From the IMG/VR virus record IMGVR_UViG_3300043101_000273: a stretch of 64,000 bases of DNA; one strand, 5' to 3'. The notes under the pieces are model-generated. The model did no database searches, was not told where the DNA came from, and was given only the letters and a program-made list of their open reading frames with translations. Shown in pieces: positions 1 to 64,000 of the stretch. Source of the stretch: an uncultured virus (IMG/VR IMGVR_UViG_3300043101_000273). Taxonomy: Duplodnaviria > Heunggongvirae > Uroviricota > Caudoviricetes. Every line of letters starts with the position of its first letter. Positions within the stretch are counted from its first letter, which is position 1. A program made the translations under genes and the position numbers.

Positions 1-14
1 GACGTGAAGTATAA

Positions 15-764
15 ATGAGAGTTGATATAGATAAAGAAAACGAATTTTATATAGAATGTTTATTTGATAAGAAAATTGGTAAAAAAGCAAGACAATATTT
101 AATTGAAAGAAATATAACAAAAGAAACAGCTCAGTTTTGGAAATTAGGATATTCACCTAATAATATGATTGCTCCTATCTTTGATACAAACGATATGTAT
201 AAACCTTGGGAAAAATTACAGGGAAGAATAACAATACCTATATATGACCAAAACGATAATTTAATTTCTATCTCAGGAAGATTATTATTTATAGATGGTG
301 TTAGACCTAAATATGACCATTATCCTTTTCCTAGTAGAAGTATTTTATTTGGGTTAAGTCAAAATAAAGAAGAAATATTTAAAGAAGATAGATGCTTTCT
401 AACAGAAGGACAAATGGACGTAATATCCGCTTGGCAAAAAGGCGTAAAAACTATTGTAAGTTCTTTTGGTGCTCATTGTTCTGAATGGCACTTAGCTTTA
501 TTATCAAGATATACAAATAATATAACTGTTTTATACGACAACGACAACGCTGGTAGAATGGGTGCTAATAAAATAAGAGAATTTAAGAAGTATAAAGATT
601 TAAATATAAATATTTTAAATATCTTAAACGAGGGAGAAGATTTAGATAATTTCTTTAGAGAACATAATAGTGAAGATTTTGAGAATTTATTAAATAAGAA
701 TAATAAAGAGAACATAATGTTACAAAAAATAAAGATGTTAAAATCTTTACAGAAATTATATTAA
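15..764 (+). CDS. dnaG: DnaG-type DNA primase, catalytic core + TOPRIM (no N-terminal Zn ribbon in this ORF)
   Basis: Motifs YL..R.I, GRITIPI.D, GR, PKY, TEGQMDVIS, YDND.AG, GEDLD. Confidence 0.9.
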   Translation: MRVDIDKENEFYIECLFDKKIGKKARQYLIERNITKETAQFWKLGYSPNNMIAPIFDTNDMYKPWEKLQGRITIPIYDQNDNLISISGRLLFIDGVRPKYDHYPFPSRSILFGLSQNKEEIFKEDRCFLTEGQMDVISAWQKGVKTIVSSFGAHCSEWHLALLSRYTNNITVLYDNDNAGRMGANKIREFKKYKDLNINILNILNEGEDLDNFFREHNSEDFENLLNKNNKENIMLQKIKMLKSLQKLY

Positions 765-1386
765 ATAATAATTTATAAAAGAAGCTCTTTATAAGAGAGT
801 TTTTTATAAAAAAGTGTTTTATAAAAGAATATTTTACAAGAAAGTTTTTTTACAATATAAGAGAGTATAGCGAACAATTATACCCTCTTATTTTATTGTA
901 AGTTTTTAAAAAAAACAATAAGTATTTTATTAAAAATTTTATTATGAATTTTATTAAGAAAGTTATTAAGAATTAAGTAATTTTAAATAATAAAGTTCCC
1001 TTCTAAAAAGTTTTATTGTAAGAAAACCTCTATACTAAAAAAGGATTTACTAAAAAAGACTTTACTAAAAAAAGGAAGTTTAAAAAAATAATTATAAGAA
1101 ATGGTTTATAAAGTACATTACAAACATTACATTATAGTAAAAATGTGTTATAAATGTTTTATATTAAAAATCTTTATTGTAAGAAGAAACTCTTTATTAA
1201 AAAAAGACTCTTTATATAGAAAAGACTCTTTATAAAAAAAGTTCTTTATAAAGAAATGTTTTTTATTAAAAATGCCTACTATTAAAAATAATGCTTATTA
1301 TAAAAACATCTCTTAGAAAAACTTCTCTTAGAATAAATCTTATTTAATTATTTCTTATTATATCCCTTAAATAATCTTACCCTGTT

Positions 1387-1568
1387 TTTTCAAAAATTTT
1401 TCATGAAATTTTTTTGCCTAGGGTTTTTGTTTGTAGAAAAGTGCCTTATTTTTTATGGGGGAATATTATCTGTCTGTACTATTAAAGTTAGGGCATTTTT
1501 CCAAAAATTTTTCATGAAAATTTTTTACATAGGGGTTTTATATATCAGAAAAGCCCTTTATTTTTTAT
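1387..1568. repeat. Two imperfect ~70-bp direct repeats, each with a palindrome centred on TCATGA
   Basis: 1387-1456 vs 1497-1568: CAAAAATTTTTCATGAAA(A)TTTTTT..TAGGG.TTTT...AGAAAAG..CCTT.ATTTTTTAT. Confidence 0.8.
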
Positions 1569-2750
1569 ACAGAGTAAATTGTATATTAAATCACCTTTAT
1601 ATGGAATGAATAATTATGCTCCGCTATTACGCAATAATAATTATTATATAAATTATATTCCGCTCCGCTCCAAATTATTTTCTTATATTATAAACCAATA
1701 ATTGTTGCTTTCCCAAAAAACGCTCAAAAAATTACCCCATGATTTAAGACGGGTATGGCGTTTTCTGTGGGGCAAATATGAGTTTTTTTGCGACTTTTTT
1801 AGGCGTTTTTTGGCTATTTTTAGGCTTATTTTTTAGTTAAAATTAACAGAAAAATAGGTCAATTTTTGTGAGTATTTTTTTATTTTTAAAAACTTTTTGA
1901 AAAAATATTTAATAAAATTAATTCTTATAAAAAGCCTTTTAATAGGGCATATTTAATATTTGAATATTTCAATATATTTATGCTTTTTTATGCAAAAATA
2001 GCTTATATAATATAACAAAAAATAGGGTGTTTTGCCATTGTCGTTATTTTAACAATAAATTGTTAATAAAATAACAAGGATTTTTCTAAAAATTTTTTAT
2101 ATCAAATATTTATAATTAACTATTATCATATAATTTATAACCTATTTAGTGGCAAAACAAGTTCTTAAATCACATTATAGCAAATAAGTATAATTATTCA
2201 AAAAGGTATAATAATATACAATAGTATGCAATAATGTATAAATAATTCAAATGCTGAAAATATGTATATTCAAGTTCCATAGATTTATCCTTATAAAAAC
2301 ATTCATATTAAAAAATAATAATTTATATAATGAATAAATTATAAGAAAAATGAATAAAAAACTTTTTAAACACGGGATATAATGAATAAAATAACGCATA
2401 ATAATGAATATTGATGTATAAATTATAATCTTATAATATAATTAAATCAAGAAAAAATATAAGCATTTAAATTTTAATATATGCCGTTAAAATCAATTAT
2501 AATACTTATTAAGAGCTGTTTATTATTCGTCAATAAATTCACTGATAATTATTTAAAAAACCGTTTAAACGGCAAATAAGATTAAAAATGATTATATGAA
2601 TAATGGTATAAAAGAATAATATTAAAAATGTCTTTTTAATAAAAAACTATTGACAAATAATAAAAAGTATGATATAATATAAGTATGAATAAAGAGGACG
2701 TTAAAGTCCACACACAATACACTTTTTAATCAAACAAGGAGGTTTTAATT

Positions 2751-2936
2751 ATGAAAAATTTTGGCTTAAGTTTTAGCGGAGTAGTAGGATTGGCACTTTA
2801 TGGGATAAACAGATTGACAGGTGGAACACCTGTTAGGACACCAGAAGAAGCAGCAAAGGTAAAAAGACCTATATATCTTTACAATCCATTCACAGAAGAA
2901 CAACTCAAAGATTGTATAATGATAAAGGTAATTTAA
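2751..2936 (+). CDS. Small hypothetical protein
   Basis: Promoter at 2650, RBS AAGGAGG, downstream terminator. Confidence 0.75.
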   Translation: MKNFGLSFSGVVGLALYGINRLTGGTPVRTPEEAAKVKRPIYLYNPFTEEQLKDCIMIKVI

Positions 2937-2941
2937 AAAAT

Positions 2942-2972
2942 AAAGAGTAGGTATAAAAGCCTACTCTTTTTT
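2942..2972. terminator. Bidirectional intrinsic terminator (similar hairpins follow most cassettes)
   Basis: AAAGAGTAGG-tataaaag-CCTACTCTTTTT. Analogous hairpins at ~6993, 12151, 13821, 17182, 17808, 19361, 20388, 21737, 22579, 25303, 26313, 32281, 32869, 37243, 41127, 42303, 45910, 47855, 54418, 57470, 63444. Confidence 0.85.
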
Positions 2973-3000
2973 ATTATAAAATATTTTTATAAACCTTTTA

Positions 3001-3360
3001 TTACAATTCACTTTCTCTTATAAATTGTTCGTTCTTTTCTTTTATTTCTCTTAATGCTTCAATTTTCTTAATCAATTTATCTACATTAAACATAGCACAG
3101 TTATAAGCTTCACCTAAGTGCTTTTTATTCTTAAACTGTCCTAAATTACAGAAATACTTTTCATTGTCATCTTCTATTAAATATACTTTACCTTCTAAAC
3201 AATCAATATGTAAATAATCATCATCGTTCAGAATAACATATAATACCAAACCATTCTTTTTAGTATCAATATCATTCTTTCTTAATTCTTTCCAAAGATA
3301 TTTAGCTAATTCCCTATTAAATGTTACATCGTTTATAATATAACTTGCCAAGCGTTTCAT
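3001..3360 (-). CDS. Hypothetical protein
   Basis: ORF in operon downstream of tmk. Confidence 0.7.
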   Translation of the reverse strand: MKRLASYIINDVTFNRELAKYLWKELRKNDIDTKKNGLVLYVILNDDDYLHIDCLEGKVYLIEDDNEKYFCNLGQFKNKKHLGEAYNCAMFNVDKLIKKIEALREIKEKNEQFIRESEL

Positions 3361-3408
3361 TTATAATGCACCTACTTTTTTTATTTAAAAAATAAGAAAT
3401 ATAAAAAA

Positions 3409-4218
3409 TTATATTTTGAGAGCTAATTTAATCTTTTCAAAAACCATACCAATTGGCAATTCATCACCATCTTCAAATTCTTCAATAATGAACCAATCTC
3501 TTTCTTCCGCAGTTTTTCTGTAAAGATTATCCGTATCAATAAGCAATTGTTTGTTTTGCTCAAAGATATCATCCTTATCATTTTGATAAGTTCTTTTCTT
3601 TCTATTATTTATTCTTTTAATAACAGTTTCAATAGGTAAAGTTAAATAAATAATATCGTCAGGCTTTTTAAGATTTAAACTTTCAAATTCCAATTCTTCA
3701 AGTTCTGCAACACTGCCTTTTTTATCTCTTGCAATTTGAAAAAGGTTGCTGTATGTATATCTGTTTAAGATTACATAATATCCTTCGTCAATATATCTTT
3801 TCAATTCTTTTTGAATACTTACTCTATCACTAGCGAATACAATATTTAATATTTCTTTTGGAATACTATTAATATCACCATATTCACCTCTTAAATATTT
3901 TGCAATTAAGCTGCCAATATAAGTTTCATATTGCGGAAAAGAATAAATCTTTACTTTGATATTTTTTTCTTTTTCTAAATATTCTCTTAATATTTCAATA
4001 TAAGTTGTTTTACCGCTTGCATCTATGCCCTCAAATTCAATCAATCTGCCTTTATTTATTTCCTTTAATACAGATAGTTCACCGCTGCCATTGAACCATC
4101 TTTTGTTGATTACAATACCCTCAAATCTATCAGTAGTATATAAATCATAAAGTCCATATCTATTATATTCACTTTCATCAGTTACATAACATTTAATAAT
4201 CTTATCTTTCATAACCAA
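3409..4218 (-). CDS. tmk: Thymidylate kinase with N-terminal extension
   Basis: P-loop FEGIDASGKTT, SFP.Y, FASDR, (D/N)RY motif LNRYTYSN, KPD.IIYL. Confidence 0.92.
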   Translation of the reverse strand: MVMKDKIIKCYVTDESEYNRYGLYDLYTTDRFEGIVINKRWFNGSGELSVLKEINKGRLIEFEGIDASGKTTYIEILREYLEKEKNIKVKIYSFPQYETYIGSLIAKYLRGEYGDINSIPKEILNIVFASDRVSIQKELKRYIDEGYYVILNRYTYSNLFQIARDKKGSVAELEELEFESLNLKKPDDIIYLTLPIETVIKRINNRKKRTYQNDKDDIFEQNKQLLIDTDNLYRKTAEERDWFIIEEFEDGDELPIGMVFEKIKLALKI

Positions 4219-4230
4219 TCTCCATTTATT

Positions 4231-4458
4231 TTAAAAATATATTTTACTATTTATGTAGTCTTTTACTTCTCTAATATTAGGCAAATCACTGCCGTATATA
4301 ATGCCATTTTTAACAAAACAATTTTTATTTTTTATAAAGTCAATATTATTTTGAATAGTATCAAATAACAAGTTATTATTTAATCTTTCAGTTTGAAAAA
4401 ATAATTTATAAATATCTTTTTCGGTAATATAAACAATTATACATTTCATAAAAATCAC
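4231..4458 (-). CDS. Hypothetical protein
   Basis: ORF with GAGG RBS upstream of tmk. Confidence 0.65.
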   Translation of the reverse strand: MIFMKCIIVYITEKDIYKLFFQTERLNNNLLFDTIQNNIDFIKNKNCFVKNGIIYGSDLPNIREVKDYINSKIYF

Positions 4459-4528
4459 CTCATTAAAAATTAAGGGAGATATAATATATATCCCCCTAAT
4501 TATAATTAAAAAATACCTTATCTATAAA

Positions 4529-5026
4529 TCAATCCCACCAATAAAAAATATTTTCTTTTATAATATCAAAAAGTTCATTTTTAACAGTTTCTTTTTGTTC
4601 TTCAATGTCCTTAAAACTGTTTTCAAAAGAATCATGATTTTTTGCATATTCTTCATAAAAATAATTATCATCAATAAGTTTATCTAAACGAGTAATACAT
4701 TCATTTAATTGATTATTATATTTTTCAATTAAATCATCTGTTAGTAAAGAATATTCTTCATTATGTTTTTTAATAAAGTTCAATTTAGTTCTTAACATAA
4801 TAAAAATAAATGTATAATCCCAATCGTAATCGTTTGCAAGTACCTTCCTATATTTAATTACATTTCTAAAGAAATTTTTCATAGTTCTGAATTTATCCTT
4901 TAAGTTATAAAAAAATCTATAAATACCTGTTCTAATTTTTTGTTTTTCAATTTTTTCTATATCTTTTTGAATTTCCTCTTGAAAATCTTCAAAAGTTTCA
5001 AAAGTCTTATATTTTTTTTCTTTCAT
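4529..5026 (-). CDS. Phage-type hypothetical protein (DYDWDY...WWD)
   Basis: Start moved to MKEKK after RBS AAAGGAG. Confidence 0.75.
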   Translation of the reverse strand: MKEKKYKTFETFEDFQEEIQKDIEKIEKQKIRTGIYRFFYNLKDKFRTMKNFFRNVIKYRKVLANDYDWDYTFIFIMLRTKLNFIKKHNEEYSLLTDDLIEKYNNQLNECITRLDKLIDDNYFYEEYAKNHDSFENSFKDIEEQKETVKNELFDIIKENIFYWWD

Positions 5027-5179
5027 AAAAACTCCTTTCAACCACAAAAAGAATTATTTATATATTAAAAGAAAATATTATTTAAGAATATCCAACCACA
5101 AATATTCTCTTTATAAGAACCACATTACTTTTCATTCATTATACTTCATTCTTTTTAATTAAGAAATATATAATATTTT

Positions 5180-5500
5180 TTAATTTTTAATTTCTGCTTC
5201 AATCATTTTACTTAACTTATTAAAAAGGTTATCGAATTTAATATTAGCGATATCCCTAAAAGTAATTTCATCTATTTTTTTAATAAACACGCTATTAGTG
5301 TCTACATCTCTAAGAAGAAAAGGAATAGTACCATTATCGATATTAGTGAACATATCTTCCTTTAAAATAAAATCAACAGCATCTTGCTTAGAGTTAAATC
5401 TAACTGCTGAAAAAATATCTTCTCCCCAAGTATACTTAATATCTTCATCGTAAACTAACTTTTTTTCTTCATTGTTTTCTTTGCACGTAATAATAAACAT
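5180..5500 (-). CDS. Hypothetical protein
   Basis: Start MFIIT after GAAAGGAAG. Confidence 0.7.
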   Translation of the reverse strand: MFIITCKENNEEKKLVYDEDIKYTWGEDIFSAVRFNSKQDAVDFILKEDMFTNIDNGTIPFLLRDVDTNSVFIKKIDEITFRDIANIKFDNLFNKLSKMIEAEIKN

Positions 5501-5994
5501 TTTTATACTTCCTTTCTTATAATTATTTTTGGGGCAAAATAACCTCAAAAAAATTTAATAATAAAATCGTAAAATTTTTTCAAGGTTATTATTTTTATAA
5601 ATAAAAATATTCATTTTTTTAACATTTAGACTTCATTGAACTTCTACTTTAAAGAATAAATAAAAACTTATTAGTTTTCTACTGTTACTGAAAACGTTAC
5701 TTTGGTTCATAGTGGAACAAGTTTGTTTTTTAGATTTTTAATAATTAAGTTTTTGTCTGTTTTTGTTGCAAAGTTTAAAAAGTTTTATATGTTAAAAAAA
5801 TAAAAATAAAAAATCATTTAATAAGAAAATTTAGTTTTCAAAAAGATTTCACAAATATTACTAACAAGCCGAGAATATCTTTAAAACTAAGCTTTTATAA
5901 AAACAAAAATATTACTTAAACATTATAATAATATTTCATTTATATTACAACCATTACTTTTAATTTACATAAAGATTACTGTAATATTGTAAAA

Positions 5995-6384
5995 CTATTG
6001 CCAATTATTACTATTTATATTTCTAAATATATTATTGATAACTGAAGCTAAGAAAATATTCAGTTCAGAATCAATTTTAGAATCTCCTTTAAATAAGAAA
6101 AAAACAAAAGAGAATACATTCACTAACGGTATGTAACTTTTCAATAAAACAATTATAAATGATATAAGAATATAAAATATCAATAATAATTGTAAATCTT
6201 CATCTGCAAGACACAGACGAAAATATTCATTTCTATTTAAACCATCGGGCAAACTTTTATCATATTCCAAGTAATAGAATTTACCCTCTTTATTCTTAAA
6301 GAAAAAAAGGATAATACATAAAATAGTTTCAATTAATTGAAATATGAAAATAAGGAATAACCCATTACAAAACAATCCATACAT
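5995..6384 (-). CDS. Putative membrane protein (2 TM)
   Basis: Two hydrophobic stretches; follows the 6391-6606 gene. Confidence 0.6.
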   Translation of the reverse strand: MYGLFCNGLFLIFIFQLIETILCIILFFFKNKEGKFYYLEYDKSLPDGLNRNEYFRLCLADEDLQLLLIFYILISFIIVLLKSYIPLVNVFSFVFFLFKGDSKIDSELNIFLASVINNIFRNINSNNWQ

Positions 6385-6390
6385 TATTTG

Positions 6391-6606
6391 TTACCCGTAT
6401 AAACTTTTATCCTCACAAGGTTCACAAGCATCACAAGAGAGAAAAGCTAAATACTGCAAAGAAAATTCTCCCATAATTCTAGTGCCCTTGCATTTAGTAC
6501 ATCTACATTTATAATTATGATATATTATATGATTTCTTCTTTTAGTAGGTTCTAATTCTTCCAGAATCTCAAATTTACCAATTTTATCACCCACTTTAAG
6601 TTTCAC
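6391..6606 (-). CDS. Small Cys-rich (Zn-ribbon-like) protein
   Basis: GTG start, AAGGAGG RBS, YKCRC..C...CxxC. Confidence 0.75.
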   Translation of the reverse strand: MKLKVGDKIGKFEILEELEPTKRRNHIIYHNYKCRCTKCKGTRIMGEFSLQYLAFLSCDACEPCEDKSLYG

Positions 6607-6783
6607 ACAGGTTTCCTCCTTTATAAGTTATTTTACAATATTATACCTCTAATTCCAAGTTTTGTCAATAGATTGCAAAATGAGAAAAATATTTTTTACA
6701 TATTTTAACAAATTTTATTGACATTTGCATAATGATATGGTATAATATAACTAATAAAAATATTATAGAGAGAGGGTAATTTT

Positions 6784-6987
6784 ATGGTAAAGAAAACAAA
6801 CGAAAAATATTTCGTAATATGTGATTGTTGTGGCTCTATTAGTATGAGCAATTTAGATAGATACAACGAATACATAACAGGACAAAGCAAAACTTCATTA
6901 TGTATGAGTTGTTTTGATAAGATATTTAAAATCAGTTCTGCAATTGACAAAATAAAAAATAATGAAAAAATTTATAAATTTGGATAA
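6784..6987 (+). CDS. Small Zn-finger protein
   Basis: CDCCG...LCMSCF; divergent promoter at ~6718; terminator. Confidence 0.75.
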   Translation: MVKKTNEKYFVICDCCGSISMSNLDRYNEYITGQSKTSLCMSCFDKIFKISSAIDKIKNNEKIYKFG

Positions 6988-7073
6988 ACTAAGAAGGTGA
7001 GTAAGTACTCACCTTTTTTAAATTTAAAGATATAAAAAAAGAGATAATTTTTTCATCTATCTCCTTATAAGAA

Positions 7074-7284
7074 TTATTCGTGTCTTAGTTCCCATTCTCT
7101 TTCTAATATATCAAACAAATCTTAAACATCAAATAGTTGAAATTGCAACTCATTTTTAGAATCTTCATCATCACAAGCACTGATTGTTTTTTAATAGTTT
7201 CTTTTTTTCTGTCATAAGATTAAGAATCTCACATTGAGAATGTAAAGCAATTTTTGTAATCTCATAACTATTTATATTAACCAT
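7074..7284 (-). pseudogene. Degraded small gene
   Basis: Promoter ~7369 and RBS; MVNINSYEITK... frame breaks in an A-run, second frame ETIKKTISACDDED... has an internal stop. Confidence 0.5.
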
Positions 7285-7577
7285 AAATATAATCTCCCTT
7301 TGATTGTAAAAAAGTATATATGGTTTTGTTAAATCTTTTCTTAATTATATTATACTATTTTTTTATAATGTCAAGCCTTTTTAAAATATTTTATTAAACG
7401 CCATTACAAGCTTTATATTTGCTCATACAGGTGTTTATAAAAGTGATTGATAAAATATGTCGGTAAATGAATTAACCCTTTCAATAAACAAAATAAAATT
7501 AAAATAAAAGGTATATACAGTTCCATAATAAAGAGTTGTACATACCTTTTGAAAAGTATTTAAATTATTAAAGACGA

Positions 7578-9566
7578 TTAAAGTAAAGCATTAAATTCTT
7601 CTTCCGTGATTACTTCAATGCCATAACCTTTAGCTTTATCAATTTTATTTTCTTTTGCACCTTCACCAATAATTAAATAATCAGTACCTTTTTTAATGCT
7701 GCTAACAGTACCACCATTATTTTCAATAATATCTGTCATTTCATTTCTTGATATACTCAATTTACCAGTAAAACAAAATGATTTATTGTTTAATTTACCA
7801 TTATTAGTTTTTACTTTACCAATTATACCTAAATTGATTAAATCGTTTATCATATCTTTATTCTTATTTATATATTCTAAAATATTATTCACTAATATTT
7901 CCCCAAATGTGGGTAAAGATAATAATTCTTCATAGGTACAATTTATAAAATTATCTAAAGTTTTATATCTGTCTTGTAAAATCTTTCCTTTTTCTTTTGA
8001 AACGCTTTTAATCATTAAACCATCAATTATTTGACTTAATTCATTATCTTTGGATTTTTCAATATTATTTAATATTTTATCAGCAGATTTATCTCCCATC
8101 TTTTCTAATGAGGATATATCATTTTTCTTTAATTTATAAATATCTATAAAGGTTTTTATTTTACCAACACTGAATAACTTATTTATAAGAACTGTACCAA
8201 AGTTGTCAATTTCCATAGCTTTAATAAAGTTTTCTATTTTATTAACTTGCATACCAGTACAATTTTCATTATCACAGTATAAGAAAATGCCTTTATCAGT
8301 TGTATTAGATTTTAAAGGTTGCCCACAAGATGGGCAAACAGTAGGAATAGTTATTTCCTTTTCTTCACCACTTCTTAAATCTTTTATTACAGACTCGATA
8401 CAGGGTATTACATCTCCCCTTTTTGATACAATTACAGTATCACCAAGCTTTAAATCTAAGTTCTTTATATATTGAATATTGTGCAATGTAGCATAACCAA
8501 TAGTTGAACCACCAATTTCAACAGGTTCAATTACAGCCTTAGGAGTAATAGCTCCCTTGCCACCTAAACACCATTCAACATCCAATAAGACACTTGTATT
8601 TTCCATAGCAGGAAATTTATAAGCAACAGCATAGTTAGGATATTTTTTACCTATACCAAGTCTATTCCAATCATCATACTTGTTAGCTTTAATTACAATA
8701 CCATCAATGTCAATATCTAAATTATTTCTATTTTCATATACTTCATTAAATAGCTTATTTAGCTTTTCAATTGCATTATCAATATTATTTACTTTAACAG
8801 CTGCTAAAGTTTTATAAGGAGTAATAAATATATCTTTTAATAATTTAATATCCTTTAAATAAGTATCGTTATAAAAATCATCATTCTCATAATAGCCATA
8901 AGGAGAAAATATTAAATATTTACAATAATCACTGTTAGGGAGTTTGTTCTTTAAAATACCACTCGCAGCATTTCTAACATTTTTATATTGATTTTCTTCG
9001 GGTAGATTTTTATTTATTTCAGTTAAACCCTCTTTTAATAAAAGAATTTCACCTCTTACTTCTACTTTTTCAGTATCTTTAAACTGTTCTATATAATAAG
9101 GAACATTAGGAATAAGTTTAGCTGTCGCAGTATTATCTTCGCCGACTTTTCCATTACCTCTTGTACTAGCTTGTGTGAGATATCCATTTTCATATACTAA
9201 AGAATTTGCAAGACCATCAAATTTATATTCAAAGATAAATTCTTTAATATTTAATTTATTAAATGCTTTTTTAACCCAATCGTTAAATTGTTCAATAGAC
9301 AAAACTTTATCTAATGATAACATAGGAATTTTATGATTTACTTTATTAAAAGAATTTTCATTTAGATAATCACCTAAAATTTGTGTAGGAGAATTATCAT
9401 CTTTAAACTCTGGGAACTGTTCTTCCAATTTTTTTAATTCTTCTAATAATTTATCGTATAGAGAATCAGAGATATTATTTTCAGAAGAATTTTTAAAATA
9501 TAATTCATTTTGGTTATTTATCAGATTTCTTAATCTAACAATTCTACCCTTAATCATTTCATTCAT
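7578..9566 (-). CDS. ligA: NAD-dependent DNA ligase
   Basis: EYKFDG adenylation motif, TRGNG, EVRGE, RNAASG, DGIVIK, AYKFP, Cys4 Zn finger, HhH, BRCT FCFTGKL. Confidence 0.97.
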   Translation of the reverse strand: MNEMIKGRIVRLRNLINNQNELYFKNSSENNISDSLYDKLLEELKKLEEQFPEFKDDNSPTQILGDYLNENSFNKVNHKIPMLSLDKVLSIEQFNDWVKKAFNKLNIKEFIFEYKFDGLANSLVYENGYLTQASTRGNGKVGEDNTATAKLIPNVPYYIEQFKDTEKVEVRGEILLLKEGLTEINKNLPEENQYKNVRNAASGILKNKLPNSDYCKYLIFSPYGYYENDDFYNDTYLKDIKLLKDIFITPYKTLAAVKVNNIDNAIEKLNKLFNEVYENRNNLDIDIDGIVIKANKYDDWNRLGIGKKYPNYAVAYKFPAMENTSVLLDVEWCLGGKGAITPKAVIEPVEIGGSTIGYATLHNIQYIKNLDLKLGDTVIVSKRGDVIPCIESVIKDLRSGEEKEITIPTVCPSCGQPLKSNTTDKGIFLYCDNENCTGMQVNKIENFIKAMEIDNFGTVLINKLFSVGKIKTFIDIYKLKKNDISSLEKMGDKSADKILNNIEKSKDNELSQIIDGLMIKSVSKEKGKILQDRYKTLDNFINCTYEELLSLPTFGEILVNNILEYINKNKDMINDLINLGIIGKVKTNNGKLNNKSFCFTGKLSISRNEMTDIIENNGGTVSSIKKGTDYLIIGEGAKENKIDKAKGYGIEVITEEEFNALL

Positions 9567-9803
9567 AGACAGACCACCTTTTCATTTTTTCCTTTAATTA
9601 TAATATAATTATTTTTAGGAGTAGTTCAAAATACTCATTATTATTAAAAAATTATTAAAAAAATTATTATTAGAATCATTAAAAAATATTTTATATATTT
9701 TTAGAAATATTCTTAATAATATCCCTAATAATAAAAACTTTTTTAAAAGAATATATTAAAAATAAAGGATAGTTTTTATTTCTATCCTTTATTATAATGT
9801 ATT

Positions 9804-10550
9804 TTATCTGCATATATAAGTTGTACTAAAAGAAGTTTTAAAAACCTTTACAACCTGTCCTTGAACAAAGTTAGATTGCCATACACAGCCCTCTGAACCA
9901 CTAGGACGATATCCACTCAACAACTGTTTAGCAACATTTATACTTCTTTGACTAGGCTGATTATATATAGTTCCATTACTGTATGTTTGATATTGACCAC
10001 TTTGAGTAATAACACCTTTTACAGTTGATGGAAAATTAGAACTTTTCACTCTATTCATAACAACAACGCCAACCCACATTTTGTGTTCATCAGTACAACA
10101 ATCACTTGCTTCTGCATCGATTACTCTACTTAACCAGTATAAATCGTCATCAGAATAGTTTTTTACCGTTGTTGGTTCAGTAGTGGTTTCTACTGTCGTT
10201 GCAATTGTAGTAGTAACAGTAGTTGTTGTAGCGATAGTAGCAATAGTTGTAGTTTGACTTGCCACTTCAAAAACAATTTGTGGTATAGTAGTTGATGGAG
10301 TTGATTCCATCTTTAAATTGATTACATTATTATCTGTTTGTTGATACATAACAGTTTGTATGTTATTTTGTAATGTAGTAATTTCTGTAAATTCAACTGT
10401 ACTATTTTCAGATGTTTTATTTTCTGCATAAACATCTATGCCATTATATTCTTCGGGCGGTTTATAATTTGTTGTAAAGAAAATTGAAAAAACAACCAAG
10501 AATATTCCAACCAAAAGTCCTTTAAGTAAATTCATTGTATCTTTATTCAT
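9804..10550 (-). CDS. SleB/Hydrolase_2 family cell-wall hydrolase with N-terminal TM and Thr-rich linker
   Basis: DLYWLSRVIDAEA...VGVVVMNRV.S..FP.TV.GVI.Q.GQY. Confidence 0.88.
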   Translation of the reverse strand: MNKDTMNLLKGLLVGIFLVVFSIFFTTNYKPPEEYNGIDVYAENKTSENSTVEFTEITTLQNNIQTVMYQQTDNNVINLKMESTPSTTIPQIVFEVASQTTTIATIATTTTVTTTIATTVETTTEPTTVKNYSDDDLYWLSRVIDAEASDCCTDEHKMWVGVVVMNRVKSSNFPSTVKGVITQSGQYQTYSNGTIYNQPSQRSINVAKQLLSGYRPSGSEGCVWQSNFVQGQVVKVFKTSFSTTYICR

Positions 10551-10628
10551 ACTAGTATCTCCCTTTTTATAAATAAGTATTTTTAGAATGTTTTTAAGTT
10601 CCTTAGGAAATTCTTTTTTATAAATATG

Positions 10629-11681
10629 TTAAAAACAAAAATCAGGAACGTTTACGTCAAAAAGTTTACAAATGCTTTCAAAAGATTTATTAGAAAAATC
10701 CATTCTACTTAAAAATGTATCAAATTTTTTAGAATAAAAAGCACTGGCATTATTTTTTATTCTTATAGGTAATTCATTAACGACTATATTATTTATTATT
10801 TTTAATAAATCAAAAGGCGTTAAATTAATGTTAGTTTGTTGTTTTTTTAGTTCTTTTATAAAGTCATCTTTTTTATTTGTTTTTGACCCGAATGAAAATT
10901 TAATAAATTTTTCAAAACGAACATTATTCTGGTTAATAGAAAACATTTGAGTTGTGGATAAACCAGATAAATCATTATATACAGTTGAAATAAAATTAAA
11001 AACTGATATAAAATATTCATTTAGTTCATTTATTGTTTTTTCTTCTTCCAGACCAATATGATTAAAAATCTTAGTCAAATAATTGTTATTTAAAGAATAA
11101 TAACAGTTATTTATTCCAATTACTGGAACTGCTTTAGTGGCAACATTGCTTGCATAGCTATTAACTAAAACAATAAGAAATTTAGTTTTATTAGGTAACA
11201 TATTGTAATGAGAATTACTAATATCAACAATCATATAAGTTGTTTCTCCATTGTTTTTAGAAAACATATTTATTATTTCCGCTTGATTAACAATATTCTG
11301 GATATAATAAAAAGATTCTGAAAAGGACTCATTATGTGATTTTATGTTGTACTTAGTAGTGCACATACCATAAACAATATTTTTATTATTTTCAATGACA
11401 TTTATTACAGCTGGGATTCCAGCTGGACAATCATTAGCCATGACAGTTGTAAAATTAGGAGTATCGACATTTAAATCAATGTCCAATAATTTACAAATAT
11501 CCTTTACGGCTTGTTGATAAGCAGAACATTGAATATCCTCAATAGTTGATATCGTTGGTTTAAAATTAAGGTTACAACAATCTAAAATGTCATCTATATT
11601 ATTTTTTAAATTTACAATAGACAGATTCTTTTCAAAAGTCACCTTATTGTCCATTGAAATATTAGTATTTAAAAATTTCAT
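10629..11681 (-). CDS. Hypothetical protein, possibly divergent DUF932-like
   Basis: G....KY....HNE.F, NGE..Y, FLIVLVNSY.S pattern. Confidence 0.5.
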   Translation of the reverse strand: MKFLNTNISMDNKVTFEKNLSIVNLKNNIDDILDCCNLNFKPTISTIEDIQCSAYQQAVKDICKLLDIDLNVDTPNFTTVMANDCPAGIPAVINVIENNKNIVYGMCTTKYNIKSHNESFSESFYYIQNIVNQAEIINMFSKNNGETTYMIVDISNSHYNMLPNKTKFLIVLVNSYASNVATKAVPVIGINNCYYSLNNNYLTKIFNHIGLEEEKTINELNEYFISVFNFISTVYNDLSGLSTTQMFSINQNNVRFEKFIKFSFGSKTNKKDDFIKELKKQQTNINLTPFDLLKIINNIVVNELPIRIKNNASAFYSKKFDTFLSRMDFSNKSFESICKLFDVNVPDFCF

Positions 11682-11910
11682 AGTAATATCTCCTTTTTTA
11701 AAAGTTAAGTGTGTTAAAATTAAGTGTATTTTTATTTTTTGTAATTACATTATACCATACTTTTTATGATTTGTCAAGGTTTTTATCAAAAAACAAATAA
11801 TCATATATTTAAATATTTTTAATAATAAGTCTTGACAAAGATTAAAAAATAGGATATAATAAAGATAATAAGATAAACGGATATGAATTAAAAAAAGGTG
11901 GTGAAAAGAT

Positions 11911-12150
11911 ATGATTACAGAGAAAAAAATGCGTAAATATATACCGTCTGATTGTCAACATAAAATAAAACAAATAATTATACGAGAAAATTTAGATTAT
12001 GATGAAAAATTAAGAAAATATGTAAATATGTATATTGTAATTTTAAATGATAATTATATGACAATTAACGGCAATACAAAATTTGCAACAGAGTCAATAG
12101 GAAAATTGGCGTATACAATGAGAAATTCAATAGTAGAAAAAATAATATAA
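11911..12150 (+). CDS. Hypothetical protein
   Basis: Promoter 11832, RBS AAGGTGG, terminator. Confidence 0.75.
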   Translation: MITEKKMRKYIPSDCQHKIKQIIIRENLDYDEKLRKYVNMYIVILNDNYMTINGNTKFATESIGKLAYTMRNSIVEKII

Positions 12151-12188
12151 AAAGAGGTGTTTTTAAGCACCTCTTTGTTTTTTATATA

Positions 12189-12413
12189 TTATTTTTCTTC
12201 GATAGTTACATCAGCAAATAAACCGTCTGATTTATAATCAATATATGTATCATTAGATACATTTTCAACATAATCTTTAATATTCTTTTTGTTCCATTCA
12301 TCTGCAAGAGCGGTGGCTACGTTACAATCTGTTGTAGAATAAACTAATCTAACTGTATTGCCTGTCTTGCGTTCTCTCATTACTACATTATAAAAATATT
12401 CAACTTTATCCAT
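12189..12413 (-). CDS. Hypothetical protein
   Basis: Start MDKVE after AAGGTGG. Confidence 0.7.
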   Translation of the reverse strand: MDKVEYFYNVVMRERKTGNTVRLVYSTTDCNVATALADEWNKKNIKDYVENVSNDTYIDYKSDGLFADVTIEEK

Positions 12414-13214
12414 ATAGCGAACCACCTTCCTTATTTTTTCTTTACTATTAAAGATATAAGAAAAAGAAAACAAAATTATAAAGTGATAAAAAAGTTAAAA
12501 TATTCTTAATCTTTATATATAAAGAATAGGAATGACAAAAAACGGCAATAATAAAAAACAAAAGAAAAAATAAATTGGTAGCTATTGTGTGATTAAATAG
12601 CTACCATTATTTTTTGTTAGAACATAAATCTGTTTTAAATATAAATCTGCATAAAAAAAGTACATAAAATTTTTAATAAAACATAATATTATAAAATACT
12701 GGAGCGGAAAACAATTAAATAATTGTTTAATTGTTAGATTGTATATGATGAAATATGTTGGTAATCATATTTTGCAACAGTATTATTCTAAAACAAAAAT
12801 ATTAGTTAGTAAAAATCAGCTGTATAATAAAATATACATTATGTAAAATATTAAAGAGTTTTTATATAATGGAGAAAATTGTTATACAATAGTCATATTT
12901 ATATAAAGCTCCGATGATAATTCTAAAAAAGATAGTATTTATAAATTATTATATAAAGAGTATTAAAAATTAATTCTAAACATTAATTCTAAACATCAGT
13001 TCTTAACAACCATTAAATCGTAAACGAAGGTATAATCAATATTGTAATTTTTCTCTTATAAACATAATATAATAAAATCTTCTAAACACAAAACTTTTTT
13101 AAAAAATCCTTGACAAATTATAAAAAGTGTGATATAATATAATTAAGTTAAAGGTAGATAATACATTTTAACAAACACACATATTTTTTATAGAATTGAA
13201 AGGAGTTTTGACTT

Positions 13215-13814
13215 ATGGGACAGCGTTCACAGATATATTTAAGATTAACAGGAAACAATGAGGCAATATTATTAGCTAACTACTATCAGTGGAACTATGG
13301 TGATGCAATGGTTAGTCGTGCAAGAAGTGGTATTGAATATATAAAGTCTTATATAGACAATGACAACACAAATATCCTTTGTTACAACAAGACCTCACAG
13401 GAAAAGTTGAGAAGATATTTTGATGTTGACTTTGATACAAGAAAAGTTACCACTTCTATGGATATTATCAAGGACTATAACGATAGTCATACTCAATATA
13501 ATCTTGGTAAGTTTAATGATTATGTGTTTGAAGGACAGGATAACAACGATGGAAAGTTGTTTATCGATATCAATTACAATACAAAAACCATTAAATACTG
13601 CTTTACAAATTGGAGACCTAATCGTCCATTGAGGGCAAGGGAATATTTGAAATGGGATATGCAAGATGTTGAAAATTATGCAATCGATGAGGTGACAGAA
13701 GAAAATATACAGTTCATAAATAAGAATGCGAAACTTATGACTAAGGAAGAATTACAAGAGTTCATAACCACTGATTACAGTATGCAATATGAAGAAGAAT
13801 TACCAATGTTTTAA
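13215..13814 (+). CDS. Hypothetical protein, family A (MGQRSQIY...QDNNDGKLFID); paralog of 45301-45903
   Basis: Cassette architecture; strong paralogy. Confidence 0.85.
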   Translation: MGQRSQIYLRLTGNNEAILLANYYQWNYGDAMVSRARSGIEYIKSYIDNDNTNILCYNKTSQEKLRRYFDVDFDTRKVTTSMDIIKDYNDSHTQYNLGKFNDYVFEGQDNNDGKLFIDINYNTKTIKYCFTNWRPNRPLRAREYLKWDMQDVENYAIDEVTEENIQFINKNAKLMTKEELQEFITTDYSMQYEEELPMF

Positions 13815-14055
13815 GTAAATAGGGTGAGGGTAAAACCTCACCTTTTTTAAATAAAAAACTCGAGCGGAAAACAATTAAATGATTGTTTAATTATTAAATT
13901 GTATAATTGTTAAAGATATTTTGAAAAGATGTTTGAAAAGATTTTAAAAAACGCTTGACAAAACATAAAAAATATAGTATAATATAAACAAATTAAGAAG
14001 TAAAATTCTTAAAATTCACACACTAATAAACATTTTTTAAAGGAGGAAAAAATCA

Positions 14056-14448
14056 ATGGAACATTATAAATTAAATATTGGAAATATTAAGGTATATACA
14101 GAAATAAAGCAATTAACATTTGATGATAATGTTATGCTGCGTGTTTATCTTGTAAAAGATGATTACCCTATTGCTTGGGGAGTGTTTGAAAAAAACACTT
14201 GTCATTTTGAAGCTATTCGCCAAACTTTTATTAATTTAAACATTTTACATAAAGATTATATAAACAAGCACTGGTTAAAGTGTGATGAATTAAAAAAACA
14301 TTCAGATAACACATTTGAGGTGCAACATTATGACGGATGGTCTGATTTATATTGTCGTATTGATAATACAAATTATTTTAAACATTTCTTTAAGTATAAA
14401 GATAACTTTGTAATAGATAAAGTTGGTAATTGTGTTTTCACAGATTAA
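14056..14448 (+). CDS. Hypothetical protein
   Basis: Promoter 13955, RBS AAGGAGG. Confidence 0.8.
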   Translation: MEHYKLNIGNIKVYTEIKQLTFDDNVMLRVYLVKDDYPIAWGVFEKNTCHFEAIRQTFINLNILHKDYINKHWLKCDELKKHSDNTFEVQHYDGWSDLYCRIDNTNYFKHFFKYKDNFVIDKVGNCVFTD

Positions 14449-14500
14449 ACAATTATAATTTTTAGTAATCACATATAAAAATGTAAGGGGGATTTTAATT

Positions 14501-14898
14501 ATGAGAACAATGAATAGATTTTTTAAGGTAAATGAAGTTGGTTTTTCTGTTACAGATGCGACTTTTTTCAACCCTGTAACAGGGGAGTCTTTTAGCAAAA
14601 TCGTGTGGGATATTGACAACCACAGGTGGAGCAAGAGAATGCGGAACTCTATAAAATGCCGTTGAATGACGAAGTTCGTCATTTGTGGTTAACCCACAAT
14701 GGTATCATTTGTAATGGTGATACTGTTGAGGTGTTCAAGGGACGAAAAGTTCCTGTTGGCACTGTCGCTGTTGTCACTGACATAAGACCGTTTTGTGATA
14801 GATACGGTCGTGTACAGTGCAGGTATGCGTACCTCAATAATGGTATGCGTACTAATATCGACAATTGTCGATTGGTCGCTGTTGAACAGGTAGGGTAA
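14501..14898 (+). pseudogene. Frameshifted hypothetical gene (MRTMNRFF...DN | QVEQENAELY...)
   Basis: RBS + ATG at 14501; frame shifts near 14620 into the ORF 14626-14898, which lacks its own RBS. Confidence 0.65.
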
Positions 14899-14960
14899 AA
14901 AACCTACTTGTTCTTGAATAATATTAAAAAAAATACACATAATTTTAAGGAGGTTATATA

Positions 14961-15152
14961 ATGAAATTTTATAATAGTTTATTTGGAGTCTATGTTGATA
15001 CAGACGATTACAAAAAGAATAATGACGATGAGAAAAAAGAAATTACAAAAGAAAATACAAGGAAAAATCCATCACCTTATGAAAGAACAAAAAATGAAGT
15101 ATATGCTACTGGAAATAAGTGGGCAATAGAAAATTTTAACGCAACCCATTAA
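14961..15152 (+). CDS. Small phage hypothetical protein (…VYATGNKWAIENFNATH)
   Basis: RBS AAGGAGG, terminator. Confidence 0.8.
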   Translation: MKFYNSLFGVYVDTDDYKKNNDDEKKEITKENTRKNPSPYERTKNEVYATGNKWAIENFNATH

Positions 15153-15685
15153 AGAAGAATAAAAGGATAAGAAGTAAAAATTCTTATCCTTTTTTATTGC
15201 AACAAACAAATATTATTTATACAAAAGTTTTTTAATTGCCGTTTATTTATTCTTATTTTTGATTATAAGCAGCATAAACTTTTACATTTATATTTTTATC
15301 CGTTTTATACAATAACCTCTTATAAATTAAAAAAACGAGCATATAACCCTGTTATTAAAACCCTTTTATTAGAAAAATTGTTATTAGAAAAATCCTCATA
15401 TTCTTAAATATTGTATTTTAAAACATTATATCTTAAAATTTTGTACTGGTCTGGTGCGGAGTAAAAATATTTATATTGTTTTTAATAAACATCCAATTTT
15501 TAATAATCATCCGAAAACATTTTATGTATTTTTAAAAAGTACAATAATTAAAAAATAAATTTTGAAAAACAATAAAAAAAGTTGTTGACAAATTATAAAA
15601 AGTGTGATATAATATAATTAAGTTAAAGGTAGGTAATACATTTTAACAAGCACACATATCTAAAAACTTTAAGGAGGATGAAATT

Positions 15686-15868
15686 ATGAAAAGAACCTAT
15701 TATGCAGTTCAAGGAGTATGGGGAACAAACAGAAAATTATTATTGAGATTTAAGAGCATAAAGGAAAGAAATGAATATGTAAATAGTCACGACTTTATAA
15801 ATTCCATTACCACAGCAGAACTCAAATTTCACAATTATGACTACTGGTATGGTGTAGTCGATAAGTAA
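15686..15868 (+). CDS. Small hypothetical protein
   Basis: Promoter 15585, RBS. Confidence 0.75.
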   Translation: MKRTYYAVQGVWGTNRKLLLRFKSIKERNEYVNSHDFINSITTAELKFHNYDYWYGVVDK

Positions 15869-16691
15869 CTAAAAAATCATAAAATAAAAAATATATAATA
15901 TGATATTTGTTAGACGTAATACAATAACTACAAGAGAAAAAATCAAAACGGCAATTGTTGAAATAATCAGCGGTTGTCGTTATTTTATTGTAAAAAATGA
16001 TTTATCAACTATAATGATATATTGCACAGGGATAGAATAACATTCTTATTGCACTGGTGTTCAATAATACTTCTATAAAAACCTCACTGGTACTAATATA
16101 TATATTTATATAAAAACACTGTTATACGAGGTTTTGAAATCAATTTTTAAACAGGTGTATTGTTTTTTAATGTTATTCCTTAGCATTATTTCTTTATATC
16201 GTTTTTTAGTATTAGTCTTTAATATTATTTTTTAATATTATTTATCATTCAGATAATTAGTATATATGCAAAAATAATCCTATATACTTCTTATGTTAAA
16301 AAATATAGTTGCCGATGGTGTTTTCAGATTTATTAATAATATAAACTAAATTATTTTACTGTAAGTCTGTAATATTTATATTCTAATAAATTCATCAGTA
16401 GTAGTTTATCCAAACATTTCTTATTATATATTAAAATTATTTGCGTGTATTTTTAATCTTTTATAGTATGTTATATAAACATTCACTTAAAGATAACATC
16501 AGCGGATATAGCCAAATTAAGCTATTTTCACAACGCATTATAAATCATTTTTTATTGAATAAAAAAATTTGACAATTACAAAAAACTCTTGACAAACAAT
16601 AAAAAACGTAGTATAATATAAGTAAATCAAAGGTAGATAATACACTTTAACAAAAACATACTTTTTATAAAAACGAAGGGAGATATGATTT

Positions 16692-17174
16692 ATGTTAAAT
16701 ACAACACAAAAAGTTGAGAATAAAGACGCTTTAAAATTTATATTAGGTGGAAAGTCAGAGTTTACAATGCACTCACTTAAAACAGGAAAGGATTTAGCCT
16801 ATAAAATAGTTAAGAAGGAAACTAATGATAAAGAAGATAAATTTATATATTTTATGAGCTATAATATAAAATATGAAGATTATATGTATGGCGGTGTAAT
16901 ATTCTATAATGAATTTAAAAAGCAATTTGAGTTCAAACAAGGTAGAAAAGGCAATGCAAGTGCCGACTCACAGGTTGTAAAATCAATATTATTTGTACTT
17001 AATAAATTGAACAATGATAGATTTAATATTCCTGTTGAAGTTTATCATCATTGTAAATGTGGTCGCTGCGGTAGAGCATTAACAACACCTAGTTCAGTTT
17101 TAACAGGATTAGGGGAATGGTGTGCTAGCAGAGTAGGAGTTCCATATATGAAAATAAGTGCTAAAATAAGTTAA
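16692..17174 (+). CDS. Hypothetical protein with C-terminal DUF6011-like Zn finger
   Basis: CGRCGRALT.P.S..TGLG..CA. Confidence 0.8.
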   Translation: MLNTTQKVENKDALKFILGGKSEFTMHSLKTGKDLAYKIVKKETNDKEDKFIYFMSYNIKYEDYMYGGVIFYNEFKKQFEFKQGRKGNASADSQVVKSILFVLNKLNNDRFNIPVEVYHHCKCGRCGRALTTPSSVLTGLGEWCASRVGVPYMKISAKIS

Positions 17175-17346
17175 TTTATAGAAGGGTAGTTTATCTACCC
17201 TTTTTTGTTTTTCTAATTAAAATAATTTTATAAAATTAAAAAAGTTCTTGACAAAACATAAAAAATGTGATATAATATAATTAAGTTAAGAGGTAGGGTA
17301 CTCTTAAAAAACACACTAACAAAGAATTTCAAGGAGGATTTTAATT

Positions 17347-17760
17347 ATGACAAATACTGAAAAGAGAACACAGGATAGAGAAAGACTTGATAGAATAGCA
17401 TACAGAATTAATGCTATCGAAAAGACAATCAAAGAAAACGAGGAATATGTAATTGTAGTTCCTTCTCCACAGATTGCAGCTATCAATAGAGAACAAGCAA
17501 AAATTTCAAATATCAGAAAAGATATAGCCGAAAATGAAGTTTTCAGCACAGCTCTTGCAAAAATTGGTAGTCATATAATTGCCAATCAGTTACAAGACGA
17601 GATTGTAGCGTTGAAAAAGGAAATTACAAGACGTGAAGAAATTCTTGAAAGTCTTGGTTGTCTTGTAACAGAAAAAATCGACTATGACTATGAGCTTGAA
17701 AGTTCTTATTATAGTTACGATTATTACAGAAAGTTATATGAAATTGATTATGAATTGTAA
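17347..17760 (+). CDS. Coiled-coil hypothetical protein
   Basis: Promoter 17248, RBS. Confidence 0.8.
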   Translation: MTNTEKRTQDRERLDRIAYRINAIEKTIKENEEYVIVVPSPQIAAINREQAKISNIRKDIAENEVFSTALAKIGSHIIANQLQDEIVALKKEITRREEILESLGCLVTEKIDYDYELESSYYSYDYYRKLYEIDYEL

Positions 17761-18251
17761 TCAGCGGATAAAAAAGGTAGGTGATAAATAGAAAAGATTT
17801 ATTAAAAAAAGGGTGGAAATATTCACCCTTTTTTTTGATGAAATTTTATAAAGCTTTTTTAATAAACATTTTAATAATCAGCGAATAAATATTTTATCCA
17901 ACTATTTAATATACTGTTAGAAAGTCTTATAATCAATTTTAAGAGGGTATATTTGTTAAATGCAGAATTATTTAAGCAAATTAAAATAACGCCATTATAA
18001 ACGAATATAAACTTTTATATAGTATGATTTTTGCAATCAATTGTTTATATTCAATTATTTTTCAGAAAAGACAAAAGATAATTAAATAATTTATTTATTA
18101 TTGATTTTTAGATATATTTTTATTATTGTCAGTAGATTGTATATGAATATATAATTTTTCAATTAAAAAAACATTGATTTAAAAACATCCGCATTGATAA
18201 ATGTTAAAGATTTTTATATATTATAGTAAAAAATAGAAAGGAAAAAAATAA

Positions 18252-18626
18252 ATGAGCTATTATTCAGACGTTAAAATTTGCTGCGAGAAAAAAGTATATG
18301 AAGAATTAAAAGAAATTATAGATAAGTATGATTATAATAAACCTAATAAAATTCAATTTGTTGACGGCGAATATCCATACTATATTATAAACTGGAACAA
18401 TGTACAGTGGTATTTTAATGATGCAGTTGAAGAATTACAAAACAAAATAATAGATTTTTGTTTTAATAATGAAGAAGGTTATGGAATTAAACAAATGATT
18501 ATAGGTGAAAATATTGATGATAATATTGAAAGTTATAATGATAGCGGTTTAGAACTTTTTTCAGATTATTATATCCACAGAGGTTTTACAGTGCCGATTG
18601 GAAATACAACAGATATTGAAATATAA
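18252..18626 (+). CDS. Hypothetical protein, family B
   Basis: Paralog of 21341 and N-terminus of 43605 (VKI.CE...W.N..W...GYG.K...TDIEI). Confidence 0.8.
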   Translation: MSYYSDVKICCEKKVYEELKEIIDKYDYNKPNKIQFVDGEYPYYIINWNNVQWYFNDAVEELQNKIIDFCFNNEEGYGIKQMIIGENIDDNIESYNDSGLELFSDYYIHRGFTVPIGNTTDIEI

Positions 18627-19009
18627 CAAAGGGTGATTATTCACCCTTTGTTATTTGTTGAAAATAATATTAAAAGCAATATTAAAAAATATATTGTTAA
18701 GAATATATCGTTATATCCTTCTTTATAAAAACACTCACAATCAATTCTAAACGAATATTTAGTTTTATTCTGTATTTATAAACAGAAAATAAAACAAGCC
18801 TGTATATTTGAAATAATAGCCATTATAAATGGTTTTGTTATTATCAAAAACCAATTTATAAAACAGTTATTTTTATGTTACAAGAATGTTACGATTTGTA
18901 TTTTTTTGAAAAAAATTGTTGACAAAATATAAAAAGCATAGTATAATATAAACATAAGAAACAAATACATACAACACTTAAAGTTTTAAACTAAGGGAGG
19001 ATATAAAAA

Positions 19010-19354
19010 ATGATTACAACAAAAAAAATGGCAAGAAATATTGATACATTAACTCGTTCAGAAATGAAAAAAGAGATTGAAAAATTAAGAGCTGAAAACA
19101 AACAGCTCCGTATGGAATTAAAGAAAAGTAAAAAGACAACAAAGGCAGCAAGAAAAGAAAATTATACTTTTTATAATATATTTTTTTACACAGGTTTTGT
19201 TTATATGGTTGCAATATTTGTTTATGGATTTATAAAAGGATGGAATTATAATTATGATTGTTGGTTCTTTAATCACGCAAATGTTTTTATGATAATCGCA
19301 GCAATAATATGGTGTGTTCCAGTGATTGTTAGAGTATTATCAAAAGATAAGTAA
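19010..19354 (+). CDS. Membrane protein (N-terminal coiled coil, 2 TM)
   Basis: Promoter 18919, RBS, hydrophobic C-terminal half. Confidence 0.8.
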   Translation: MITTKKMARNIDTLTRSEMKKEIEKLRAENKQLRMELKKSKKTTKAARKENYTFYNIFFYTGFVYMVAIFVYGFIKGWNYNYDCWFFNHANVFMIIAAIIWCVPVIVRVLSKDK

Positions 19355-19612
19355 TAATTAAAAGAGTAGATTGAAAAATATCTACTCTTTTTTTATTCGG
19401 TATATTATAAAAATATTCTACTAGAGAAACCATTCTATTAAAAAAACTTATAAAACAAATCTTGATTAATAAACAACATTCATCTCGTGAATGTAACTTT
19501 TTTATTTCAATTTTCTAAAAACCCTTTATTTACGTTAAATTAAAATTTCAAAACAAGTTTTAGTGTCATTAAATAATATAAAGTTATTATATAATATTTT
19601 ATAATCATTAAG

Positions 19613-19640
19613 ATTACATATCACATATTTCTAAATAAAC
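19613..19640 (-). repeat. Solitary CRISPR-repeat-like unit GTTTATTTAGAAATATGTGATATGTAAT
   Basis: GTTT...TATGTGA.ATGTAA(A)T resembles clostridial repeats; 11-nt core complementary to CATATCACATA in the 26.7-kb RNA. Confidence 0.35.
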
Positions 19641-19841
19641 TTTATACGATTATTTTTTTATACTGAATGTTTTTTATAATATAAAAATCTTATACATAAA
19701 AACTAATCTTCTTTATGAATTATTATTTGTATATTGCTTAAAAAATATTTCAAAAAATACTTGACAAAACATAAAATATTTGATATAATATAAGCATAGA
19801 AAGAATTACACACTCACAGTATATGAAAGGAGCTTTTTAAT

Positions 19842-20360
19842 ATGGCAGACACTAACAATGTATTATTAAAAGAATTTACACAGGCATTTAATAAGAAAAG
19901 AACTGAAATTCTTGAATTGCAGACCGAATATAAATTAAAAGAAATTCAAAATGAAATTATACAAAGGCAATTCAAAGAAATAAGAGATAATATTTTGAAT
20001 GATAATACCTTTTATGCCGATTCTAGCCTTACAAGATTGAATATTAAAAAAGGTGATAGAATCACTGATAGCGAATTTGATTGGTTATTAAGTCAAGAAA
20101 ATCTTGATAAATATCAAGCTTTGTGCAGACCTAAATTTTATGAAGCAGGATTGACAGATAAAGACGGTTATTATACAAAAGATTCCAACACAGAGAATGA
20201 ACTTGCACAATTAAAAGATAAGCTCATTAAGTTATCAGTCAATATTTTACCTAACGATTTTCCTAATAGAGAAGTATTAATTGATGCAGTTAATTTTAAA
20301 AGTTATAATAGTTACAATACAAGAGAAAAGTTATTTGAGCTTATTATGAAAGTAAAATAA
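19842..20360 (+). CDS. Hypothetical protein
   Basis: Cassette architecture. Confidence 0.8.
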   Translation: MADTNNVLLKEFTQAFNKKRTEILELQTEYKLKEIQNEIIQRQFKEIRDNILNDNTFYADSSLTRLNIKKGDRITDSEFDWLLSQENLDKYQALCRPKFYEAGLTDKDGYYTKDSNTENELAQLKDKLIKLSVNILPNDFPNREVLIDAVNFKSYNSYNTREKLFELIMKVK

Positions 20361-21340
20361 AAAATTAAGGATAGGTTTTTATACCTATCCTTTTTTGTTG
20401 AGTGTCTTTTGAAAAATGATTTAATAGTTAATTAAAGAATGTTATTTAATAATATATTCTTTAAATATACTTTTAAAACATACTCTTAAAATATGCTCTT
20501 AAAATGCGTTAAAATCAATTCTAAGGCTATTTATTATTTAATTATATTATTTATCCATCAAACATTCAATAATTAAAAATAACGCTACTGAAAGCAAAAT
20601 AAGAGCTGTTATTGACTTATTCTTATTGTTTAATTTATATAAGTTTTTATACATCGGAATTATATAGAAATGATATTGATAAACAATAAAAACTAAGATA
20701 TAATATGATTGTTTTGAAAGATAAAAACATATTGAATTTATTAAACGCAACAGAAAAGTAAACAATGTGGAGGATATATATTTGAATATATAGTAAAATT
20801 CTATTATAAAAGAAAAACTGTATAAAAGCTTTAAAGAAATATAAAAATCCAATCTATCAACAAGGAATTTTCATATTGTATTATTTCTTAGAATAATGTA
20901 AAAAAATATGGTTTCCTTTTTTATTCTATCAATTGGAATGAAGATATACAAAGAATAATATAAGATTTAAAAAAATGGTTATGATTATAAATTACAATAT
21001 GTAAATATAATAAATATTTTTTATAAACTTAAAAATTATATAGACTACAACAATAGGATTTTTAAAAACATTCCCTTATTATAAAATTTTGTTGAACCGC
21101 ATTAGAATGAAATAATAATTGAATAAAAATAATGGGGAAAATTAAATTTCTCTCTTTGTTTTTTAAACATAAACATAAGGATAGAAATTATTATTAAAAC
21201 ATCATTATAAAAAATAATTAATTATAAAAAGTCCTTGACAAACAACAAAAAATTTAGTATAATATAAATAAATCAAGAGTCGAAAACTCTACCACACATA
21301 CACACTATTTTTTAATCTAAGAAGAAAAGAGGATGAGATT

Positions 21341-21730
21341 ATGATTAAGTCAGTGGTAAAGATTTATTGTGAAGAAAAAGCATACAATAATTTTAAAAAA
21401 ATTATAGATAGATACAAGGATAATCAACCCAACAGAATACAAGTAGTCAATGAAGGGGATAAACATTATATTATTACTTGGAATAATATTGATTGGGATT
21501 ACAGGCTCAAACGTACAAGTTGGGGAAAAGACATACAAGAACTTATGTATTTTTTGGGAAGTAAAACAACAAAAGGATATGGATATAAAATGATATCAGC
21601 AAACGAAAACATAGAACATCTTGATAACTGGACGAATTATAACCACAGAGGTTTTAAAGTTTTCGAAAAATATCATCTTGTTATAAAGTTTATCGAACCA
21701 CAAGAAGAAATAACAGATATTGAAATATAA
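21341..21730 (+). CDS. Hypothetical protein, family B
   Basis: Paralog of 18252. Confidence 0.8.
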   Translation: MIKSVVKIYCEEKAYNNFKKIIDRYKDNQPNRIQVVNEGDKHYIITWNNIDWDYRLKRTSWGKDIQELMYFLGSKTTKGYGYKMISANENIEHLDNWTNYNHRGFKVFEKYHLVIKFIEPQEEITDIEI

Positions 21731-22033
21731 AAAATAGAGGATGATTTATTCATCCTCTTTTTTATTGCTGCTTTTTATAAAAGATATTTTTTAAAAAATT
21801 GCTAATAATAAATTCATATTTTACGGGCAGATTTTTTTGATTATAAAAATATTGTTTTATGAATGTTTTTTAAAACATATAACAAAATGGATATAAAAAT
21901 TATAACAATAAAAAATCAAAAAATATATTGACAAATTATAAAAAATGTAGTATAATAATAACAAGTTAAGAAATACAAATATTTTAACTAACACATATAT
22001 ATCTTTTTAAATTTTTAAAGGAGGATTTTTACT

Positions 22034-22546
22034 ATGTCATTTACTATGAGTTTAACAGAATTTATCAACAACGAAGAAGTAGCAATAAACTTTATTGAAG
22101 AATCACTTAGAGAATTTGAATCATTTGATGATAATGCTTATTGGTTTCATTTCAACTTTGATGAGGATGAAGATGAAATTGAATCAACTGGTTCACATAC
22201 TAATGCGGAATATACAATTTTTTGTGATTGCGATGGTCCATATATCGAATACATAACAGAAGTTGGAAAGAAGTACGGATATGAACTTATGACAAAAAAT
22301 GATATATTAAAACACGATTATTATAAAACATATTACGAGGATTACGAAGATTTTGACGAAGAAGAAATTGAAGAATATGATTTTGATGATTACGATGAAG
22401 AAGATAAGGCAGTATGGTGGAGAGTAAATTCTAATATTATAGATAGATTTTGGGATAAAGTTGTAGACGATTTTGAGCATAGCGATGAGTTTTATAGTGT
22501 TGCAAGTGTTCTTTATAATCTTGCACTTGAAAAAATACTCGATTAA
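22034..22546 (+). CDS. Highly acidic protein (possible DNA mimic)
   Basis: D/E tracts FDEDEDEIE, YEDYEDFDEEEIEEYDFDDYDEED. Confidence 0.8.
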   Translation: MSFTMSLTEFINNEEVAINFIEESLREFESFDDNAYWFHFNFDEDEDEIESTGSHTNAEYTIFCDCDGPYIEYITEVGKKYGYELMTKNDILKHDYYKTYYEDYEDFDEEEIEEYDFDDYDEEDKAVWWRVNSNIIDRFWDKVVDDFEHSDEFYSVASVLYNLALEKILD

Positions 22547-24002
22547 AAAACAATATAAAAAAGGAGGAATAATTACAAAGGGAGATTAAATTCTCCCTTT
22601 TTTGTTTGCTACATTTATTTTTTGTGTAAAATTATAAAAAAATAATTATATTTACTTTTTTGAATATACCTTAAAAAGCTCCAAAATCGATTTTAAGAGG
22701 TTTTAGACTTTTGATGTAGAATTTTACATTAGGTATATTAAAATTAAAAATAAGGGCAATTAAATTGATTTTAGAGGTATATATGAATTGATTTACTATA
22801 AAATATTTTCAGAAAAATAAAAATACTCATAAAATCGTTTAAAATCAATTTTAAGACGTTTTAATTTTTTATCAATGAATTTATCAACTTAATTATTAAA
22901 AGCTCTCAAAATTGATTGTGAGCGTTTTTAACGCTATTTATGAGTTGATATTACAAAAATATTTTTCTGTGTTATAACAAGAATTAAAAATGAAATAAAT
23001 AATATCTTTATAGATTTAAAAAATCGTGGCTGTTATATTGCAAAGGGAAAAATGTAGTATTATTAGAATAAGAATTATTAGAAAAGTTTTTATATGTGGG
23101 ATTTATAAAAATCTTTTTAAAAAATAATGTAACAAAGAATAAGTTATAAAAAAGATTTAAAATAATAGGATAAATAATTCTTAATACTGAATATTAAAAA
23201 TTAAATATTAAGATTAAATATTGAAAAATCTTATTCTTTATAGAATGAATGGAAAATATCAAATTAAAAATATAAAATTATAAAAATCTCTTTTTAAAGA
23301 ATTACTCTTACTCTTTAATATTGTTAAAATGAATTTTCTTAAAATGTGATGATTATATATTTTTTAAGAATAAGAAAACAAATAACAGGAATAATGAAAA
23401 CATTTCTTTTTAAAAAATTGAATTACAAAAGTTAAGAAAAGTTATAAAAGGATTTTATTTTACTTTTTAATTGCTTATATAAAAATAATCCTCTACTAAA
23501 AATATTATTAAAATAAGATTTACTTAAAAGATTTTTCTTACAAGAATAATAAAACCTTGTTTTATACAAAAAACTATTTTATGTAAAAGGTTATTTTAAA
23601 GTTCTTTTACTTAACAAAAATTTATATTATCCTTTTTTATTGTTTAATTCTTTTCTAACTTATAAAAGCAACTTATATATTAAAATAATCATTCTTAACA
23701 AAAATTCTTTTTATAATATTTTGTTCTCCATTAAATTTTTAAACATTCAATAATCCATTTATAAAATTATTTCTTTATAACTTTGTTTTAAAAACTCTTT
23801 TTAATAATCATTCAATTCCTTAGATAGGAATTTTAAAAAACCATCTTTAAAAAACATTCTTTAATAATCAATTAAAAATTTTCCTTTAATTATAAAAATA
23901 CAATTTTACATTTTAATAACCAAGTTTATAATATTACAACCACTTTTAAAATCCTGTTCTTAAAAGAGAAAAAATATAATCATTTTTATTCATTGTTATT
24001 TC

Positions 24003-24045
24003 GAGTGCGAAAGCACTCTGGGTGATGTGCGTTAGCACTCACCCA
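24003..24045. other. Twin GC-rich hairpins in an AT-rich non-coding region
   Basis: GAGTGC-GAAA-GCACTC and TGGGTGA-T-GTGC-GTTA-GCAC-TCACCCA. Confidence 0.8.
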
Positions 24046-25345
24046 AGCTCTTTTTTCTTTTTATTCTATAAAACTTATTTATTTTATTTCTTATTATTCC
24101 ATTCTTAAAAAATTCATTCTTAAAAACAAATTTCTTATTTTTAATTCTACATATTATTTCAAATTTTGTATTTAAAAATATTTTCACGTATCTTATTAAA
24201 TAATTTAATATTTTAATTATTAATAATTCTTTATTAATAGTAATCTTTAATAATTAATTATTAATAGTATTAAGAATTATTTAGTTGATAAGTAATTTAT
24301 TACTTATCTATTTAGTGTCCAAATAAAACGTCAACTATGTCCAAATAAAAATATTTTTTTTACTTTAATTCATCAAACTATTTTTTTGTTAATGCCTTAT
24401 TTTTATAGCATTTTAGCAAGTCGATTTTATGTAAAAATGAAAATATTTAGGGTACATTTATGTAAAATAAACGGTAAAAACGTCATTTTTGAAAACTAAA
24501 ACCCTTACCCTGTATGGAGAATTCGCAAATTACATTCGTATTTTTTATTGAGCATTAGACGTATTTTTGTGAAAAATAAAAAATCCCAAAAACCCTTAAA
24601 TAAAGGCTTTTGAGATTGGTATGGTTATTTTCTAATGTCTAGCTAAAAATATTTTTTAATGTATATTTAAAAATAAAAAATTTTCATTTAGACAAAAGAT
24701 GGGTTCGCAGAAGGTTTTTTTAAACAAATAACATACGCAAGTCATATTATTTGCGTTTTTTAAAAAAAATTAAAAATTTACAAAAAGTTTACAATTGCAA
24801 ATATCTATAACAATCAAGCATTTTACCATAAGCAGCGTATAATTGATAAAAAGTGGTATATTCGAATAAATATTTTTAAATGAATTATTTGTTGATTTTT
24901 TTAGTATGAACTGCAATAACGGGTGTATATAATCAAAAAATTTATAAATGAGAAACTTCTAATGCTCAAATAAAAATATTTTATATTATACATTAAAAAA
25001 CAGCAAAATTAGTATCTGAGTTACTAAAAAAAATTAACCTAATTTTCATCAAACATCGACAAATAAGTGTTTTCGATTTTTTAAAAAGCAATTTACTGTC
25101 GTTAAAATAAACATAATTATAAATAAACTATAGAAGATATTTTTAGAAAGACGTTTTTAGAAAAAATAATTTTTAATCATACATTGTAAAATATTATATC
25201 GTTTAAAAACTTTACAATTAATTCTAAGAGCTGTTTTTGTTTTTATTTAATATTTATCCATTAAAATATAAAAGGCTTGTATAATTGAAAATAAGCAATT
25301 AAAAAGGGAGAATTTCTTCTCCCCTTCTATACTTTTTTAATTTTC

Positions 25346-25907
25346 TTAATATTCTTCTTCATAGAAACCACATTCAATCTGTTTATAATCCTTTGGTGGT
25401 TCAGTTTCAATTGAGATTATATCCCAAGCCCAAGTACCTACATAATCTGCACATACCTCTGAAAAATAATCTCCACCACCCTTACCATTACCAACACAAG
25501 TTAATAGCGGCAGTGGGGTGAGTATGCCATCCATTGTCATCTTCTGACCTCTCATAATAGTCATTGCAATTAATATACAACTTTTTAGAATGATTGCAAA
25601 GGTACAAATTGAACAATTCAGTTTCTTTGTCTACACAATCAGACAATTTCATTTCTTCTACATTATCCTGTGCAATAATTTCATTGTAATGTGGATTATC
25701 TTTTTCGTCTGCATAGTCACCTAACCAAGCAACTCTATACTGTGTTTTATATAAGAGAGTGTCAATAGCATTACAAAAGCTATTCTCCCACCAACTGTGT
25801 TCTGTTAATTTTAAATTAACATTGTCACCGTCAATATACTTCATATTCACCATATACTTCTTGTTTGTTTTCACTTCTTTAATTACTGGCATATAATATT
25901 GTTCCAT
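25346..25907 (-). pseudogene. Single gene split by a frameshift at a C4 run (~25515-25518)
   Basis: ...GWHTHP | LPLLTCVGNGKGGGDYF...VGTWAWD reads as one protein across the two track ORFs. Confidence 0.75.
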
Positions 25908-26344
25908 TGTTATTCCTCCTTATTTTTTATAAATAATAATATGTGTGATTGATTGAGTTCTTAACTCTTATCTTGTTTATATTATACTATACTTTTTATG
26001 ATTTGTCAAGTATTTTTTTAATTTTTTAAAAAATATTTTATAATATTAATTCTTAATAAAGTTTCCGCTAGAGGTTTTTAAATATTTATTATTAATTTTT
26101 ATTATTCGGGGTTTAATATAGTTTCTAGTAACATTATTTTTAATTATAGCAGCTTTAAATGTTTTTATCAATAAATCTATCTAATAGATAACAGAAACAA
26201 TTGTAGTAATAAATATAAGCGTAAATAATGAAATCTATAACAGGATGATAATCAAACAATATTATAAATATTTTTAGCAAGTATTTTCTTAACAAACAAA
26301 GGGTATTAAAAAAAGGTAGGATATTTTACCTACCTTTTATTTTT

Positions 26345-26578
26345 TTAATAAGCATATAATGGCTGTGTAGCTGTGGGATAATCATTGAAATAATTATCCA
26401 ATACATTATGCAATTCTTTCTTTATTTTGTCACTATTCTTTATGCGGCTATCAACATAACAGATTGTAAAATCCTCTGTGTTAGCACCTTCAATATATGA
26501 ACATTCAAGTAGACTACCGCTTAATCTATATTTACCAAAAATGTTTTTTATCTTTTCAACATATTCATTCTTTTTCAT
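26345..26578 (-). CDS. Hypothetical protein
   Basis: Start MKKNE after AAAGGAG; terminator. Confidence 0.7.
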   Translation of the reverse strand: MKKNEYVEKIKNIFGKYRLSGSLLECSYIEGANTEDFTICYVDSRIKNSDKIKKELHNVLDNYFNDYPTATQPLYAY

Positions 26579-26669
26579 TATATTCACTCCTTTACGATAT
26601 ATACTTAATAAATTGACTATAAAATGTTTTTTACTTGACAATTAAATCATAATATGCTATTATAATATT

Positions 26670-26906
26670 GTAAAGATAACAAGCACCCTTATTTTTAGAA
26701 TATTCTAAAAATAAGTTTCTGGTGACTTCGGGTGATTTGCCATCCGAAAGGTGAGGGTAGCTCATATCACATACAGTTCAATACTGCCGTAGAGTTTTAA
26801 GGTTACACCGAATTGATGTAGTAATCCACCACTCACCAAAATTAGTATATAATATAAACATTCTTTATTGACGATTTACTTATATTTTTGTGAGAATAAA
26901 GTAAAT
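26670..26906 (+). ncRNA. Structured RNA 1; putative Cas12f/TnpB scaffold (tracr/omega-like)
   Basis: Own promoter TTGACA(26635)-17-TATTAT; no ORF or RBS; GC-rich stems TTCGGGTG/CATCCGAA with loop ATTTGC and GGTGAGGGT/ACC-A-CTCACC; ends ...AAAGTAAAT; homologous to the 57.1-kb RNA. Confidence 0.65.
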
Positions 26907-26947
26907 ATTTTTAATTCAATATCGAATAAATGTTCGTATTTAATATA

Positions 26948-27022
26948 TTAAAAAGCAAAATCGTGTGAATAAAGTGGGTTCTTTCTTAACTTATTTTCAA
27001 TTGCCTTTGTTATCAAATTCAT
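26948..27022 (-). pseudogene. Truncated gene (24 aa, MNLITKAIENKLRKNPLYSHD...), DUF2958-like start
   Basis: Full cassette promoter (27088) and RBS, but the ORF stops where the RNA locus begins. Confidence 0.5.
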
Positions 27023-27132
27023 ATTAGCATCTCCTTTTAAATGCGTGTTATTTTTTATACTTATATTATACCACAATTTTTATATTTTGTCAAGCGTTTT
27101 TTGAAAAATTATAAATAAAAGAATTTTATTCT

Positions 27133-27300
27133 TTATTCATAATCACTGTATTGATTATTCAAATATTCTGAATTAAGATAATCAGCCATTACCTCAATGT
27201 TGTCAAGTTCTGAACAACATTCTTTTAAGTTTTGTATTCTTTCAAGCTCTGCTGCCAACTGTTCGCTTGTTAATGTATTAAATCTTTCTCTTACTGTCAT
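27133..27300 (-). CDS. Small hypothetical protein
   Basis: Start MTVRE after AAGGAGG. Confidence 0.75.
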   Translation of the reverse strand: MTVRERFNTLTSEQLAAELERIQNLKECCSELDNIEVMADYLNSEYLNNQYSDYE

Positions 27301-27453
27301 ATTAAAAACCTCCTTCAAAAAGTGTTGTGTTAGATAACCATTTCTTATCTTGTTTATATTATACTACACATTTTATAATTTGTCAAGAACTTTTTTTGAA
27401 AATATTTTATATAAAAAGGCAAGTATATTTATATATACTCGCCTTATAAATTC

Positions 27454-28125
27454 TTACTTCTTAAACTCTTTTAATCCCATACATTCATCTACAAGAAATT
27501 CAAAACGCTTATGATAATTCAAATTTTTGAACTTTGTGTAATCTTCCGCATTTAACTTATATTTAACAGGAATATATTTGTACATTTCAAAACAATTGTA
27601 ATCGGGAATATCTTTAATTTCCAATTTCTTATTAAAAACATTCTTATCTGTTTTAAGTTTCTGTAAACAAGCTTCAAGATTATAATGGGTATCATTTAAT
27701 TTACTATTGATATAATCAACAGAAATAATTTGTGGTAATAAATTAAACTGTGAATCATACAATTTATCATCGCTAAGATTGATTAAAATAATTGTATTAA
27801 GTGTATCATTATAATTATCTTCATTTGGATTTAATAATACATTATAACTTAAATTACTTAATCTACCTGTCAAATATTTATCTAAATTCTCTTTGCTTAT
27901 TAAAAAAGGCATTAAGGTAATATTATTGTATACAATATTCTTCTTAATACTTTCAATAGTGCCGCTTACTTCTTCAATTTTATCCTTAGTATTAAAACCA
28001 GTAATTTTTTTTAATATTTGGTCATTATTATATAAAGTATCAACATAGAAAAACAAATTACTATTTTCAATTGGATAAGTATCAATCTGTCTTGTTATGT
28101 TGATGTTAAATTTTGTTGTATTCAT
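27454..28125 (-). CDS. Hypothetical protein
   Basis: RBS, terminator. Confidence 0.8.
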   Translation of the reverse strand: MNTTKFNINITRQIDTYPIENSNLFFYVDTLYNNDQILKKITGFNTKDKIEEVSGTIESIKKNIVYNNITLMPFLISKENLDKYLTGRLSNLSYNVLLNPNEDNYNDTLNTIILINLSDDKLYDSQFNLLPQIISVDYINSKLNDTHYNLEACLQKLKTDKNVFNKKLEIKDIPDYNCFEMYKYIPVKYKLNAEDYTKFKNLNYHKRFEFLVDECMGLKEFKK

Positions 28126-28175
28126 AATTTTTATCTCCTTTCGAAAAAGCTTTTATAAAAAGTTCTTATAACGGT

Positions 28176-28391
28176 TTATTCTCCAAAGTCATATTCTAAA
28201 ACAGATAATAAAGATTTTACAATATTAGTTATTTTTTCTTTATCACCTACTGCAAGAATACATTGATAAGTATTATATTTTAATTGTTCTGCGTTTGCAA
28301 GTAATAATTTACCATCATTATATTTTAATAACCCTTTTAATTCTTTCTTTACAGATAAAGAATTATAATCATTTATTAGTTCTTGTAACAT
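28176..28391 (-). CDS. Hypothetical protein
   Basis: RBS AAAGGAG. Confidence 0.7.
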   Translation of the reverse strand: MLQELINDYNSLSVKKELKGLLKYNDGKLLLANAEQLKYNTYQCILAVGDKEKITNIVKSLLSVLEYDFGE

Positions 28392-28502
28392 TAGAAATAT
28401 CTCCTTTATAAAAAGAATTAAAACAATCTCGCTTTAAGTATTCAAGCTGATTGTAATTTAATTCTTGTATTATCATTTTAAAATTCCTTTAAAAGTGTTG
28501 TA

Positions 28503-28778
28503 TTATTTTTTAAGCATATTATTAAGAATTTCATTATTAACAGGAATTTCCAAAATTTTTATTTCTGTATAAGTTCCATCATTGCAAAATATATCAATCA
28601 TTTCTTTTGAAAATTTTTTTACATATGGTTCAGTTTTATTTGCATTTTCTTCATTTAGTATTTGCTCTACAATATCTTTCATTGCTGTTATTGCTTCTTC
28701 TTTCGTTGTAAATGTTTTTACATCATAGCCTATTAGTTCAAGACTATATGTAATATATATAACATAAAGTTTTTTCAT
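28503..28778 (-). CDS. Hypothetical protein, family C
   Basis: MK.LY...IT.S......F.TKEEA...M shared with 28907, 32307, 63484. Confidence 0.8.
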   Translation of the reverse strand: MKKLYVIYITYSLELIGYDVKTFTTKEEAITAMKDIVEQILNEENANKTEPYVKKFSKEMIDIFCNDGTYTEIKILEIPVNNEILNNMLKK

Positions 28779-28906
28779 AATTAAGAACCTCCTTATATAA
28801 TTTTTTATTACTATTCATCTTGTTTATATTATACTACTTTTTTTATGTTTTGTCAAGAGTTTTTGTTTAATATAAAATATTTATTTATAATAAAAAAGGT
28901 GAATTT

Positions 28907-29488
28907 TTACTCCACTTTTTTATCTTGCATTGCTATTATTCTTTCTTTTTTAAAAGCCAAGCATTTATATTTTATATCACTTTTTGAAAATTTCTTTATA
29001 TCCGACCATCTTTTTTTACCACCGAACAAAACAGTATCTTCAAGAGTATTATTCATAAACTTATCAATGAGATTGTGAATACCAGTTTCAGACGTATCAA
29101 GATTAAAGTCAAAAAATATATATTTTTTATTATTTTTGTCTATGCCGATAAATTCTTTCGTTTTCATAGAATTCCAAGTAGCAAGAATAATATGAGTAAT
29201 CATTTCTACATTCTTCTTATTATCAGTTTTGAAAAAATCTTCCTCAATAGGAATTTCTAAAACTTCAAATTTCATATACCCTTCATAGTCATAATATACC
29301 TTTACTACATCTGCGTAATCTTGTTGTATCTTTGGGGGAATTTGATTTTGCTCTTCTTTCCTTTTTTCAATTTTCTCTATTTCTTCTTGCATTTTTTCTT
29401 TTGCTTTTTCTTCGGTCTTAAATGTTTCTATAGCATATTGTGAATCATTTAAACTATCCGTAATATATAAAGCGTAAATTTTATTCAT
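28907..29488 (-). CDS. Hypothetical protein, family C domain plus C-terminal extension
   Basis: Start MNKIY after AAGGAGG. Confidence 0.8.
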   Translation of the reverse strand: MNKIYALYITDSLNDSQYAIETFKTEEKAKEKMQEEIEKIEKRKEEQNQIPPKIQQDYADVVKVYYDYEGYMKFEVLEIPIEEDFFKTDNKKNVEMITHIILATWNSMKTKEFIGIDKNNKKYIFFDFNLDTSETGIHNLIDKFMNNTLEDTVLFGGKKRWSDIKKFSKSDIKYKCLAFKKERIIAMQDKKVE

Positions 29489-29642
29489 AGTATCCTCCTT
29501 GTTTTTTAAAAGTTTTTTCAAGCTGCATAATTTTTACCATATTATCCATAATCAATATTTCTTTTCTAAAAAATGTTTTTATATATTATACTATTAATTT
29601 TATAATTTGTCAAGGTTTAATGCAATAAAAAAGTGGGTGTTA

Positions 29643-29876
29643 TTACACCCACAAACTATTATCATCAGTTTCAATATTTATTATTCCACCATATTTATAA
29701 TTTCTATTTCTTAATAATTCCGCTTCTTTAATTATACCTTCAACATCTTTTATGTATTTCTTTGTACCTTTCATTACTTTATCTGCAAAAGTGTTTTCTA
29801 TTGTAATTGTAATGCAGCTCTTTCCTTTTTCACCTTTTGCGTTAAAAGTAGTAAATGTGATTGTTAAATCTTTCAT
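29643..29876 (-). CDS. Hypothetical protein
   Basis: Promoter, RBS. Confidence 0.75.
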   Translation of the reverse strand: MKDLTITFTTFNAKGEKGKSCITITIENTFADKVMKGTKKYIKDVEGIIKEAELLRNRNYKYGGIINIETDDNSLWV

Positions 29877-30089
29877 TTTTAATATCCTCCTTATAATTGT
29901 TTTTTATAAAATGAACGATGAAATATAAAATCCTATAAGAAGTCTTTTTTCATTACAATATCTATTATATCATATCTTTTATTATTTGTCAATATAAAAA
30001 AGGATAAATACAAAAAATATATTTATCCTTTAATGGTTCATTTTTAAACAGTTATTTTTAATAATTTCTTTTCTAATAATTTTTAATAA

Positions 30090-30326
30090 TTAAATTACTG
30101 TAATAATTTTCCCTTTATTATATTCAACATTAGTAGTTTTATCTTCTTCATCAATTAGTATTTCAACAACTAGCCAATTTTTTATATTTTCCATTGTTTT
30201 TAAATCTTTTGCTTTTCCTCGCCAAAGAACTTTATTTTTTTTAGTATGAGCTTTTACTGTAATTTGGCGAGTTTCACTTGCTGTACCGTTTATACATATA
30301 ATTTTGGCTAAGTCTAACAAATACAT
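30090..30326 (-). CDS. Hypothetical protein
   Basis: Promoter, RBS. Confidence 0.75.
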   Translation of the reverse strand: MYLLDLAKIICINGTASETRQITVKAHTKKNKVLWRGKAKDLKTMENIKNWLVVEILIDEEDKTTNVEYNKGKIITVI

Positions 30327-30420
30327 ATATCTACCTTCTTTCTAAATACTTCTATTATTTGTTTAACGCTTATTGTATCATATTTCTTAATCATTTGTCA
30401 ATAAGCATTTGATATTTTTA

Positions 30421-30702
30421 TTAAAAGAATTTATCAAAAAATCTTTCAATAACTAAATCATTCATATATTTACAATTAAAATCATTATTAACTACACTTG
30501 TTTTATCTTTGTCGAGAAATAAATAAGTATATTCTTCTTTAACTGCATTATACTCAACAAACATAATTGCTTTTGTATTATAAATCTTTTTTATTTCACT
30601 GGGTAGATTTAAGTATGCACAAAAAATACCTTTTTTTAAATCTGCCGTATCATAGTAAAAATCTTTTTTATTTATCTTCTTTAGTAACTCTAAACTTAGC
30701 AT
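30421..30702 (-). CDS. Hypothetical protein
   Basis: Start MLSLE after AAGGAG. Confidence 0.7.
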   Translation of the reverse strand: MLSLELLKKINKKDFYYDTADLKKGIFCAYLNLPSEIKKIYNTKAIMFVEYNAVKEEYTYLFLDKDKTSVVNNDFNCKYMNDLVIERFFDKFF

Positions 30703-30715
30703 AAAAATTCTCCTT

Positions 30716-30982
30716 TTAATGAAAAGCAATCCACACAGACGGATAGTCATAATCGCTATCCATATGAAAACTTTCTACATTGATTTCAAAGTATTCAGAT
30801 AAAATTCTTGTTATTTTAGAATTTAACATAGATTCACCGTTTTCATAATAAACATATAATCCATCTTCTTCAATTGTTACTTTAATATTTTCACCATTAT
30901 AGATTTCTTCCATAATGTTTTTAAATGTATTAAAATCAATAGTAATACATTTTTTTAGCATATATTCTTTTACATTTTTCAA
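30716..30982 (-). CDS. Hypothetical protein resembling the C-terminal half of 31096
   Basis: TTG start + RBS; I...LS.(Y/F)......H.......WI. Confidence 0.75.
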   Translation of the reverse strand: MKNVKEYMLKKCITIDFNTFKNIMEEIYNGENIKVTIEEDGLYVYYENGESMLNSKITRILSEYFEINVESFHMDSDYDYPSVWIAFH

Positions 30983-31095
30983 TATTAAATATCTCCTTTC
31001 TATAAAAAATCTTTTTTATAAATACCATTTTTAAAAAATTGTTAAAAAAGGGATTGTTGGAAATAATGTTTATTTAACAATCCCCTTATAAGCAA

Positions 31096-31662
31096 TTATT
31101 CTTTTACTTCAATCCAAAATTCCTTATAATCAAATCCTCCATCCTCTTCGTGTTCAATGTGCAACCTAACAATTTCTTCATTAAGGAATTTTGACAATTC
31201 TCTAACAATATATGAATATGATATTTCTTCGTTGTTTTCATTATAAAAACATACATCTCCGTTTTCTTTTTCTTTTATTTCAATATCTTCATAATCAAAA
31301 ATCCTAGATAGTATATCTTCAAACCACAGCAACGGACTTATAATTGTTGGTTCTGTTGCATAACGATGTCTTAAAAAATAACTATCACAATCCTTTAATG
31401 TCATACAATTTTTAATTTTATAACCATCATTTTTAAGGGTTTCGATAGATACTTCTTCATTTATGAGTTCAAAATCATCATTTTTACAATAAGAACAACA
31501 GCACGTACAAGTTTCGTCATCTTCTTCGGTAAAATCCCATATATCAGTATTAATAAGCAACATTAAACTGCCGCATTTTTTACATTTGTAAAGCTTACCT
31601 GTCATAGTTTCATCATCACGATTATAATTACAATATACATTTACTATATCTTTTTTCATCAT
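31096..31662 (-). CDS. Zn-ribbon protein; fusion of 31754-like and 30716-like domains
   Basis: M.K..V.VY...C..CG.LML...C..C....LE.L.N.GY.I N-terminus. Confidence 0.8.
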   Translation of the reverse strand: MMKKDIVNVYCNYNRDDETMTGKLYKCKKCGSLMLLINTDIWDFTEEDDETCTCCCSYCKNDDFELINEEVSIETLKNDGYKIKNCMTLKDCDSYFLRHRYATEPTIISPLLWFEDILSRIFDYEDIEIKEKENGDVCFYNENNEEISYSYIVRELSKFLNEEIVRLHIEHEEDGGFDYKEFWIEVKE

Positions 31663-31753
31663 AAATTATTTTCCACCCTTCAAATTTTCAAGTTACGGGA
31701 TTGCCAATAATTAATAATTCTTACAATATTAACAATCCCTACAAAATATTTAA

Positions 31754-31972
31754 TTACTGAATTTCAATTATATAACCTTCGTTTTCAAGTTCTTCAAGTG
31801 TTGCTTCCTGTCTATCGTCTGCCCATTCGAGATTTTCACTTTCACAATCTCCGCAAGCTGTACCACCCAACTGCATAAGCATAAGACAACCGCAATCATT
31901 ACATCTTACAAAATCGCCTAAATGATTTTTATTCAATTCATCAATATAAACCTTTACTACTTCTTTAATCAT
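31754..31972 (-). CDS. Small Zn-ribbon protein
   Basis: CNDCG..ML...ACGDC. Confidence 0.8.
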   Translation of the reverse strand: MIKEVVKVYIDELNKNHLGDFVRCNDCGCLMLMQLGGTACGDCESENLEWADDRQEATLEELENEGYIIEIQ

Positions 31973-32306
31973 AATTAAATCCTCCTTTAAAAATCCTTTT
32001 TATTGTGTGTGATTGACTTGAATTGTTCTCAACTCTTATCTTGTTATTATTATACTACATTTTTTATAATTTGTCAAGTGTTTTTTTGAAAAATATAATT
32101 TTTTAAATGAGAGGATTATTAAATATTTTATGTTTTATACCTGTTCTAAACTGCATTAAATATTTAATAAAGAATTATATAACAAAACAGGTAATCCGTC
32201 TTAAAATGCAAAATAAGTATATATAACGCTATATATAAATTATTAAAACAAGCAAAAAGTATTATTTAGAATAAATAAAAAAGGGTGAATAAATCACCCT
32301 TTAATT

Positions 32307-32603
32307 TTAAATTTCTACCAAACCAAATCTTGTATTTGCATCAAGCCTAGTTTCTAATATTCTTATATCTATATAATCCATTCCATACTCAACATCTTCC
32401 ACAGGCATATAGAACAATTTCTTATGTTTTTTGTTTATTTCTTGAACATATGGTGTATATCCGCTTTCTTTCTGTTGCTGCTGTACTATATTATCAATCA
32501 TTTCATTCATAGATTGAATTGCTTCTTCTTTTGTTAAAAAGCCTATTGTTTTATAATCTTCATCAAAAGTATGAGTAATTGTAAGTAAATATAAAATTTT
32601 CAT
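32307..32603 (-). CDS. Hypothetical protein, family C
   Basis: Paralog of 63484. Confidence 0.8.
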   Translation of the reverse strand: MKILYLLTITHTFDEDYKTIGFLTKEEAIQSMNEMIDNIVQQQQKESGYTPYVQEINKKHKKLFYMPVEDVEYGMDYIDIRILETRLDANTRFGLVEI

Positions 32604-32902
32604 AAATAAATCCTCCTTTAATTTCCTACTTTATTATGTGTATTTTAAACTCGAATTATATTTAGCTCTTAACTTGTTTATATTATACCATATATTTTAT
32701 TGTTTGTCAAGTTGTTTTTGAAAATTGGATTATAAATATTTTACAAATAAATTATCTAAGAATTTATTAAACAATTTATTATAAGGAATAATATTTAATT
32801 GTCCGTATAAGTATTTATAAAAAGTTACATTATTAAATAATAAAATAAGAATATTTTAGAAAATGAAAAAGGGTAGATTTTTTCTACCCTTTATAAATTA
32901 AC

Positions 32903-33679
32903 TTAATTATCTTTTTCTATCATCTCTCTTCGTATTTTTCTCATTTTATTAGCACTAAATTCAAATTTAGCATACCTTGATATATCTAAAGAATTTTTCA
33001 TTCCCAATCTTATTTGTTTCATTTGTCTGCAATCAAAATTAGGGTTAGCGTACTTTGATATATCAATTTTTTCCTCCATTCCTAATCTTATTTGGTTCAT
33101 TTGTTTCCAATCAAAATTAGAATTTGCATATTTTGATACGTCTAACTTTTTTTCTGCTCCTAATCTTATTTCAAGCAATTGGTCATAATTAAAATTATTA
33201 TTTGCATAAATAGAGCTATCTACTCCATTTTCGAGACCTAGTGATATCTCTCTCATTTGATTATAGTCATATTTAGTATCAGCATATACAGATATGTCTA
33301 ACTTTCTTTTAAGTCCTATTACTATCTGAAACAGTTGTTTCCCGTCAAACTTATCCACATAATTAGATAAATTGAAACCTTCTTTAAGTCCTTCTCTTAT
33401 TTGTTGCATTTTAAATGAATCAATGTTAGGGTTCGCATAACTTGACACATCCACACCGTCTTTAAAACCATATGCTATCTCTCTCATTTGGTAAGAATCG
33501 AAAATCGGATTAGCAAGAAATTCTATGTGAGACAAACTTAAATGAGCATTGAAACTGTATATTATTGATTGTATTTGCATATCATTAAAATTACCACTTT
33601 TTTTAAGTTCGTTTAATACTTCACTTCTTAATAAAGGTACTTGATTTGCTCTTTCAAATATTTCTTTTATTTCTTTCAT
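32903..33679 (-). CDS. Tandem-repeat protein (~26-aa unit F...QM.(E/Q)IRLG.....D.S.YAN..)
   Basis: About 8 repeats visible in the translation. Confidence 0.85.
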   Translation of the reverse strand: MKEIKEIFERANQVPLLRSEVLNELKKSGNFNDMQIQSIIYSFNAHLSLSHIEFLANPIFDSYQMREIAYGFKDGVDVSSYANPNIDSFKMQQIREGLKEGFNLSNYVDKFDGKQLFQIVIGLKRKLDISVYADTKYDYNQMREISLGLENGVDSSIYANNNFNYDQLLEIRLGAEKKLDVSKYANSNFDWKQMNQIRLGMEEKIDISKYANPNFDCRQMKQIRLGMKNSLDISRYAKFEFSANKMRKIRREMIEKDN

Positions 33680-34016
33680 AATAAAAACCTCCTTATAAAT
33701 GTGTGTGATTGTTAAGAATTTATTTCTTTCCCTTAACTTGTTTATATTATATCATACATTTTATCATTTGTCAAGCGTTTTTTAAAATATTTTTTAAATA
33801 AAAAAGGAGCATAATAGCTCCTTTAATTTTAAATACATTTATATTCTTTTACCCAATCTTTAATTCTAATAAAAAAGGAATATTGTGTATATGCTTTTCT
33901 ATGCTTTACCAGTTACATAAAGAAATAGTAAATCTTTTTGCATTAGGATTATTCTTATTTATTTTTACAGTAGCTTTGAGTTTTTATCAAAATAGTTAAA
34001 AGCCATATATTTTTAA

Positions 34017-34628
34017 TTAAAATTCCTCTGTATCTTTAGCATAGTATTTCTTTTTCAATTCTTCTACCAGTTTTTCTTGTGTTTTACTAGGCAATGATAT
34101 TTGTTTAAAAATTTCCGACTTTTCTTCTAAAAATCTTTTTTGTCTTATTATAGTTTCTTCATAATCTTTTTTAAACTTATTAATATTTTGTTTAGTTGCA
34201 TAATAATCACAAAAAGGAATTATCACTAAATTTTTATCTTTAGTTATTTTTTCTTTTATTTCATTCAACTTATCAATTTTATTACAATCTCTTAACAACT
34301 TTAAAACACTTAACCCAAAAGCTTCACATTCAAAATTAAATGGTGGTACATATCGAATATAACCCGTACAACCATTAAGAACTTCAAAATCTTTTGTCAA
34401 TGAGGTCAGCCACAAATCTTCGATATCATCAACAAATTGAAACTTTGTACCTGTTGGCACTAAATCAAAAAAAATTTTTTTAACTATTTCAAGACCTTTT
34501 TTGTCAATTATCCCAATACCAAAATCAGACATAAGACTATATTTTTTTATAATATTTTCTTTTTGTTCTTTTGTAAAAAAATTGCTTAAATTGTAATAAT
34601 CCAAATAATTAAATTTTTCATATTTCAT
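34017..34628 (-). CDS. Hypothetical protein
   Basis: RBS GAGGAGG. Confidence 0.75.
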   Translation of the reverse strand: MKYEKFNYLDYYNLSNFFTKEQKENIIKKYSLMSDFGIGIIDKKGLEIVKKIFFDLVPTGTKFQFVDDIEDLWLTSLTKDFEVLNGCTGYIRYVPPFNFECEAFGLSVLKLLRDCNKIDKLNEIKEKITKDKNLVIIPFCDYYATKQNINKFKKDYEETIIRQKRFLEEKSEIFKQISLPSKTQEKLVEELKKKYYAKDTEEF

Positions 34629-34953
34629 TTTTATTATTCCTCCTCATTGTTTGTATGATATTTAATTTTAATTTTACTTAATAATTTTTTTATCAGTGAG
34701 AAACTTTTCCATATTACCACGCTACAAAATAAAAATCCAAATATTTCATATATAATCTTTTTTATAATTCAAGTATATTATATCACATATTTTATGATTT
34801 GTCAATTTTTCTTTTGGAAAATATAAACTTTTACTATACGCAGCAATTAAATATTACGATTAAATATTATAATAGATTTTTTTCTTAATAAAAAAAGAAG
34901 ATAATTGTTCTTATCTTCTTTTTTTAAATTAATAATTGTTTTTTCTATTTGTT

Positions 34954-35373
34954 TTAATTTTTTGTATCGGGATTTTTAAAATCAATTGTTATAGTATGAT
35001 TATATGCAAGATTATCGTGTATAACACAAAAACCGCCAGTTGTTTTAATTTTTAATTCATTAAATCTTTTATTAATAATACTCCTATTCTTTTTAAACTT
35101 CTTAACCATTTTTTTATAATTATTATTTTTAGTATCAATATAAATCACTTCATTAGCCTTACCACAAAATTCATAAAAAACTTCATCATATTTTAAATCA
35201 ATATCTTTTTTAATAAATGTAATAAATAAAATACTTATTGAATTTTTCTTATAATCATAAAAAGTTAGATTGTCACAATAATTATCAATTTTGTTTTGAT
35301 ATCTAATAAACATATCTTTAATTTTTGCTTTAAAACAATCTTCCCCAATAGAAATATTGATTTCTTTTTTCAT
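34954..35373 (-). CDS. Hypothetical protein
   Basis: RBS AAAGGA, terminator. Confidence 0.65.
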   Translation of the reverse strand: MKKEINISIGEDCFKAKIKDMFIRYQNKIDNYCDNLTFYDYKKNSISILFITFIKKDIDLKYDEVFYEFCGKANEVIYIDTKNNNYKKMVKKFKKNRSIINKRFNELKIKTTGGFCVIHDNLAYNHTITIDFKNPDTKN

Positions 35374-35829
35374 TAAAAACAAATCCTTTCTAAAATATTT
35401 TTAGGTTTATATAAAAGCGTTTATTTGCCGTTTTAAGAGGTTTTATCTTTTAGTCTATAAATTCTTCAATAAAATAATTATTGTTTAAAATACAGCCGTC
35501 TGCAAGCAAAATATTGTATAATTAAAATCTTTTAACAATACAAAACTTCTTATAATATAAATTTCTTAATAATACAAACACTTTTAGTAACATAAATTCA
35601 TTTGTAATCATATAAAATATTTTTATTAAGAATTTAACATATATGCTATTAAAATAACTCACAATCCAATTTTAAGCGGTCTTTATCATTTAATAGATAA
35701 TTGCTTAACAAAAATAAAACAACGCTGTATGATTGAATATAAAGCAAATAAATATATAAAAGGTGAGATTTTACTCTCACCTTTGTTTTATCACTCCTTT
35801 TTTAATAATATCTTCCGAATAATGCTTTT

Positions 35830-36048
35830 TTAATAACTTACTGTATTGTATGTCATTCTGCTTGTTACTCTATCATAATTACATTTGTAATAGCCATACA
35901 CTATAAAATTCTTTTCACGCTGCGTATCATATCCATAAGATTGAATAAATAAATTTTTCATTGGAATACCTGTCAGCTTTTTTACTACCCTTTTTAATTC
36001 TTTATCTTCATTCGTATTAACTCGTGCATATCCAGTGTTTATAAACAT
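35830..36048 (-). CDS. Hypothetical protein
   Basis: RBS GAAAGGAG. Confidence 0.75.
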   Translation of the reverse strand: MFINTGYARVNTNEDKELKRVVKKLTGIPMKNLFIQSYGYDTQREKNFIVYGYYKCNYDRVTSRMTYNTVSY

Positions 36049-36071
36049 ATTAAAAACAATCTCCTTTCATA

Positions 36072-36620
36072 TCATTTAATTTCAAATAACAGTGCGTGAA
36101 TTTTATCATATTTACGGCTTGATGGGTTTTTAAATTTACTATTGATTTTCACCATACCTTTCAATTCACAATTGTTTTGAACAAACACCCAAGCAAGTTC
36201 GATAGCACTTGACCAAGTAGAAGAAAATGTAAAATGAGTAAATCCAAACTTTCTAAATAAGTTTATATATTCAATTGCACTTTCATTCCTGTGGCAATCA
36301 ATATCAACATAATCATTGTTCCTGTCTTTCATACTTTCGTAAAGGTCAAATGCTGCTTCGTATTCCTCTCCTTTTTCTCGGATTTTAGCTCTAAAAGCAT
36401 CATATTTTTCGAGAATTTCTTTTCTAACATCTCCGTCTTTTTCATTACAAAGACTTGTTGCTATTTCTCTTATTTTTGAATATTCATTCTCAAAGTTATT
36501 AGAAATAACTTCTTCATTATTCTTTTTTTCAAGATATTCCTTTTCTCTTTTTATCCTATCTTCAACTGTTTCAAAAATGTTTGTCGGTACTGTAAAATCC
36601 TCTTTCATTCTTATTGTCAT
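36072..36620 (-). CDS. Hypothetical protein (FTFSSTWSS motif)
   Basis: Cassette architecture. Confidence 0.8.
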   Translation of the reverse strand: MTIRMKEDFTVPTNIFETVEDRIKREKEYLEKKNNEEVISNNFENEYSKIREIATSLCNEKDGDVRKEILEKYDAFRAKIREKGEEYEAAFDLYESMKDRNNDYVDIDCHRNESAIEYINLFRKFGFTHFTFSSTWSSAIELAWVFVQNNCELKGMVKINSKFKNPSSRKYDKIHALLFEIK

Positions 36621-36737
36621 AATTAAATCCTCCTTTAGAAATTCATTTTATTGTGTGTGTGATTAACTAAGGTTTTGTTGTTCTCTCTTAACTTAATTAT
36701 ATTATACCACGCATTTTACGATTTGTCAAGAACTTTT

Positions 36738-37112
36738 TTAATTTTCTTGTATAATATAATCAATTACTTTTTTTGCACTATCAGCCATTTCAGTGGATAA
36801 ATTAGAAAAGTCAATATCCTTATCAACAATTATTGTTGTAATTTCTTTATCTACACTATTATCATTTTCATTCTTTACTAGGTAACAAGTAAAACAATCA
36901 GAAATTTCATCTTCGTCCTCATCTTCCAGTATTTCTATTGGTGTGGCTGTGGCAATAAGGTGTTCTACCATAACTGTTATATCTTCTACTGTCACCCATA
37001 CTCTTGCACCTACCTCAAAATCCACACAATCATTGTTACTATGATAATTGTGGATTTCATTTCTCATTTTATTATAAGCAGCTGCCGTTGTACAATTACA
37101 TTCAAACTTCAT
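36738..37112 (-). CDS. Acidic hypothetical protein
   Basis: Cassette architecture. Confidence 0.8.
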   Translation of the reverse strand: MKFECNCTTAAAYNKMRNEIHNYHSNNDCVDFEVGARVWVTVEDITVMVEHLIATATPIEILEDEDEDEISDCFTCYLVKNENDNSVDKEITTIIVDKDIDFSNLSTEMADSAKKVIDYIIQEN

Positions 37113-37265
37113 AAATCAAAACCTCCTTAAAAATAATGAAAAATAATGTGTTTTTAAATTTCTTATCTTGTTTATATTATACTATATATTTTATGTTTTG
37201 TCAAGAACTTTTTTTGATAAATTATAAAAATTTTAAAATAAAAAAGGGTGAAATTAATCACCCTC

Positions 37266-38252
37266 TTACTTCTCATAGATAACGTGTTTATTATATTCCA
37301 TTTTTATTATGTTTTTAAGTGTTAAAACATTTTCATTATCTGAATAATGAGAAAAACTTTTTGCCCCTAACTTTTTAAGAACTCTTTTATCTACTATATT
37401 ATAAGTCCATCCATCTTCTTCCTTGTTTACAATATAATGTTTTATATTATAATTAATATCTTTAATTGTTGTCTTTGTAATATTATTATTAAATTCAAAG
37501 GTAACAATTACTTTATTTTTTGCTAATTTTAAACTATTGAACATATCAGCTTCCCATTGTTCAATAAAAACTCCTTTTTTAATACATTCTTCCGTTTGTT
37601 TTGCCTTTTTTCTGAAAAACTTAATTATATCTTTTTCATTTTCAATAACATTTTTTATAATGTCATTTATTCTGCTTTTAATTGGGTAATATCCGCAAAT
37701 ATCAGATAAAATATCTGTTTTAGATAATTTTCCCTTGTTATATATTTTTTCTATACAAAGTTTAAAATAATACCCAAAAACGTCTGCATCTTCCAATACC
37801 AATTTTCTTACAAGATATTCACTTACAGTACCAATATCATCAGAATTATCTTTTGAAATTTTTACATTCTTATAGTGCTGCATAAATTCATTATAAAATA
37901 AATCATTATATTGGTTTGTTATTTCAGATATTAAAGATACATCACTGGGAAAACCTGTATTTGCCAAATCGTCCAAACCAAAAAATTTATTATCTACAAT
38001 ATAAAAGTCTGTTGCAAAAATACTATCTTCTCTTGCAATTGCCACAAGATTAAGTCCTTTATGACAATCACCAATCAAATCCAAAACAACACTGTGTACT
38101 CCATCTTCCTTATACTCTGCACAATATATATATTTTGCTTGACATACTTCATTAACAACAAAGCTATAAAGCGTATCTTTTATCTTAAAATCAAAAGTAG
38201 TTCTGTTTTCTTCAATAGCCTGTTTGATTTTTTCAAATAAAGTCCTATTCAT
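37266..38252 (-). CDS. Hypothetical protein, family D (~320 aa)
   Basis: LFEKIK.....T.FDF, A.YI, DIC.Y, EQWE, V.VTF, I.K..Y....(F/Y)E shared with 39583, 42335, 62190. Confidence 0.85.
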   Translation of the reverse strand: MNRTLFEKIKQAIEENRTTFDFKIKDTLYSFVVNEVCQAKYIYCAEYKEDGVHSVVLDLIGDCHKGLNLVAIAREDSIFATDFYIVDNKFFGLDDLANTGFPSDVSLISEITNQYNDLFYNEFMQHYKNVKISKDNSDDIGTVSEYLVRKLVLEDADVFGYYFKLCIEKIYNKGKLSKTDILSDICGYYPIKSRINDIIKNVIENEKDIIKFFRKKAKQTEECIKKGVFIEQWEADMFNSLKLAKNKVIVTFEFNNNITKTTIKDINYNIKHYIVNKEEDGWTYNIVDKRVLKKLGAKSFSHYSDNENVLTLKNIIKMEYNKHVIYEK

Positions 38253-38293
38253 AATAAAATCCTCCTTAATTATATAAAGTATTATATTTATAT

Positions 38294-38419
38294 TTAGAAA
38301 AGAAAAGTTAAAACAATACCTATAGCTTTAAAAATATTACCAAGATATGCTATTCCTGTTGCTATTGTTATGGTAAACAGTTTATATAAGATTAACGGAA
38401 TTAATATAAATACTCCTAT
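38294..38419 (-). CDS. Hydrophobic micropeptide, 41 aa (ATA start)
   Basis: IGVFILIPLILYKLFTITIATGIAYLGNIFKAIGIVLTFLF; RBS GAAAGGAGG 8 nt upstream. Confidence 0.55.
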   Translation of the reverse strand: MGVFILIPLILYKLFTITIATGIAYLGNIFKAIGIVLTFLF

Positions 38420-38486
38420 AACAAAAACCTCCTTTCGAAAAATTCTTTAAAATTGTCTTTTAAAAAACATCTTTTAAAAATTCTTT

Positions 38487-38612
38487 TTATATTGCAAATG
38501 CACTTACTATTGTAACAAATAGATAAGTAGCCATTAAATTTCCCAAAAAATCAAATACTGCATTTCCAGTAATTAATGTAATCAAATGTAAAAAAGCACA
38601 TACTGATATCAT
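38487..38612 (-). CDS. Hydrophobic micropeptide, 41 aa
   Basis: MISVCAFLHLITLITGNAVFDFLGNLMATYLFVTIVSAFAI; RBS GAAAGGAG. Confidence 0.7.
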   Translation of the reverse strand: MISVCAFLHLITLITGNAVFDFLGNLMATYLFVTIVSAFAI

Positions 38613-38630
38613 TATAGTAAAGCTCCTTTC

Positions 38631-38762
38631 TTATAAATTAAGCAACTTTAATAAAATTATTGCTCCCCAAAATTTAATCCAAGTAAAAATGTGACTTACA
38701 TTATTAAGTACTGTATCATTTGTAGCTATTGCATATAAATAGTATACCGCTAACATTATCAT
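38631..38762 (-). CDS. Hydrophobic micropeptide, 43 aa
   Basis: MIMLAVYYLYAIATNDTVLNNVSHIFTWIKFWGAIILLKLLNL; RBS AAAGGAG. Confidence 0.7.
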   Translation of the reverse strand: MIMLAVYYLYAIATNDTVLNNVSHIFTWIKFWGAIILLKLLNL

Positions 38763-38807
38763 AGTAAAAACTCCTTTTTATAATTTATTCTTCGTGTTTG
38801 TTGCTTT

Positions 38808-38921
38808 TTAAAAAAATACCTTAAAAACAGCACCTATAAGAGCCATAATTCTACATACAATATCAAATACCGTAAAATTAGTATAGACTCCATATATAAC
38901 AAGTATTTCAAATAAACCCAT
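38808..38921 (-). CDS. Hydrophobic micropeptide, 37 aa
   Basis: MGLFEILVIYGVYTNFTVFDIVCRIMALIGAVFKVFF; RBS GAAAGGAG. Confidence 0.7.
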   Translation of the reverse strand: MGLFEILVIYGVYTNFTVFDIVCRIMALIGAVFKVFF

Positions 38922-38958
38922 ATTAAAGAACTCCTTTCAAATGCTTTTTAAACATAAT

Positions 38959-39312
38959 TTAAAATTCAAGATTATAAAGTTCTCTTGCTTCTTTTTCAGA
39001 TTTTATAATATAATATACTCTAACTGTTTTTTGTGTTCCATCGGGAGAAATACTTGCTATTTCTACTGGAATATTGCCAGCAAAAGTATAATCAATAGAT
39101 ACTTCTTCTCTGCCACCCAAGTTTTCAAAAAATGGAATAGCATCAATACTATTACGGTAGATATCATACGTTATCTTTTTTGTATTTTCCTTATTTGACT
39201 TTCTTTTCCACATTCCTGTATTATCTTTTACATATTCTGTTTTCTTTAAAACAATACAAGCCTTTTTTAAATGTGGGTTATTCTCAATCATTTCTAAATA
39301 TTTGTTCTTCAT
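38959..39312 (-). CDS. Hypothetical protein (FF.NLGG.E...YT.AG.IP....SISPD)
   Basis: Start MKNKY after AAGGAGG. Confidence 0.8.
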   Translation of the reverse strand: MKNKYLEMIENNPHLKKACIVLKKTEYVKDNTGMWKRKSNKENTKKITYDIYRNSIDAIPFFENLGGREEVSIDYTFAGNIPVEIASISPDGTQKTVRVYYIIKSEKEARELYNLEF

Positions 39313-39582
39313 AGTTAAAACCTCCTTAAAAATTTTCAATGTGTATGAATTAAAATGTTTTTGTTACTTCTTAATTTATTTATATTATACCACACTTTTT
39401 ATGTTTTGTCAAATATTTTTTTGAAAATTTTATAAATAGATTTTTTATGAAATATAAAGTTTTTTATTATATTACAAGGATAAATGTATTATACGCTGCC
39501 AGTATTAGAAAATCAGTATTTATAAAAAATAAAAGGTGGAAAAATCCACCTTTAAAAAATATCTTTTAACTATACTCTCCTT

Positions 39583-40660
39583 TCACCTCTTAAATAAAAC
39601 CATACTTTCATAAGTAACTTTTGAAATATCATTTGTACTTATCTTATCTTCACTTTTTAAATTCAACTTCTTAAAAATTTTTTCACCTTCCTCAAAACTA
39701 CAAAAATTATATTTTATAACTGTTGACCTTCTGTCGATATAGTAGAGTAACGCATCTGTGTTAATCTTTCCCTTAGCAGTAATACCATTTATTGTAAATG
39801 ATACGGCTACTGTTTTTATAATATCCTTAACGGCATTTAAAGCCTTTGTAATATCTCTTTCCCACTGTTCTGTGAGTGTGTTATTACTCATCAGCCTTTC
39901 AATATAGAGCATACGTATCTTTAATGCTTTGACGTTATCCTTAATAAAAGATACAGTGCTGTTGATTGTATCTTCTTTTGATGTATAACCGCAAATATCA
40001 CTCAAAACCTGTTCTTTGCAATTTATATTAACAATTTCCTTTATTTCTTCTTCAATTACGTCTGCAATATTTGTATCATACAACTGATAGCTTCTTGCTT
40101 TAACTTTAAGATTAAGAATTTCCTTTTCAATCTTTTCTTCGTCAAAATTCTTCTTAATTCTACTATAAATTCCTTTTAATGCTGCCTTGCAAAGTTCAGC
40201 ACATTCAGTTTCAGACTTGTTAAAAAACTCATCACCTGCTTCAATATCATTATAAAGTTTTTCAGCTGTATTCAAATAAAATTCTGAATATTCATTTACA
40301 ACGTCTGATAAAAGTTTTATATTATTATTTTTTACATTATCATTTATTGCTTCATTGTTAGGCACGGATGAAATAAGTACGTCTTTATTTACGATATAAA
40401 AAGTATTATTTTTTTTCAATCATAGCAAGAGTCATATCTACATCCTCATAAGCACCAATAAGCACCTTAAATGCAATATCCTTTGTAACACGTCTGTCAA
40501 GATAGATATATCTTGCATTATATACCTTCCTAACCATAACTGCACAATATCCATGATTTGATTGTGCTATAAAGTCCTTATCTCTTTCCTTGATACCGTT
40601 TACAATATTGTTGAACAATTCAGTGTCCCACTTGCATTCTTTAATTCTTTCATTAGCCAT
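39583..40660 (-). pseudogene. Family D gene split by a frameshift in an A8 run (40409-40416)
   Basis: ...LAMIEK | NNTFYIV matches FLMIEKNNKFYI of paralog 42335; N-terminus TELF..I...I aligns with 62190. Confidence 0.8.
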
Positions 40661-41153
40661 ATTAAAAATCCTCCTTGTATTTATTTCGTATTATTAAGTC
40701 TTGTCATTCCTTATCTTGTTTATGTTATACTGCACTTTTTATGTTTTGTCAAATATTTTTTGAAAAAATATATTTCTTTATTTGCATTTGAAATAAAACT
40801 AGATTTTATATAACAATTAAAAAATTGTAAAAGACTAAGTAAAAAATTATAAAAAAGCTCTGTATAATATTCAAAGATTTATTATCTGATTTTATATTAT
40901 AATGAATTATTTATATAGTTGGTTTTAATCATTTTTAAAAGTCTACTTAAATAATAGATATTTTATATTTATGGGTATAACAATATATTATAAATAAAAT
41001 AATTTCTGCTCGAGCGGAATAATAATTTAGTAATCAGAAATTAGAATTATAATAAAAAAGATATAATTGTTAAAAAGATTGTTAAAAAATAACAATTTTT
41101 TAACTAATAATATTTCCATAAAAAAATAGGTGGGATTTACTCCCACCTTATTT

Positions 41154-42188
41154 TTAAACTTCTACTGTAGCAATTTTATCATTTATAACAAGTGAACCAT
41201 CTTCAAAGTCAGCAAAATACTTTGCATTAGACTTCTTTATTGTATTTTCAAAGAGTGTTCCTGTCAAAAGTGCGATATTCTTATCTACAATAAACCTACG
41301 CTTTAATACTTCAATCTTATGCTTAAGTTGATTTGTTCGTCCTTCAAGATAAGTCTTTTTTTCTTCATTATCCATACTTGCAATAATGTTTTCTTGCTTA
41401 TTGAGTTCTTCTTGTAAAATCAAATGATACGCATTTAATTTACCACCACTTTTAACTTGTTCTTGCATTTTTTTTACTGATAGTATTGTACCCAATTGGT
41501 CGATTGCAAGAACAATTGTTCTACACATTCTTGCACCTTTCGCTTCTTTTTTATTTCCAACACCACCATATTCCCCTGTTGGTCTTATCCCGTGGTCAAA
41601 AAGCACATTTTTCTGTTCTTCCGTATAAGTTTCTGAATAAGTTTTAAAATCTTCATAGAGATAGTCCGCAACTTTTTTCTTTAACTTCAAAACATTTAAT
41701 TCTTTTAACATTTCATACAAAGATTTGTTTGTAACAGCCTTTGTAGTATCAAAGGTAGGTCTTCCTACAAGTGAAATGTTAGCTCTTACTTCATTTTCGG
41801 AATATTCTTGTACGTTTTCCAAAAAATCCATATTGCCAACAAATTTCTTAGGAATAACAACATCCATAGTAGGAATGTTTATTTTATTATCGCAAACATA
41901 AGTTTGTGTATGATATCTAAAAGACCGAATTGTATCTTCTAATCCTACTCTTTTAGCAGTATTAGGATTAAGCGTTACAACACCATTTATAACATTTTTC
42001 AAAGAGATATTGGCTTCCTTCTCGTTCAAAATAGCCTTAACTGGTGTTAAAGTCAACTCACTGTCTGCCTTAAATACTCCAAAAGTTTCTGTTACCTTTG
42101 GTGTAATCCTATTGTAGTTGTTGACATAAACAACTCTTGCATTGTTCTTCTCCAATTCATCAAAGACTTCCATTACTGATTTTTGCAT
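41154..42188 (-). CDS. Hypothetical protein
   Basis: 344-aa ORF, cassette architecture. Confidence 0.85.
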   Translation of the reverse strand: MQKSVMEVFDELEKNNARVVYVNNYNRITPKVTETFGVFKADSELTLTPVKAILNEKEANISLKNVINGVVTLNPNTAKRVGLEDTIRSFRYHTQTYVCDNKINIPTMDVVIPKKFVGNMDFLENVQEYSENEVRANISLVGRPTFDTTKAVTNKSLYEMLKELNVLKLKKKVADYLYEDFKTYSETYTEEQKNVLFDHGIRPTGEYGGVGNKKEAKGARMCRTIVLAIDQLGTILSVKKMQEQVKSGGKLNAYHLILQEELNKQENIIASMDNEEKKTYLEGRTNQLKHKIEVLKRRFIVDKNIALLTGTLFENTIKKSNAKYFADFEDGSLVINDKIATVEV

Positions 42189-42334
42189 TTCTGTTTTCCT
42201 CCTTAATAGTAAATTATTGTTAATTTTGTTTAACTCTTAACTTGATTATATTGTACCACATTTTTAACAAAATGTCAAGTATTTTTTTATAATTTTATAA
42301 AAAAGAGGATGATTTTTTTCATCCTCTTAATTTT

Positions 42335-43309
42335 TTATCTTTCAAAAAGAACCTTTTTTCCATAAGTGATTTTTGTTATATGCTTTGTCTGCAAATATTC
42401 TTTATTAACTGTATCACGATTGCTACATTTTGCACCTAATGTTTTAAGTACCTTTTTGCCATCTATTTCATTACAGAATTTATAACTTAAAATTTCATTT
42501 CTACTATTAATAACTGCGAATAATGCTATCGGTGAAATTTTGCCTGTTGCTGATTTATCGTTCATTTTAAAAGTTACATTTAATGCTTTTTCTTTACCAC
42601 TTAAAGAATTTAAAACTTTTATAATGTATGATTCCCATTGTTCCGCAACATCACCATTCTTGATTAAATTTTCAATGTATGCCAATTCTGATTTAAAATC
42701 TATGATAGTATTTTTATTCTTATCTAAAATTTCATTCATAGTATCTTCTTTTGATTTATAACTACAAATATCAGCTAAAACATCAGCTGTTGTAATGCTG
42801 TGATTAAACATATTATTGTAATAAGTTTTCAAAAGATAATCAGTGGCATTTAACTGGTGTATTTTTAACAATCTTGCTGCGTTATTTAATAATTCAATTC
42901 TTTCCTTATTAGTAATTTTTATAGGATTAACAGAATTACAATAATCAAGCATTTTTGTTTTAAGTAACTCATTATATTCTTTTTTTACATCAGATAACAA
43001 GAATACATTATCGGGCATTTTTTCTTTAGGATTGTATTTGAAAAAAGATTCTCCGTAATCTTCATCTGTAATGTAAAATTTATTATTTTTTTCAATCATT
43101 AAAAACTTCATAAGTGATATTGATTTTCCTGTCAATAAGTTATCCATAAATACATTATTCTTTTCATACACATAATCACCGAATATGTATCTTGCTTCAT
43201 AAACATTAGTAACAATAAAATTATAATACTTGTTATATAATTTTAAGTCAAAAGATGTTTTACCGTCTGTAACTGCCTGTTTAATTTTTTCAATTAAATT
43301 ATTGTTCAT
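42335..43309 (-). CDS. Hypothetical protein, family D
   Basis: Paralogy. Confidence 0.85.
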   Translation of the reverse strand: MNNNLIEKIKQAVTDGKTSFDLKLYNKYYNFIVTNVYEARYIFGDYVYEKNNVFMDNLLTGKSISLMKFLMIEKNNKFYITDEDYGESFFKYNPKEKMPDNVFLLSDVKKEYNELLKTKMLDYCNSVNPIKITNKERIELLNNAARLLKIHQLNATDYLLKTYYNNMFNHSITTADVLADICSYKSKEDTMNEILDKNKNTIIDFKSELAYIENLIKNGDVAEQWESYIIKVLNSLSGKEKALNVTFKMNDKSATGKISPIALFAVINSRNEILSYKFCNEIDGKKVLKTLGAKCSNRDTVNKEYLQTKHITKITYGKKVLFER

Positions 43310-43427
43310 AATAAATCCTCCTTAAATATATAAGTGCTGCGTGTGATTTTTTATCTTGTTTATATTATACTACATTCTTTATAATTTGTCAAGTATTTTT
43401 TAAGAAATATATTTTTAAAAATTATAC

Positions 43428-43478
43428 TTAGAAGAATTATATTTAGAAGAATTATATTTAGAAGAATTATATTTAGAA
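43428..43478. repeat. Tandem repeat (TTAGAAGAATTATAT) x3.4
   Basis: Direct reading. Confidence 0.9.
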
Positions 43479-43604
43479 TGTTAAATATATAATTTTTATA
43501 GTATTGCTATTTTAATAAGCGTATTTTATTTAAAAGAGTTTATCAATAATTATATTACTAATTTTTAAACAAGAGTATAAAAAAAGATGGGATTTCTCCC
43601 ACCT

Positions 43605-44279
43605 TTATTTTTCTTTTGCTGTTATCCATAACATATCTCCGTGCTGCAATATGTTTATATCAACATTAGTATCAACGGAACAAAGGATTTCAAATTCTAA
43701 TCCATTTTTAAAGTAATCAGTTAAAGGAATTTCTTTTCCTAATATTCTTGTATATTCTTCACTCGGTATTACATTATATGTAATTGCAACAGCTCCTTTA
43801 ATTTCAGTTTTTAATGCACATAAATCTAACTTAAATAAATTTATATGCAATCCTTTCATATAATTATACACTGCATTTTTAATTTGACATTCTAAACTAC
43901 TATATTCTTCAAGCGGTTTAAATGTAATGTTTGTTGTACTTATTGATGGTTCAATGATTTCTCCATTTGTAATGATATATTCATTAAATAACTTATTACC
44001 ATTTGTATTCATTTTAATAATTTCAATGTTTTCTTCAATATCAGTATAAAGAAATTTGTACCCATATCCATTATTTAAGTATTTAAAACTATCTAAAACA
44101 TCTGTAATTTTATCAATAGCCTTTTCATTACTCCACTGGAATTTATTAAATTTTACAATATAATAATTGTTTATCTTTTCAATACTTGATGGAATAAAAC
44201 AATATTTCTGTAATATTCGACTAATTACATCATACGCTTTATTCTCCATAACTATCTCAATTTTTTGCACCATTCCCAT
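43605..44279 (-). CDS. Hypothetical protein, family B domain plus C-terminal domain
   Basis: GYGYKF motif. Confidence 0.8.
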   Translation of the reverse strand: MGMVQKIEIVMENKAYDVISRILQKYCFIPSSIEKINNYYIVKFNKFQWSNEKAIDKITDVLDSFKYLNNGYGYKFLYTDIEENIEIIKMNTNGNKLFNEYIITNGEIIEPSISTTNITFKPLEEYSSLECQIKNAVYNYMKGLHINLFKLDLCALKTEIKGAVAITYNVIPSEEYTRILGKEIPLTDYFKNGLEFEILCSVDTNVDINILQHGDMLWITAKEK

Positions 44280-44503
44280 TCTGTTATCCTCCTTTTGTTT
44301 TTAATACTATTATGTGTGTTTAAATTATACCTTTGATTTGTTTGTATTATATCGCATTTTTATAATTTGTCAAGATTTTTAAGTAATAATATGATTTATA
44401 TTTTTTTATAAAAAAGGTGGAATTTCTTCCACCTTAATTTTTTTAAATTTTATCACTTCTTCAATATTGATGCGTTATTACTTAAACGAACAACTTTTAC
44501 ACA

Positions 44504-44767
44504 TCAATCAGCTTCATATACAATTCTATACGGCACAGGACAATCTCCAAAAGCTATAGAAGATGTGATATTGTTAAATTCTTCTTCATCATCTAAAAAC
44601 TCTCTAAACTCATCTTCATTCATCAATTCTCTTGTTCTAAAATCACCTTCTTCCGTATAGAGCCAGTTTTCAGCTTCATCCCTGTTATCAAAATAGTAAA
44701 CATCGTAATACCATCTGCCAAAACTATACTTATAAGATATACCATAAATAATTTCTGTTGTGTTCAT
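44504..44767 (-). CDS. Acidic small protein
   Basis: Cassette architecture. Confidence 0.8.
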   Translation of the reverse strand: MNTTEIIYGISYKYSFGRWYYDVYYFDNRDEAENWLYTEEGDFRTRELMNEDEFREFLDDEEEFNNITSSIAFGDCPVPYRIVYEAD

Positions 44768-45300
44768 AATTAAATCCTCCTTGTGTTATGTATTGTTTTG
44801 TATTGTTTTGTAAAAATAAATGTGTGTGTGTTTTGTTTTTATTTATTATCATTATACCACATTTTTTACGATTTGTCAAGAACTTTTTTATTTATATAAT
44901 TATATTGTATGCTGCTTGATTATTAAATTTTATACTCATAATTAAATATTTAATACATTTTTATCTATCCTTTGTTTTTTTGTAGTGTTGATATTATCAA
45001 TTACTATATAATAACAAAAAATTCTTTTTCCACAATAAAAAACTTTAATAAATATGTATGTATAATTTTTATCTATATCATTTAGTTTTATAAAACATCA
45101 GATAGCTTTATTATTTTTCTATTTATATAGAAGAAATTTTTTTAATCAACATACAATAATCATAAAAAATAAATTTAATTTTTCAAAAAAACCACTTGAC
45201 AAAATATAAAAAATGTAGTATAATATAAACAAGCTAAGAAGTAAGAACTTTTTAGAATACACATATACTATTTCAGATATTTGAAGGGAGATTGAGAAAT

Positions 45301-45903
45301 ATGGGACAAAGAAGTCAAATATATGTAAAGATAACAGAGGAAAACGAGGTAATATTACTTGCCAATTATTACCAATATAATTATGGCGAATCAATGATTA
45401 GTAGGGCGAAAAGTGGTATAGAACATATCAAGTATTATTTGGATACTTATGCTCATAATATTATTTGTTACAATAAGTCAACAAAAGAAAAATTAAGAAG
45501 ATACTTTGACGTTGATTTTGATAAAAAAGATACAACAACTTCTATTGATATTATAAAAGATTATGAGGATTGCAAAGAAAAATATAATCTCGGTGAATTT
45601 AATAGTTATGTATTTTCTGAACAAGATAATAATGATGGCAAATTATTCATTGATGTTGATTACAATACAAAAACAATTAAGTATTGTTTTACAAATAGAA
45701 CAATGACTAGAATTATGAGGGCAAGAGAATACTTTAATTGGGATATGAAAGATAACTGCTTGAAAAATTATGAAATAGAAGAAGTAACAGAAAACAATAT
45801 AAAATTCTTAAATAAAAATACAAAGCTTATGACAAAAGAAGAATTACAAAATTTTATAACTACTGATTACGGGTATAATAAAGAAGAAGTACCACTGTTT
45901 TAA
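45301..45903 (+). CDS. Hypothetical protein, family A
   Basis: Paralog of 13215 with a near-identical terminator. Confidence 0.85.
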   Translation: MGQRSQIYVKITEENEVILLANYYQYNYGESMISRAKSGIEHIKYYLDTYAHNIICYNKSTKEKLRRYFDVDFDKKDTTTSIDIIKDYEDCKEKYNLGEFNSYVFSEQDNNDGKLFIDVDYNTKTIKYCFTNRTMTRIMRAREYFNWDMKDNCLKNYEIEEVTENNIKFLNKNTKLMTKEELQNFITTDYGYNKEEVPLF

Positions 45904-46296
45904 AAATAAAGGGTGAGGATAAAAACCTCACCTTTTTTATTATAAAAATATTTATTTAAGAATAACTTTTTAAGAATGGATTTTAAATAAGTACTTATAA
46001 ATTATCTTTTATTGAGCCGTTAAACGGCTGTATTTTAATTATAAATGTTTTATCTAATAAAAATACTACATTAAATATATAATCCCTCTTAAAACTCAAA
46101 ATAAAGCAAATTTATATAAAAACCAGTATATAATTATTTATTGTTATTTTTTTAAAGAATATTTTAAAAAGCACTTGACAAATTATAAATTATGCAGTAT
46201 AATATAAACAAGTTAAGAGATATAAATACTTAGTAATCACACACAACTAATTATTAAAAAACACTTTTAACAATTATCTTAAAGGAGGATTTCAAT

Positions 46297-46554
46297 ATGA
46301 AAAAGGAATACAGTGATGAATTTTTAAGTAGGTTTACAAAAGTTTTTAGAGATTTTTACAAGGTTTTGTATAATAATGACGGTAATGATATAAGCTATGA
46401 CGCAGTACTTGAAAAAGGCGATGAATACTTGAATGATGAAAATAATAAAGACTTCTTTGTTGCTTTTGCAAAATATAGAGGGGATTTTATTAGTAGTGAT
46501 AGAGAAATTGCAGCACTGGTTTATACAATGGATTTATTTAACAGATACTTTTAA
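46297..46554 (+). CDS. Hypothetical protein
   Basis: Cassette architecture. Confidence 0.8.
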   Translation: MKKEYSDEFLSRFTKVFRDFYKVLYNNDGNDISYDAVLEKGDEYLNDENNKDFFVAFAKYRGDFISSDREIAALVYTMDLFNRYF

Positions 46555-46624
46555 AAACTAAGGGGGAATGAAAAATTCCCCTTTTTATAAAAAATATTTT
46601 TAATATATACGGAGGATTTTTACT

Positions 46625-46915
46625 ATGTTAGAAAATGACTTAAAAGAATTAAAAGAAGCAATTAATGCAAAATTTGAAAAAATTGATAATTTAACAAATA
46701 GAGGTCTTATTTCAGATACTGAAAACAGAAAAATAAAACTTAATATAATAGAAGATGTTATAGAAAATTTAGAAAAGGCATTGAAAATATTAAACACAAT
46801 GAAAAAAGATATGGAAATTGATATGCTTATAGATAAAATAAGAAATGAAAACAAATATCTTATCGAATCACTAATAGAACAAAATATAAAAAATAATGAG
46901 TACAAGGGTGAATAA
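46625..46915 (+). CDS. Coiled-coil hypothetical protein
   Basis: RBS GGAGG. Confidence 0.75.
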   Translation: MLENDLKELKEAINAKFEKIDNLTNRGLISDTENRKIKLNIIEDVIENLEKALKILNTMKKDMEIDMLIDKIRNENKYLIESLIEQNIKNNEYKGE

Positions 46916-47315
46916 AAATCACCCTTTTTTATTTTTAAAAGATAATATTATATTTCAAAAAGATTACAACTATATTACATTATGATTACAAGATAATTTA
47001 TAAATAAAAAGAATTACCAGTACAACTTTTATTAAAAACAATATTCTTATACTTATATAAGCTCATAGATGGCTCATATACAATCATTAGTATAATTCTT
47101 TATAAATTATCTACTAAACATTTTAAAACTTAATACACAGCAATATAAACTGTTGTAATTGATAATTGCTTTATTAAAAATACCTTTTTTAAAAACCGAT
47201 ATTTTTTAAAAAAGTACTTGACAAAATTTAAAATACGTAGTATAATATAAATAAGTTAAGAGATGCGAGAATTTAGTAGTCACATATACATATTTTAAAG
47301 GAGAAAATTTTTACT

Positions 47316-47846
47316 ATGAAGAATATTGATACTATTAAGGATTTAAACACATTACTTGAAAACAAAAACTCTATTGAGGTAGGCATTTCAGAAGAAGTGG
47401 CAAAAGTCATTGCTTTGGATAGTGAAATAAACGATATATATAATCTGATGATAGATAAGATAAAAAAAGATTTGGAGGATTTACAAGATAAGTATTATTC
47501 TCTGAAAATATCAAAAACATACTTTGCTACATCTGTTAAACTTGATGCTGAAGTGGATATATCTAATCCAAAAGTTTGTATAAGATTTGATTCTTATACA
47601 AGAGGAGCATATATTGGATGTGATTCAGAAAACGCAACAATATCTTTATATAATACTATTTCAAATTGGTTCTCTAATGAATCATTAGTTAGTGTTTATA
47701 AACAGTGGAATAAAGTTAAAGCTGAAATTGAAGAAGGAATTGCAAAAGAGTATATTAAAGAAAAAAGTATAAAGCTTGAAAAAATACAAAATGAATATTT
47801 GGAAAAACAAAGTTATCTTAAAGAATTGAAAAGTCTTATTTGCTAA
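47316..47846 (+). CDS. Hypothetical protein, family E
   Basis: IEV...EE.AKV.A...IYN.M..KIKKDL..L.D.Y shared with 59535, 60180, 61164. Confidence 0.85.
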   Translation: MKNIDTIKDLNTLLENKNSIEVGISEEVAKVIALDSEINDIYNLMIDKIKKDLEDLQDKYYSLKISKTYFATSVKLDAEVDISNPKVCIRFDSYTRGAYIGCDSENATISLYNTISNWFSNESLVSVYKQWNKVKAEIEEGIAKEYIKEKSIKLEKIQNEYLEKQSYLKELKSLIC

Positions 47847-48700
47847 TCTTTAAAAGAGGGGATAAAATCTCCCCCTCTTTTTTATTGTTTATAATTTTAT
47901 GTATTGTATTAATAGATATCTTTATATTATTCTTATTAAAAAACTTTATAATATCTTTTTTATAAATGTAGCAATTATTATACAAACCAATTTTAAATAT
48001 TTTTCATAATTACTTTTTTATAAGAGTTTCTTTATAAAAATCATTAGAAATTTTACCCACCCTTATAAAAAGGGAATATTCTTTTTAAATATTTTATAAC
48101 ACAAAAAGAATTAAGTATAATCGCAGCTTATATAATAAAAGTTTAAACTGTAAAATTATTCTATAAAAACATTTTATATTATCCTTTAATAAAAATTCTT
48201 ATAAGTCAAAATATTTTATATATCAAAAAATTCTTATATAGAAAAAATAAAACAAGTAATACGGCAGATAAACATTTCTTAATATACAATTTTTACTTAT
48301 AATAAATTCTACTGGTGAATGTTTTTTAATAAATATATATAATAAAAATAATCCTTATGATAGAAATTAAAAAAGATTTTTATTTTTGCTTTTTATAAAA
48401 ATTACATTCTTAATAATTTAAAATATGCCTTAAAAATATTGTCTAAGAATATTATTAAAACTTTTTTATTATAAAAAGATTAAATATAAGGTTCTTTATA
48501 AAAAGGCTTTTTAAAATAAATCTTATTATATATGATTTTGTAAAGTATACTTTCATTATATGGCAAAAAATAATTCAAGTATATTTTATAAACACTTTAT
48601 AATCAATTTAATAAGCCTTTAAATCTTATATAAGAATTTATAATTATACAAAAAAGAACAGGTTGTTATACCTGTCTTTTTTTACCTCGCTAGGGTAGTT

Positions 48701-48850
48701 CTATAAATTATTTCTTATTTGATAGAAAATAAAAGAAATACTAATGCTAATCAAAGAACAACAATACGCAGCGAATAAAAAACAAATAATCGCATTTATA
48801 ATAAAACATATCATACAGGTATTTGTAATTGTTAGTATTTTACTTTTCAT
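48701..48850 (-). CDS. Hydrophobic Cys-rich micropeptide, 49 aa
   Basis: MKSKILTITNTCMICFIINAIICFLFAAYCCSLISISISFIFYQIRNNL; RBS AGGTGAG. Confidence 0.5.
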   Translation of the reverse strand: MKSKILTITNTCMICFIINAIICFLFAAYCCSLISISISFIFYQIRNNL

Positions 48851-49021
48851 AAAAAACTCACCTACTTTTTTTCGTTTTACTAATATAAAAATATTTAATA
48901 ATTTTATATTAAAGTTGCAATGGGGGAATAACCCTTTTTCAGAAGGGAGTTCACTTATTTAGCATAAATCAAATTTTTTCTTTTTTTTTGAGTAGCTGTT
49001 TTTAATTTTTATTGAAGGCAA

Positions 49022-49468
49022 CTATTTTTTATTACATATATTTTCTAATAAATCTTTCACTAAGTCATTAGTAGCTAAGTAATAATCGTTGTTTATTTCT
49101 ACATTCTCATATTCTTTTAAATCCAGTACATTATTTAATGTATCTTTATTTAAAATTTTTAAAACACAATTATTCTTATTTTTACCATTTGTTATCTTCC
49201 TTATAAGATTATTTTTCTTTTTATTATCAATGATTCTATCGTATGAATAATTTAATAAGTAATCATCATAGAAATGTAAAAGATTCATTACAATTAATTC
49301 AGCTCCGTATTGTTTTAAAAATTTAAAATCTTCCAACACGATATATTCATCATTCAAAGATTTTACATATTTAATATTATTATCATTTAAAAAATTTTCG
49401 AACTTTTCATCCCTATAAAAAGAAATACTAAATGTTGAATATACACAATCTATTTTTTTTACTTTCAT
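49022..49468 (-). CDS. Hypothetical protein
   Basis: RBS AAGGAG. Confidence 0.7.
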   Translation of the reverse strand: MKVKKIDCVYSTFSISFYRDEKFENFLNDNNIKYVKSLNDEYIVLEDFKFLKQYGAELIVMNLLHFYDDYLLNYSYDRIIDNKKKNNLIRKITNGKNKNNCVLKILNKDTLNNVLDLKEYENVEINNDYYLATNDLVKDLLENICNKK

Positions 49469-49758
49469 ACATAGTCATCTCCTTTTATTATAATAACATA
49501 TTTTTTCTTAAAAGTCAAAAAATAATATTAGAAAAATTAAAAACCTTTGTTTGTATAGGTTTTGTTCGTATCGTTTTTTCTATTTACGTCCATTACTCGA
49601 TATTTTTTGGACTTATTGTAAAACATTATAATAGCAATTTATATATAAAAATATTTCCAAAAAACCACTTGACAAAATATAAAAAATATAGTATAATATA
49701 AACAAGATAAAAAACAATATAAAACTATTACACACATTATAAAAGGAGGTTTTTAATT

Positions 49759-50952
49759 ATGAGATTAAATATTTTTGAAACTAAAGTAGAACAGGTAAAA
49801 AATTATATAAATGAAGTGAATAAAGCAATTAAGCCGCTAGGTATGAATATTGCTTGTAAAGTACTAAATAAAACAAAAGTAGTAGTTGTAAAAGATAATA
49901 ATGAAGATATAACAATTAATTGTGTATCTTTGAGTATTACAACATCTTCTTTGAAGAGTGAAGATTGGAAACTTATAGGAACAATACAACATACTGATAA
50001 TGGTAATATTGTAACTTGTTTTCAAAAGAATCCATTATCAGAAATTTATAATGTAGCACCTTACATTTGTGATTTCTGTGACGATATTTCTAATAGAAAT
50101 GTATCTTTCATTATTAAGAATGTTAAGAATGACAAAGAAGAAAAACAGGTATGCTATGATTGTTTAAAAAATTATGCTAAAATAAATAATAAAAAAGCTT
50201 TTATAATAATGCAAATATTCAATAAATTGCTAAAATTTGAACATTTCAACAAAGAAGAAATTATCAAAAATCTTAATTATATTGATGTTAAATTAATGCT
50301 TAAAATTGTCAACTTTGTGACCAATAAATATGGTTTTGTTAAAGCTAAAGAAAAAAATCCTACAAAAGATATTGTTTTTAATTTTTATAAGCAGATAATA
50401 AATAATAATGATTATAAAAAAGATATTGTTACAATAAAGAATAATAATGAAGATATAGTGATAAATCTTAAAGAACAAGAAGAAGCAGTAAATGAAGTTG
50501 TTGCTTTTGCAAAAAATAGAGGTAGAATGAATTATCCGATAATGGATAATGATAAAAGTTATTTTTCTAAGCTTACAAGTGTTTGCAGAACTGATATTAC
50601 TAATGCTGAAAATGTAAAAATCCTTGCATCAACATTTTCTTTCTACAATAAACTTAAAAATCTTAATCCATCGAGTGTCAATAGAGCTTCTACGTATGTA
50701 GGAACAATTGGAGATAGGATTGTTGTTGGATTAGTTAAATGTATAATTCTAGCAACTTGGAGAGATATAGGCAATGAAACCATTTATCTATACAAATTTG
50801 AGGATAGAGATGGTAATATATATGTTTGGAAAACTTATAAAGTGCTAGACACAAGTAAAGAAATGGTTCTTAAATGCACTGTTAAAGCTCACAATCTATA
50901 CAAAAAGCAAGAAAAGCAAACAGAAATTACACGTTGTAAACTTATTGCATAA
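49759..50952 (+). CDS. Phage hypothetical protein with CxxC pairs and a probable C-terminal OB-like domain
   Basis: CDFC...CYDCL; S.YVG.IGDR...F.D..GN.YVWKT...TVK.H..Y....QT.I.RC. Confidence 0.8.
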   Translation: MRLNIFETKVEQVKNYINEVNKAIKPLGMNIACKVLNKTKVVVVKDNNEDITINCVSLSITTSSLKSEDWKLIGTIQHTDNGNIVTCFQKNPLSEIYNVAPYICDFCDDISNRNVSFIIKNVKNDKEEKQVCYDCLKNYAKINNKKAFIIMQIFNKLLKFEHFNKEEIIKNLNYIDVKLMLKIVNFVTNKYGFVKAKEKNPTKDIVFNFYKQIINNNDYKKDIVTIKNNNEDIVINLKEQEEAVNEVVAFAKNRGRMNYPIMDNDKSYFSKLTSVCRTDITNAENVKILASTFSFYNKLKNLNPSSVNRASTYVGTIGDRIVVGLVKCIILATWRDIGNETIYLYKFEDRDGNIYVWKTYKVLDTSKEMVLKCTVKAHNLYKKQEKQTEITRCKLIA

Positions 50953-51157
50953 CTATCAAAAGTATATTGAAGAATATATTAAAAAATATTTTATATAAAA
51001 AAACTTATAATAAATATTTTTACAATAAGCTTTCTAACTAAACTCCTTTATAAATTTCTAGGGGGATGATTTTAAACAATTATCTCCCTAGATTTTCTAA
51101 TACTATAAAATAATTATATATTATATAATAAAAATATTATATGTTGACTTCTAAGAC

Positions 51158-51408
51158 TTATCAACATTATCAATATAGTTATTAACATTGTATGTTAATA
51201 TGTGTTAATAACTCTAGTTTTATTCACATAACAATTAGTTTGAAAAATAAAACTATGTGAATTAATGTTGATAATGTTAATAACTAACACACTTATCAAC
51301 ACGTTATTAACATACTTATTCAGCGACATAGTACTGTTTTTAGTCACTTATCAACATTTTTCGACTTCCCCTACTACTATATATTAATTAATAAAAGAAT
51401 ATATATAC
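51158..51408 (+). other. oriC-like DnaA-dependent origin (DnaA boxes + DnaA-trios + AT cluster)
   Basis: TTATCAACA at 51158, 51293, 51348 and (rc) 51266; TTATTAACA at 51179, 51304 and (rc) 51203, 51275; TTATTCACA 51220; then TTCCC-CTACTACTA-TATATTAATTAAT. Confidence 0.75.
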
Positions 51409-52109
51409 ATGAATTCATGCATGATTAATTCTTCTTTTATTATTAATATTTCTTTTATTATATTTATAATTAATAATATTCTTAGTGAAGTTAGATTAGT
51501 ATATCTATATAACCTATATATTATATCATATAACTTTAAATTAATCAATAGGGATTTTACTTATGTTGTAATATTAAATATATCCAACTACATAAATCAA
51601 TCATTACCCATACTTAAAATCAATTATATTACCCTTGTTTACCGTTTTAGTATAACTTTAGATAAATTTTCTATGTTATTATAAATAAATCAATTATAAG
51701 CCTAATACAAGCCATTATTCAAGTATAAGAAAAATATTATATAACCATCTGCGATAACAATAACCAAATACAACCTGTATAATATAAATCCTATAATTCT
51801 TTTAATTTTATAAAAAATTCTTCGGGTATATAAAATTAAACAATACAGTTGGTGTTACATTATATAAAAATACCTATCGTATAATAAATCGTATTTGCGT
51901 TTATTTGCCGTTGAATGATATTTAGATAGACAACTCTACCATATTTCCTTAAAATTGATTCTAAGGGCAATTAAATCGATTTTAAGGCATATCATAAAAA
52001 CATTAAAGTACAGATAAACAATTATTTAAGACTTTAACCACTTAAAAATAAAAAATTAAAAAAATGATAAAAAAGTACTTGACAAGTGAAATAATATGAT
52101 GTATAATTA

Positions 52110-52225
52110 TCTTGTTTTTAAGTAAACATTTCAATAAGATTTCTGAAAAATATATTTTTTTGGAGTTTACTTTCTCTTTTCTAAAAGGGCATTATATAAA
52201 AACATTTTTAGTGATGCCCTTTATT
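52110..52225 (+). ncRNA. Putative ~110-nt small RNA
   Basis: Consensus promoter TTGACA(52079)-17-TATAAT(52102), no RBS or ORF, AGTAAAC/GTTTACT stem, terminator AAAGGGCATTAT...GTGATGCCCTTT. Confidence 0.45.
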
Positions 52226-52835
52226 AAAGATTAAAATACAGCTGTAAAAAGATATATGGTAAAACATTTAAAGATTTTTTAAAGATTAATAAAATTAAAG
52301 AGACATATATATAAAAACATATTTGTAACATTAAAATTCATTTTATTGAAAATTGTTTTACTTGAAAATAATAAAAATACTAATAAAAAACTGGAGCGGA
52401 ATAACTTATAAAATAATTTAATGATTATTATACAGAATGTTTTATGATTATTCGAAACATTTCATAAGTGTTATGTAAAATAATTATAAATTATTTGTGG
52501 AGAGTAGTTTTTGATGAAAATATTAGGGTTCTTAAAGATACTTTTTGTGAGAAGGTATTTTGAATAAAAGTTTCATTAAAAAAACGTATTTTAAAAAACA
52601 CATTTTTACAAATCGTATACAGATAATATTTGTATATACTAAGACTTTTTAAAAATGCAGCTCCGATATTTTTTGGATAAATTCTTTTGGATGATTATAT
52701 ATTGTGTGTATACCTCTATATTGAAAAACATTCAAAAAAGATATTTAAAAAATTATTAGTATTAAAAGGAATTTTGCAATAAGAAAAGAACAGGGAATTT
52801 ATTCTCTGTTCTTTTTTGTTAGTAAAAAATATAAA

Positions 52836-53246
52836 TTATTTATAATATAAAATCTGATTTAATGGTTTCAATCTTAAAAGAAAAGAACTAGCATTATTAT
52901 CTTTTTCAAAATAAATACAACTATCAATCCCCAATTCTTTAAGGATATTAATAGTAGTTTGTTTATTTACAATTAAATTACCTAACAAATCAGAAAATTC
53001 ATCATTAGATAAATGTGTATGCCCTAATTCTTTATTAAAACTTACACCATACAATCTTAAAACAAATCTTATATTATCTAAATTAAAAGTTTGTGAATAA
53101 AATTTTATTTCTCCACCATACATACTTATATATAACAATAAATAATCTTCCGTACTACCTATTTTTAACAAACTATTATGAGTTACTATTTTCTGTAAAT
53201 CAGAAAAACTAATAATAGTATTATCTTCTTTGTTTATTAAAACCAT
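52836..53246 (-). CDS. Hypothetical protein
   Basis: ORF ending at a terminator (~52785-52817); weak RBS. Confidence 0.6.
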   Translation of the reverse strand: MVLINKEDNTIISFSDLQKIVTHNSLLKIGSTEDYLLLYISMYGGEIKFYSQTFNLDNIRFVLRLYGVSFNKELGHTHLSNDEFSDLLGNLIVNKQTTINILKELGIDSCIYFEKDNNASSFLLRLKPLNQILYYK

Positions 53247-53252
53247 TTATAA

Positions 53253-53534
53253 TCATCTCGCTTTTATATAATTATAGCTCACACAACTTTTATCCCTTGT
53301 ATCATCATACTGTGACAAATCTTTTAATAGATTATTGATTTTTAATAAATCTCCCTTACAAAGATAAGAGATTACTTTAAAAGTTTCATTAGGAAAATAA
53401 CAATCCCAGTTCCAATTGGAATAAATAAAATTTTCCAATTTTTCTTTTAACAATCTTTCAGTAGTAGGTAATTCAATAAAACTTGTATAACCATTGTTCA
53501 AATTTGTCAATTCAATATTATAACTTAAATTCAT
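53253..53534 (-). CDS. Hypothetical protein
   Basis: RBS AAGGAG. Confidence 0.65.
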   Translation of the reverse strand: MNLSYNIELTNLNNGYTSFIELPTTERLLKEKLENFIYSNWNWDCYFPNETFKVISYLCKGDLLKINNLLKDLSQYDDTRDKSCVSYNYIKAR

Positions 53535-53615
53535 AACGTATTTTATTCTCCTTTTACTTTTGTAGAAATATCTTTTTAGAAAATTCTTTTTTAAATTATC
53601 TTTTTAAAAAATTTT

Positions 53616-53987
53616 TTAATACACTTTCCATACACCGTCTGGTCTCATTTTTGCAATAGTTAATAACTGATTTAATGCTCTTTTAGCATTACCTTCGGTA
53701 GGTTTCCAATAATCATTATCTGTATTATCAGATAAGTTACTTATAGCCCTATTTAACAAAGGAATGGTTTCTAATGCAGTTTTACCATCAAAGATTTCAG
53801 CGTAACTTTTTTCTTGCGGATTATCAAACATAGCAGGATTAATAACCTTTGAATAATTATAAGTTACGTTTAAATGCAATTGATTAGTACCATCGGGGCA
53901 ATAAGTACCACCAAACATAAAATGCGGCGTATCAATTGTTAATACTTCTTCCGACACTGAATCACATAAATAAAAATCCCAACTCAT
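53616..53987 (-). CDS. Phage-type hypothetical protein (GGTY...LNVTYNY...DYWKPTEGNA...RPDGVW)
   Basis: RBS AAGGAGG; motif-rich. Confidence 0.85.
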   Translation of the reverse strand: MSWDFYLCDSVSEEVLTIDTPHFMFGGTYCPDGTNQLHLNVTYNYSKVINPAMFDNPQEKSYAEIFDGKTALETIPLLNRAISNLSDNTDNDYWKPTEGNAKRALNQLLTIAKMRPDGVWKVY

Positions 53988-54030
53988 AACAAAAATCCTC
54001 CTTTAATAAAACCATATTTATAGTGTAATT

Positions 54031-54219
54031 TTATCTGTTGTTTATTAATACAATTTTTCCTACACTTTCCCTGTTGAAAAATATAGGTGTGTTATCAGAT
54101 TTAGAGTGTACCCTAACAAATGAACTTCCTGTTTTCTTAACAACAGAAGAACATAATGATTCCCTTTCAGCATTTAATTTTTCCTCTGTATTATGAAATG
54201 TAACAGTGTTTTCAATCAT
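54031..54219 (-). CDS. Small hypothetical protein
   Basis: Promoter ~54294, RBS GGAGG. Confidence 0.7.
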   Translation of the reverse strand: MIENTVTFHNTEEKLNAERESLCSSVVKKTGSSFVRVHSKSDNTPIFFNRESVGKIVLINNR

Positions 54220-54485
54220 AAAAATACCTCCATTACTATAATTGGCTCATATAAATTTTATATTAATTTCATTTTAGCATTAGCAAAATACTTTGTCAAG
54301 CACTAATATTATTTTAACCATATAATATTGAAAATAATGAAATTATTCTTACTATTAATATTATACTACAAAATTTATTTATTGTCAACAATGTTAGTTA
54401 TTATTTCATTAGAATAAAAAGGTAATATAAAGAAATTTTTCATAAAGAAGTTTTTTCTATATTACCTTTTTTATATTTTTAAAAA

Positions 54486-55856
54486 TTATTCAACTTTTGT
54501 TTTAGTCTTTTTAGACTTCTTTTTTGTTGACTTTTCTTTGACAACCTTTTCACCATTTGCATATACAATATTAGTTGATAATGCAATATTCCTCGCTGCG
54601 TTTAAATCAGCATTTATTTTAGTACCACAAGCCTTACATTCAAAATTTTTACCATTTCTTTGACCTTCTTCCCAGTGTCCGCAAGAAGAACAAATCTGTG
54701 AGGTATGATATGGATTTACTTTTCTTAATTCAATACCATATTTAGCTGCCTTATATTCAATCTGCGTTTGCAATTGATAATAAGACCAATTTCTTAAAAC
54801 AAAATCATTAGTATTATAACCTTCCAAATTTTCAACATTGATATATTTAGCTTTATTTCTTAAAGCAAAATCAACAACTCGTTTACTTATCATATGATTA
54901 TAAGTGTTTACATAATTTCTTTCTTTTTTGTTAAAAACTTCCAATGCTTTAAGTTTTTTATTTCTTCCGTGACCTCCTTTAGAGTTTTTCAAATTTCTTT
55001 GAAAACGTCTTTTTTGTTTTTGCAGTTGTGTTCTAACCTTTAAAAAATCCTCTTTATCTCCTAAAGGCTTGTTTGCAACGGTATTATTTGTTGCACAATA
55101 AGCAGGTATATTAATTCCCAAATCAACACCTACAACTGTATTCTCATCAAGTTCCACAAATGATTTAGGTATTTCCAAAGATAGATTAAGAATAATTTTA
55201 TTACCATCTATTCCAATACTACTGCCTTTTATTTGATATATTTTATCAATCATAACCTTTTGCAGAATACTTCTTAATTCAAATGACTTCTTAAAATTCT
55301 TTCCGTTGTCTAAAATAACCTTAAATTTAATTTTATGAACCCATTCCATTCTAAGAGATAAATCTTTCTTATACAAATGATTTAAAAATTCTTCATCGTT
55401 TTCATAATCGTGTTTGAATTTAATATCCCTTCCCCTTGTTAAAAGTGGAACATCTGATTTGTAATTATTTATACTTCTTTCACCATATCTCAATCCATTA
55501 TTTAATGCAGTTTTAAAATCTTGCTGAACTTTTTTATGCAATTGTGATTGAGAATCTACACCTGTTGCAAATGTAATATCTGCCGATGTATATAAAGAGT
55601 CATAATAAGATTTTTGAAAAAGTTCCTTTTTCTCTTTTTTATAATCAGCATTATTCTCATTACAATTATATTTATAATATAAAGTCATAAGTTGGCTCAT
55701 CATAAGATTTAAAGCATTATTTTGGGCTTTTTGACCATCTCTTATAAATTTATATGCTTTATTAACTTCTTCTTCGTCACCAATAGGATAAAGTGCAATC
55801 TTCCTACAAATAATCATAGTTTTACTTATATTTTTTTCTTCTTTATTGTTTTCCAT
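54486..55856 (-). CDS. cas12f: Cas12f1/TnpB-family RNA-guided nuclease, RuvC apparently intact
   Basis: RuvC-I VVGVDLGINIPAYC, GGHGRNKKLKAL, YNH.ISK.VV, RuvC-II INVENL, LRNWSYYQLQ.QIEYKA, PYHTSQ.CS.CG..C..CG Zn finger, RuvC-III NADLNAARNIA; GERS..NYK...PL.TRGRD as in clostridial Cas12f1. Confidence 0.88.
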   Translation of the reverse strand: MENNKEEKNISKTMIICRKIALYPIGDEEEVNKAYKFIRDGQKAQNNALNLMMSQLMTLYYKYNCNENNADYKKEKKELFQKSYYDSLYTSADITFATGVDSQSQLHKKVQQDFKTALNNGLRYGERSINNYKSDVPLLTRGRDIKFKHDYENDEEFLNHLYKKDLSLRMEWVHKIKFKVILDNGKNFKKSFELRSILQKVMIDKIYQIKGSSIGIDGNKIILNLSLEIPKSFVELDENTVVGVDLGINIPAYCATNNTVANKPLGDKEDFLKVRTQLQKQKRRFQRNLKNSKGGHGRNKKLKALEVFNKKERNYVNTYNHMISKRVVDFALRNKAKYINVENLEGYNTNDFVLRNWSYYQLQTQIEYKAAKYGIELRKVNPYHTSQICSSCGHWEEGQRNGKNFECKACGTKINADLNAARNIALSTNIVYANGEKVVKEKSTKKKSKKTKTKVE

Positions 55857-55951
55857 TATAAATCCTCCATATATTCTTTAGGTATTTTTTAATAAAAATC
55901 TTTTAATAACATCTTTTTGTAACAATATTTCTTTTTTTTAACATTGTATTT

Positions 55952-56359
55952 TTATTCGGCTTTTATCCAATAATTACCTATTTTACCTTTTGAACAATCC
56001 CAAGTATCATATACCTTATTGTCCTTAATACAAGTTATGTGATGAGTACCAATTTTTGCAATACAAATTCCTTTAAATTGCTTGCAAAATTCTTCACCAG
56101 TATATTTTGTATTATCATATTTCTTCGGCTGCTTCATTTTAACCCAACCTATTTTTTCCATATATTTCTCAATGCCTTTTTTATCATTTAAACAATAACC
56201 AGTTTCAAGCATTGTTTGTACCATTTCCATTACAACATCATTATAATTTTTCCCAGTTGCTAATGAAATAGCTCTAAAAACACAATCGCCAGTTATTCTA
56301 TTTTTAGGGTTAGCATTGTAATAAGTAAATGTATCTGTATCATTAACTATTCTTTTCAT
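55952..56359 (-). CDS. Phage-type protein (NP....GDCV.RAIS.A...HH..C......DTWD), possibly peptidase-like
   Basis: Motifs; co-transcribed upstream of cas12f. Confidence 0.75.
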   Translation of the reverse strand: MKRIVNDTDTFTYYNANPKNRITGDCVFRAISLATGKNYNDVVMEMVQTMLETGYCLNDKKGIEKYMEKIGWVKMKQPKKYDNTKYTGEEFCKQFKGICIAKIGTHHITCIKDNKVYDTWDCSKGKIGNYWIKAE

Positions 56360-56377
56360 TATTCATTCCACCTTTCA

Positions 56378-56590
56378 TTATTGAAAAAATTTTTTCTTTG
56401 AATATTCACAATGAGTGCAATCGTCACTCAAACAATAATTACAAGGTGTATCTTGTTTACTTGTTATTTCATCAATCTTCTTGTTATAATTAAAGAAGTT
56501 ATCTTCATAATAACTGTTTGAATAATCCTTTTCATAATAACCTTCTTCGTAATAATCTTCCATTTCATTATCAGTGTAAATATTGTACAT
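56378..56590 (-). CDS. Small acidic, Cys-containing protein
   Basis: Promoter 56655, RBS; first gene of the cas12f operon. Confidence 0.7.
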   Translation of the reverse strand: MYNIYTDNEMEDYYEEGYYEKDYSNSYYEDNFFNYNKKIDEITSKQDTPCNYCLSDDCTHCEYSKKKFFQ

Positions 56591-57100
56591 ATAAATACCT
56601 CCTTTAGTATTGTGTGTTTTAATTTAATTATATTATACTACACTTTTTATGATTTGTCAAGCGTTTTTCGAAAAAATATTGTCTTATTTAGAACTTATAA
56701 TTTTATAGTTTATACATTATTATTCATCAATATTCATTATTTTATTCATTTTATCCCGTATATAAAAAGTTTTTTATACATTTTTCTTATAATTTATTCA
56801 TTTATAAAAATGAATTATACAGAATTATTTTTGAATATTAAGTATAAAATATTAAAGATAATTATTGTTAATAAGACGTTGTATTCTTATAAAAATATTT
56901 AAGGATAAATAATTAAAAGTATTTTGCTAAAGAAGTATTAAAAATTTATAAATGAATAATGAATATGAATAATTAAAAAATATACATAATATTATACATT
57001 TTGAAAAAATGAATTAAAGAAATAACATTAATTGCAATGTTTTTAAAATTTTGATAAAAAGACCATTGACAAATAATATATAATATGTTATTATAATGTT

Positions 57101-57262
57101 GTAAAGTTTTTTAGATAACAACCTATATGTTTTTTACTACAAAAACAGGGTTAAAAGATTTATTATTTTTAGTGAGGGTATAAACTCATTTCATATATTG
57201 TTGCAAATATACAATAAAACTTCAAGACTTACGCTATAAATAATAATCTTTTTTGTAGTATG
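57101..57262 (+). ncRNA. Structured RNA 2; homolog of the 26.7-kb RNA
   Basis: Same promoter type TTGACA(57066)-17-TATTATAAT.TTGTAAAG, AGATAACAA, ATTTA, GTGAGGGTA..CTCAT.TCA.ATA; long closing stem TACTACAAAAA/TTTTTGTAGTA and AAAAGA.TTATTATTT/AAATAATAATCTTTT. Confidence 0.6.
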
Positions 57263-57546
57263 CAAAAATTATATTATAAAAAGAATAATACTATCTAATA
57301 CGTTATAATAATATGTTGAATAATAACGGCATTTACAACTATAATACCTTTATATGAAATGTTACTTTTGTTAATACACCAACAATGATATACTTACATA
57401 TCACAAACAACACCAATACAATTATTCTTTTTATAAAGGATTATCAATTAAAAACTTTATAATAAAAAAAGAAGTAGGCATATTAACTGCCTACTCTTTT
57501 TTTTTGAACCTACATATTTGAACCTACATTTTAAAAAACCTACCTG

Positions 57547-58308
57547 TTAAAATCTACTTATTATCTTTTCAATTTCTTTTATTGTGGCTTCATTTCTTTC
57601 CTTGAAATCGATTCTTATACAATGTGAATATACAAGAGTTTCATTATTATCATTAACTTCAACCTCAATCCTACCCTCTGTTGTAATTTCTCCATTCTTC
57701 AATTTTTTATTGATATTAGCTCTCTGATTAAAGTATTCAGCAACCAGTGAATTATATTGTTCATCTTCTTTAACGAACAATTCACCGTCATAACTTCCAA
57801 ACTCTCTATACAAAAAGCTATACTTGTTTTCATCCGTTTTTCTTTCAATATATGTGATAAAATAAACATTGATACAATTGTTTTCCCAGTTACTTACGTG
57901 AATGTATTCACAGGAATTATCAATCTTATTCTTATACTTATTGAATAGTACTTCTATTCGTTTGTTAAATTCCTTTCTACTTATGCTGCCACTAATAGTT
58001 GCAATCTTTTCGCTTTGCTTTTCAATTCTTGAATTAGCACGGTTTAATTTCTTTTGTAATTCTGTTATTTCTTTTTCCAATTTATACTTAATTTGATACT
58101 CTGATTTAATTTTTTCAAATTGTTCTCTTATCTTTGGTTCAAGTCTTACAGTAGTGGCGGTATATTCATTTGAATAAATCTTGTGAATATCACCATCAAT
58201 ACCAATAAATTTCATTGTATTAATATCTTCTACGTTTATAAGCATACCAATAAAATTCTTATCGTTTTTTGTTACACGTCTTATATCATAAAGTTTTACA
58301 TTTTCCAT
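57547..58308 (-). CDS. Hypothetical protein with coiled coil
   Basis: RBS AAGGAGG. Confidence 0.8.
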   Translation of the reverse strand: MENVKLYDIRRVTKNDKNFIGMLINVEDINTMKFIGIDGDIHKIYSNEYTATTVRLEPKIREQFEKIKSEYQIKYKLEKEITELQKKLNRANSRIEKQSEKIATISGSISRKEFNKRIEVLFNKYKNKIDNSCEYIHVSNWENNCINVYFITYIERKTDENKYSFLYREFGSYDGELFVKEDEQYNSLVAEYFNQRANINKKLKNGEITTEGRIEVEVNDNNETLVYSHCIRIDFKERNEATIKEIEKIISRF

Positions 58309-58342
58309 AATTATTTATCCTCCTTATATTTATGCAATACAT

Positions 58343-58595
58343 TCAACATTGATGGGTAGGCTTTAAACGATTTATATTAAGAAGTTTTTTGTCATTGAAC
58401 CATATTGTTCCCTTAATATCTTCGTCCACAAGAAGATTATTATAGAACCATTTGCAATATGTTGGAATATCATATTTAAGCGTGGTACGGGTTATATAAA
58501 TCATTTTTTTACTTGTCACATTTCTACCAAAAAGATAATAGTTGTCTTTATTCTGTATAAGGTATAAATAATCAATTTTGTCTGCATTTTTTCAT
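58343..58595 (-). pseudogene. Gene frameshifted in an A6 run just after ATG (MK | NADKIDYLYLIQ...)
   Basis: Promoter 58695 + RBS; ~80-codon open frame in the shifted phase. Confidence 0.6.
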
Positions 58596-58763
58596 AGTTA
58601 GCATCTCCTTTTAAAATATTATTTTTTATGTGTATGTGTGTTAGTCAAGCTCTACTTCTTAACTTACTTGTATTATACCATACTTTTTATTGTTTGTCAA
58701 TACTTTTTTAAAAATTGTAAAAATTTTAAAAATAAAAAAGGGCGAATTTAATCACCCTTAATT

Positions 58764-59264
58764 TTAATGTTTAGGACAGTACCTACTAATCACCATATCT
58801 ACTACATCGTGTTGAATACTTCTTACAATAATTCTTGAAATTTCTTTTTCTGTCAAAGTTTCCAAATTTTCTTTGTTGCTATCTATAAGGTCTTCTATTG
58901 CCTTATTTAACTCATAAAATTCTCTCATAAAATAACAATTCTTACAATGACTACAAGTAGATTCATCTCTTGTAATATCATCCGTCAGATTATAAAAATA
59001 TGTTGCATAATCTGTTGTTATCAAATCCAACAGTATTTTTGTGACGATAGAGTATACTTCAATATCATCTTTAGAGGGGAGACACTTAAAAAACTTTTCA
59101 GCTAAAAAGCACTTTTCATCAGATATAAATATATACTTCAATTCCCAGAAAAATTTTTCAAATATCCTTTTCAAGGAATGCTCAAATGAAATAGAAATAC
59201 ACCATTCTTTTCTTGAATCATATTCATTATAATTCCTTATGCTTTCAGATAAACTATTTTTCAT
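58764..59264 (-). CDS. Hypothetical protein
   Basis: Cassette architecture. Confidence 0.8.
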   Translation of the reverse strand: MKNSLSESIRNYNEYDSRKEWCISISFEHSLKRIFEKFFWELKYIFISDEKCFLAEKFFKCLPSKDDIEVYSIVTKILLDLITTDYATYFYNLTDDITRDESTCSHCKNCYFMREFYELNKAIEDLIDSNKENLETLTEKEISRIIVRSIQHDVVDMVISRYCPKH

Positions 59265-59534
59265 AATAAAATCCTCCTTTAAAATAATTATTAGAAATAT
59301 TTTTTAATAATAGTTATGTGTGAAATTGGTTAGGTTTTGTTTCCTCTTAACTTACTTGTATTATACCATACTTTTTATTGTTTGTCAATACTTTTTTAAA
59401 AATTTTTTTATAAATAATTTCCGCTTATACAAAAACTGGAGCGGATTGTTAAAAAAATAACAATTAAATATTTGTCTAATAAAAAAAGGAATAGTAAAAA
59501 CTATCCCTTAAAACATTATTAAAATTATTATCTT

Positions 59535-60074
59535 TTAATTTAACATACCTTTTAATTCATTAACAGTAATTGACTTTAATTCATATTCTTTTCTTAATTC
59601 TTCTAGTTCCTTACTTTTTTCTTCTTTATATTGTATTATCATTTGTTGTTTTATTGTTTTCATTATATTATCCCAGTTTTTATAAATTTCCATAATATTT
59701 TTTTCACTATTCCAATGGTTTATATCCGCACCATCATAAATTGGTAGTCTAACGTCACTATAACTATTCTTTTGTATTCCTTGTATTTCTGCCGTATTAA
59801 AATTTTTTCTTAAACATATTCCTATTTTTATTGCACCGTCAATTACAGTATATTTAAAATCAGTATCAAAAACATTTTTATTGAGTTTTAATTCTTTATA
59901 TATATCATTTAAGTCTATCAAACCATTCTTTATTTCTTTAAGCATAGTAGTATAATAATTTTCTTCTTCATATTTTAACGCAGCAATATTTGATTTTTCT
60001 TCTTCTATCTGTTTTTCAAAGTTTTCTTTTATTTTTACTATATCAGCAATAGTAATATTTTCAAAACTTTCCAT
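59535..60074 (-). CDS. Hypothetical protein, family E
   Basis: Start MESFE after AAGGAGG; paralogy. Confidence 0.85.
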   Translation of the reverse strand: MESFENITIADIVKIKENFEKQIEEEKSNIAALKYEEENYYTTMLKEIKNGLIDLNDIYKELKLNKNVFDTDFKYTVIDGAIKIGICLRKNFNTAEIQGIQKNSYSDVRLPIYDGADINHWNSEKNIMEIYKNWDNIMKTIKQQMIIQYKEEKSKELEELRKEYELKSITVNELKGMLN

Positions 60075-60179
60075 AATAAATCCTCCTTTAAGTATTTTTA
60101 TTATTATATTATAAATTTTATCATTTTGCAATACTTTTATAAGAAAAAAGGATAGCCAGTTGACTATCCTTTCACTTTG

Positions 60180-60731
60180 TCATTCACATATCATTTTTTT
60201 CAACTCTTCAAGAGTTGCCTTTCCGCTTTCATACTGTCTTTGTATTTTTTCAAGCTTTTCATTTTGCATTCTTATATACTCATCTGCAAACATTTGTTTA
60301 ATAGTTGGCACTACTTCATTCCATACTCCATAAACTTTAGAGATATTGCTTTTTCTGCTAAAACCTTCAACATCAAAGCTACTATAAATAGAAGTTCTGT
60401 TACCCTTATCTACATTTATTCCACCGAGTATAGCTGCTTTTTTATCAGCATCACAAGCAATTTCAACTTTAATAGCAGACGTTTGGTCTACTGGACTTGT
60501 ATAGTCAAATGAAATTCCACTATCATACATACGCTTTTCAAGTTTAAGCGTTTTGTATATATCATTAAGTTCGACTAAATCCTTCTTAATCTTTTCAAGC
60601 ATAATATTGTAAATATTATCTCTTTCAGTTTTAATAGCAACAACCTTTGCTTGTTCTTCCATAACAGATACCTCAATTTCATTTCTTCTTTCTAATACTT
60701 CCTCAATAGTTATTTTGTTAAATTTCTTCAT
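60180..60731 (-). CDS. Hypothetical protein, family E
   Basis: Paralogy. Confidence 0.85.
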   Translation of the reverse strand: MKKFNKITIEEVLERRNEIEVSVMEEQAKVVAIKTERDNIYNIMLEKIKKDLVELNDIYKTLKLEKRMYDSGISFDYTSPVDQTSAIKVEIACDADKKAAILGGINVDKGNRTSIYSSFDVEGFSRKSNISKVYGVWNEVVPTIKQMFADEYIRMQNEKLEKIQRQYESGKATLEELKKMICE

Positions 60732-61163
60732 AATAAAAATCTCCCTTCAAAATTAAAAATATTTTATTTGTTATTGTTAAGTGTGTGTATCTCTTAACTT
60801 ATTTATATTATACTACACTTTTTGTTATTTGTCAAGTGCTTTTTTAAAAATTTTTTTAAATTATTTTTTAATTATTGGTAATAAAAAAGGGATAGCATTT
60901 ACTATCCCTTCTTTGAATTTTTAACATATTAACACTCAAAAAGTAATCTTTAAAAATCAATCTTCTAAAAATCAATCTTCTAAGTTATATTCTTGCTTTT
61001 GAATTTTCAACTTCCACTGCTAGTTCAACAGGTTTTATTTTAATTTATTTATAATACTTTATTTTTTGGAAAACATTCTATTTTCCAGTATTTTCATTAT
61101 TCCTACGCTTTTTATTCTTTGTCAATTATTAAAGTAGACTTTATAAAAAAGAATAAACAACTT

Positions 61164-61768
61164 TTAATTGTCATTCAATATCTTTTTTATTGTTTTTAAA
61201 TATTTCTTTTTATCTTTATATTCTTTTTGTCGCAGATAATATTCATTTTTAATTTTATTCAAATTACTTCTTTTATATTTAATATAATCTTTTGTAATTT
61301 GTCTAGTTACATTCTTTAATATATCATCCAATATTTTATAAATACTATTAATATCAACTTCATTATCCCATAAATTAAAAATACCATATAATTTATCGTA
61401 TAAAGTAATTTTCTCTTTATGCCCATCGTCAATTACAAAAAATAATCCAATATCTGCATATTCTTTTTTAGCATCACAATGTATTACAAGTTTTCTATAA
61501 TTACTATAAAGATATTTGGTAGGATATTTTATTTTTAAATTAGTTATATAAATGTTGTCAGCATTAAAAAATCTTTTATATATATCATTGATTTCAATTA
61601 AAACTTTTCTTATTCTTTCACGTTTAATAAGGATAATATCCGTATTTAATTTAACCGTATTTATTTCTTTATCAATTCTACTTATTTTATCTATTTCATT
61701 ATTAATTTGATTTTTAATATTTTTTTCTGTCTTATTGATTTTTTAATTATATTCCTTATACTTTTCAT
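61164..61768 (-). pseudogene. Family E gene frameshifted at an A6 run (61739-61744); absent from the ORF track
   Basis: RBS AAGGAGG + ATG; shifted frame open ~190 codons with EINDIYK, IHCDAKKEYADIG (cf. IACDADKKAAILG in 60180). Confidence 0.75.
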
Positions 61769-62189
61769 AAAAATCCTCCTTTGTTTTTTATTATACTACA
61801 TTTAAAATTAAACTTAAATAGAGATTTGATTGTTTTTTGCTATTGTTTATATTATTAAAAGATAATTACAAGTTCTCAATCATAAACAACACTTAATTTA
61901 AATAAAAACACCCGTATGATTGTTTATTTTACATTCTAAGACGTTGTTTTATATTTTATATATAATTCTGCCGTAACAAATTAAACTGTAAAAATAAGCA
62001 ATATAACGCTTTATATAATGAAAAGCTTAATCAGATTATTAAACATTTAAGAGTTCTTTTTTAGATGTTGTTTTTTAAATATTGGTTTTAATAATCATAG
62101 AATAATCAATCTGTTAAGTTTTTTAACAACAAAAGGGTAGAAAAATCTACCCTTATAAATAATCACCTTTTTAAACCCACTTTTTAAAA

Positions 62190-63149
62190 TCACCTTTCAA
62201 ATATAATATTTTTTCTATATGTGATTTCTACAATATCTTTTGATGTTAAAGGTTTTTTATCTGAATGGGTTGGACGTTTTGCATCAAGCTTTTCTAACAT
62301 TCTTGCACCGTCCGCAGAATTGCAAAACTCATAATCAGAAAAATAATAATTATTATTACAACCTTCTATAGCATACAATAAATTATTAGGTGTAATCTTT
62401 ATAGTTTGTTTTACTCCATTCAATTCAAATGTAACATTGAGAGTTTTTGCCGTATCTTTTATTTCAGCTATTGCATTAGTCATTTCAAGTTCCCATTGTT
62501 CTGCTGCCGTACCATTATTGATTTCTTCTTCAATAAAAACATTCATAGCTTTAAAAGCACTTATATTATTTTCATTTCTTTTTAAAATTTCATTAAATAC
62601 CTTTTCAATACTTCTATAACTGCAAATATCAGCAAAAATATCAAAGTCCGTAATTATAAAAAGATTATCTGCATACTCTTTGATTTTATCTTCAATAGAT
62701 ATATTATTTATTAAATATCTTCTTGCTGAATATTTATATTGTTTTATTTTGTTTTCATCAGTAATTGTTACCGCAGTTGTTTTTTTATAAATATTATTAA
62801 AAGCTTTTCTAAATAAATCTTTTTTCATTTCATATACAGTTTCTTTTTCAATTACATTCTGTGGTAATTCTTCATTATTCCCGATTTTAAAGAAGTAACT
62901 GTTTACAATATAAAACATTTCATTGGCATATACTGCAATAAGATTTGATTCATCAATAGTAAGATGTGAACCGCCGATAACTCCTTGTATTGCCTGTTTT
63001 TCAGAATAATAATATTTTGCATAAATATATATGGCATTGTAAACTTTATCAGTAGTAATATGATAGAAACCGTCTTTATAAGTAAAATCAAAACTTGTAT
63101 TACCATCTGTAATATTCTTTTTAATAATTTCAAATAATTCAGTTTTCAT
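62190..63149 (-). CDS. Hypothetical protein, family D
   Basis: Paralogy. Confidence 0.85.
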   Translation of the reverse strand: MKTELFEIIKKNITDGNTSFDFTYKDGFYHITTDKVYNAIYIYAKYYYSEKQAIQGVIGGSHLTIDESNLIAVYANEMFYIVNSYFFKIGNNEELPQNVIEKETVYEMKKDLFRKAFNNIYKKTTAVTITDENKIKQYKYSARRYLINNISIEDKIKEYADNLFIITDFDIFADICSYRSIEKVFNEILKRNENNISAFKAMNVFIEEEINNGTAAEQWELEMTNAIAEIKDTAKTLNVTFELNGVKQTIKITPNNLLYAIEGCNNNYYFSDYEFCNSADGARMLEKLDAKRPTHSDKKPLTSKDIVEITYRKNIIFER

Positions 63150-63483
63150 AAATAAATCCTCCTTAAAGATAATTAGTAAAAATTTGTGTGTATTAGATTT
63201 AAAAACTATTATTTTTTATCTTGTTTATATTATACTATACTTTTTATCTTTTGTCAAGTATTTTTTGAAATTTTTATTATTTTATAAAACTTTATAAAAA
63301 GCGTTTAAATGGCTCATATTTAGTCTTTAACATTTTAATGAATTTTTCTTCTACTTCATTGTTAAAACTCAAATAACGGCAAATAGAATAGAAATAATCA
63401 TTGTAATAATCGCAATGTTGATTTTATCTAATATTTTATTAAAAAAGGGTGGAAAAATCCACCCATATTTTTAATAGTATAAT

Positions 63484-63774
63484 TTAACGGCACAAATCAT
63501 AAAGCATTTCTTCATTAAGTTCTACGTCTATAACATAAACTGTTGAATAATCTTCATAAAAATCTTCATTTGCATTATTGTAATGTATTGTTTTTTCAGT
63601 TTCATCAACTTCTACAATTTGTGGTGTATAGTTGCCTATTTCCTGTTCCTGTTCTACAGTATCTTCAATCCATTTGTTCATTGCCTTAATAGCCTCTTCC
63701 TCCGTTAAAAATGCCTTTGTAAGTTTATCTGCATCAAAACTGTGAATAACTGTCATAATATAAATTCTTTTCAT
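63484..63774 (-). CDS. Hypothetical protein, family C
   Basis: Start MKRIY after AAGGAGG. Confidence 0.8.
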   Translation of the reverse strand: MKRIYIMTVIHSFDADKLTKAFLTEEEAIKAMNKWIEDTVEQEQEIGNYTPQIVEVDETEKTIHYNNANEDFYEDYSTVYVIDVELNEEMLYDLCR

Positions 63775-64000
63775 AATAAAATCCTCCTTAAAAATAATCA
63801 TTTAAAATAACTGTGTGTGATTGTTAAGTTTGTTTTTCTTAACTTATTTATATTATATCACATTTTTTACTATTTGTCAAGTGTTTTTTTAAAAAAAGTA
63901 AAAATCTTTTTTATAAATTACTAATTATCTTTTCAATCTGTTTAAGTATCTTTATATTACATTCTTTATAATCAATCGTTATAAGATGAGTATATGTTAA

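Follow-up and report, generated by a model that had tools for sequence, protein, structure and literature searches.

A phage type V-F1 CRISPR-Cas12f system, probably with tracrRNA-array modules dispersed over a 379-kb genome

Huge phages have been reported to carry type V-F CRISPR-Cas variants without Cas1, Cas2, or Cas4 and with conserved catalytic residues, and the phage arrays described there are compact, with a median of six repeats (Al-Shayeb et al. 2020, PMC7162821). Cas12 tracrRNAs form a pseudoknot between a loop and the repeat (bioRxiv 10.1101/2025.01.20.633832). In the RhCas12f guide given in the supplement of PMC13186708, a loop AUUUAG faces the repeat end GUAAAU and is followed by UGAGGG...CCACUC. 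The initial annotation of the DNA studied here had named this scaffold architecture, and the supplement bears it out. The guide used experimentally with RhCas12f shares its layout and its GUAAAU end with the phage scaffolds (PMC13186708). In relatives, the tracrRNA lies right after cas12f and before the array.

The DNA analyzed was a stretch of 64 kb (the window). It is 100% identical, over 19.5 kb, to a 379-kb phage record (G001) that carries the label "provirus" in IMG/VR. A 151-kb record containing the window corresponds to G001:32525-183672. The source of the Cas12f system is a huge gut phage with a 379-kb genome and a GC content of about 23%. The window holds the cas12f gene, one intact stand-alone unit of the tracrRNA family (RNA 1), and one decayed copy (RNA 2) (Table 1). 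These had initially been read as an orphan, array-free Cas12f with two trans-encoded RNAs. We consider it likely that they belong to a type V-F1 CRISPR-Cas12f phage system whose tracrRNA-array modules are dispersed over about 379 kb.

Table 1. Features of the cas12f operon and of the two RNA loci, in window coordinates
Feature	Position	Strand	Remark
cas12f1 gene, 456 aa	54486..55856	-	nuclease-type RuvC triad D245/E342/D417 and CxxC...CxxC zinc ribbon
Consensus sigma-70 promoter of three-gene operon	56632..56660	-	runs 56660-56632
orf70, first operon gene	56378-56590	-	
orf135, second operon gene, before cas12f	55952-56359	-	
AT-rich hairpin and U-run, likely intrinsic terminator	54408..54471	-	directly after cas12f stop
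RNA 1 promoter, TTGACA-17-TATTAT with extended TG	26635..26666	+	type common to the phage's other tracrRNA units
RNA 1, solo tracrRNA-family unit	26672..26906	+	R1 match; 28 kb from cas12f; own promoter
RNA 1 5' hairpin	26688-26715	+	
RNA 1 stem 1	26729-26746	+	loop AUUUGC at 26735-26740
RNA 1 stem 2, bulged A	26750-26837	+	
RNA 1 weakened anti-repeat	about 26842-26860	+	
RNA 1 terminal hairpin	26874-26906	+	ends in repeat-like AAAGTAAAT
Spacer-like 29 nt, sole candidate "guide" of RNA 1	26907..26935	+	directly 3' of GTAAAT
Possible degenerate terminal repeat, GTATTTAATATATT...AAGCAAAAT	26936..26961	+	modest support
RNA 2 promoter	57066..57097	+	type as for RNA 1
RNA 2, probable AT-eroded paralogue of tracrRNA unit	57103..57390	+	1.2 kb from cas12f

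The cas12f gene is present in a single copy in the 379-kb record. Its product matched the Cas12f1-like TNB domain PF07282 (3.1e-25, residues 359-424) and NCBIfam guided_TnpB (2e-56). The closest solved relatives, similar over the full length, were 8HR5 (1.7e-96) and 9NZP (6.5e-85), which are named CnCas12f1 and RhCas12f, respectively, in PMC13186708. In contrast, ISDra2 TnpB (8BF8) was a far weaker match (1.2e-08). Judged by these matches, the protein belongs, as a Cas12f1, to the clostridial Cn/Rh clade. The three RuvC residues were invariant in 7/7 aligned homologues, and the zinc-ribbon residues C389, C392, and C407 were invariant in the same alignment. The earlier assignment to Cas12f1/TnpB with a RuvC acidic triad held. 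The D-E-D triad is intact, and the nuclease looks active. RNA-guided, PAM-dependent cleavage of double-stranded DNA by a dimer on one guide RNA is a trait of type V-F1 that would be expected here.

The gene is the third and last of its operon. The hairpin 3' of its stop codon (-16.3 kcal/mol, z -4.0) is followed by UUUUUAUU; a simple terminator scan did not list it. The initial annotation had placed cas12f at the end of an operon with a terminator behind it; the operon position was sustained, and the hairpin is a likely intrinsic terminator. No Cas1 was found in the 379-kb record. The two TnpA genes of the phage (G001:1773-2141 and G001:304684-305052) each lie beside another, distant TnpB-like open reading frame; both are at least 50 kb from cas12f, and none adjoins it. 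The covariance model R1, described below, gave zero matches within or after the cas12f gene. A TnpB with omega-RNA of the IS200/IS605 type was rejected because R1 had no match in or after the gene, a terminator hairpin follows the stop codon, and TnpA is at least 50 kb away.

R1 was built from the tracrRNAs of 16 relatives, with no sequence of this phage included; these tracrRNAs have a core in common with RNA 1. In the seed alignment (n=16), 98.7% of the cells were paired, compared to 80.2% in shuffles. Eight of the 14 pairs changed on both sides, and the covariation score was reached by 0 of 500 shuffles. Within three bacterial genomes (11.2 Mb), R1 matched only at cas12f loci, and it matched 10 of 10 viral loci that were absent from the seed. 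A covariance-model search of both RNA loci had been proposed at the outset. RNA 1 passed this test, since the full model (positions 1-55), built only from tracrRNAs of relatives, matched it at 26726-26845 with 50.3 bits (E 2e-10). RNA 2 gave no match at E<=10 in the window search, and the best scores in a 301-nt search were 4.4 and 4.1 bits. By this model, the claim that both RNAs are scaffold-like stands for RNA 1 and falls for RNA 2. The loop of RNA 1 stem 1, AUUUGC, forms six contiguous pairs with GUAAAU, one of them G-U, and RNA 1 folds with z -4.2. By sequence and predicted structure, RNA 1 is a true member of the Cn/Rh-clade tracrRNA scaffold family, with the clostridial architecture and GTAAAT end first noted for it.

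In the 379-kb record, R1 found five units, RNA 1 and four others like it. Of these four, three lead into CRISPR arrays, with 8, 3, and 9 repeats, and the fourth leads into a degenerate array. In these units, all located beyond the window, a conserved hairpin precedes a leader (about 95 nt) and then the array; phage spacers are 34 to 37 nt long. The stem 1 loop was complementary to the end of the cognate repeat in 12/12 systems, with seven loop variants. The reported lack of an array was confirmed for the window and the 151-kb record but not for the 379-kb record, so the association of Cas12f1 with an array and a tracrRNA, not seen in the window, is present in the phage genome. Nuclease, helper RNAs, and arrays are scattered over the genome; this makes the layout unusual, although the system does have arrays. 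Domestication for anti-host or regulatory use, as first proposed, found no support: target searches with the RNA 1 flank, four spacers, and the arrays were all negative.

Two loci had been credited with a promoter type of their own, and this was borne out. The promoter TTGACA-N14-TGnTATTATAAT has exactly two occurrences in the window, at 26635 and 57066 (0.00 expected), beside 42 ordinary TTGACA-N16-18-TATAAT cassettes. The motifs described as common to both loci were also found, AGATAACAA at 26674 and 57113 and GTGAGGGTA at 26751 and 57172, the latter with one further copy at 13824.

RNA 1 has neither leader nor array. It is possible, although we would not favor it, that RNA 1 is a natural single-guide RNA, with scaffold, cis hairpin, GUAAAU, and 29 nt in one transcript, one fixed target, and no array. 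The cis hairpin would then mimic the anti-repeat:repeat duplex, GUAAAU would be the pseudoknot partner, and Cas12f would be active. The layout is that of the engineered RhCas12f single guide (anti-repeat, loop, 3' part of the repeat, UAAAU, spacer), and CUUUAUU...AAUAAAG-UAAAU occurs in all five units. The terminal hairpin matches the other units at 32/33 positions and the sequence directly after it at 17/40; similarity ends exactly at GTAAAT (26906). Three viral relatives (L025, L026, and L028) have compact fused units, each followed by a different sequence, and single chimeric guides are known for dCas12f homologues (PMC12259090). However, the 29 nt are shorter than the phage spacers and have no protospacer in the phage itself at <=3 mismatches, and 14 metagenome matches to a 20-mer of this flank have no flanks in common and look like chance. 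Little stability is predicted for the hairpin before GTAAAT (-8 kcal/mol, z -1.2). RNA 1 alone among the units has AUUUUU directly 3' of its terminal hairpin, and transcripts might therefore end there without a guide. Part of the RNA 1 region is present, at run level, in three metatranscriptome runs. A slightly less likely explanation is that RNA 1 is a nonfunctional relic of an array-less tracrRNA module, heading for the state of RNA 2. Its short anti-repeat could signal decay, as could an internal deletion of 75 nt that removed the middle hairpin present in the other units. Anti-repeat:repeat pairing in RNA 1 was -7.5 to -9.9 kcal/mol over 14 to 15 pairs (shuffles, -5.1 +/- 2.2, a distance of about 1 to 2 standard deviations), compared to -11.9 to -17.3 kcal/mol over 21 to 22 pairs in the array-linked units. 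RNA 1 is also redundant given four other units, and RNA 2 shows that such units decay in this genome. In contrast to what a relic would lead one to expect, the RNA 1 promoter is intact, its core is uneroded (GC of 0.43 in this AT-rich genome), and its stem 2 strands are identical to those of the other units (12/12 and 11/11). Moreover, 56/61 consensus pairs are kept; 13 pairs have changed, of which 8 retain pairing, including 4 altered on both sides.

RNA 2 is homologous to the tracrRNA units along its length, with about 50% identity. Despite this homology and the common promoter, we regard it as an AT-eroded copy because 33/57 consensus pairs are kept, and it probably no longer serves Cas12f. 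The 3' strand of its stem 2 is lost (1/11 identical). That RNA 2 is instead a different small RNA in a new role seems improbable, although this would explain a kept promoter (27/32 positions match the tracrRNA-unit consensus) next to a changed scaffold. C-G to U-A changes preserve one inner hairpin, and a long alternative helix is predicted, but RNA 2 folds weakly (z -1.95; 8 of 200 shuffles did equally well), and Rfam gave zero family matches. Of 43 changed pairs, 22 still pair; about 41% would do so by composition alone, an estimate from base frequencies. The reading with which the analysis began, an orphan Cas12f served only by RNA 1 and RNA 2, was consistent with the array-free window and 151-kb record, with a real scaffold in RNA 1, and with the private promoter type of both loci. 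It is contradicted by the arrays of the same phage genome, three plus a degenerate one, all of which follow an RNA 1-like unit of their own, and by the failure of RNA 2 to match R1 and its loss of most structure, and we now consider it highly improbable.

We return to a type V-F1 system with dispersed modules as the best explanation. The lone nuclease-type cas12f gene would be expressed at the end of its operon from one of the standard sigma-70 promoters of the phage, and the guide-RNA genes would be separate cassettes, each with a promoter of the special type and a tracrRNA scaffold. Each scaffold is predicted to consist of a 5' hairpin, a stem 1 whose loop AUUU(A/G)C pairs with the repeat 3' end GUAAAU, a stem 2 GUGAGGG...CC-A-CUCAC, and an anti-repeat, followed by the conserved hairpin ending in repeat-like AAAGUAAAU. 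RNA 1 would be the fifth cassette. The spacer-like stretch and the possible degenerate repeat after its GTAAAT suggest a collapsed array. Compared with the degenerate repeat in the G001:3699 unit, the repeat candidate scored 13, a score reached by 4 of 500 shuffles, while its score against intact repeats was reached by 51 to 178 of 500. Most likely, the array collapsed when AAAGTAAAT recombined with a late repeat, and a single spacer plus a degenerate repeat remained behind RNA 1. RNA 1 is likely still transcribed and incorporated into the Cas12f dimer. There it may act in trans, paired with crRNAs that the remote arrays supply, or as a single guide with its own spacer, and we rate these two modes about equally. 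RNA 2 would represent this cassette type in a decayed state.

The phage system resembles TnpB with omega-RNA of IS200/IS605 elements in having a related protein fold and a guide placed 3' of a long scaffold RNA. However, its scaffold does not overlap the cas12f 3' end, and no TnpA lies beside cas12f. Workman is said to have reported in 2021 that the long-form tracrRNA of type II-A Cas9 is a natural single guide. Like RNA 1 if read as a single guide, the Cas9 long form and the chimeric dCas12f guides (PMC12259090) have a scaffold and part of the repeat fused in a single RNA, with a fixed 3' guide. Such natural guides repress or activate identified targets via nuclease-dead or partially matched complexes. 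In contrast, the phage nuclease looks active and the target searches for the RNA 1 flank came up empty. Stand-alone repeat-like elements that give cr-like RNAs are described by Shmakov et al. 2023 (bioRxiv 10.1101/2023.03.03.530964). Like those presented there, AAAGTAAAT is repeat-like and lies outside an array near CRISPR components; unlike them, it lies within the hairpin of a tracrRNA unit, and a search for complementarity to a cas promoter was negative. The lack of Cas1, the compact arrays, and the catalytic residues agree with the type V-F systems of huge phages (PMC7162821). One effector with several dispersed tracrRNA-array modules and solo or eroded copies is not described in the available part of that report. 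The guide layout is that of CnCas12f1 and RhCas12f, with a pseudoknot stem 1, a stem 2 GUGAGGG...CCACUC that is kinked and has a bulged A, and a GUAAAU repeat end (PMC13186708). However, whereas the tracrRNA and array adjoin cas12f on the same strand in the relatives, cas12f stands alone in the phage, and five or six promoter-bearing tracrRNA units, four with arrays, are spread over 379 kb.

Seven loci in bacteria and 20 in viruses were found to encode Cas12f homologues 42 to 57% identical to the phage protein. The bacterial relatives have a CRISPR array immediately 3' of cas12f, and a conserved RNA core is located between gene and array, with stem 1 (CGGnnG-AUUUUG-CnnCCG), AAAG, stem 2 (GUGAGGG...CC-A-CUCAC), AAAAC, and an anti-repeat. 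The cores of 16 relatives, with no contribution from this phage, served as a seed alignment. Its helices are paired in 98.7% of cells compared to 80.2% in shuffles, 8 of 14 pairs have changed on both sides, and sliding the partner columns by 1 to 3 lowers pairing to 30 to 43%. We searched the covariance model from this seed over the whole window with filters off. The initial annotation had read RNA 1 as a Cas12f scaffold, and this is borne out by a match at 26726-26845 over the full model length (50.3 bits, E 2e-10). The next-best matches in the window reach at most 21.9 bits and are minus-strand hairpins without stem 2, probably terminators. Three such hairpins GGGTRGATTTTTCYACCC, each with A/U-rich sequence after it, at 62115-62155, 63429-63467, and 39514-39554 (-), match stem 1 partially with 17 to 22 bits; they are probably intrinsic terminators of minus-strand genes, and their likeness to stem 1 may be chance. 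The model was specific, with matches confined to cas12f loci in three bacterial genomes (11.2 Mb). All 37 matches in the 20 viral loci are on the cas12f strand and adjoin the gene, and every viral locus outside the seed was matched (10/10). A search of the whole window against Rfam gave no family at gathering scores and only chance-level matches around the RNA 1 and RNA 2 loci, and no tRNA or tmRNA was found in the window.

The order of elements in the RNA 1-type core is equal to that of the RhCas12f guide, as the initial annotation had stated: the guide in the RhCas12f structure has a stem with loop AUUUAG, then UGAGGG...CCACUC, and a repeat end GUAAAU abutting the spacer (PMC13186708, supplement file 11). 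In all 12 systems compared, which include seven loop variants, the stem-1 loop can form 5 or more contiguous pairs with the cognate repeat end. A preprint states such a loop-repeat pseudoknot as general for Cas12 tracrRNAs (bioRxiv 10.1101/2025.01.20.633832). The identification of RNA 1 as a Cas12f scaffold is strongly supported.

RNA 2 aligns with the promoter-scaffold units of this phage over its whole length, promoter included, and is approximately 50% identical to them in the transcribed part. The motifs listed initially as common to the two loci are present, and the special promoter TTGACA-N14-TGnTATTATAAT occurs in the window at 26635 and 57066 only. The proposal that RNA 2 is a second scaffold is nevertheless rejected, as it scores approximately 4 bits with the covariance model, keeps 33 of 57 consensus pairs, and retains 1 of 11 bases in the 3' strand of stem 2. 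Among 43 changed pairs, 22 still pair, which is close to the expectation from base composition alone (approximately 41%, an estimate from base frequencies). The best interpretation of RNA 2 is a tracrRNA unit copy that has eroded. There is a small chance that it has taken on a new role, because the promoter is intact and one hairpin has been kept via C-G to U-A changes.

The system had also been considered an orphan without an array. A k-mer scan of the window's own 151-kb IMG/VR record found no CRISPR array, but this record comprises only positions 32525 to 183672 of a 379,029-bp record (G001), and the arrays lie outside it. A twenty-first viral locus, L016 on the longer record, encodes an identical Cas12f protein, and the window is 100% identical to that record across 19.5 kb, indicating the same phage. 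Compared to its genome record, the window differs at 6 positions (1-3, 53, 128, and 146), and the other 63,854 bases are identical. Over the 379-kb record, the model detects five strong units (50.3, 44.9, 41.2, 41.0, and 41.0 bits), one of which is RNA 1, and one weak match. All five have the special promoter, a 5' hairpin, both stems, an anti-repeat directly after stem 2, and a conserved hairpin ending in AAAGTAAAT. The four other units have a conserved leader of approximately 95 nt 3' of the terminal hairpin. In three of them, the leader opens into an array of the 30-nt repeat GTATTRATAYTRAYATRYTGGAAAGTAAAT (8, 3, and 9 copies, spacers of 34 to 37 nt), and in the fourth the repeats are degenerate and end in GCAAAA. 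Duplexes of the anti-repeats with roughly the first 23 nt of the repeats reach -11.9 to -17.3 kcal/mol, compared to -5.1 +/- 2.2 for shuffles. The original observation is partly confirmed: the cas12f gene and the RNA 1 scaffold stand, while RNA 2 as a scaffold and, at genome level, the array-free system do not.

In the unit at G001:3944 (L038, G001:3699-3823), the stem-1 loop is AUUUGC and the degenerate repeats end in GCAAAA rather than GTAAAT, indicating that loop and repeat end co-vary within one genome. Dispersed repeat-end handles were considered and dismissed, as AAAGTAAAT is not enriched (5 occurrences versus 8.0 expected). The units also occur in other IMG/VR records, which are identical pieces of this phage. 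The 379-kb record contains one cas12f gene, no detectable Cas1, and two distant TnpB-like ORFs, each next to a TnpA gene and well away from the window. These form IS200/IS605-type pairs at G001:688-2141 and 304684-306055, with TnpB-like ORFs 29 to 30% identical to Cas12f and a TGA stop within one TnpA frame.

Domain searches with the cas12f product gave PF07282 (Cas12f1-like TNB domain, 3.1e-25) and NCBIfam guided_TnpB (2.3e-56). Its closest solved structures are 8HR5 (1.7e-96) and 9NZP (6.5e-85, full length), named as CnCas12f1 and RhCas12f in PMC13186708; the transposon TnpB of ISDra2 matches at 1e-8. Aligned with six homologues, the protein shows no variation at D245, E342, D417, or the cysteines of the zinc ribbon, and on these grounds the predicted nuclease looks active. 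A strong AT-rich hairpin and then a U-run lie 3' of the gene. The window (GC ~23%) holds 42 near-identical TTGACA-N16-18-TATAAT promoter cassettes TTGACAAAnnATAAAAAnTnTnGTATAAT, compared to 0.27 expected. These stand mostly one per small gene (e.g., 11749-11777, 27065-27093, and 56632-56660), and the region resembles an extended run of huge-phage genes that each have their own promoter. The window also encodes an NAD-dependent ligase, a primase, and an endolysin-like protein, and together with the cassettes these fit a large phage. A search of GenBank phages gave no DNA similarity to 54000-58000.

Coordinates of the Cas12f-related features of the window and of a clostridial type I-B locus (genome G381)
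Feature	Location	Strand	Size or basis
RNA 1, tracrRNA-family locus	26672-26906	+	
RNA 2, related locus	57103-57390	+	
cas12f ORF	54486-55856	-	456 aa
Consensus promoter of operon with cas12f as third gene	56660-56632	-	promoter sequence
G381 array and type I-B locus (L090, L093)	G381:C5:46972-57600		repeat similarity, cas ORF matches

RNA 1 is 80 to 83% identical to three of the four array-linked units and 74% identical to the remaining one. It keeps 56 of 61 consensus pairs; 13 pairs have changed, and 8 of these still pair, 4 with changes on both sides. Both stem 2 strands are identical to those of the other units (12/12 and 11/11), as is nearly all of the terminal hairpin (32/33). RNA 1 lacks the 75-nt middle hairpin of the array-linked units, and its anti-repeat duplex is shorter than theirs, with 14 to 15 pairs at -7.5 to -9.9 kcal/mol. 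Directly after GTAAAT (26906), identity falls to background (17/40). The following 29 nt are unique and precede GTATTTAATATATTAAAAAGCAAAAT, a sequence similar to the degenerate repeat in the G001:3699 unit (score 13, a value that 4 of 500 shuffles attain); its likeness to the intact repeats does not reach significance. The simplest history would be that the repeat-like AAAGTAAAT recombined with a late repeat, so that leader and array collapsed and one spacer and a terminal repeat were left behind RNA 1. RNA 1 is probably still under selection, because its core (GC 0.43) is not AT-eroded, unlike RNA 2. A perfect consensus promoter at 27093-27065 (-) drives a 24-codon ORF (27021-26947) head-on to the RNA 1 3' end, with an overlap between this ORF and the possible degenerate repeat. 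Transcription converging in this way could influence the 3' end of RNA 1. Three metatranscriptome runs contain fractions of 0.34, 0.16, and 0.06 of the words sampled from 26400-27400, which are word matches and not evidence of expression.

RNA 1 might act as a tracrRNA in trans or as a single guide. In the former mode it would be redundant with the other units and would pair more poorly than they do. Its pairing with the type I-B-like repeat of the Clostridia genome G381 was also considered, but at -5.0 kcal/mol it equals that of shuffles. For the latter mode, the layout of RNA 1 is exactly that of an engineered Cas12f sgRNA, but its terminal hairpin is weak and followed by AUUUUU, and no target of the flank was found in the phage or in metagenomes. 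With up to 3 mismatches, the 20-nt flank has only one second site in the phage, with 3 mismatches, whereas the backwards control has two. Its 14 exact metagenome matches lie in unrelated contexts with no shared flanks and are read as chance. Separately, compact fused units were observed in viral loci whose Cas12f is ~49% identical (L025:5387-5470, 6932-7015, and 11318-11400; L026:11318; L028:7005 and 11318). Each unit joins the scaffold to a 4-bp anti-repeat:repeat hairpin and the repeat end GTACAAAA, a different sequence follows each, and up to three occur per 21-kb locus; one has a ribosome-binding site and ATG directly after it. They are candidates for natural single-guide RNAs, and the Cas12f concerned is apparently active.

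Array L039 has no match in GenBank phages or plasmids and no full-length self-match within the 379-kb record. Array L040 has no match in GenBank phages, and its 8 weak partial matches to plasmids (34 to 61 nt, 80 to 92% identity) are read as chance. Spacer prefixes of 20 to 22 nt match only the phage's own arrays in IMG/VR (4/4). A search with L039 across the class to which a relative's host belongs (399 scored genomes) led to one genome, G381 (1.4 Mb), with an array of at least 26 repeats. Its 30-nt repeat is identical to the phage repeats at 23 to 26 of 30 positions with the same spacing (64 to 67 bp), and the array adjoins a complete type I-B operon (Cas6, Cas8b1, Cas7, Cas5, Cas3, Cas4, and Cas1b; 7 of 8 tested ORFs matched). 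No homologue of the phage Cas12f was found in G381. Because of this repeat, spacing, and adjoining operon, the phage arrays and a host type I-B adaptation module may be compatible, and in Listeria there is a precedent for adaptation genes being used across types (bioRxiv 10.1101/2024.10.25.620265). It is possible that G381 represents the source of the spacers or of the repeat itself, and the host lineage. The near-identity of the repeats suggests a testable route of spacer gain for a Cas1-less phage system.

These elements can be joined in one reading, which we regard as rather unlikely: each cassette by itself would encode a natural single-guide RNA for the nuclease-active Cas12f through a built-in 3' repeat mimic. 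RNA 1 would be the streamlined form that needs no array, reduced to a promoter, a scaffold, a repeat hairpin in cis, and a single fixed guide of 29 nt. In the four array-linked units, a conserved 'spacer 0' RATGAATAAAAAATAATRTTTG would be directed against a conserved target, and a host type I-B adaptation module would refill their arrays. The conserved leader 22-mer that is the 'spacer 0' candidate was found in the four leaders only.

The phage cassettes appear at three life stages: array-bearing, reduced to a solo unit, or eroded. They form a natural series for how tracrRNA and crRNA fuse into single guides, a transition proposed for dCas12f, for which single chimeric guides have been described (PMC12259090). 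RNA 1, without the 75-nt hairpin, is a compact scaffold variant of natural origin and could be of use in designing guides for RhCas12f and CnCas12f editors. Huge phages with type V-F variants, short arrays, and no adaptation genes have already been described (PMC7162821). In open-access text, we found no description of one active Cas12f with several dispersed promoter-tracrRNA-array cassettes or of solo or eroded tracrRNA cassettes. What is new is the layout of the system, while the kind of system is already known. The AT-rich phage relatives L029 (11409-11870) and L020 (2715-3500), with Cas12f 46 to 47% identical, have the canonical compact order of cas12f, tracrRNA, and array, and a further co-varying pair of loop CUUUG with repeat end CAAAG. 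Descriptions of Cas12f systems usually show a compact locus in which effector, tracrRNA, and array adjoin one another. In contrast, the parts are separated in this phage, with one effector gene in a standard-promoter operon and several self-contained, promoter-bearing tracrRNA-array cassettes spread over hundreds of kilobases.

Follow-up and report, generated by a model that had tools for sequence, protein, structure and literature searches.

A putative natural single-guide RNA for the Cas12f of an uncultured phage

Introduction

Single-guide RNAs are usually regarded as an engineering invention, and the locus described here raises the question of whether a phage carries such a molecule naturally. 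In the window (the whole stretch of 64,000 nucleotides that was analysed, from the uncultured Caudoviricetes virus record IMGVR_UViG_3300043101_000273), an earlier note made from the letters of the DNA had picked out an RNA at 26670-26945 that looked like a natural single-guide RNA. In the accessible parts of the literature, natural single guides have so far been described for Cas9 (tracr-L and the phage vsgRNAs) and for nuclease-dead relatives of Cas12f, and a full-text literature search that covered few subscription journals revealed no report of single guides occurring naturally for Cas12f in phages. The setting here is a nuclease-type Cas12f in a giant phage (379 kb) with five dispersed tracrRNA genes, each with a cis-fused repeat end and one of them array-less. 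We put the probability at roughly 0.55 that a stand-alone guide RNA for the type V-F Cas12f of the phage itself is encoded on the plus strand at 26670-26961. With a scaffold of the tracrRNA family, a repeat end of its own and a spacer-like stretch, this RNA thus resembles a natural counterpart of the engineered sgRNAs.

An RNA gene with its own promoter

The RNA gene lies in phage DNA with a GC content of 23.6%, on a 151-kb record; the same phage is also present as a 379-kb contig. It is preceded on the plus strand by a σA-type promoter (26635-26663) made up of TTGACA, a 17-nt spacer and TG-n-TATTAT, which reached 11/12 matches with an extended -10 in the promoter scan and predicts an RNA start at about G26670. 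The same pattern, CTTGACAA...TATTATAAT, stands upstream of all paralogues of this RNA in the phage, each time at an equal distance. No ORF of more than 48 codons crosses the RNA region, the tRNA/tmRNA scan returned no genes and Rfam at gathering thresholds returned no match in the whole window; with E values up to 10, seven weak Rfam matches were obtained between 25500 and 28000, none of them inside 26670-26945. Comparison of 26600-27000 with GenBank phages by blastn gave no match, and a synteny search through the adjoining 223-aa protein gave matches from the same phage only.

The whole 276 nt fold better than shuffled sequences on the plus and on the minus strand (z = -4.36 and -4.31, respectively), and therefore folding energy does not pick the strand; the plus strand is picked by G-U pairs and by the conserved promoter. 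Just to the right lies a convergent minus-strand unit (26948-27093) with an early promoter (27093-27065, 12/12 matches), a ribosome-binding site and a 24-aa ORF (27022-26948), the predicted transcript of which would run antisense through the RNA gene and on to a 78-aa ORF (26581-26345). The 24-aa peptide has no paralogue in the 379-kb record, and a minus-strand reading as a split gene or intron was rejected, as the 24-aa and 78-aa ORFs give no sign of being one gene. RNA data were available from three metatranscriptome runs in the form of contigs, from which ends, strand and RNA-versus-DNA source are not readable. One of these contigs matches 26743-26903 exactly at a depth of 9.7, versus 2-3.4 in neighbouring contigs, which hints at expression of the RNA gene.

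A presumed Cas12f effector in the same window

The presumed effector is encoded by cas12f (456 aa, 54486-55856, minus strand), the third gene of an operon with a promoter (TTGACA) near 56660. PADLOC assigns the protein to Cas12f (E 3e-116), and its matches in the PDB include 8hr5_A, which we take to be CnCas12f1 (E 1.7e-96), and the RhCas12f chain 9nzp_A (E 6.5e-85). The motifs GVDLG, NVENL and NADLN are all present, and the protein appears to be intact. Cas12f proteins of the RhCas12f/CnCas12f clade are also present in gut Firmicutes genomes. The genes flanking cas12f have no Pfam match.

The RNA gene lies 28 kb from cas12f, whereas in relatives the scaffold adjoins the gene, and this distance counts against a guide function. 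Directly after the window's cas12f there is a terminator hairpin and no scaffold, and no CRISPR array lies near cas12f in the phage; the RNA in the window therefore lacks the adjoining cas12f and array expected of a tracrRNA of this clade. A reading as the omega-RNA of a TnpB-like gene in the window was discarded, since the gene in question is Cas12f and the terminator hairpin follows it directly. A 253-aa ORF at 57547-58308 with a weak OrfB_IS605 match is not similar to Cas12f (E 0.44).

A tracrRNA scaffold present in five copies

The phage has five paralogous copies of the RNA core (26681-26840 in the window), of which the window copy is termed D and the others A, B, C and E. A covariance model (R1) was built from four of the five, and model matching in the 379-kb record gave five strong matches; a weak match (G001:2201-2358) was by eye unrelated to the scaffold and was set aside. 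The family pattern matched 14 times in viral contigs, in four paralogue types, and not at all in JGI metagenome contigs. At 21 of 27 non-self loci, the R1 scaffold immediately follows a cas12f homologue on the same strand, its match starting at most about 150 nt from the 3' end of the match to cas12f. In the window, copy D has a score of 166 bits. The claim of the earlier note that the RNA is a guide-RNA scaffold is thereby borne out, the RNA being a member of the tracrRNA family that goes with a clade of Cas12f, and a cas12f gene lying in the same window. Its first ~170 nt are shown to be a tracrRNA scaffold of the RhCas12f/CnCas12f clade, with helices 1-3 and a phage-specific insertion.

Helix 1 (26684-26724) is formed by CACC and GGTG around a variable inner hairpin (TTATTTTTAGAA..TTCTAAAAATAA) that is absent or of other sequence in the paralogues, and all four of its pairs are changed on both sides across the family. 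Helix 2 (26727-26748) is the hairpin TTCGGGTG - ATTTGC - CATCCGAA, in which there is a C-G to U-A double change relative to the paralogues and five of eight pairs are changed on both sides in the family. In helix 3 (26750-26837), GGTGAGGGT (26750-26758) pairs with ACC-A-CTCACC (26828-26837), with 6/9 pairs changed on both sides and 98.2% of the cells paired; the insertion, helices 4-6 (26759-26825), lies within this helix, where relatives have a short loop. Family-wide, 92.3% of the cells of the scaffold are paired, versus 73.0% in shuffled data, and 19 of 37 pairs are changed on both sides, with 0/500 shuffles as high on either measure, in an alignment that was itself fitted to the model. The helices of copy D have been kept by compensatory changes. 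Two competing folds had been named in the earlier note. One of them, a closing stem between TGGTGA (26720-26725) and TCACCA (26833-26838), falls away because TCACC pairs with the GGTGA of GGTGAGGGT in a helix that co-varies across the family; the other, the hairpin ATTTACTT/AAGTAAAT, is present and is considered below.

Helix 3 is followed by an anti-repeat-like stretch, AATTAGTATATAATATAAAC (26840-26859), that can still form 14-15 bp with the CRISPR repeats of the phage, in their 5' half. Arrays of 8, 3 and 9 repeats lie about 100 nt past the tail of paralogues A, B and C, respectively, and their repeats all end in GAAAGTAAAT (repeat ends of the three array-bearing paralogues: AAAGTAAAT). Duplexes between the anti-repeat of copy D and the repeats of these arrays reach -7.5 to -9.9 kcal/mol, compared with the stronger -11.9 to -15.5 kcal/mol of paralogue A on the same measure. 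Copy D has no array beyond one degenerate repeat, and copy E carries changes in conserved stretches of the scaffold (CCACTCGCC and GCCAACC, as judged by eye).

A fused repeat end and a probable pseudoknot

The scaffold of copy D continues into a tail module (26863-26906) consisting of CTTTATT (26863-26869), a 25-nt loop, AATAAAG (26895-26901) and TAAAT (26902-26906). These elements, the loop motif ATTTG (26735-26739) and the 20-mer ATTTTTAATTCAATATCGAA all stand at the positions that had been given for them. The tail is a cis-fused anti-repeat with a 12-nt copy of the repeat 3' end (AATAAAG-TAAAT, 26895-26906), and the module CTTTATT...TACTTRT.TTTTTGTGAGAATAAAGTAAAT recurs in four paralogues and, apart from one change, in a fifth as well. 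The clade of RhCas12f1, a close relative of the phage protein, and CnCas12f1, as documented in the accessible text of two sources (PMC10090079; bioRxiv 10.1101/2025.08.14.670346), offers a direct comparison. The validated RhCas12f1 repeat ends in GGAATGTAAAT (PMC10090079, Supplementary Data 1), its tracrRNA starts with a hairpin that has ATTTA in the loop, and its working sgRNA joins the tracrRNA (...CATTCCA) to GAAA, TGGAATGTAAAT and the guide; in the engineered sgRNA, ...CATTCCA is followed by GAAA, TGGAATG-TAAAT and the guide (PMC10090079). The window RNA has the same succession of a hairpin with a GATTTnnC-type loop, a (G/C)TGAGGG...CCACTC helix and the anti-repeat, the same repeat end GTAAAT and, in its tail, the same layout of 7 nt able to pair with the anti-repeat, then TAAAT and a candidate guide, beside an effector homologous to RhCas12f (see above). 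The fused anti-repeat:repeat that had been proposed for CTTTATT-loop-AATAAAG-TAAAT is thus permitted by the sequence and has the 7 nt + 5 nt layout of the RhCas12f1 sgRNA. Unlike in these sources, the fusion is natural here, the joining loop has 25 nt instead of GAAA, helix 3 contains a large insertion, and the RNA is one of five dispersed phage copies, with its own promoter at a distance from cas12f instead of adjoining it. The 12-nt repeat end joined through the loop stands in for a separate CRISPR array.

The loop of helix 2 (26735-26740) is the partner of the repeat 3' end in the putative pseudoknot and co-varies with repeat ends. In an automated count, at least 5 contiguous Watson-Crick pairs between loop and repeat end were found for 12 of 21 scaffold/array pairs, several of the nine misses being cases in which, as judged by eye, the script had mis-set the loop or repeat boundaries; after re-pairing at random the mean was 2.6 and the maximum 8, and 0/5000 trials reached 12. 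The pair types at the different loci include UUUCA/UGAAA, UUUGG/CCAAA, UUUUG/CAAAA, UUCAG/CUGAA, UUUCG/CGAAA, CUUUG/CAAAG and UUUAC/GUAAA. The pairing between the ATTTG loop and TAAAT suggested in the earlier note is thus supported by covariation across loci. This family-wide covariation also gives a simple rule by which crRNA-tracrRNA partners in the Cas12f clade may be predicted.

A/T-rich pairings of 5-8 bp, taken alone, are not beyond chance in DNA with 23.6% GC. What raises them above chance level is the recurrence of the tail module in the paralogues, the covariation of the loop with the repeat end, the covariation in the rest of the scaffold, and the stop of homology right after TAAAT (below). 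A further copy of the tail module suspected at 26955-26977 (GTGTGAATAAAGT) was dropped, its match being equalled by 222/500 shuffles.

The competing hairpin pairs ATTTACTT (26874-26881) with AAGTAAAT (26899-26906) and in isolation is the more stable fold (-3.4 kcal/mol as drawn, versus -1.9 kcal/mol for CTTTATT/AATAAAG; the MFE fold of the segment reaches -6.9 kcal/mol). It sequesters GTAAAT and is followed by ATTTTT, which counts against a guide function, and the transcript could stop there before the guide.

The candidate guide and its surroundings

The candidate guide is a spacer-like stretch of 29 nt, ATTTTTAATTCAATATCGAATAAATGTTC (26907-26935), of which the first 20 nt are ATTTTTAATTCAATATCGAA (26907-26926). 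Its start at 26907 had been predicted on the understanding that unbroken conservation past 26906 would speak against it. Identity of copy D to the paralogues is 82% up to 26906 and 50-57% thereafter (baseline 54 +/- 6%), and homology stops exactly after TAAAT (26906/26907). An alignment of homologous loci had also been suggested, to see whether the sequence past the repeat end varies, and such variation was found in other viral contigs: homologous fused scaffolds (five copies, in L050, L051 and L053) are invariant through ...CAAGTACAAAA and then continue into four different sequences, and they show a replacement of G-C by A-U in their small stem. A fusion of this type also occurs at a Roseburia genome locus that lacks an array. 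Among the paralogues of the phage itself, the post-tail sequence is 88-93% conserved; there is thus no guide variability among them, and this counts against a guide function. All copies of D that were encountered are identical, so that no orthologue tests copy D.

The 29-nt stretch is followed by a degenerate CRISPR repeat, GTATTTAATATATTAAAAAGCAAAAT (26936-26961), so that the unit is also a vestigial one-spacer array, having the 12-nt repeat end, the 29-nt stretch and the second repeat of a CRISPR mini-array. The local alignment score of this repeat with the two repeats of copy E was reached by 3/500 and 2/500 shuffles, and that with the canonical repeat by 35/500. It ends in GCAAA, complementary to TTTGC in the loop of copy D, with which it forms a duplex of -5.4 kcal/mol, versus -3.9 kcal/mol for the tail. 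The spacer of copy D is shorter than those of the arrays (29 versus 34-37 nt), a further point against a guide function.

Searches for a target, as recommended in the earlier note for the 20-mer and extended here to words of other lengths, gave no convincing candidate in the phage record or in viral and metagenome contigs. With up to 3 mismatches, the 20-mer matched itself and one 3-mismatch site in the 379-kb record (reversed control, 2), and a 16-mer with up to 2 mismatches gave 22 matches, versus 8 in the control, none near cas12f. Seed matches of 10-12 nt in the window numbered 16 besides the guide (reversed control, 1), again with none near cas12f. A 25-mer of the guide matched only itself in viral contigs. 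Metagenome contigs yielded one match of 22 nt, which came from brine, a habitat without relation to that of the phage, and was set aside as probably due to chance. The spacers of arrays A and C had no match better than E 0.1 in GenBank phages, and two array spacers matched only the arrays themselves in viral contigs (5 and 4 contigs); without spacer targets, no PAM can be derived. A target with a PAM, e.g., in a cas promoter, as would be expected of a natural single guide, was thus not found in these searches.

Proposed mechanism and alternative explanations

Pseudoknots adjacent to the guide are a feature of Cas12f and TnpB RNAs. If the RNA is a stand-alone guide RNA, CTTTATT and AATAAAG would form a minimal repeat:anti-repeat stem on a Cas12f dimer, and TAAAT (or GTAAAT) would pair with the helix 2 loop ATTTG(C) in such a guide-adjacent pseudoknot. 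The 20-29 nt from 26907 onwards would then be presented as guide for a PAM-adjacent DNA target, which might be located in the host or in a rival element or be a regulatory site bound by partial pairing. A deletion running from the tail to an array repeat would most likely have given rise to the unit, with the degenerate repeat at 26936-26961 as what was once the end of an array with one spacer. Made early in infection beside the crRNAs of the three array-bearing paralogues, the RNA would provide Cas12f with a single hard-wired specificity.

An alternative that we regard as clearly less probable, though deserving of serious consideration, is that copy D is a decaying duplicate, i.e., a tracrRNA-plus-array module that has lost its leader and array by deletion, in which the sequence after TAAAT is junk that guides nothing and the scaffold perhaps still serves the crRNAs of arrays A-C as a redundant tracrRNA. 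That modules decay in this phage is evident from the clearly degenerate copy E, and the weaker pairing of the copy D anti-repeat with the array repeats, the degenerate state of the repeat after the 29-nt stretch and the failure to find a target all fit with decay; the tail module, moreover, is found in all paralogues and thus need not be special to copy D. However, decay does not predict the compensatory changes by which the scaffold helices have been preserved after copy D separated from A, B and C; the promoter is intact, the end points of the deletion join the tail exactly to a stretch of spacer length, and comparable fusions whose 3' parts vary are found again in other viral contigs. It is rather unlikely that the ATTTACTT/AAGTAAAT hairpin and ATTTTT form a terminator that ends the RNA at about 26912, leaving a trans-acting tracrRNA or a guide-free occupant of Cas12f. 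The stability of the hairpin agrees with this, as does a T-run that follows it in copy D alone, but the stem has one G-C pair and is absent from the list of the terminator scan, and in A, B, C and E the hairpin is followed by AATGAAT and RNA-library contigs continue into the leader. The contig specific to copy D ends at 26903, which would also be in line with early termination, and no contig covers 26912-26945; however, contigs break at sequence shared by the paralogues, so neither fact is informative on the RNA end.

The remaining two explanations are far less probable. Compact phage sgRNAs by which Cas9 is sequestered or directed to the cas9 promoter, described in the accessible text of a preprint (bioRxiv 10.64898/2026.06.01.729453), provide a precedent for a counter-defence decoy, in which the RNA would load a host Cas12f and sequester or redirect it and not serve a phage nuclease. 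The occurrence of Cas12f of the clade in gut Firmicutes fits with this, but the phage itself encodes a Cas12f that appears intact, together with three arrays whose repeats match, and we consider a decoy very improbable. Barely credible, finally, is a minus-strand role in which the core acts within the long 5' leader of an mRNA running from 27065 to the 78-aa ORF, whether as leader, as intron-like element or in antisense control. The perfect promoter and 24-aa ORF just to the right and the equally good minus-strand fold are outweighed by the G-U pairs of the conserved helices, which become A-C mismatches on the minus strand, by the plus-sense orientation of promoter, cas12f and arrays in all paralogues and relatives, and by the lack of an Rfam intron or leader match.

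A broader form of the stand-alone guide reading is tentative, and we would sooner doubt it than rely on it. A tail guide conserved in copies A, B, C and E (RATGAATAAAAAATAAT...) would, through seed matches of 10-13 nt, recognise repeated AATGAATAAA motifs in an element of 108 nt that lies just upstream of the promoter of the cas12f operon. The phage Cas12f might accordingly use both array crRNAs and hard-wired single guides from the cis tail of every tracrRNA gene: the A/B/C/E guide would auto-regulate the nuclease at the AATGAATAAA motifs, as tracr-L does Cas9, and copy D, whose guide is different, would send Cas12f to a fixed site in the host or a rival phage early in infection. Other phages of gut Firmicutes would share this design of a scaffold, a minimal fused repeat end and exchangeable 3' guides. 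If true, this would open a natural way back from dual-RNA Cas12f to single guides of the omega-RNA kind.

Relation to known single-guide systems

Close parallels are found with Cas9. tracr-L, reported by Workman and colleagues in 2021, is said to be a natural single-guide RNA of Streptococcus pyogenes Cas9. Similarly, vsgRNAs are phage-encoded single guides for Cas9 according to the accessible text of their description (bioRxiv 10.64898/2026.06.01.729453). As far as these descriptions go, the window RNA would share with both the union of tracrRNA, repeat-like piece and short guide in one molecule, and it shares with vsgRNAs the location in a phage. It differs in its presumed partner, a phage Cas12f instead of the type II Cas9, and in its candidate guide, which is 3' and 20-29 nt long instead of 5'; their known target is the cas9 promoter (11-13 nt), whereas none was found here, and vsgRNAs act against a host nuclease, whereas the partner here is phage-encoded. 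Nuclease-dead Cas12f homologues, in turn, drive transcription together with σE using single chimeric guide RNAs, and the authors, in the accessible part of their paper, speak of a dual crRNA/tracrRNA collapsed back into a single guide (PMC12259090). These are one RNA with a scaffold and a 3' guide, as is proposed for copy D, but the proteins are catalytically dead, whereas the RuvC motifs are present in the window Cas12f, and the systems are rpoE-linked, of Bacteroidetes and with 14-16-nt guides, whereas the present one is in a phage whose genome also contains full CRISPR arrays. Stand-alone mini-arrays of repeat-like sequence (cr-like RNAs), described from CRISPR-cas loci and prophages (bioRxiv 10.1101/2023.03.03.530964), resemble copy D in that a repeat-like piece is followed by a single spacer-like stretch and then a degenerate repeat, away from a normal array, but, in the accessible text, in which 'V-F' and 'Cas12f' occur 0 times, they are without a fusion to a tracrRNA scaffold.

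If copy D works as proposed, the split of an omega-RNA into tracrRNA and crRNA would be reversible in an active defence or offence system, phages would be able to hard-wire a target beside an adaptive array, and a natural design of 7 bp and a 5-nt pseudoknot would equal the one that engineers, as far as the accessible text shows, chose for RhCas12f1.

The omega-RNA of TnpB (IS200/IS605) overlaps the 3' end of tnpB and the right end of the transposon. The window RNA would be like it in being a single RNA with a structured scaffold, a guide-adjacent pseudoknot and a 3' guide, and is unlike it in overlapping neither a tnpB 3' end nor a transposon right end. Elsewhere in the phage lie ordinary IS605 TnpB genes, which are unrelated copies.

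Copy D and the phage Cas12f

The RNA gene at 26670-26961 (plus strand; core 26681-26840), termed copy D, lies in a window of 23.6% G+C within a 151-kb IMG/VR virus record. A 379-kb contig, G001, represents this phage too, with complete identity across the 839 bases compared. Short genes crowd the window, and a single strong promoter family, TTGACA-17-TATAAT, precedes each of them (about 20-23 copies per strand set in the whole window, e.g., 25970-26045, 27058-27129 and 13101-13184); every promoter copy is followed by a conserved downstream stretch, by a CACACA-type tract ahead of the ribosome-binding site and by the short gene that it drives. With these repeated promoters the window looks like a host-takeover or early-gene region.

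Copy D is preceded by a promoter of its own (26635-26663, plus strand), which agrees with the consensus at 11 of 12 positions and includes an extended -10. No reading frame of more than 48 codons crosses 26646-26947 on either strand, the RNA region has no match in Rfam, and a tRNA/tmRNA scan called none. Plus and minus strands alike fold more stably than shuffled sequence (z about -4.3), so that folding energy alone gives no strand choice; the G-U pairs in the predicted helices identify the plus strand as the RNA strand. An early promoter on the minus strand (27093-27065) is directed towards copy D, and the two transcripts would therefore overlap. This perfect promoter and its ribosome-binding site drive only a 24-aa ORF (unit 26948-27093, minus strand) that points into the RNA gene and has no paralogue in the phage, an arrangement that would fit insertion of the RNA cassette into an early gene.

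The 456-aa protein encoded at 54486-55856 (minus strand) is, judged by homology, a Cas12f (PADLOC Cas12f, E 3e-116; Cas12u3, E 2e-112). Its PDB matches are 8hr5_A (E 1.7e-96), 9nzp_A (E 6.5e-85; RhCas12f according to the data-availability statement of its report) and AsCas12f entries (about 1e-45), and it contains the three RuvC motifs GVDLG, NVENL and NADLN. The remaining TnpB-like genes of G001 are ordinary IS605 copies, one with TnpA. A complete IS200/IS605 element with TnpA and TnpB (G001:304442-307639, with a TAA stop inside the TnpB region) and two more TnpB genes elsewhere in G001 are all distinct from Cas12f.

A scaffold family encoded beside cas12f

A covariance model of the core was run on 27 loci with Cas12f homologues 42-57% identical (7 bacterial genomes, from gut Firmicutes and others, and 20 viral contigs), and in 21 of them it found a same-strand match beginning within about 150 nt of the end of the cas12f homologue. 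This RNA family is most probably the tracrRNA of a Cas12f clade. Among the 25 matches with E up to 0.001, standard pairs occupy 92.3% of cells versus 73.0% when shuffled, and both sides have changed in 19 of 37 pairs, values that the fitting of the alignment to the model favours. None of 500 shuffles reaches the observed paired fraction or double-change count, and sliding the structure lowers the paired fraction to 35-44%. Double changes are most frequent in helices 1, 2 and 3, the scaffold stems common to all relatives.

The flanks of the matches show that the helix-2 loop, which in copy D holds ATTTG (26735-26739), is complementary to the final bases of the local CRISPR repeat and that both change together. 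Loop and repeat end are UUUCA/UGAAA, UUUGG/CCAAA, UUUUG/CAAAA, UUCAG/CUGAA, UUUCG/CGAAA and CUUUG/CAAAG in relatives, and in the phage UUUAC/GUAAA (paralogues A, B and C) and UUUGC/GCAAA (paralogue E, and a degenerate repeat of D). With loops and repeat ends set by script, 12 of 21 scaffold/array pairs have at least 5 contiguous Watson-Crick pairs; re-paired loops and repeat ends give a mean of 2.6 and a maximum of 8 (0 of 5000 reach 12), and several of the 9 misses were judged by eye to be boundary errors. These data argue for a real loop/repeat-end pseudoknot in the family, and a preprint on a phage-encoded Cas12 describes pseudoknots with repeat 3' ends as characteristic of Cas12 tracrRNAs. 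Because loop and repeat ends co-vary across the family, the contact between ATTTG and TAAAT (26902-26906) proposed in the earlier note can be identified with the guide-adjacent pseudoknot, here with one G-U pair.

Five paralogues and their arrays

A two-anchor pattern from the G+C-rich core occurs at 14 places in viral contigs, which represent four paralogue types. All four are present in the 379-kb contig (A near 279 kb, B near 333 kb, C near 354 kb and D near 83 kb), and A, B and C also turn up in other samples, on shorter contigs. A covariance-model scan of the 379-kb contig confirmed five strong copies, the fifth, E, being visibly degenerate and located near 4 kb. The promoter CTTGACAA...TATTATAAT at a fixed distance, the core and a 3' module, CTTTATT...TACTTRT.TTTTTGTGAGAATAAAGTAAAT, are common to all copies (window plus strand). 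In four aligned copies, 5 of 37 predicted pairs carry compensatory changes, and a D-specific C-G to U-A swap lies in the hairpin that carries ATTTG.

The arrays of A, B and C start about 100 nt past the 3' module and contain 8, 3 and 9 repeats of 30 nt, respectively, every one ending in GAAAGTAAAT, with spacers of 34-37 nt; no cas genes lie within about 9 kb of them. Searches of GenBank phages with the spacers of the A and C arrays, and of viral contigs with one spacer from each, gave no targets from which to derive a PAM. One spacer of array A and one of array C recur unchanged in 5 and 4 contigs (L065-L073, 45 to 379 kb, several samples), and the arrays in this phage population look static. 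Copy E (G001:2300-5800, reverse strand 1880-1340 of this segment) has two decayed repeats ending GCAAAAG, which its helix-2 loop TTTGC fits, a co-variation within the phage relative to the A/B/C pair TTTAC/GTAAA.

A repeat end fused to the scaffold

The earlier note read copy D as a likely natural single-guide RNA with a candidate guide from 26907, and its pairings are all present in the sequence at the coordinates given there. CTTTATT (26863-26869) is followed by a 25-nt loop, AATAAAG (26895-26901), TAAAT and 26907 onward. In the supplementary table of the RhCas12f1 validation (PMC10090079), the repeat ends GGAATGTAAAT, the tracrRNA has an opening hairpin with ATTTA in its loop and then CTGAGGG...CCACTCGG, and the working sgRNA joins the tracrRNA ...CATTCCA through GAAA to TGGAATG-TAAAT and the guide. 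Both RNAs thus have seven bases pairing with the anti-repeat, a five-base pseudoknot strand and the guide position, and differ in the loop, GAAA versus 25 nt. By this likeness the tail of copy D would be a natural sgRNA junction. It can pair with CTTTATT over 7-8 bp, compared with only about 4-5 (by eye) for the array-repeat TGGAAAG, and so looks like more than a stray first repeat.

Conservation breaks where the earlier note had placed the start of the guide. Identity of D to A, B, C and E falls from 82% over the 40 nt preceding 26906 to 50-57% beyond (random window 40-mers, 54 +/- 6%); A, B, C and E are 88-93% alike among themselves past the junction. Starting 29 nt after it, GTATTTAATATATTAAAAAGCAAAAT in D aligns to the two repeats of copy E (only 3 and 2 of 500 shuffles as good) and to the canonical repeat (35 of 500), and the GCAAA end of this degenerate repeat fits the D loop TTTGC. 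Copy D reads as a scaffold, an anti-repeat-like stretch, a fused repeat end, one spacer-length stretch and a terminal degenerate repeat, for which a deletion joining the tail and an array repeat would be the simplest origin.

Such fusions are found elsewhere. Five scaffold copies in three viral contigs (L050, L051 and L053) are invariant up to ACTTGTGTAAATTCAGAGCAAGT-ACAAAA, a small stem followed by the pseudoknot strand for their loop TTTTG, and continue into four different sequences; one copy has a G-C to A-U change in the small stem. A Roseburia genome locus without an array has ATTATGT-TAATTAA-ACATAAT-ACAAAAG directly 3' of the scaffold. Repeat-end-fused scaffolds with variable 3' parts therefore recur in the clade and are no oddity of the window. 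The set of copies with fused repeat ends, from other viral contigs plus a Roseburia genome, includes L050 (343-436, 1892-1981 and 6280-6367), L051, L053, L035 (6247-6340) and L047 (4838-4915). In L050 (1892) and L053 the repeat end leads into the ribosome-binding site and beginning of the next gene, and in L047 a single-repeat scaffold stands immediately before cas12f, whose 5' region thereby takes the 'guide' position. A small hairpin, CTTTTC TT GAAAAG, separates the tracrRNA from a normal array in an Anaerotignum cas12f locus (L037, 6480-6540), and by eye its 3' strand resembles the repeat end (ATGAAAA); a cis tail may thus be more general.

Interpretation of copy D

Copy D is best read as a working guide RNA gene that lacks an array and serves the phage Cas12f as a natural single guide (probability roughly 0.55). 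The data establish its family membership, strand, promoter, scaffold structure and pseudoknot rule, that an effector is encoded in the window, and where homology stops. On this reading transcription would continue into the guide, Cas12f would load the RNA, CTTTATT/AATAAAG would presumably be the tail hairpin adopted on the protein, and the guide would have a target. Searches with the sequence from 26907 on gave no target in the phage or in IMG/VR, and the sole match in JGI metagenomes, 22 nt in a brine contig, was set aside as likely due to chance. The main rival, a decaying duplicate that supplies a tracrRNA at best, is appreciably less probable. A terminated, guide-less form is a still weaker candidate: the competing hairpin ATTTACTT/AAGTAAAT, taken by itself, has the lower folding energy (-3.4 and -6.9 kcal/mol versus -1.9 for CTTTATT/AATAAAG) and is followed, in D alone among the copies, by ATTTTT, which makes termination ahead of the guide possible. 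In three metatranscriptome runs the region is partly present as contigs, which resolve neither strand, ends nor RNA source; one of 161 nt is an exact match to 26743-26903 (depth 9.7 versus 2-3.4 in neighbouring contigs), and paralogue-derived contigs continue past the tail into the leader.

TnpB omega-RNAs are single by origin. Natural single guides have been described for Cas9 (tracr-L and phage vsgRNAs; vsgRNAs, bioRxiv 10.64898/2026.06.01.729453) and for nuclease-dead Cas12f homologues, where a dual guide is proposed to have collapsed back to one RNA (PMC12259090). A full-text literature search, with most subscription journals outside its reach, returned no natural single guides for nuclease-type Cas12f and no phages with dispersed tracrRNA-array modules of this kind.

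Other features of the phage

Past the tail, A, B, C and E share a conserved sequence that starts RATGAATAAAAAA. In copy A this stretch gives five seed matches, 13 nt long at +2349, 11 nt at +2381, 10 nt at +2329, 11 nt at -56750 and 10 nt at -56802 (reversed control, 1), all within the two arms of a 108-nt inverted repeat (2329-2436 and 56695-56802; arms 88% complementary) that is rich in AATGAATAAA motifs and has two full copies in G001. One of the arms immediately precedes the promoter of an operon consisting of a small ORF, a 135-aa ORF and cas12f. This recalls tracr-L of Cas9, although the sites are upstream of the -35 box and not over the promoter. Being post hoc and based on an A/T-rich motif, these matches are a possible lead, not a finding.

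Between two convergent gene blocks, 22600-25300 is an extremely A/T-rich, ORF-less stretch of 2.7 kb in which short repeats (AATCAATTTTAAGA) are scattered and a single G+C-rich hairpin stands alone at about 24000-24050; this stretch is possibly an origin, terminus or packaging region. At 25346-25907 (minus strand), two overlapping ORFs match a single PHROG family, phrog_3156, the 139-aa and 72-aa products corresponding to its N- and C-terminal portions; they represent a frameshifted gene or one decoded by frameshifting.
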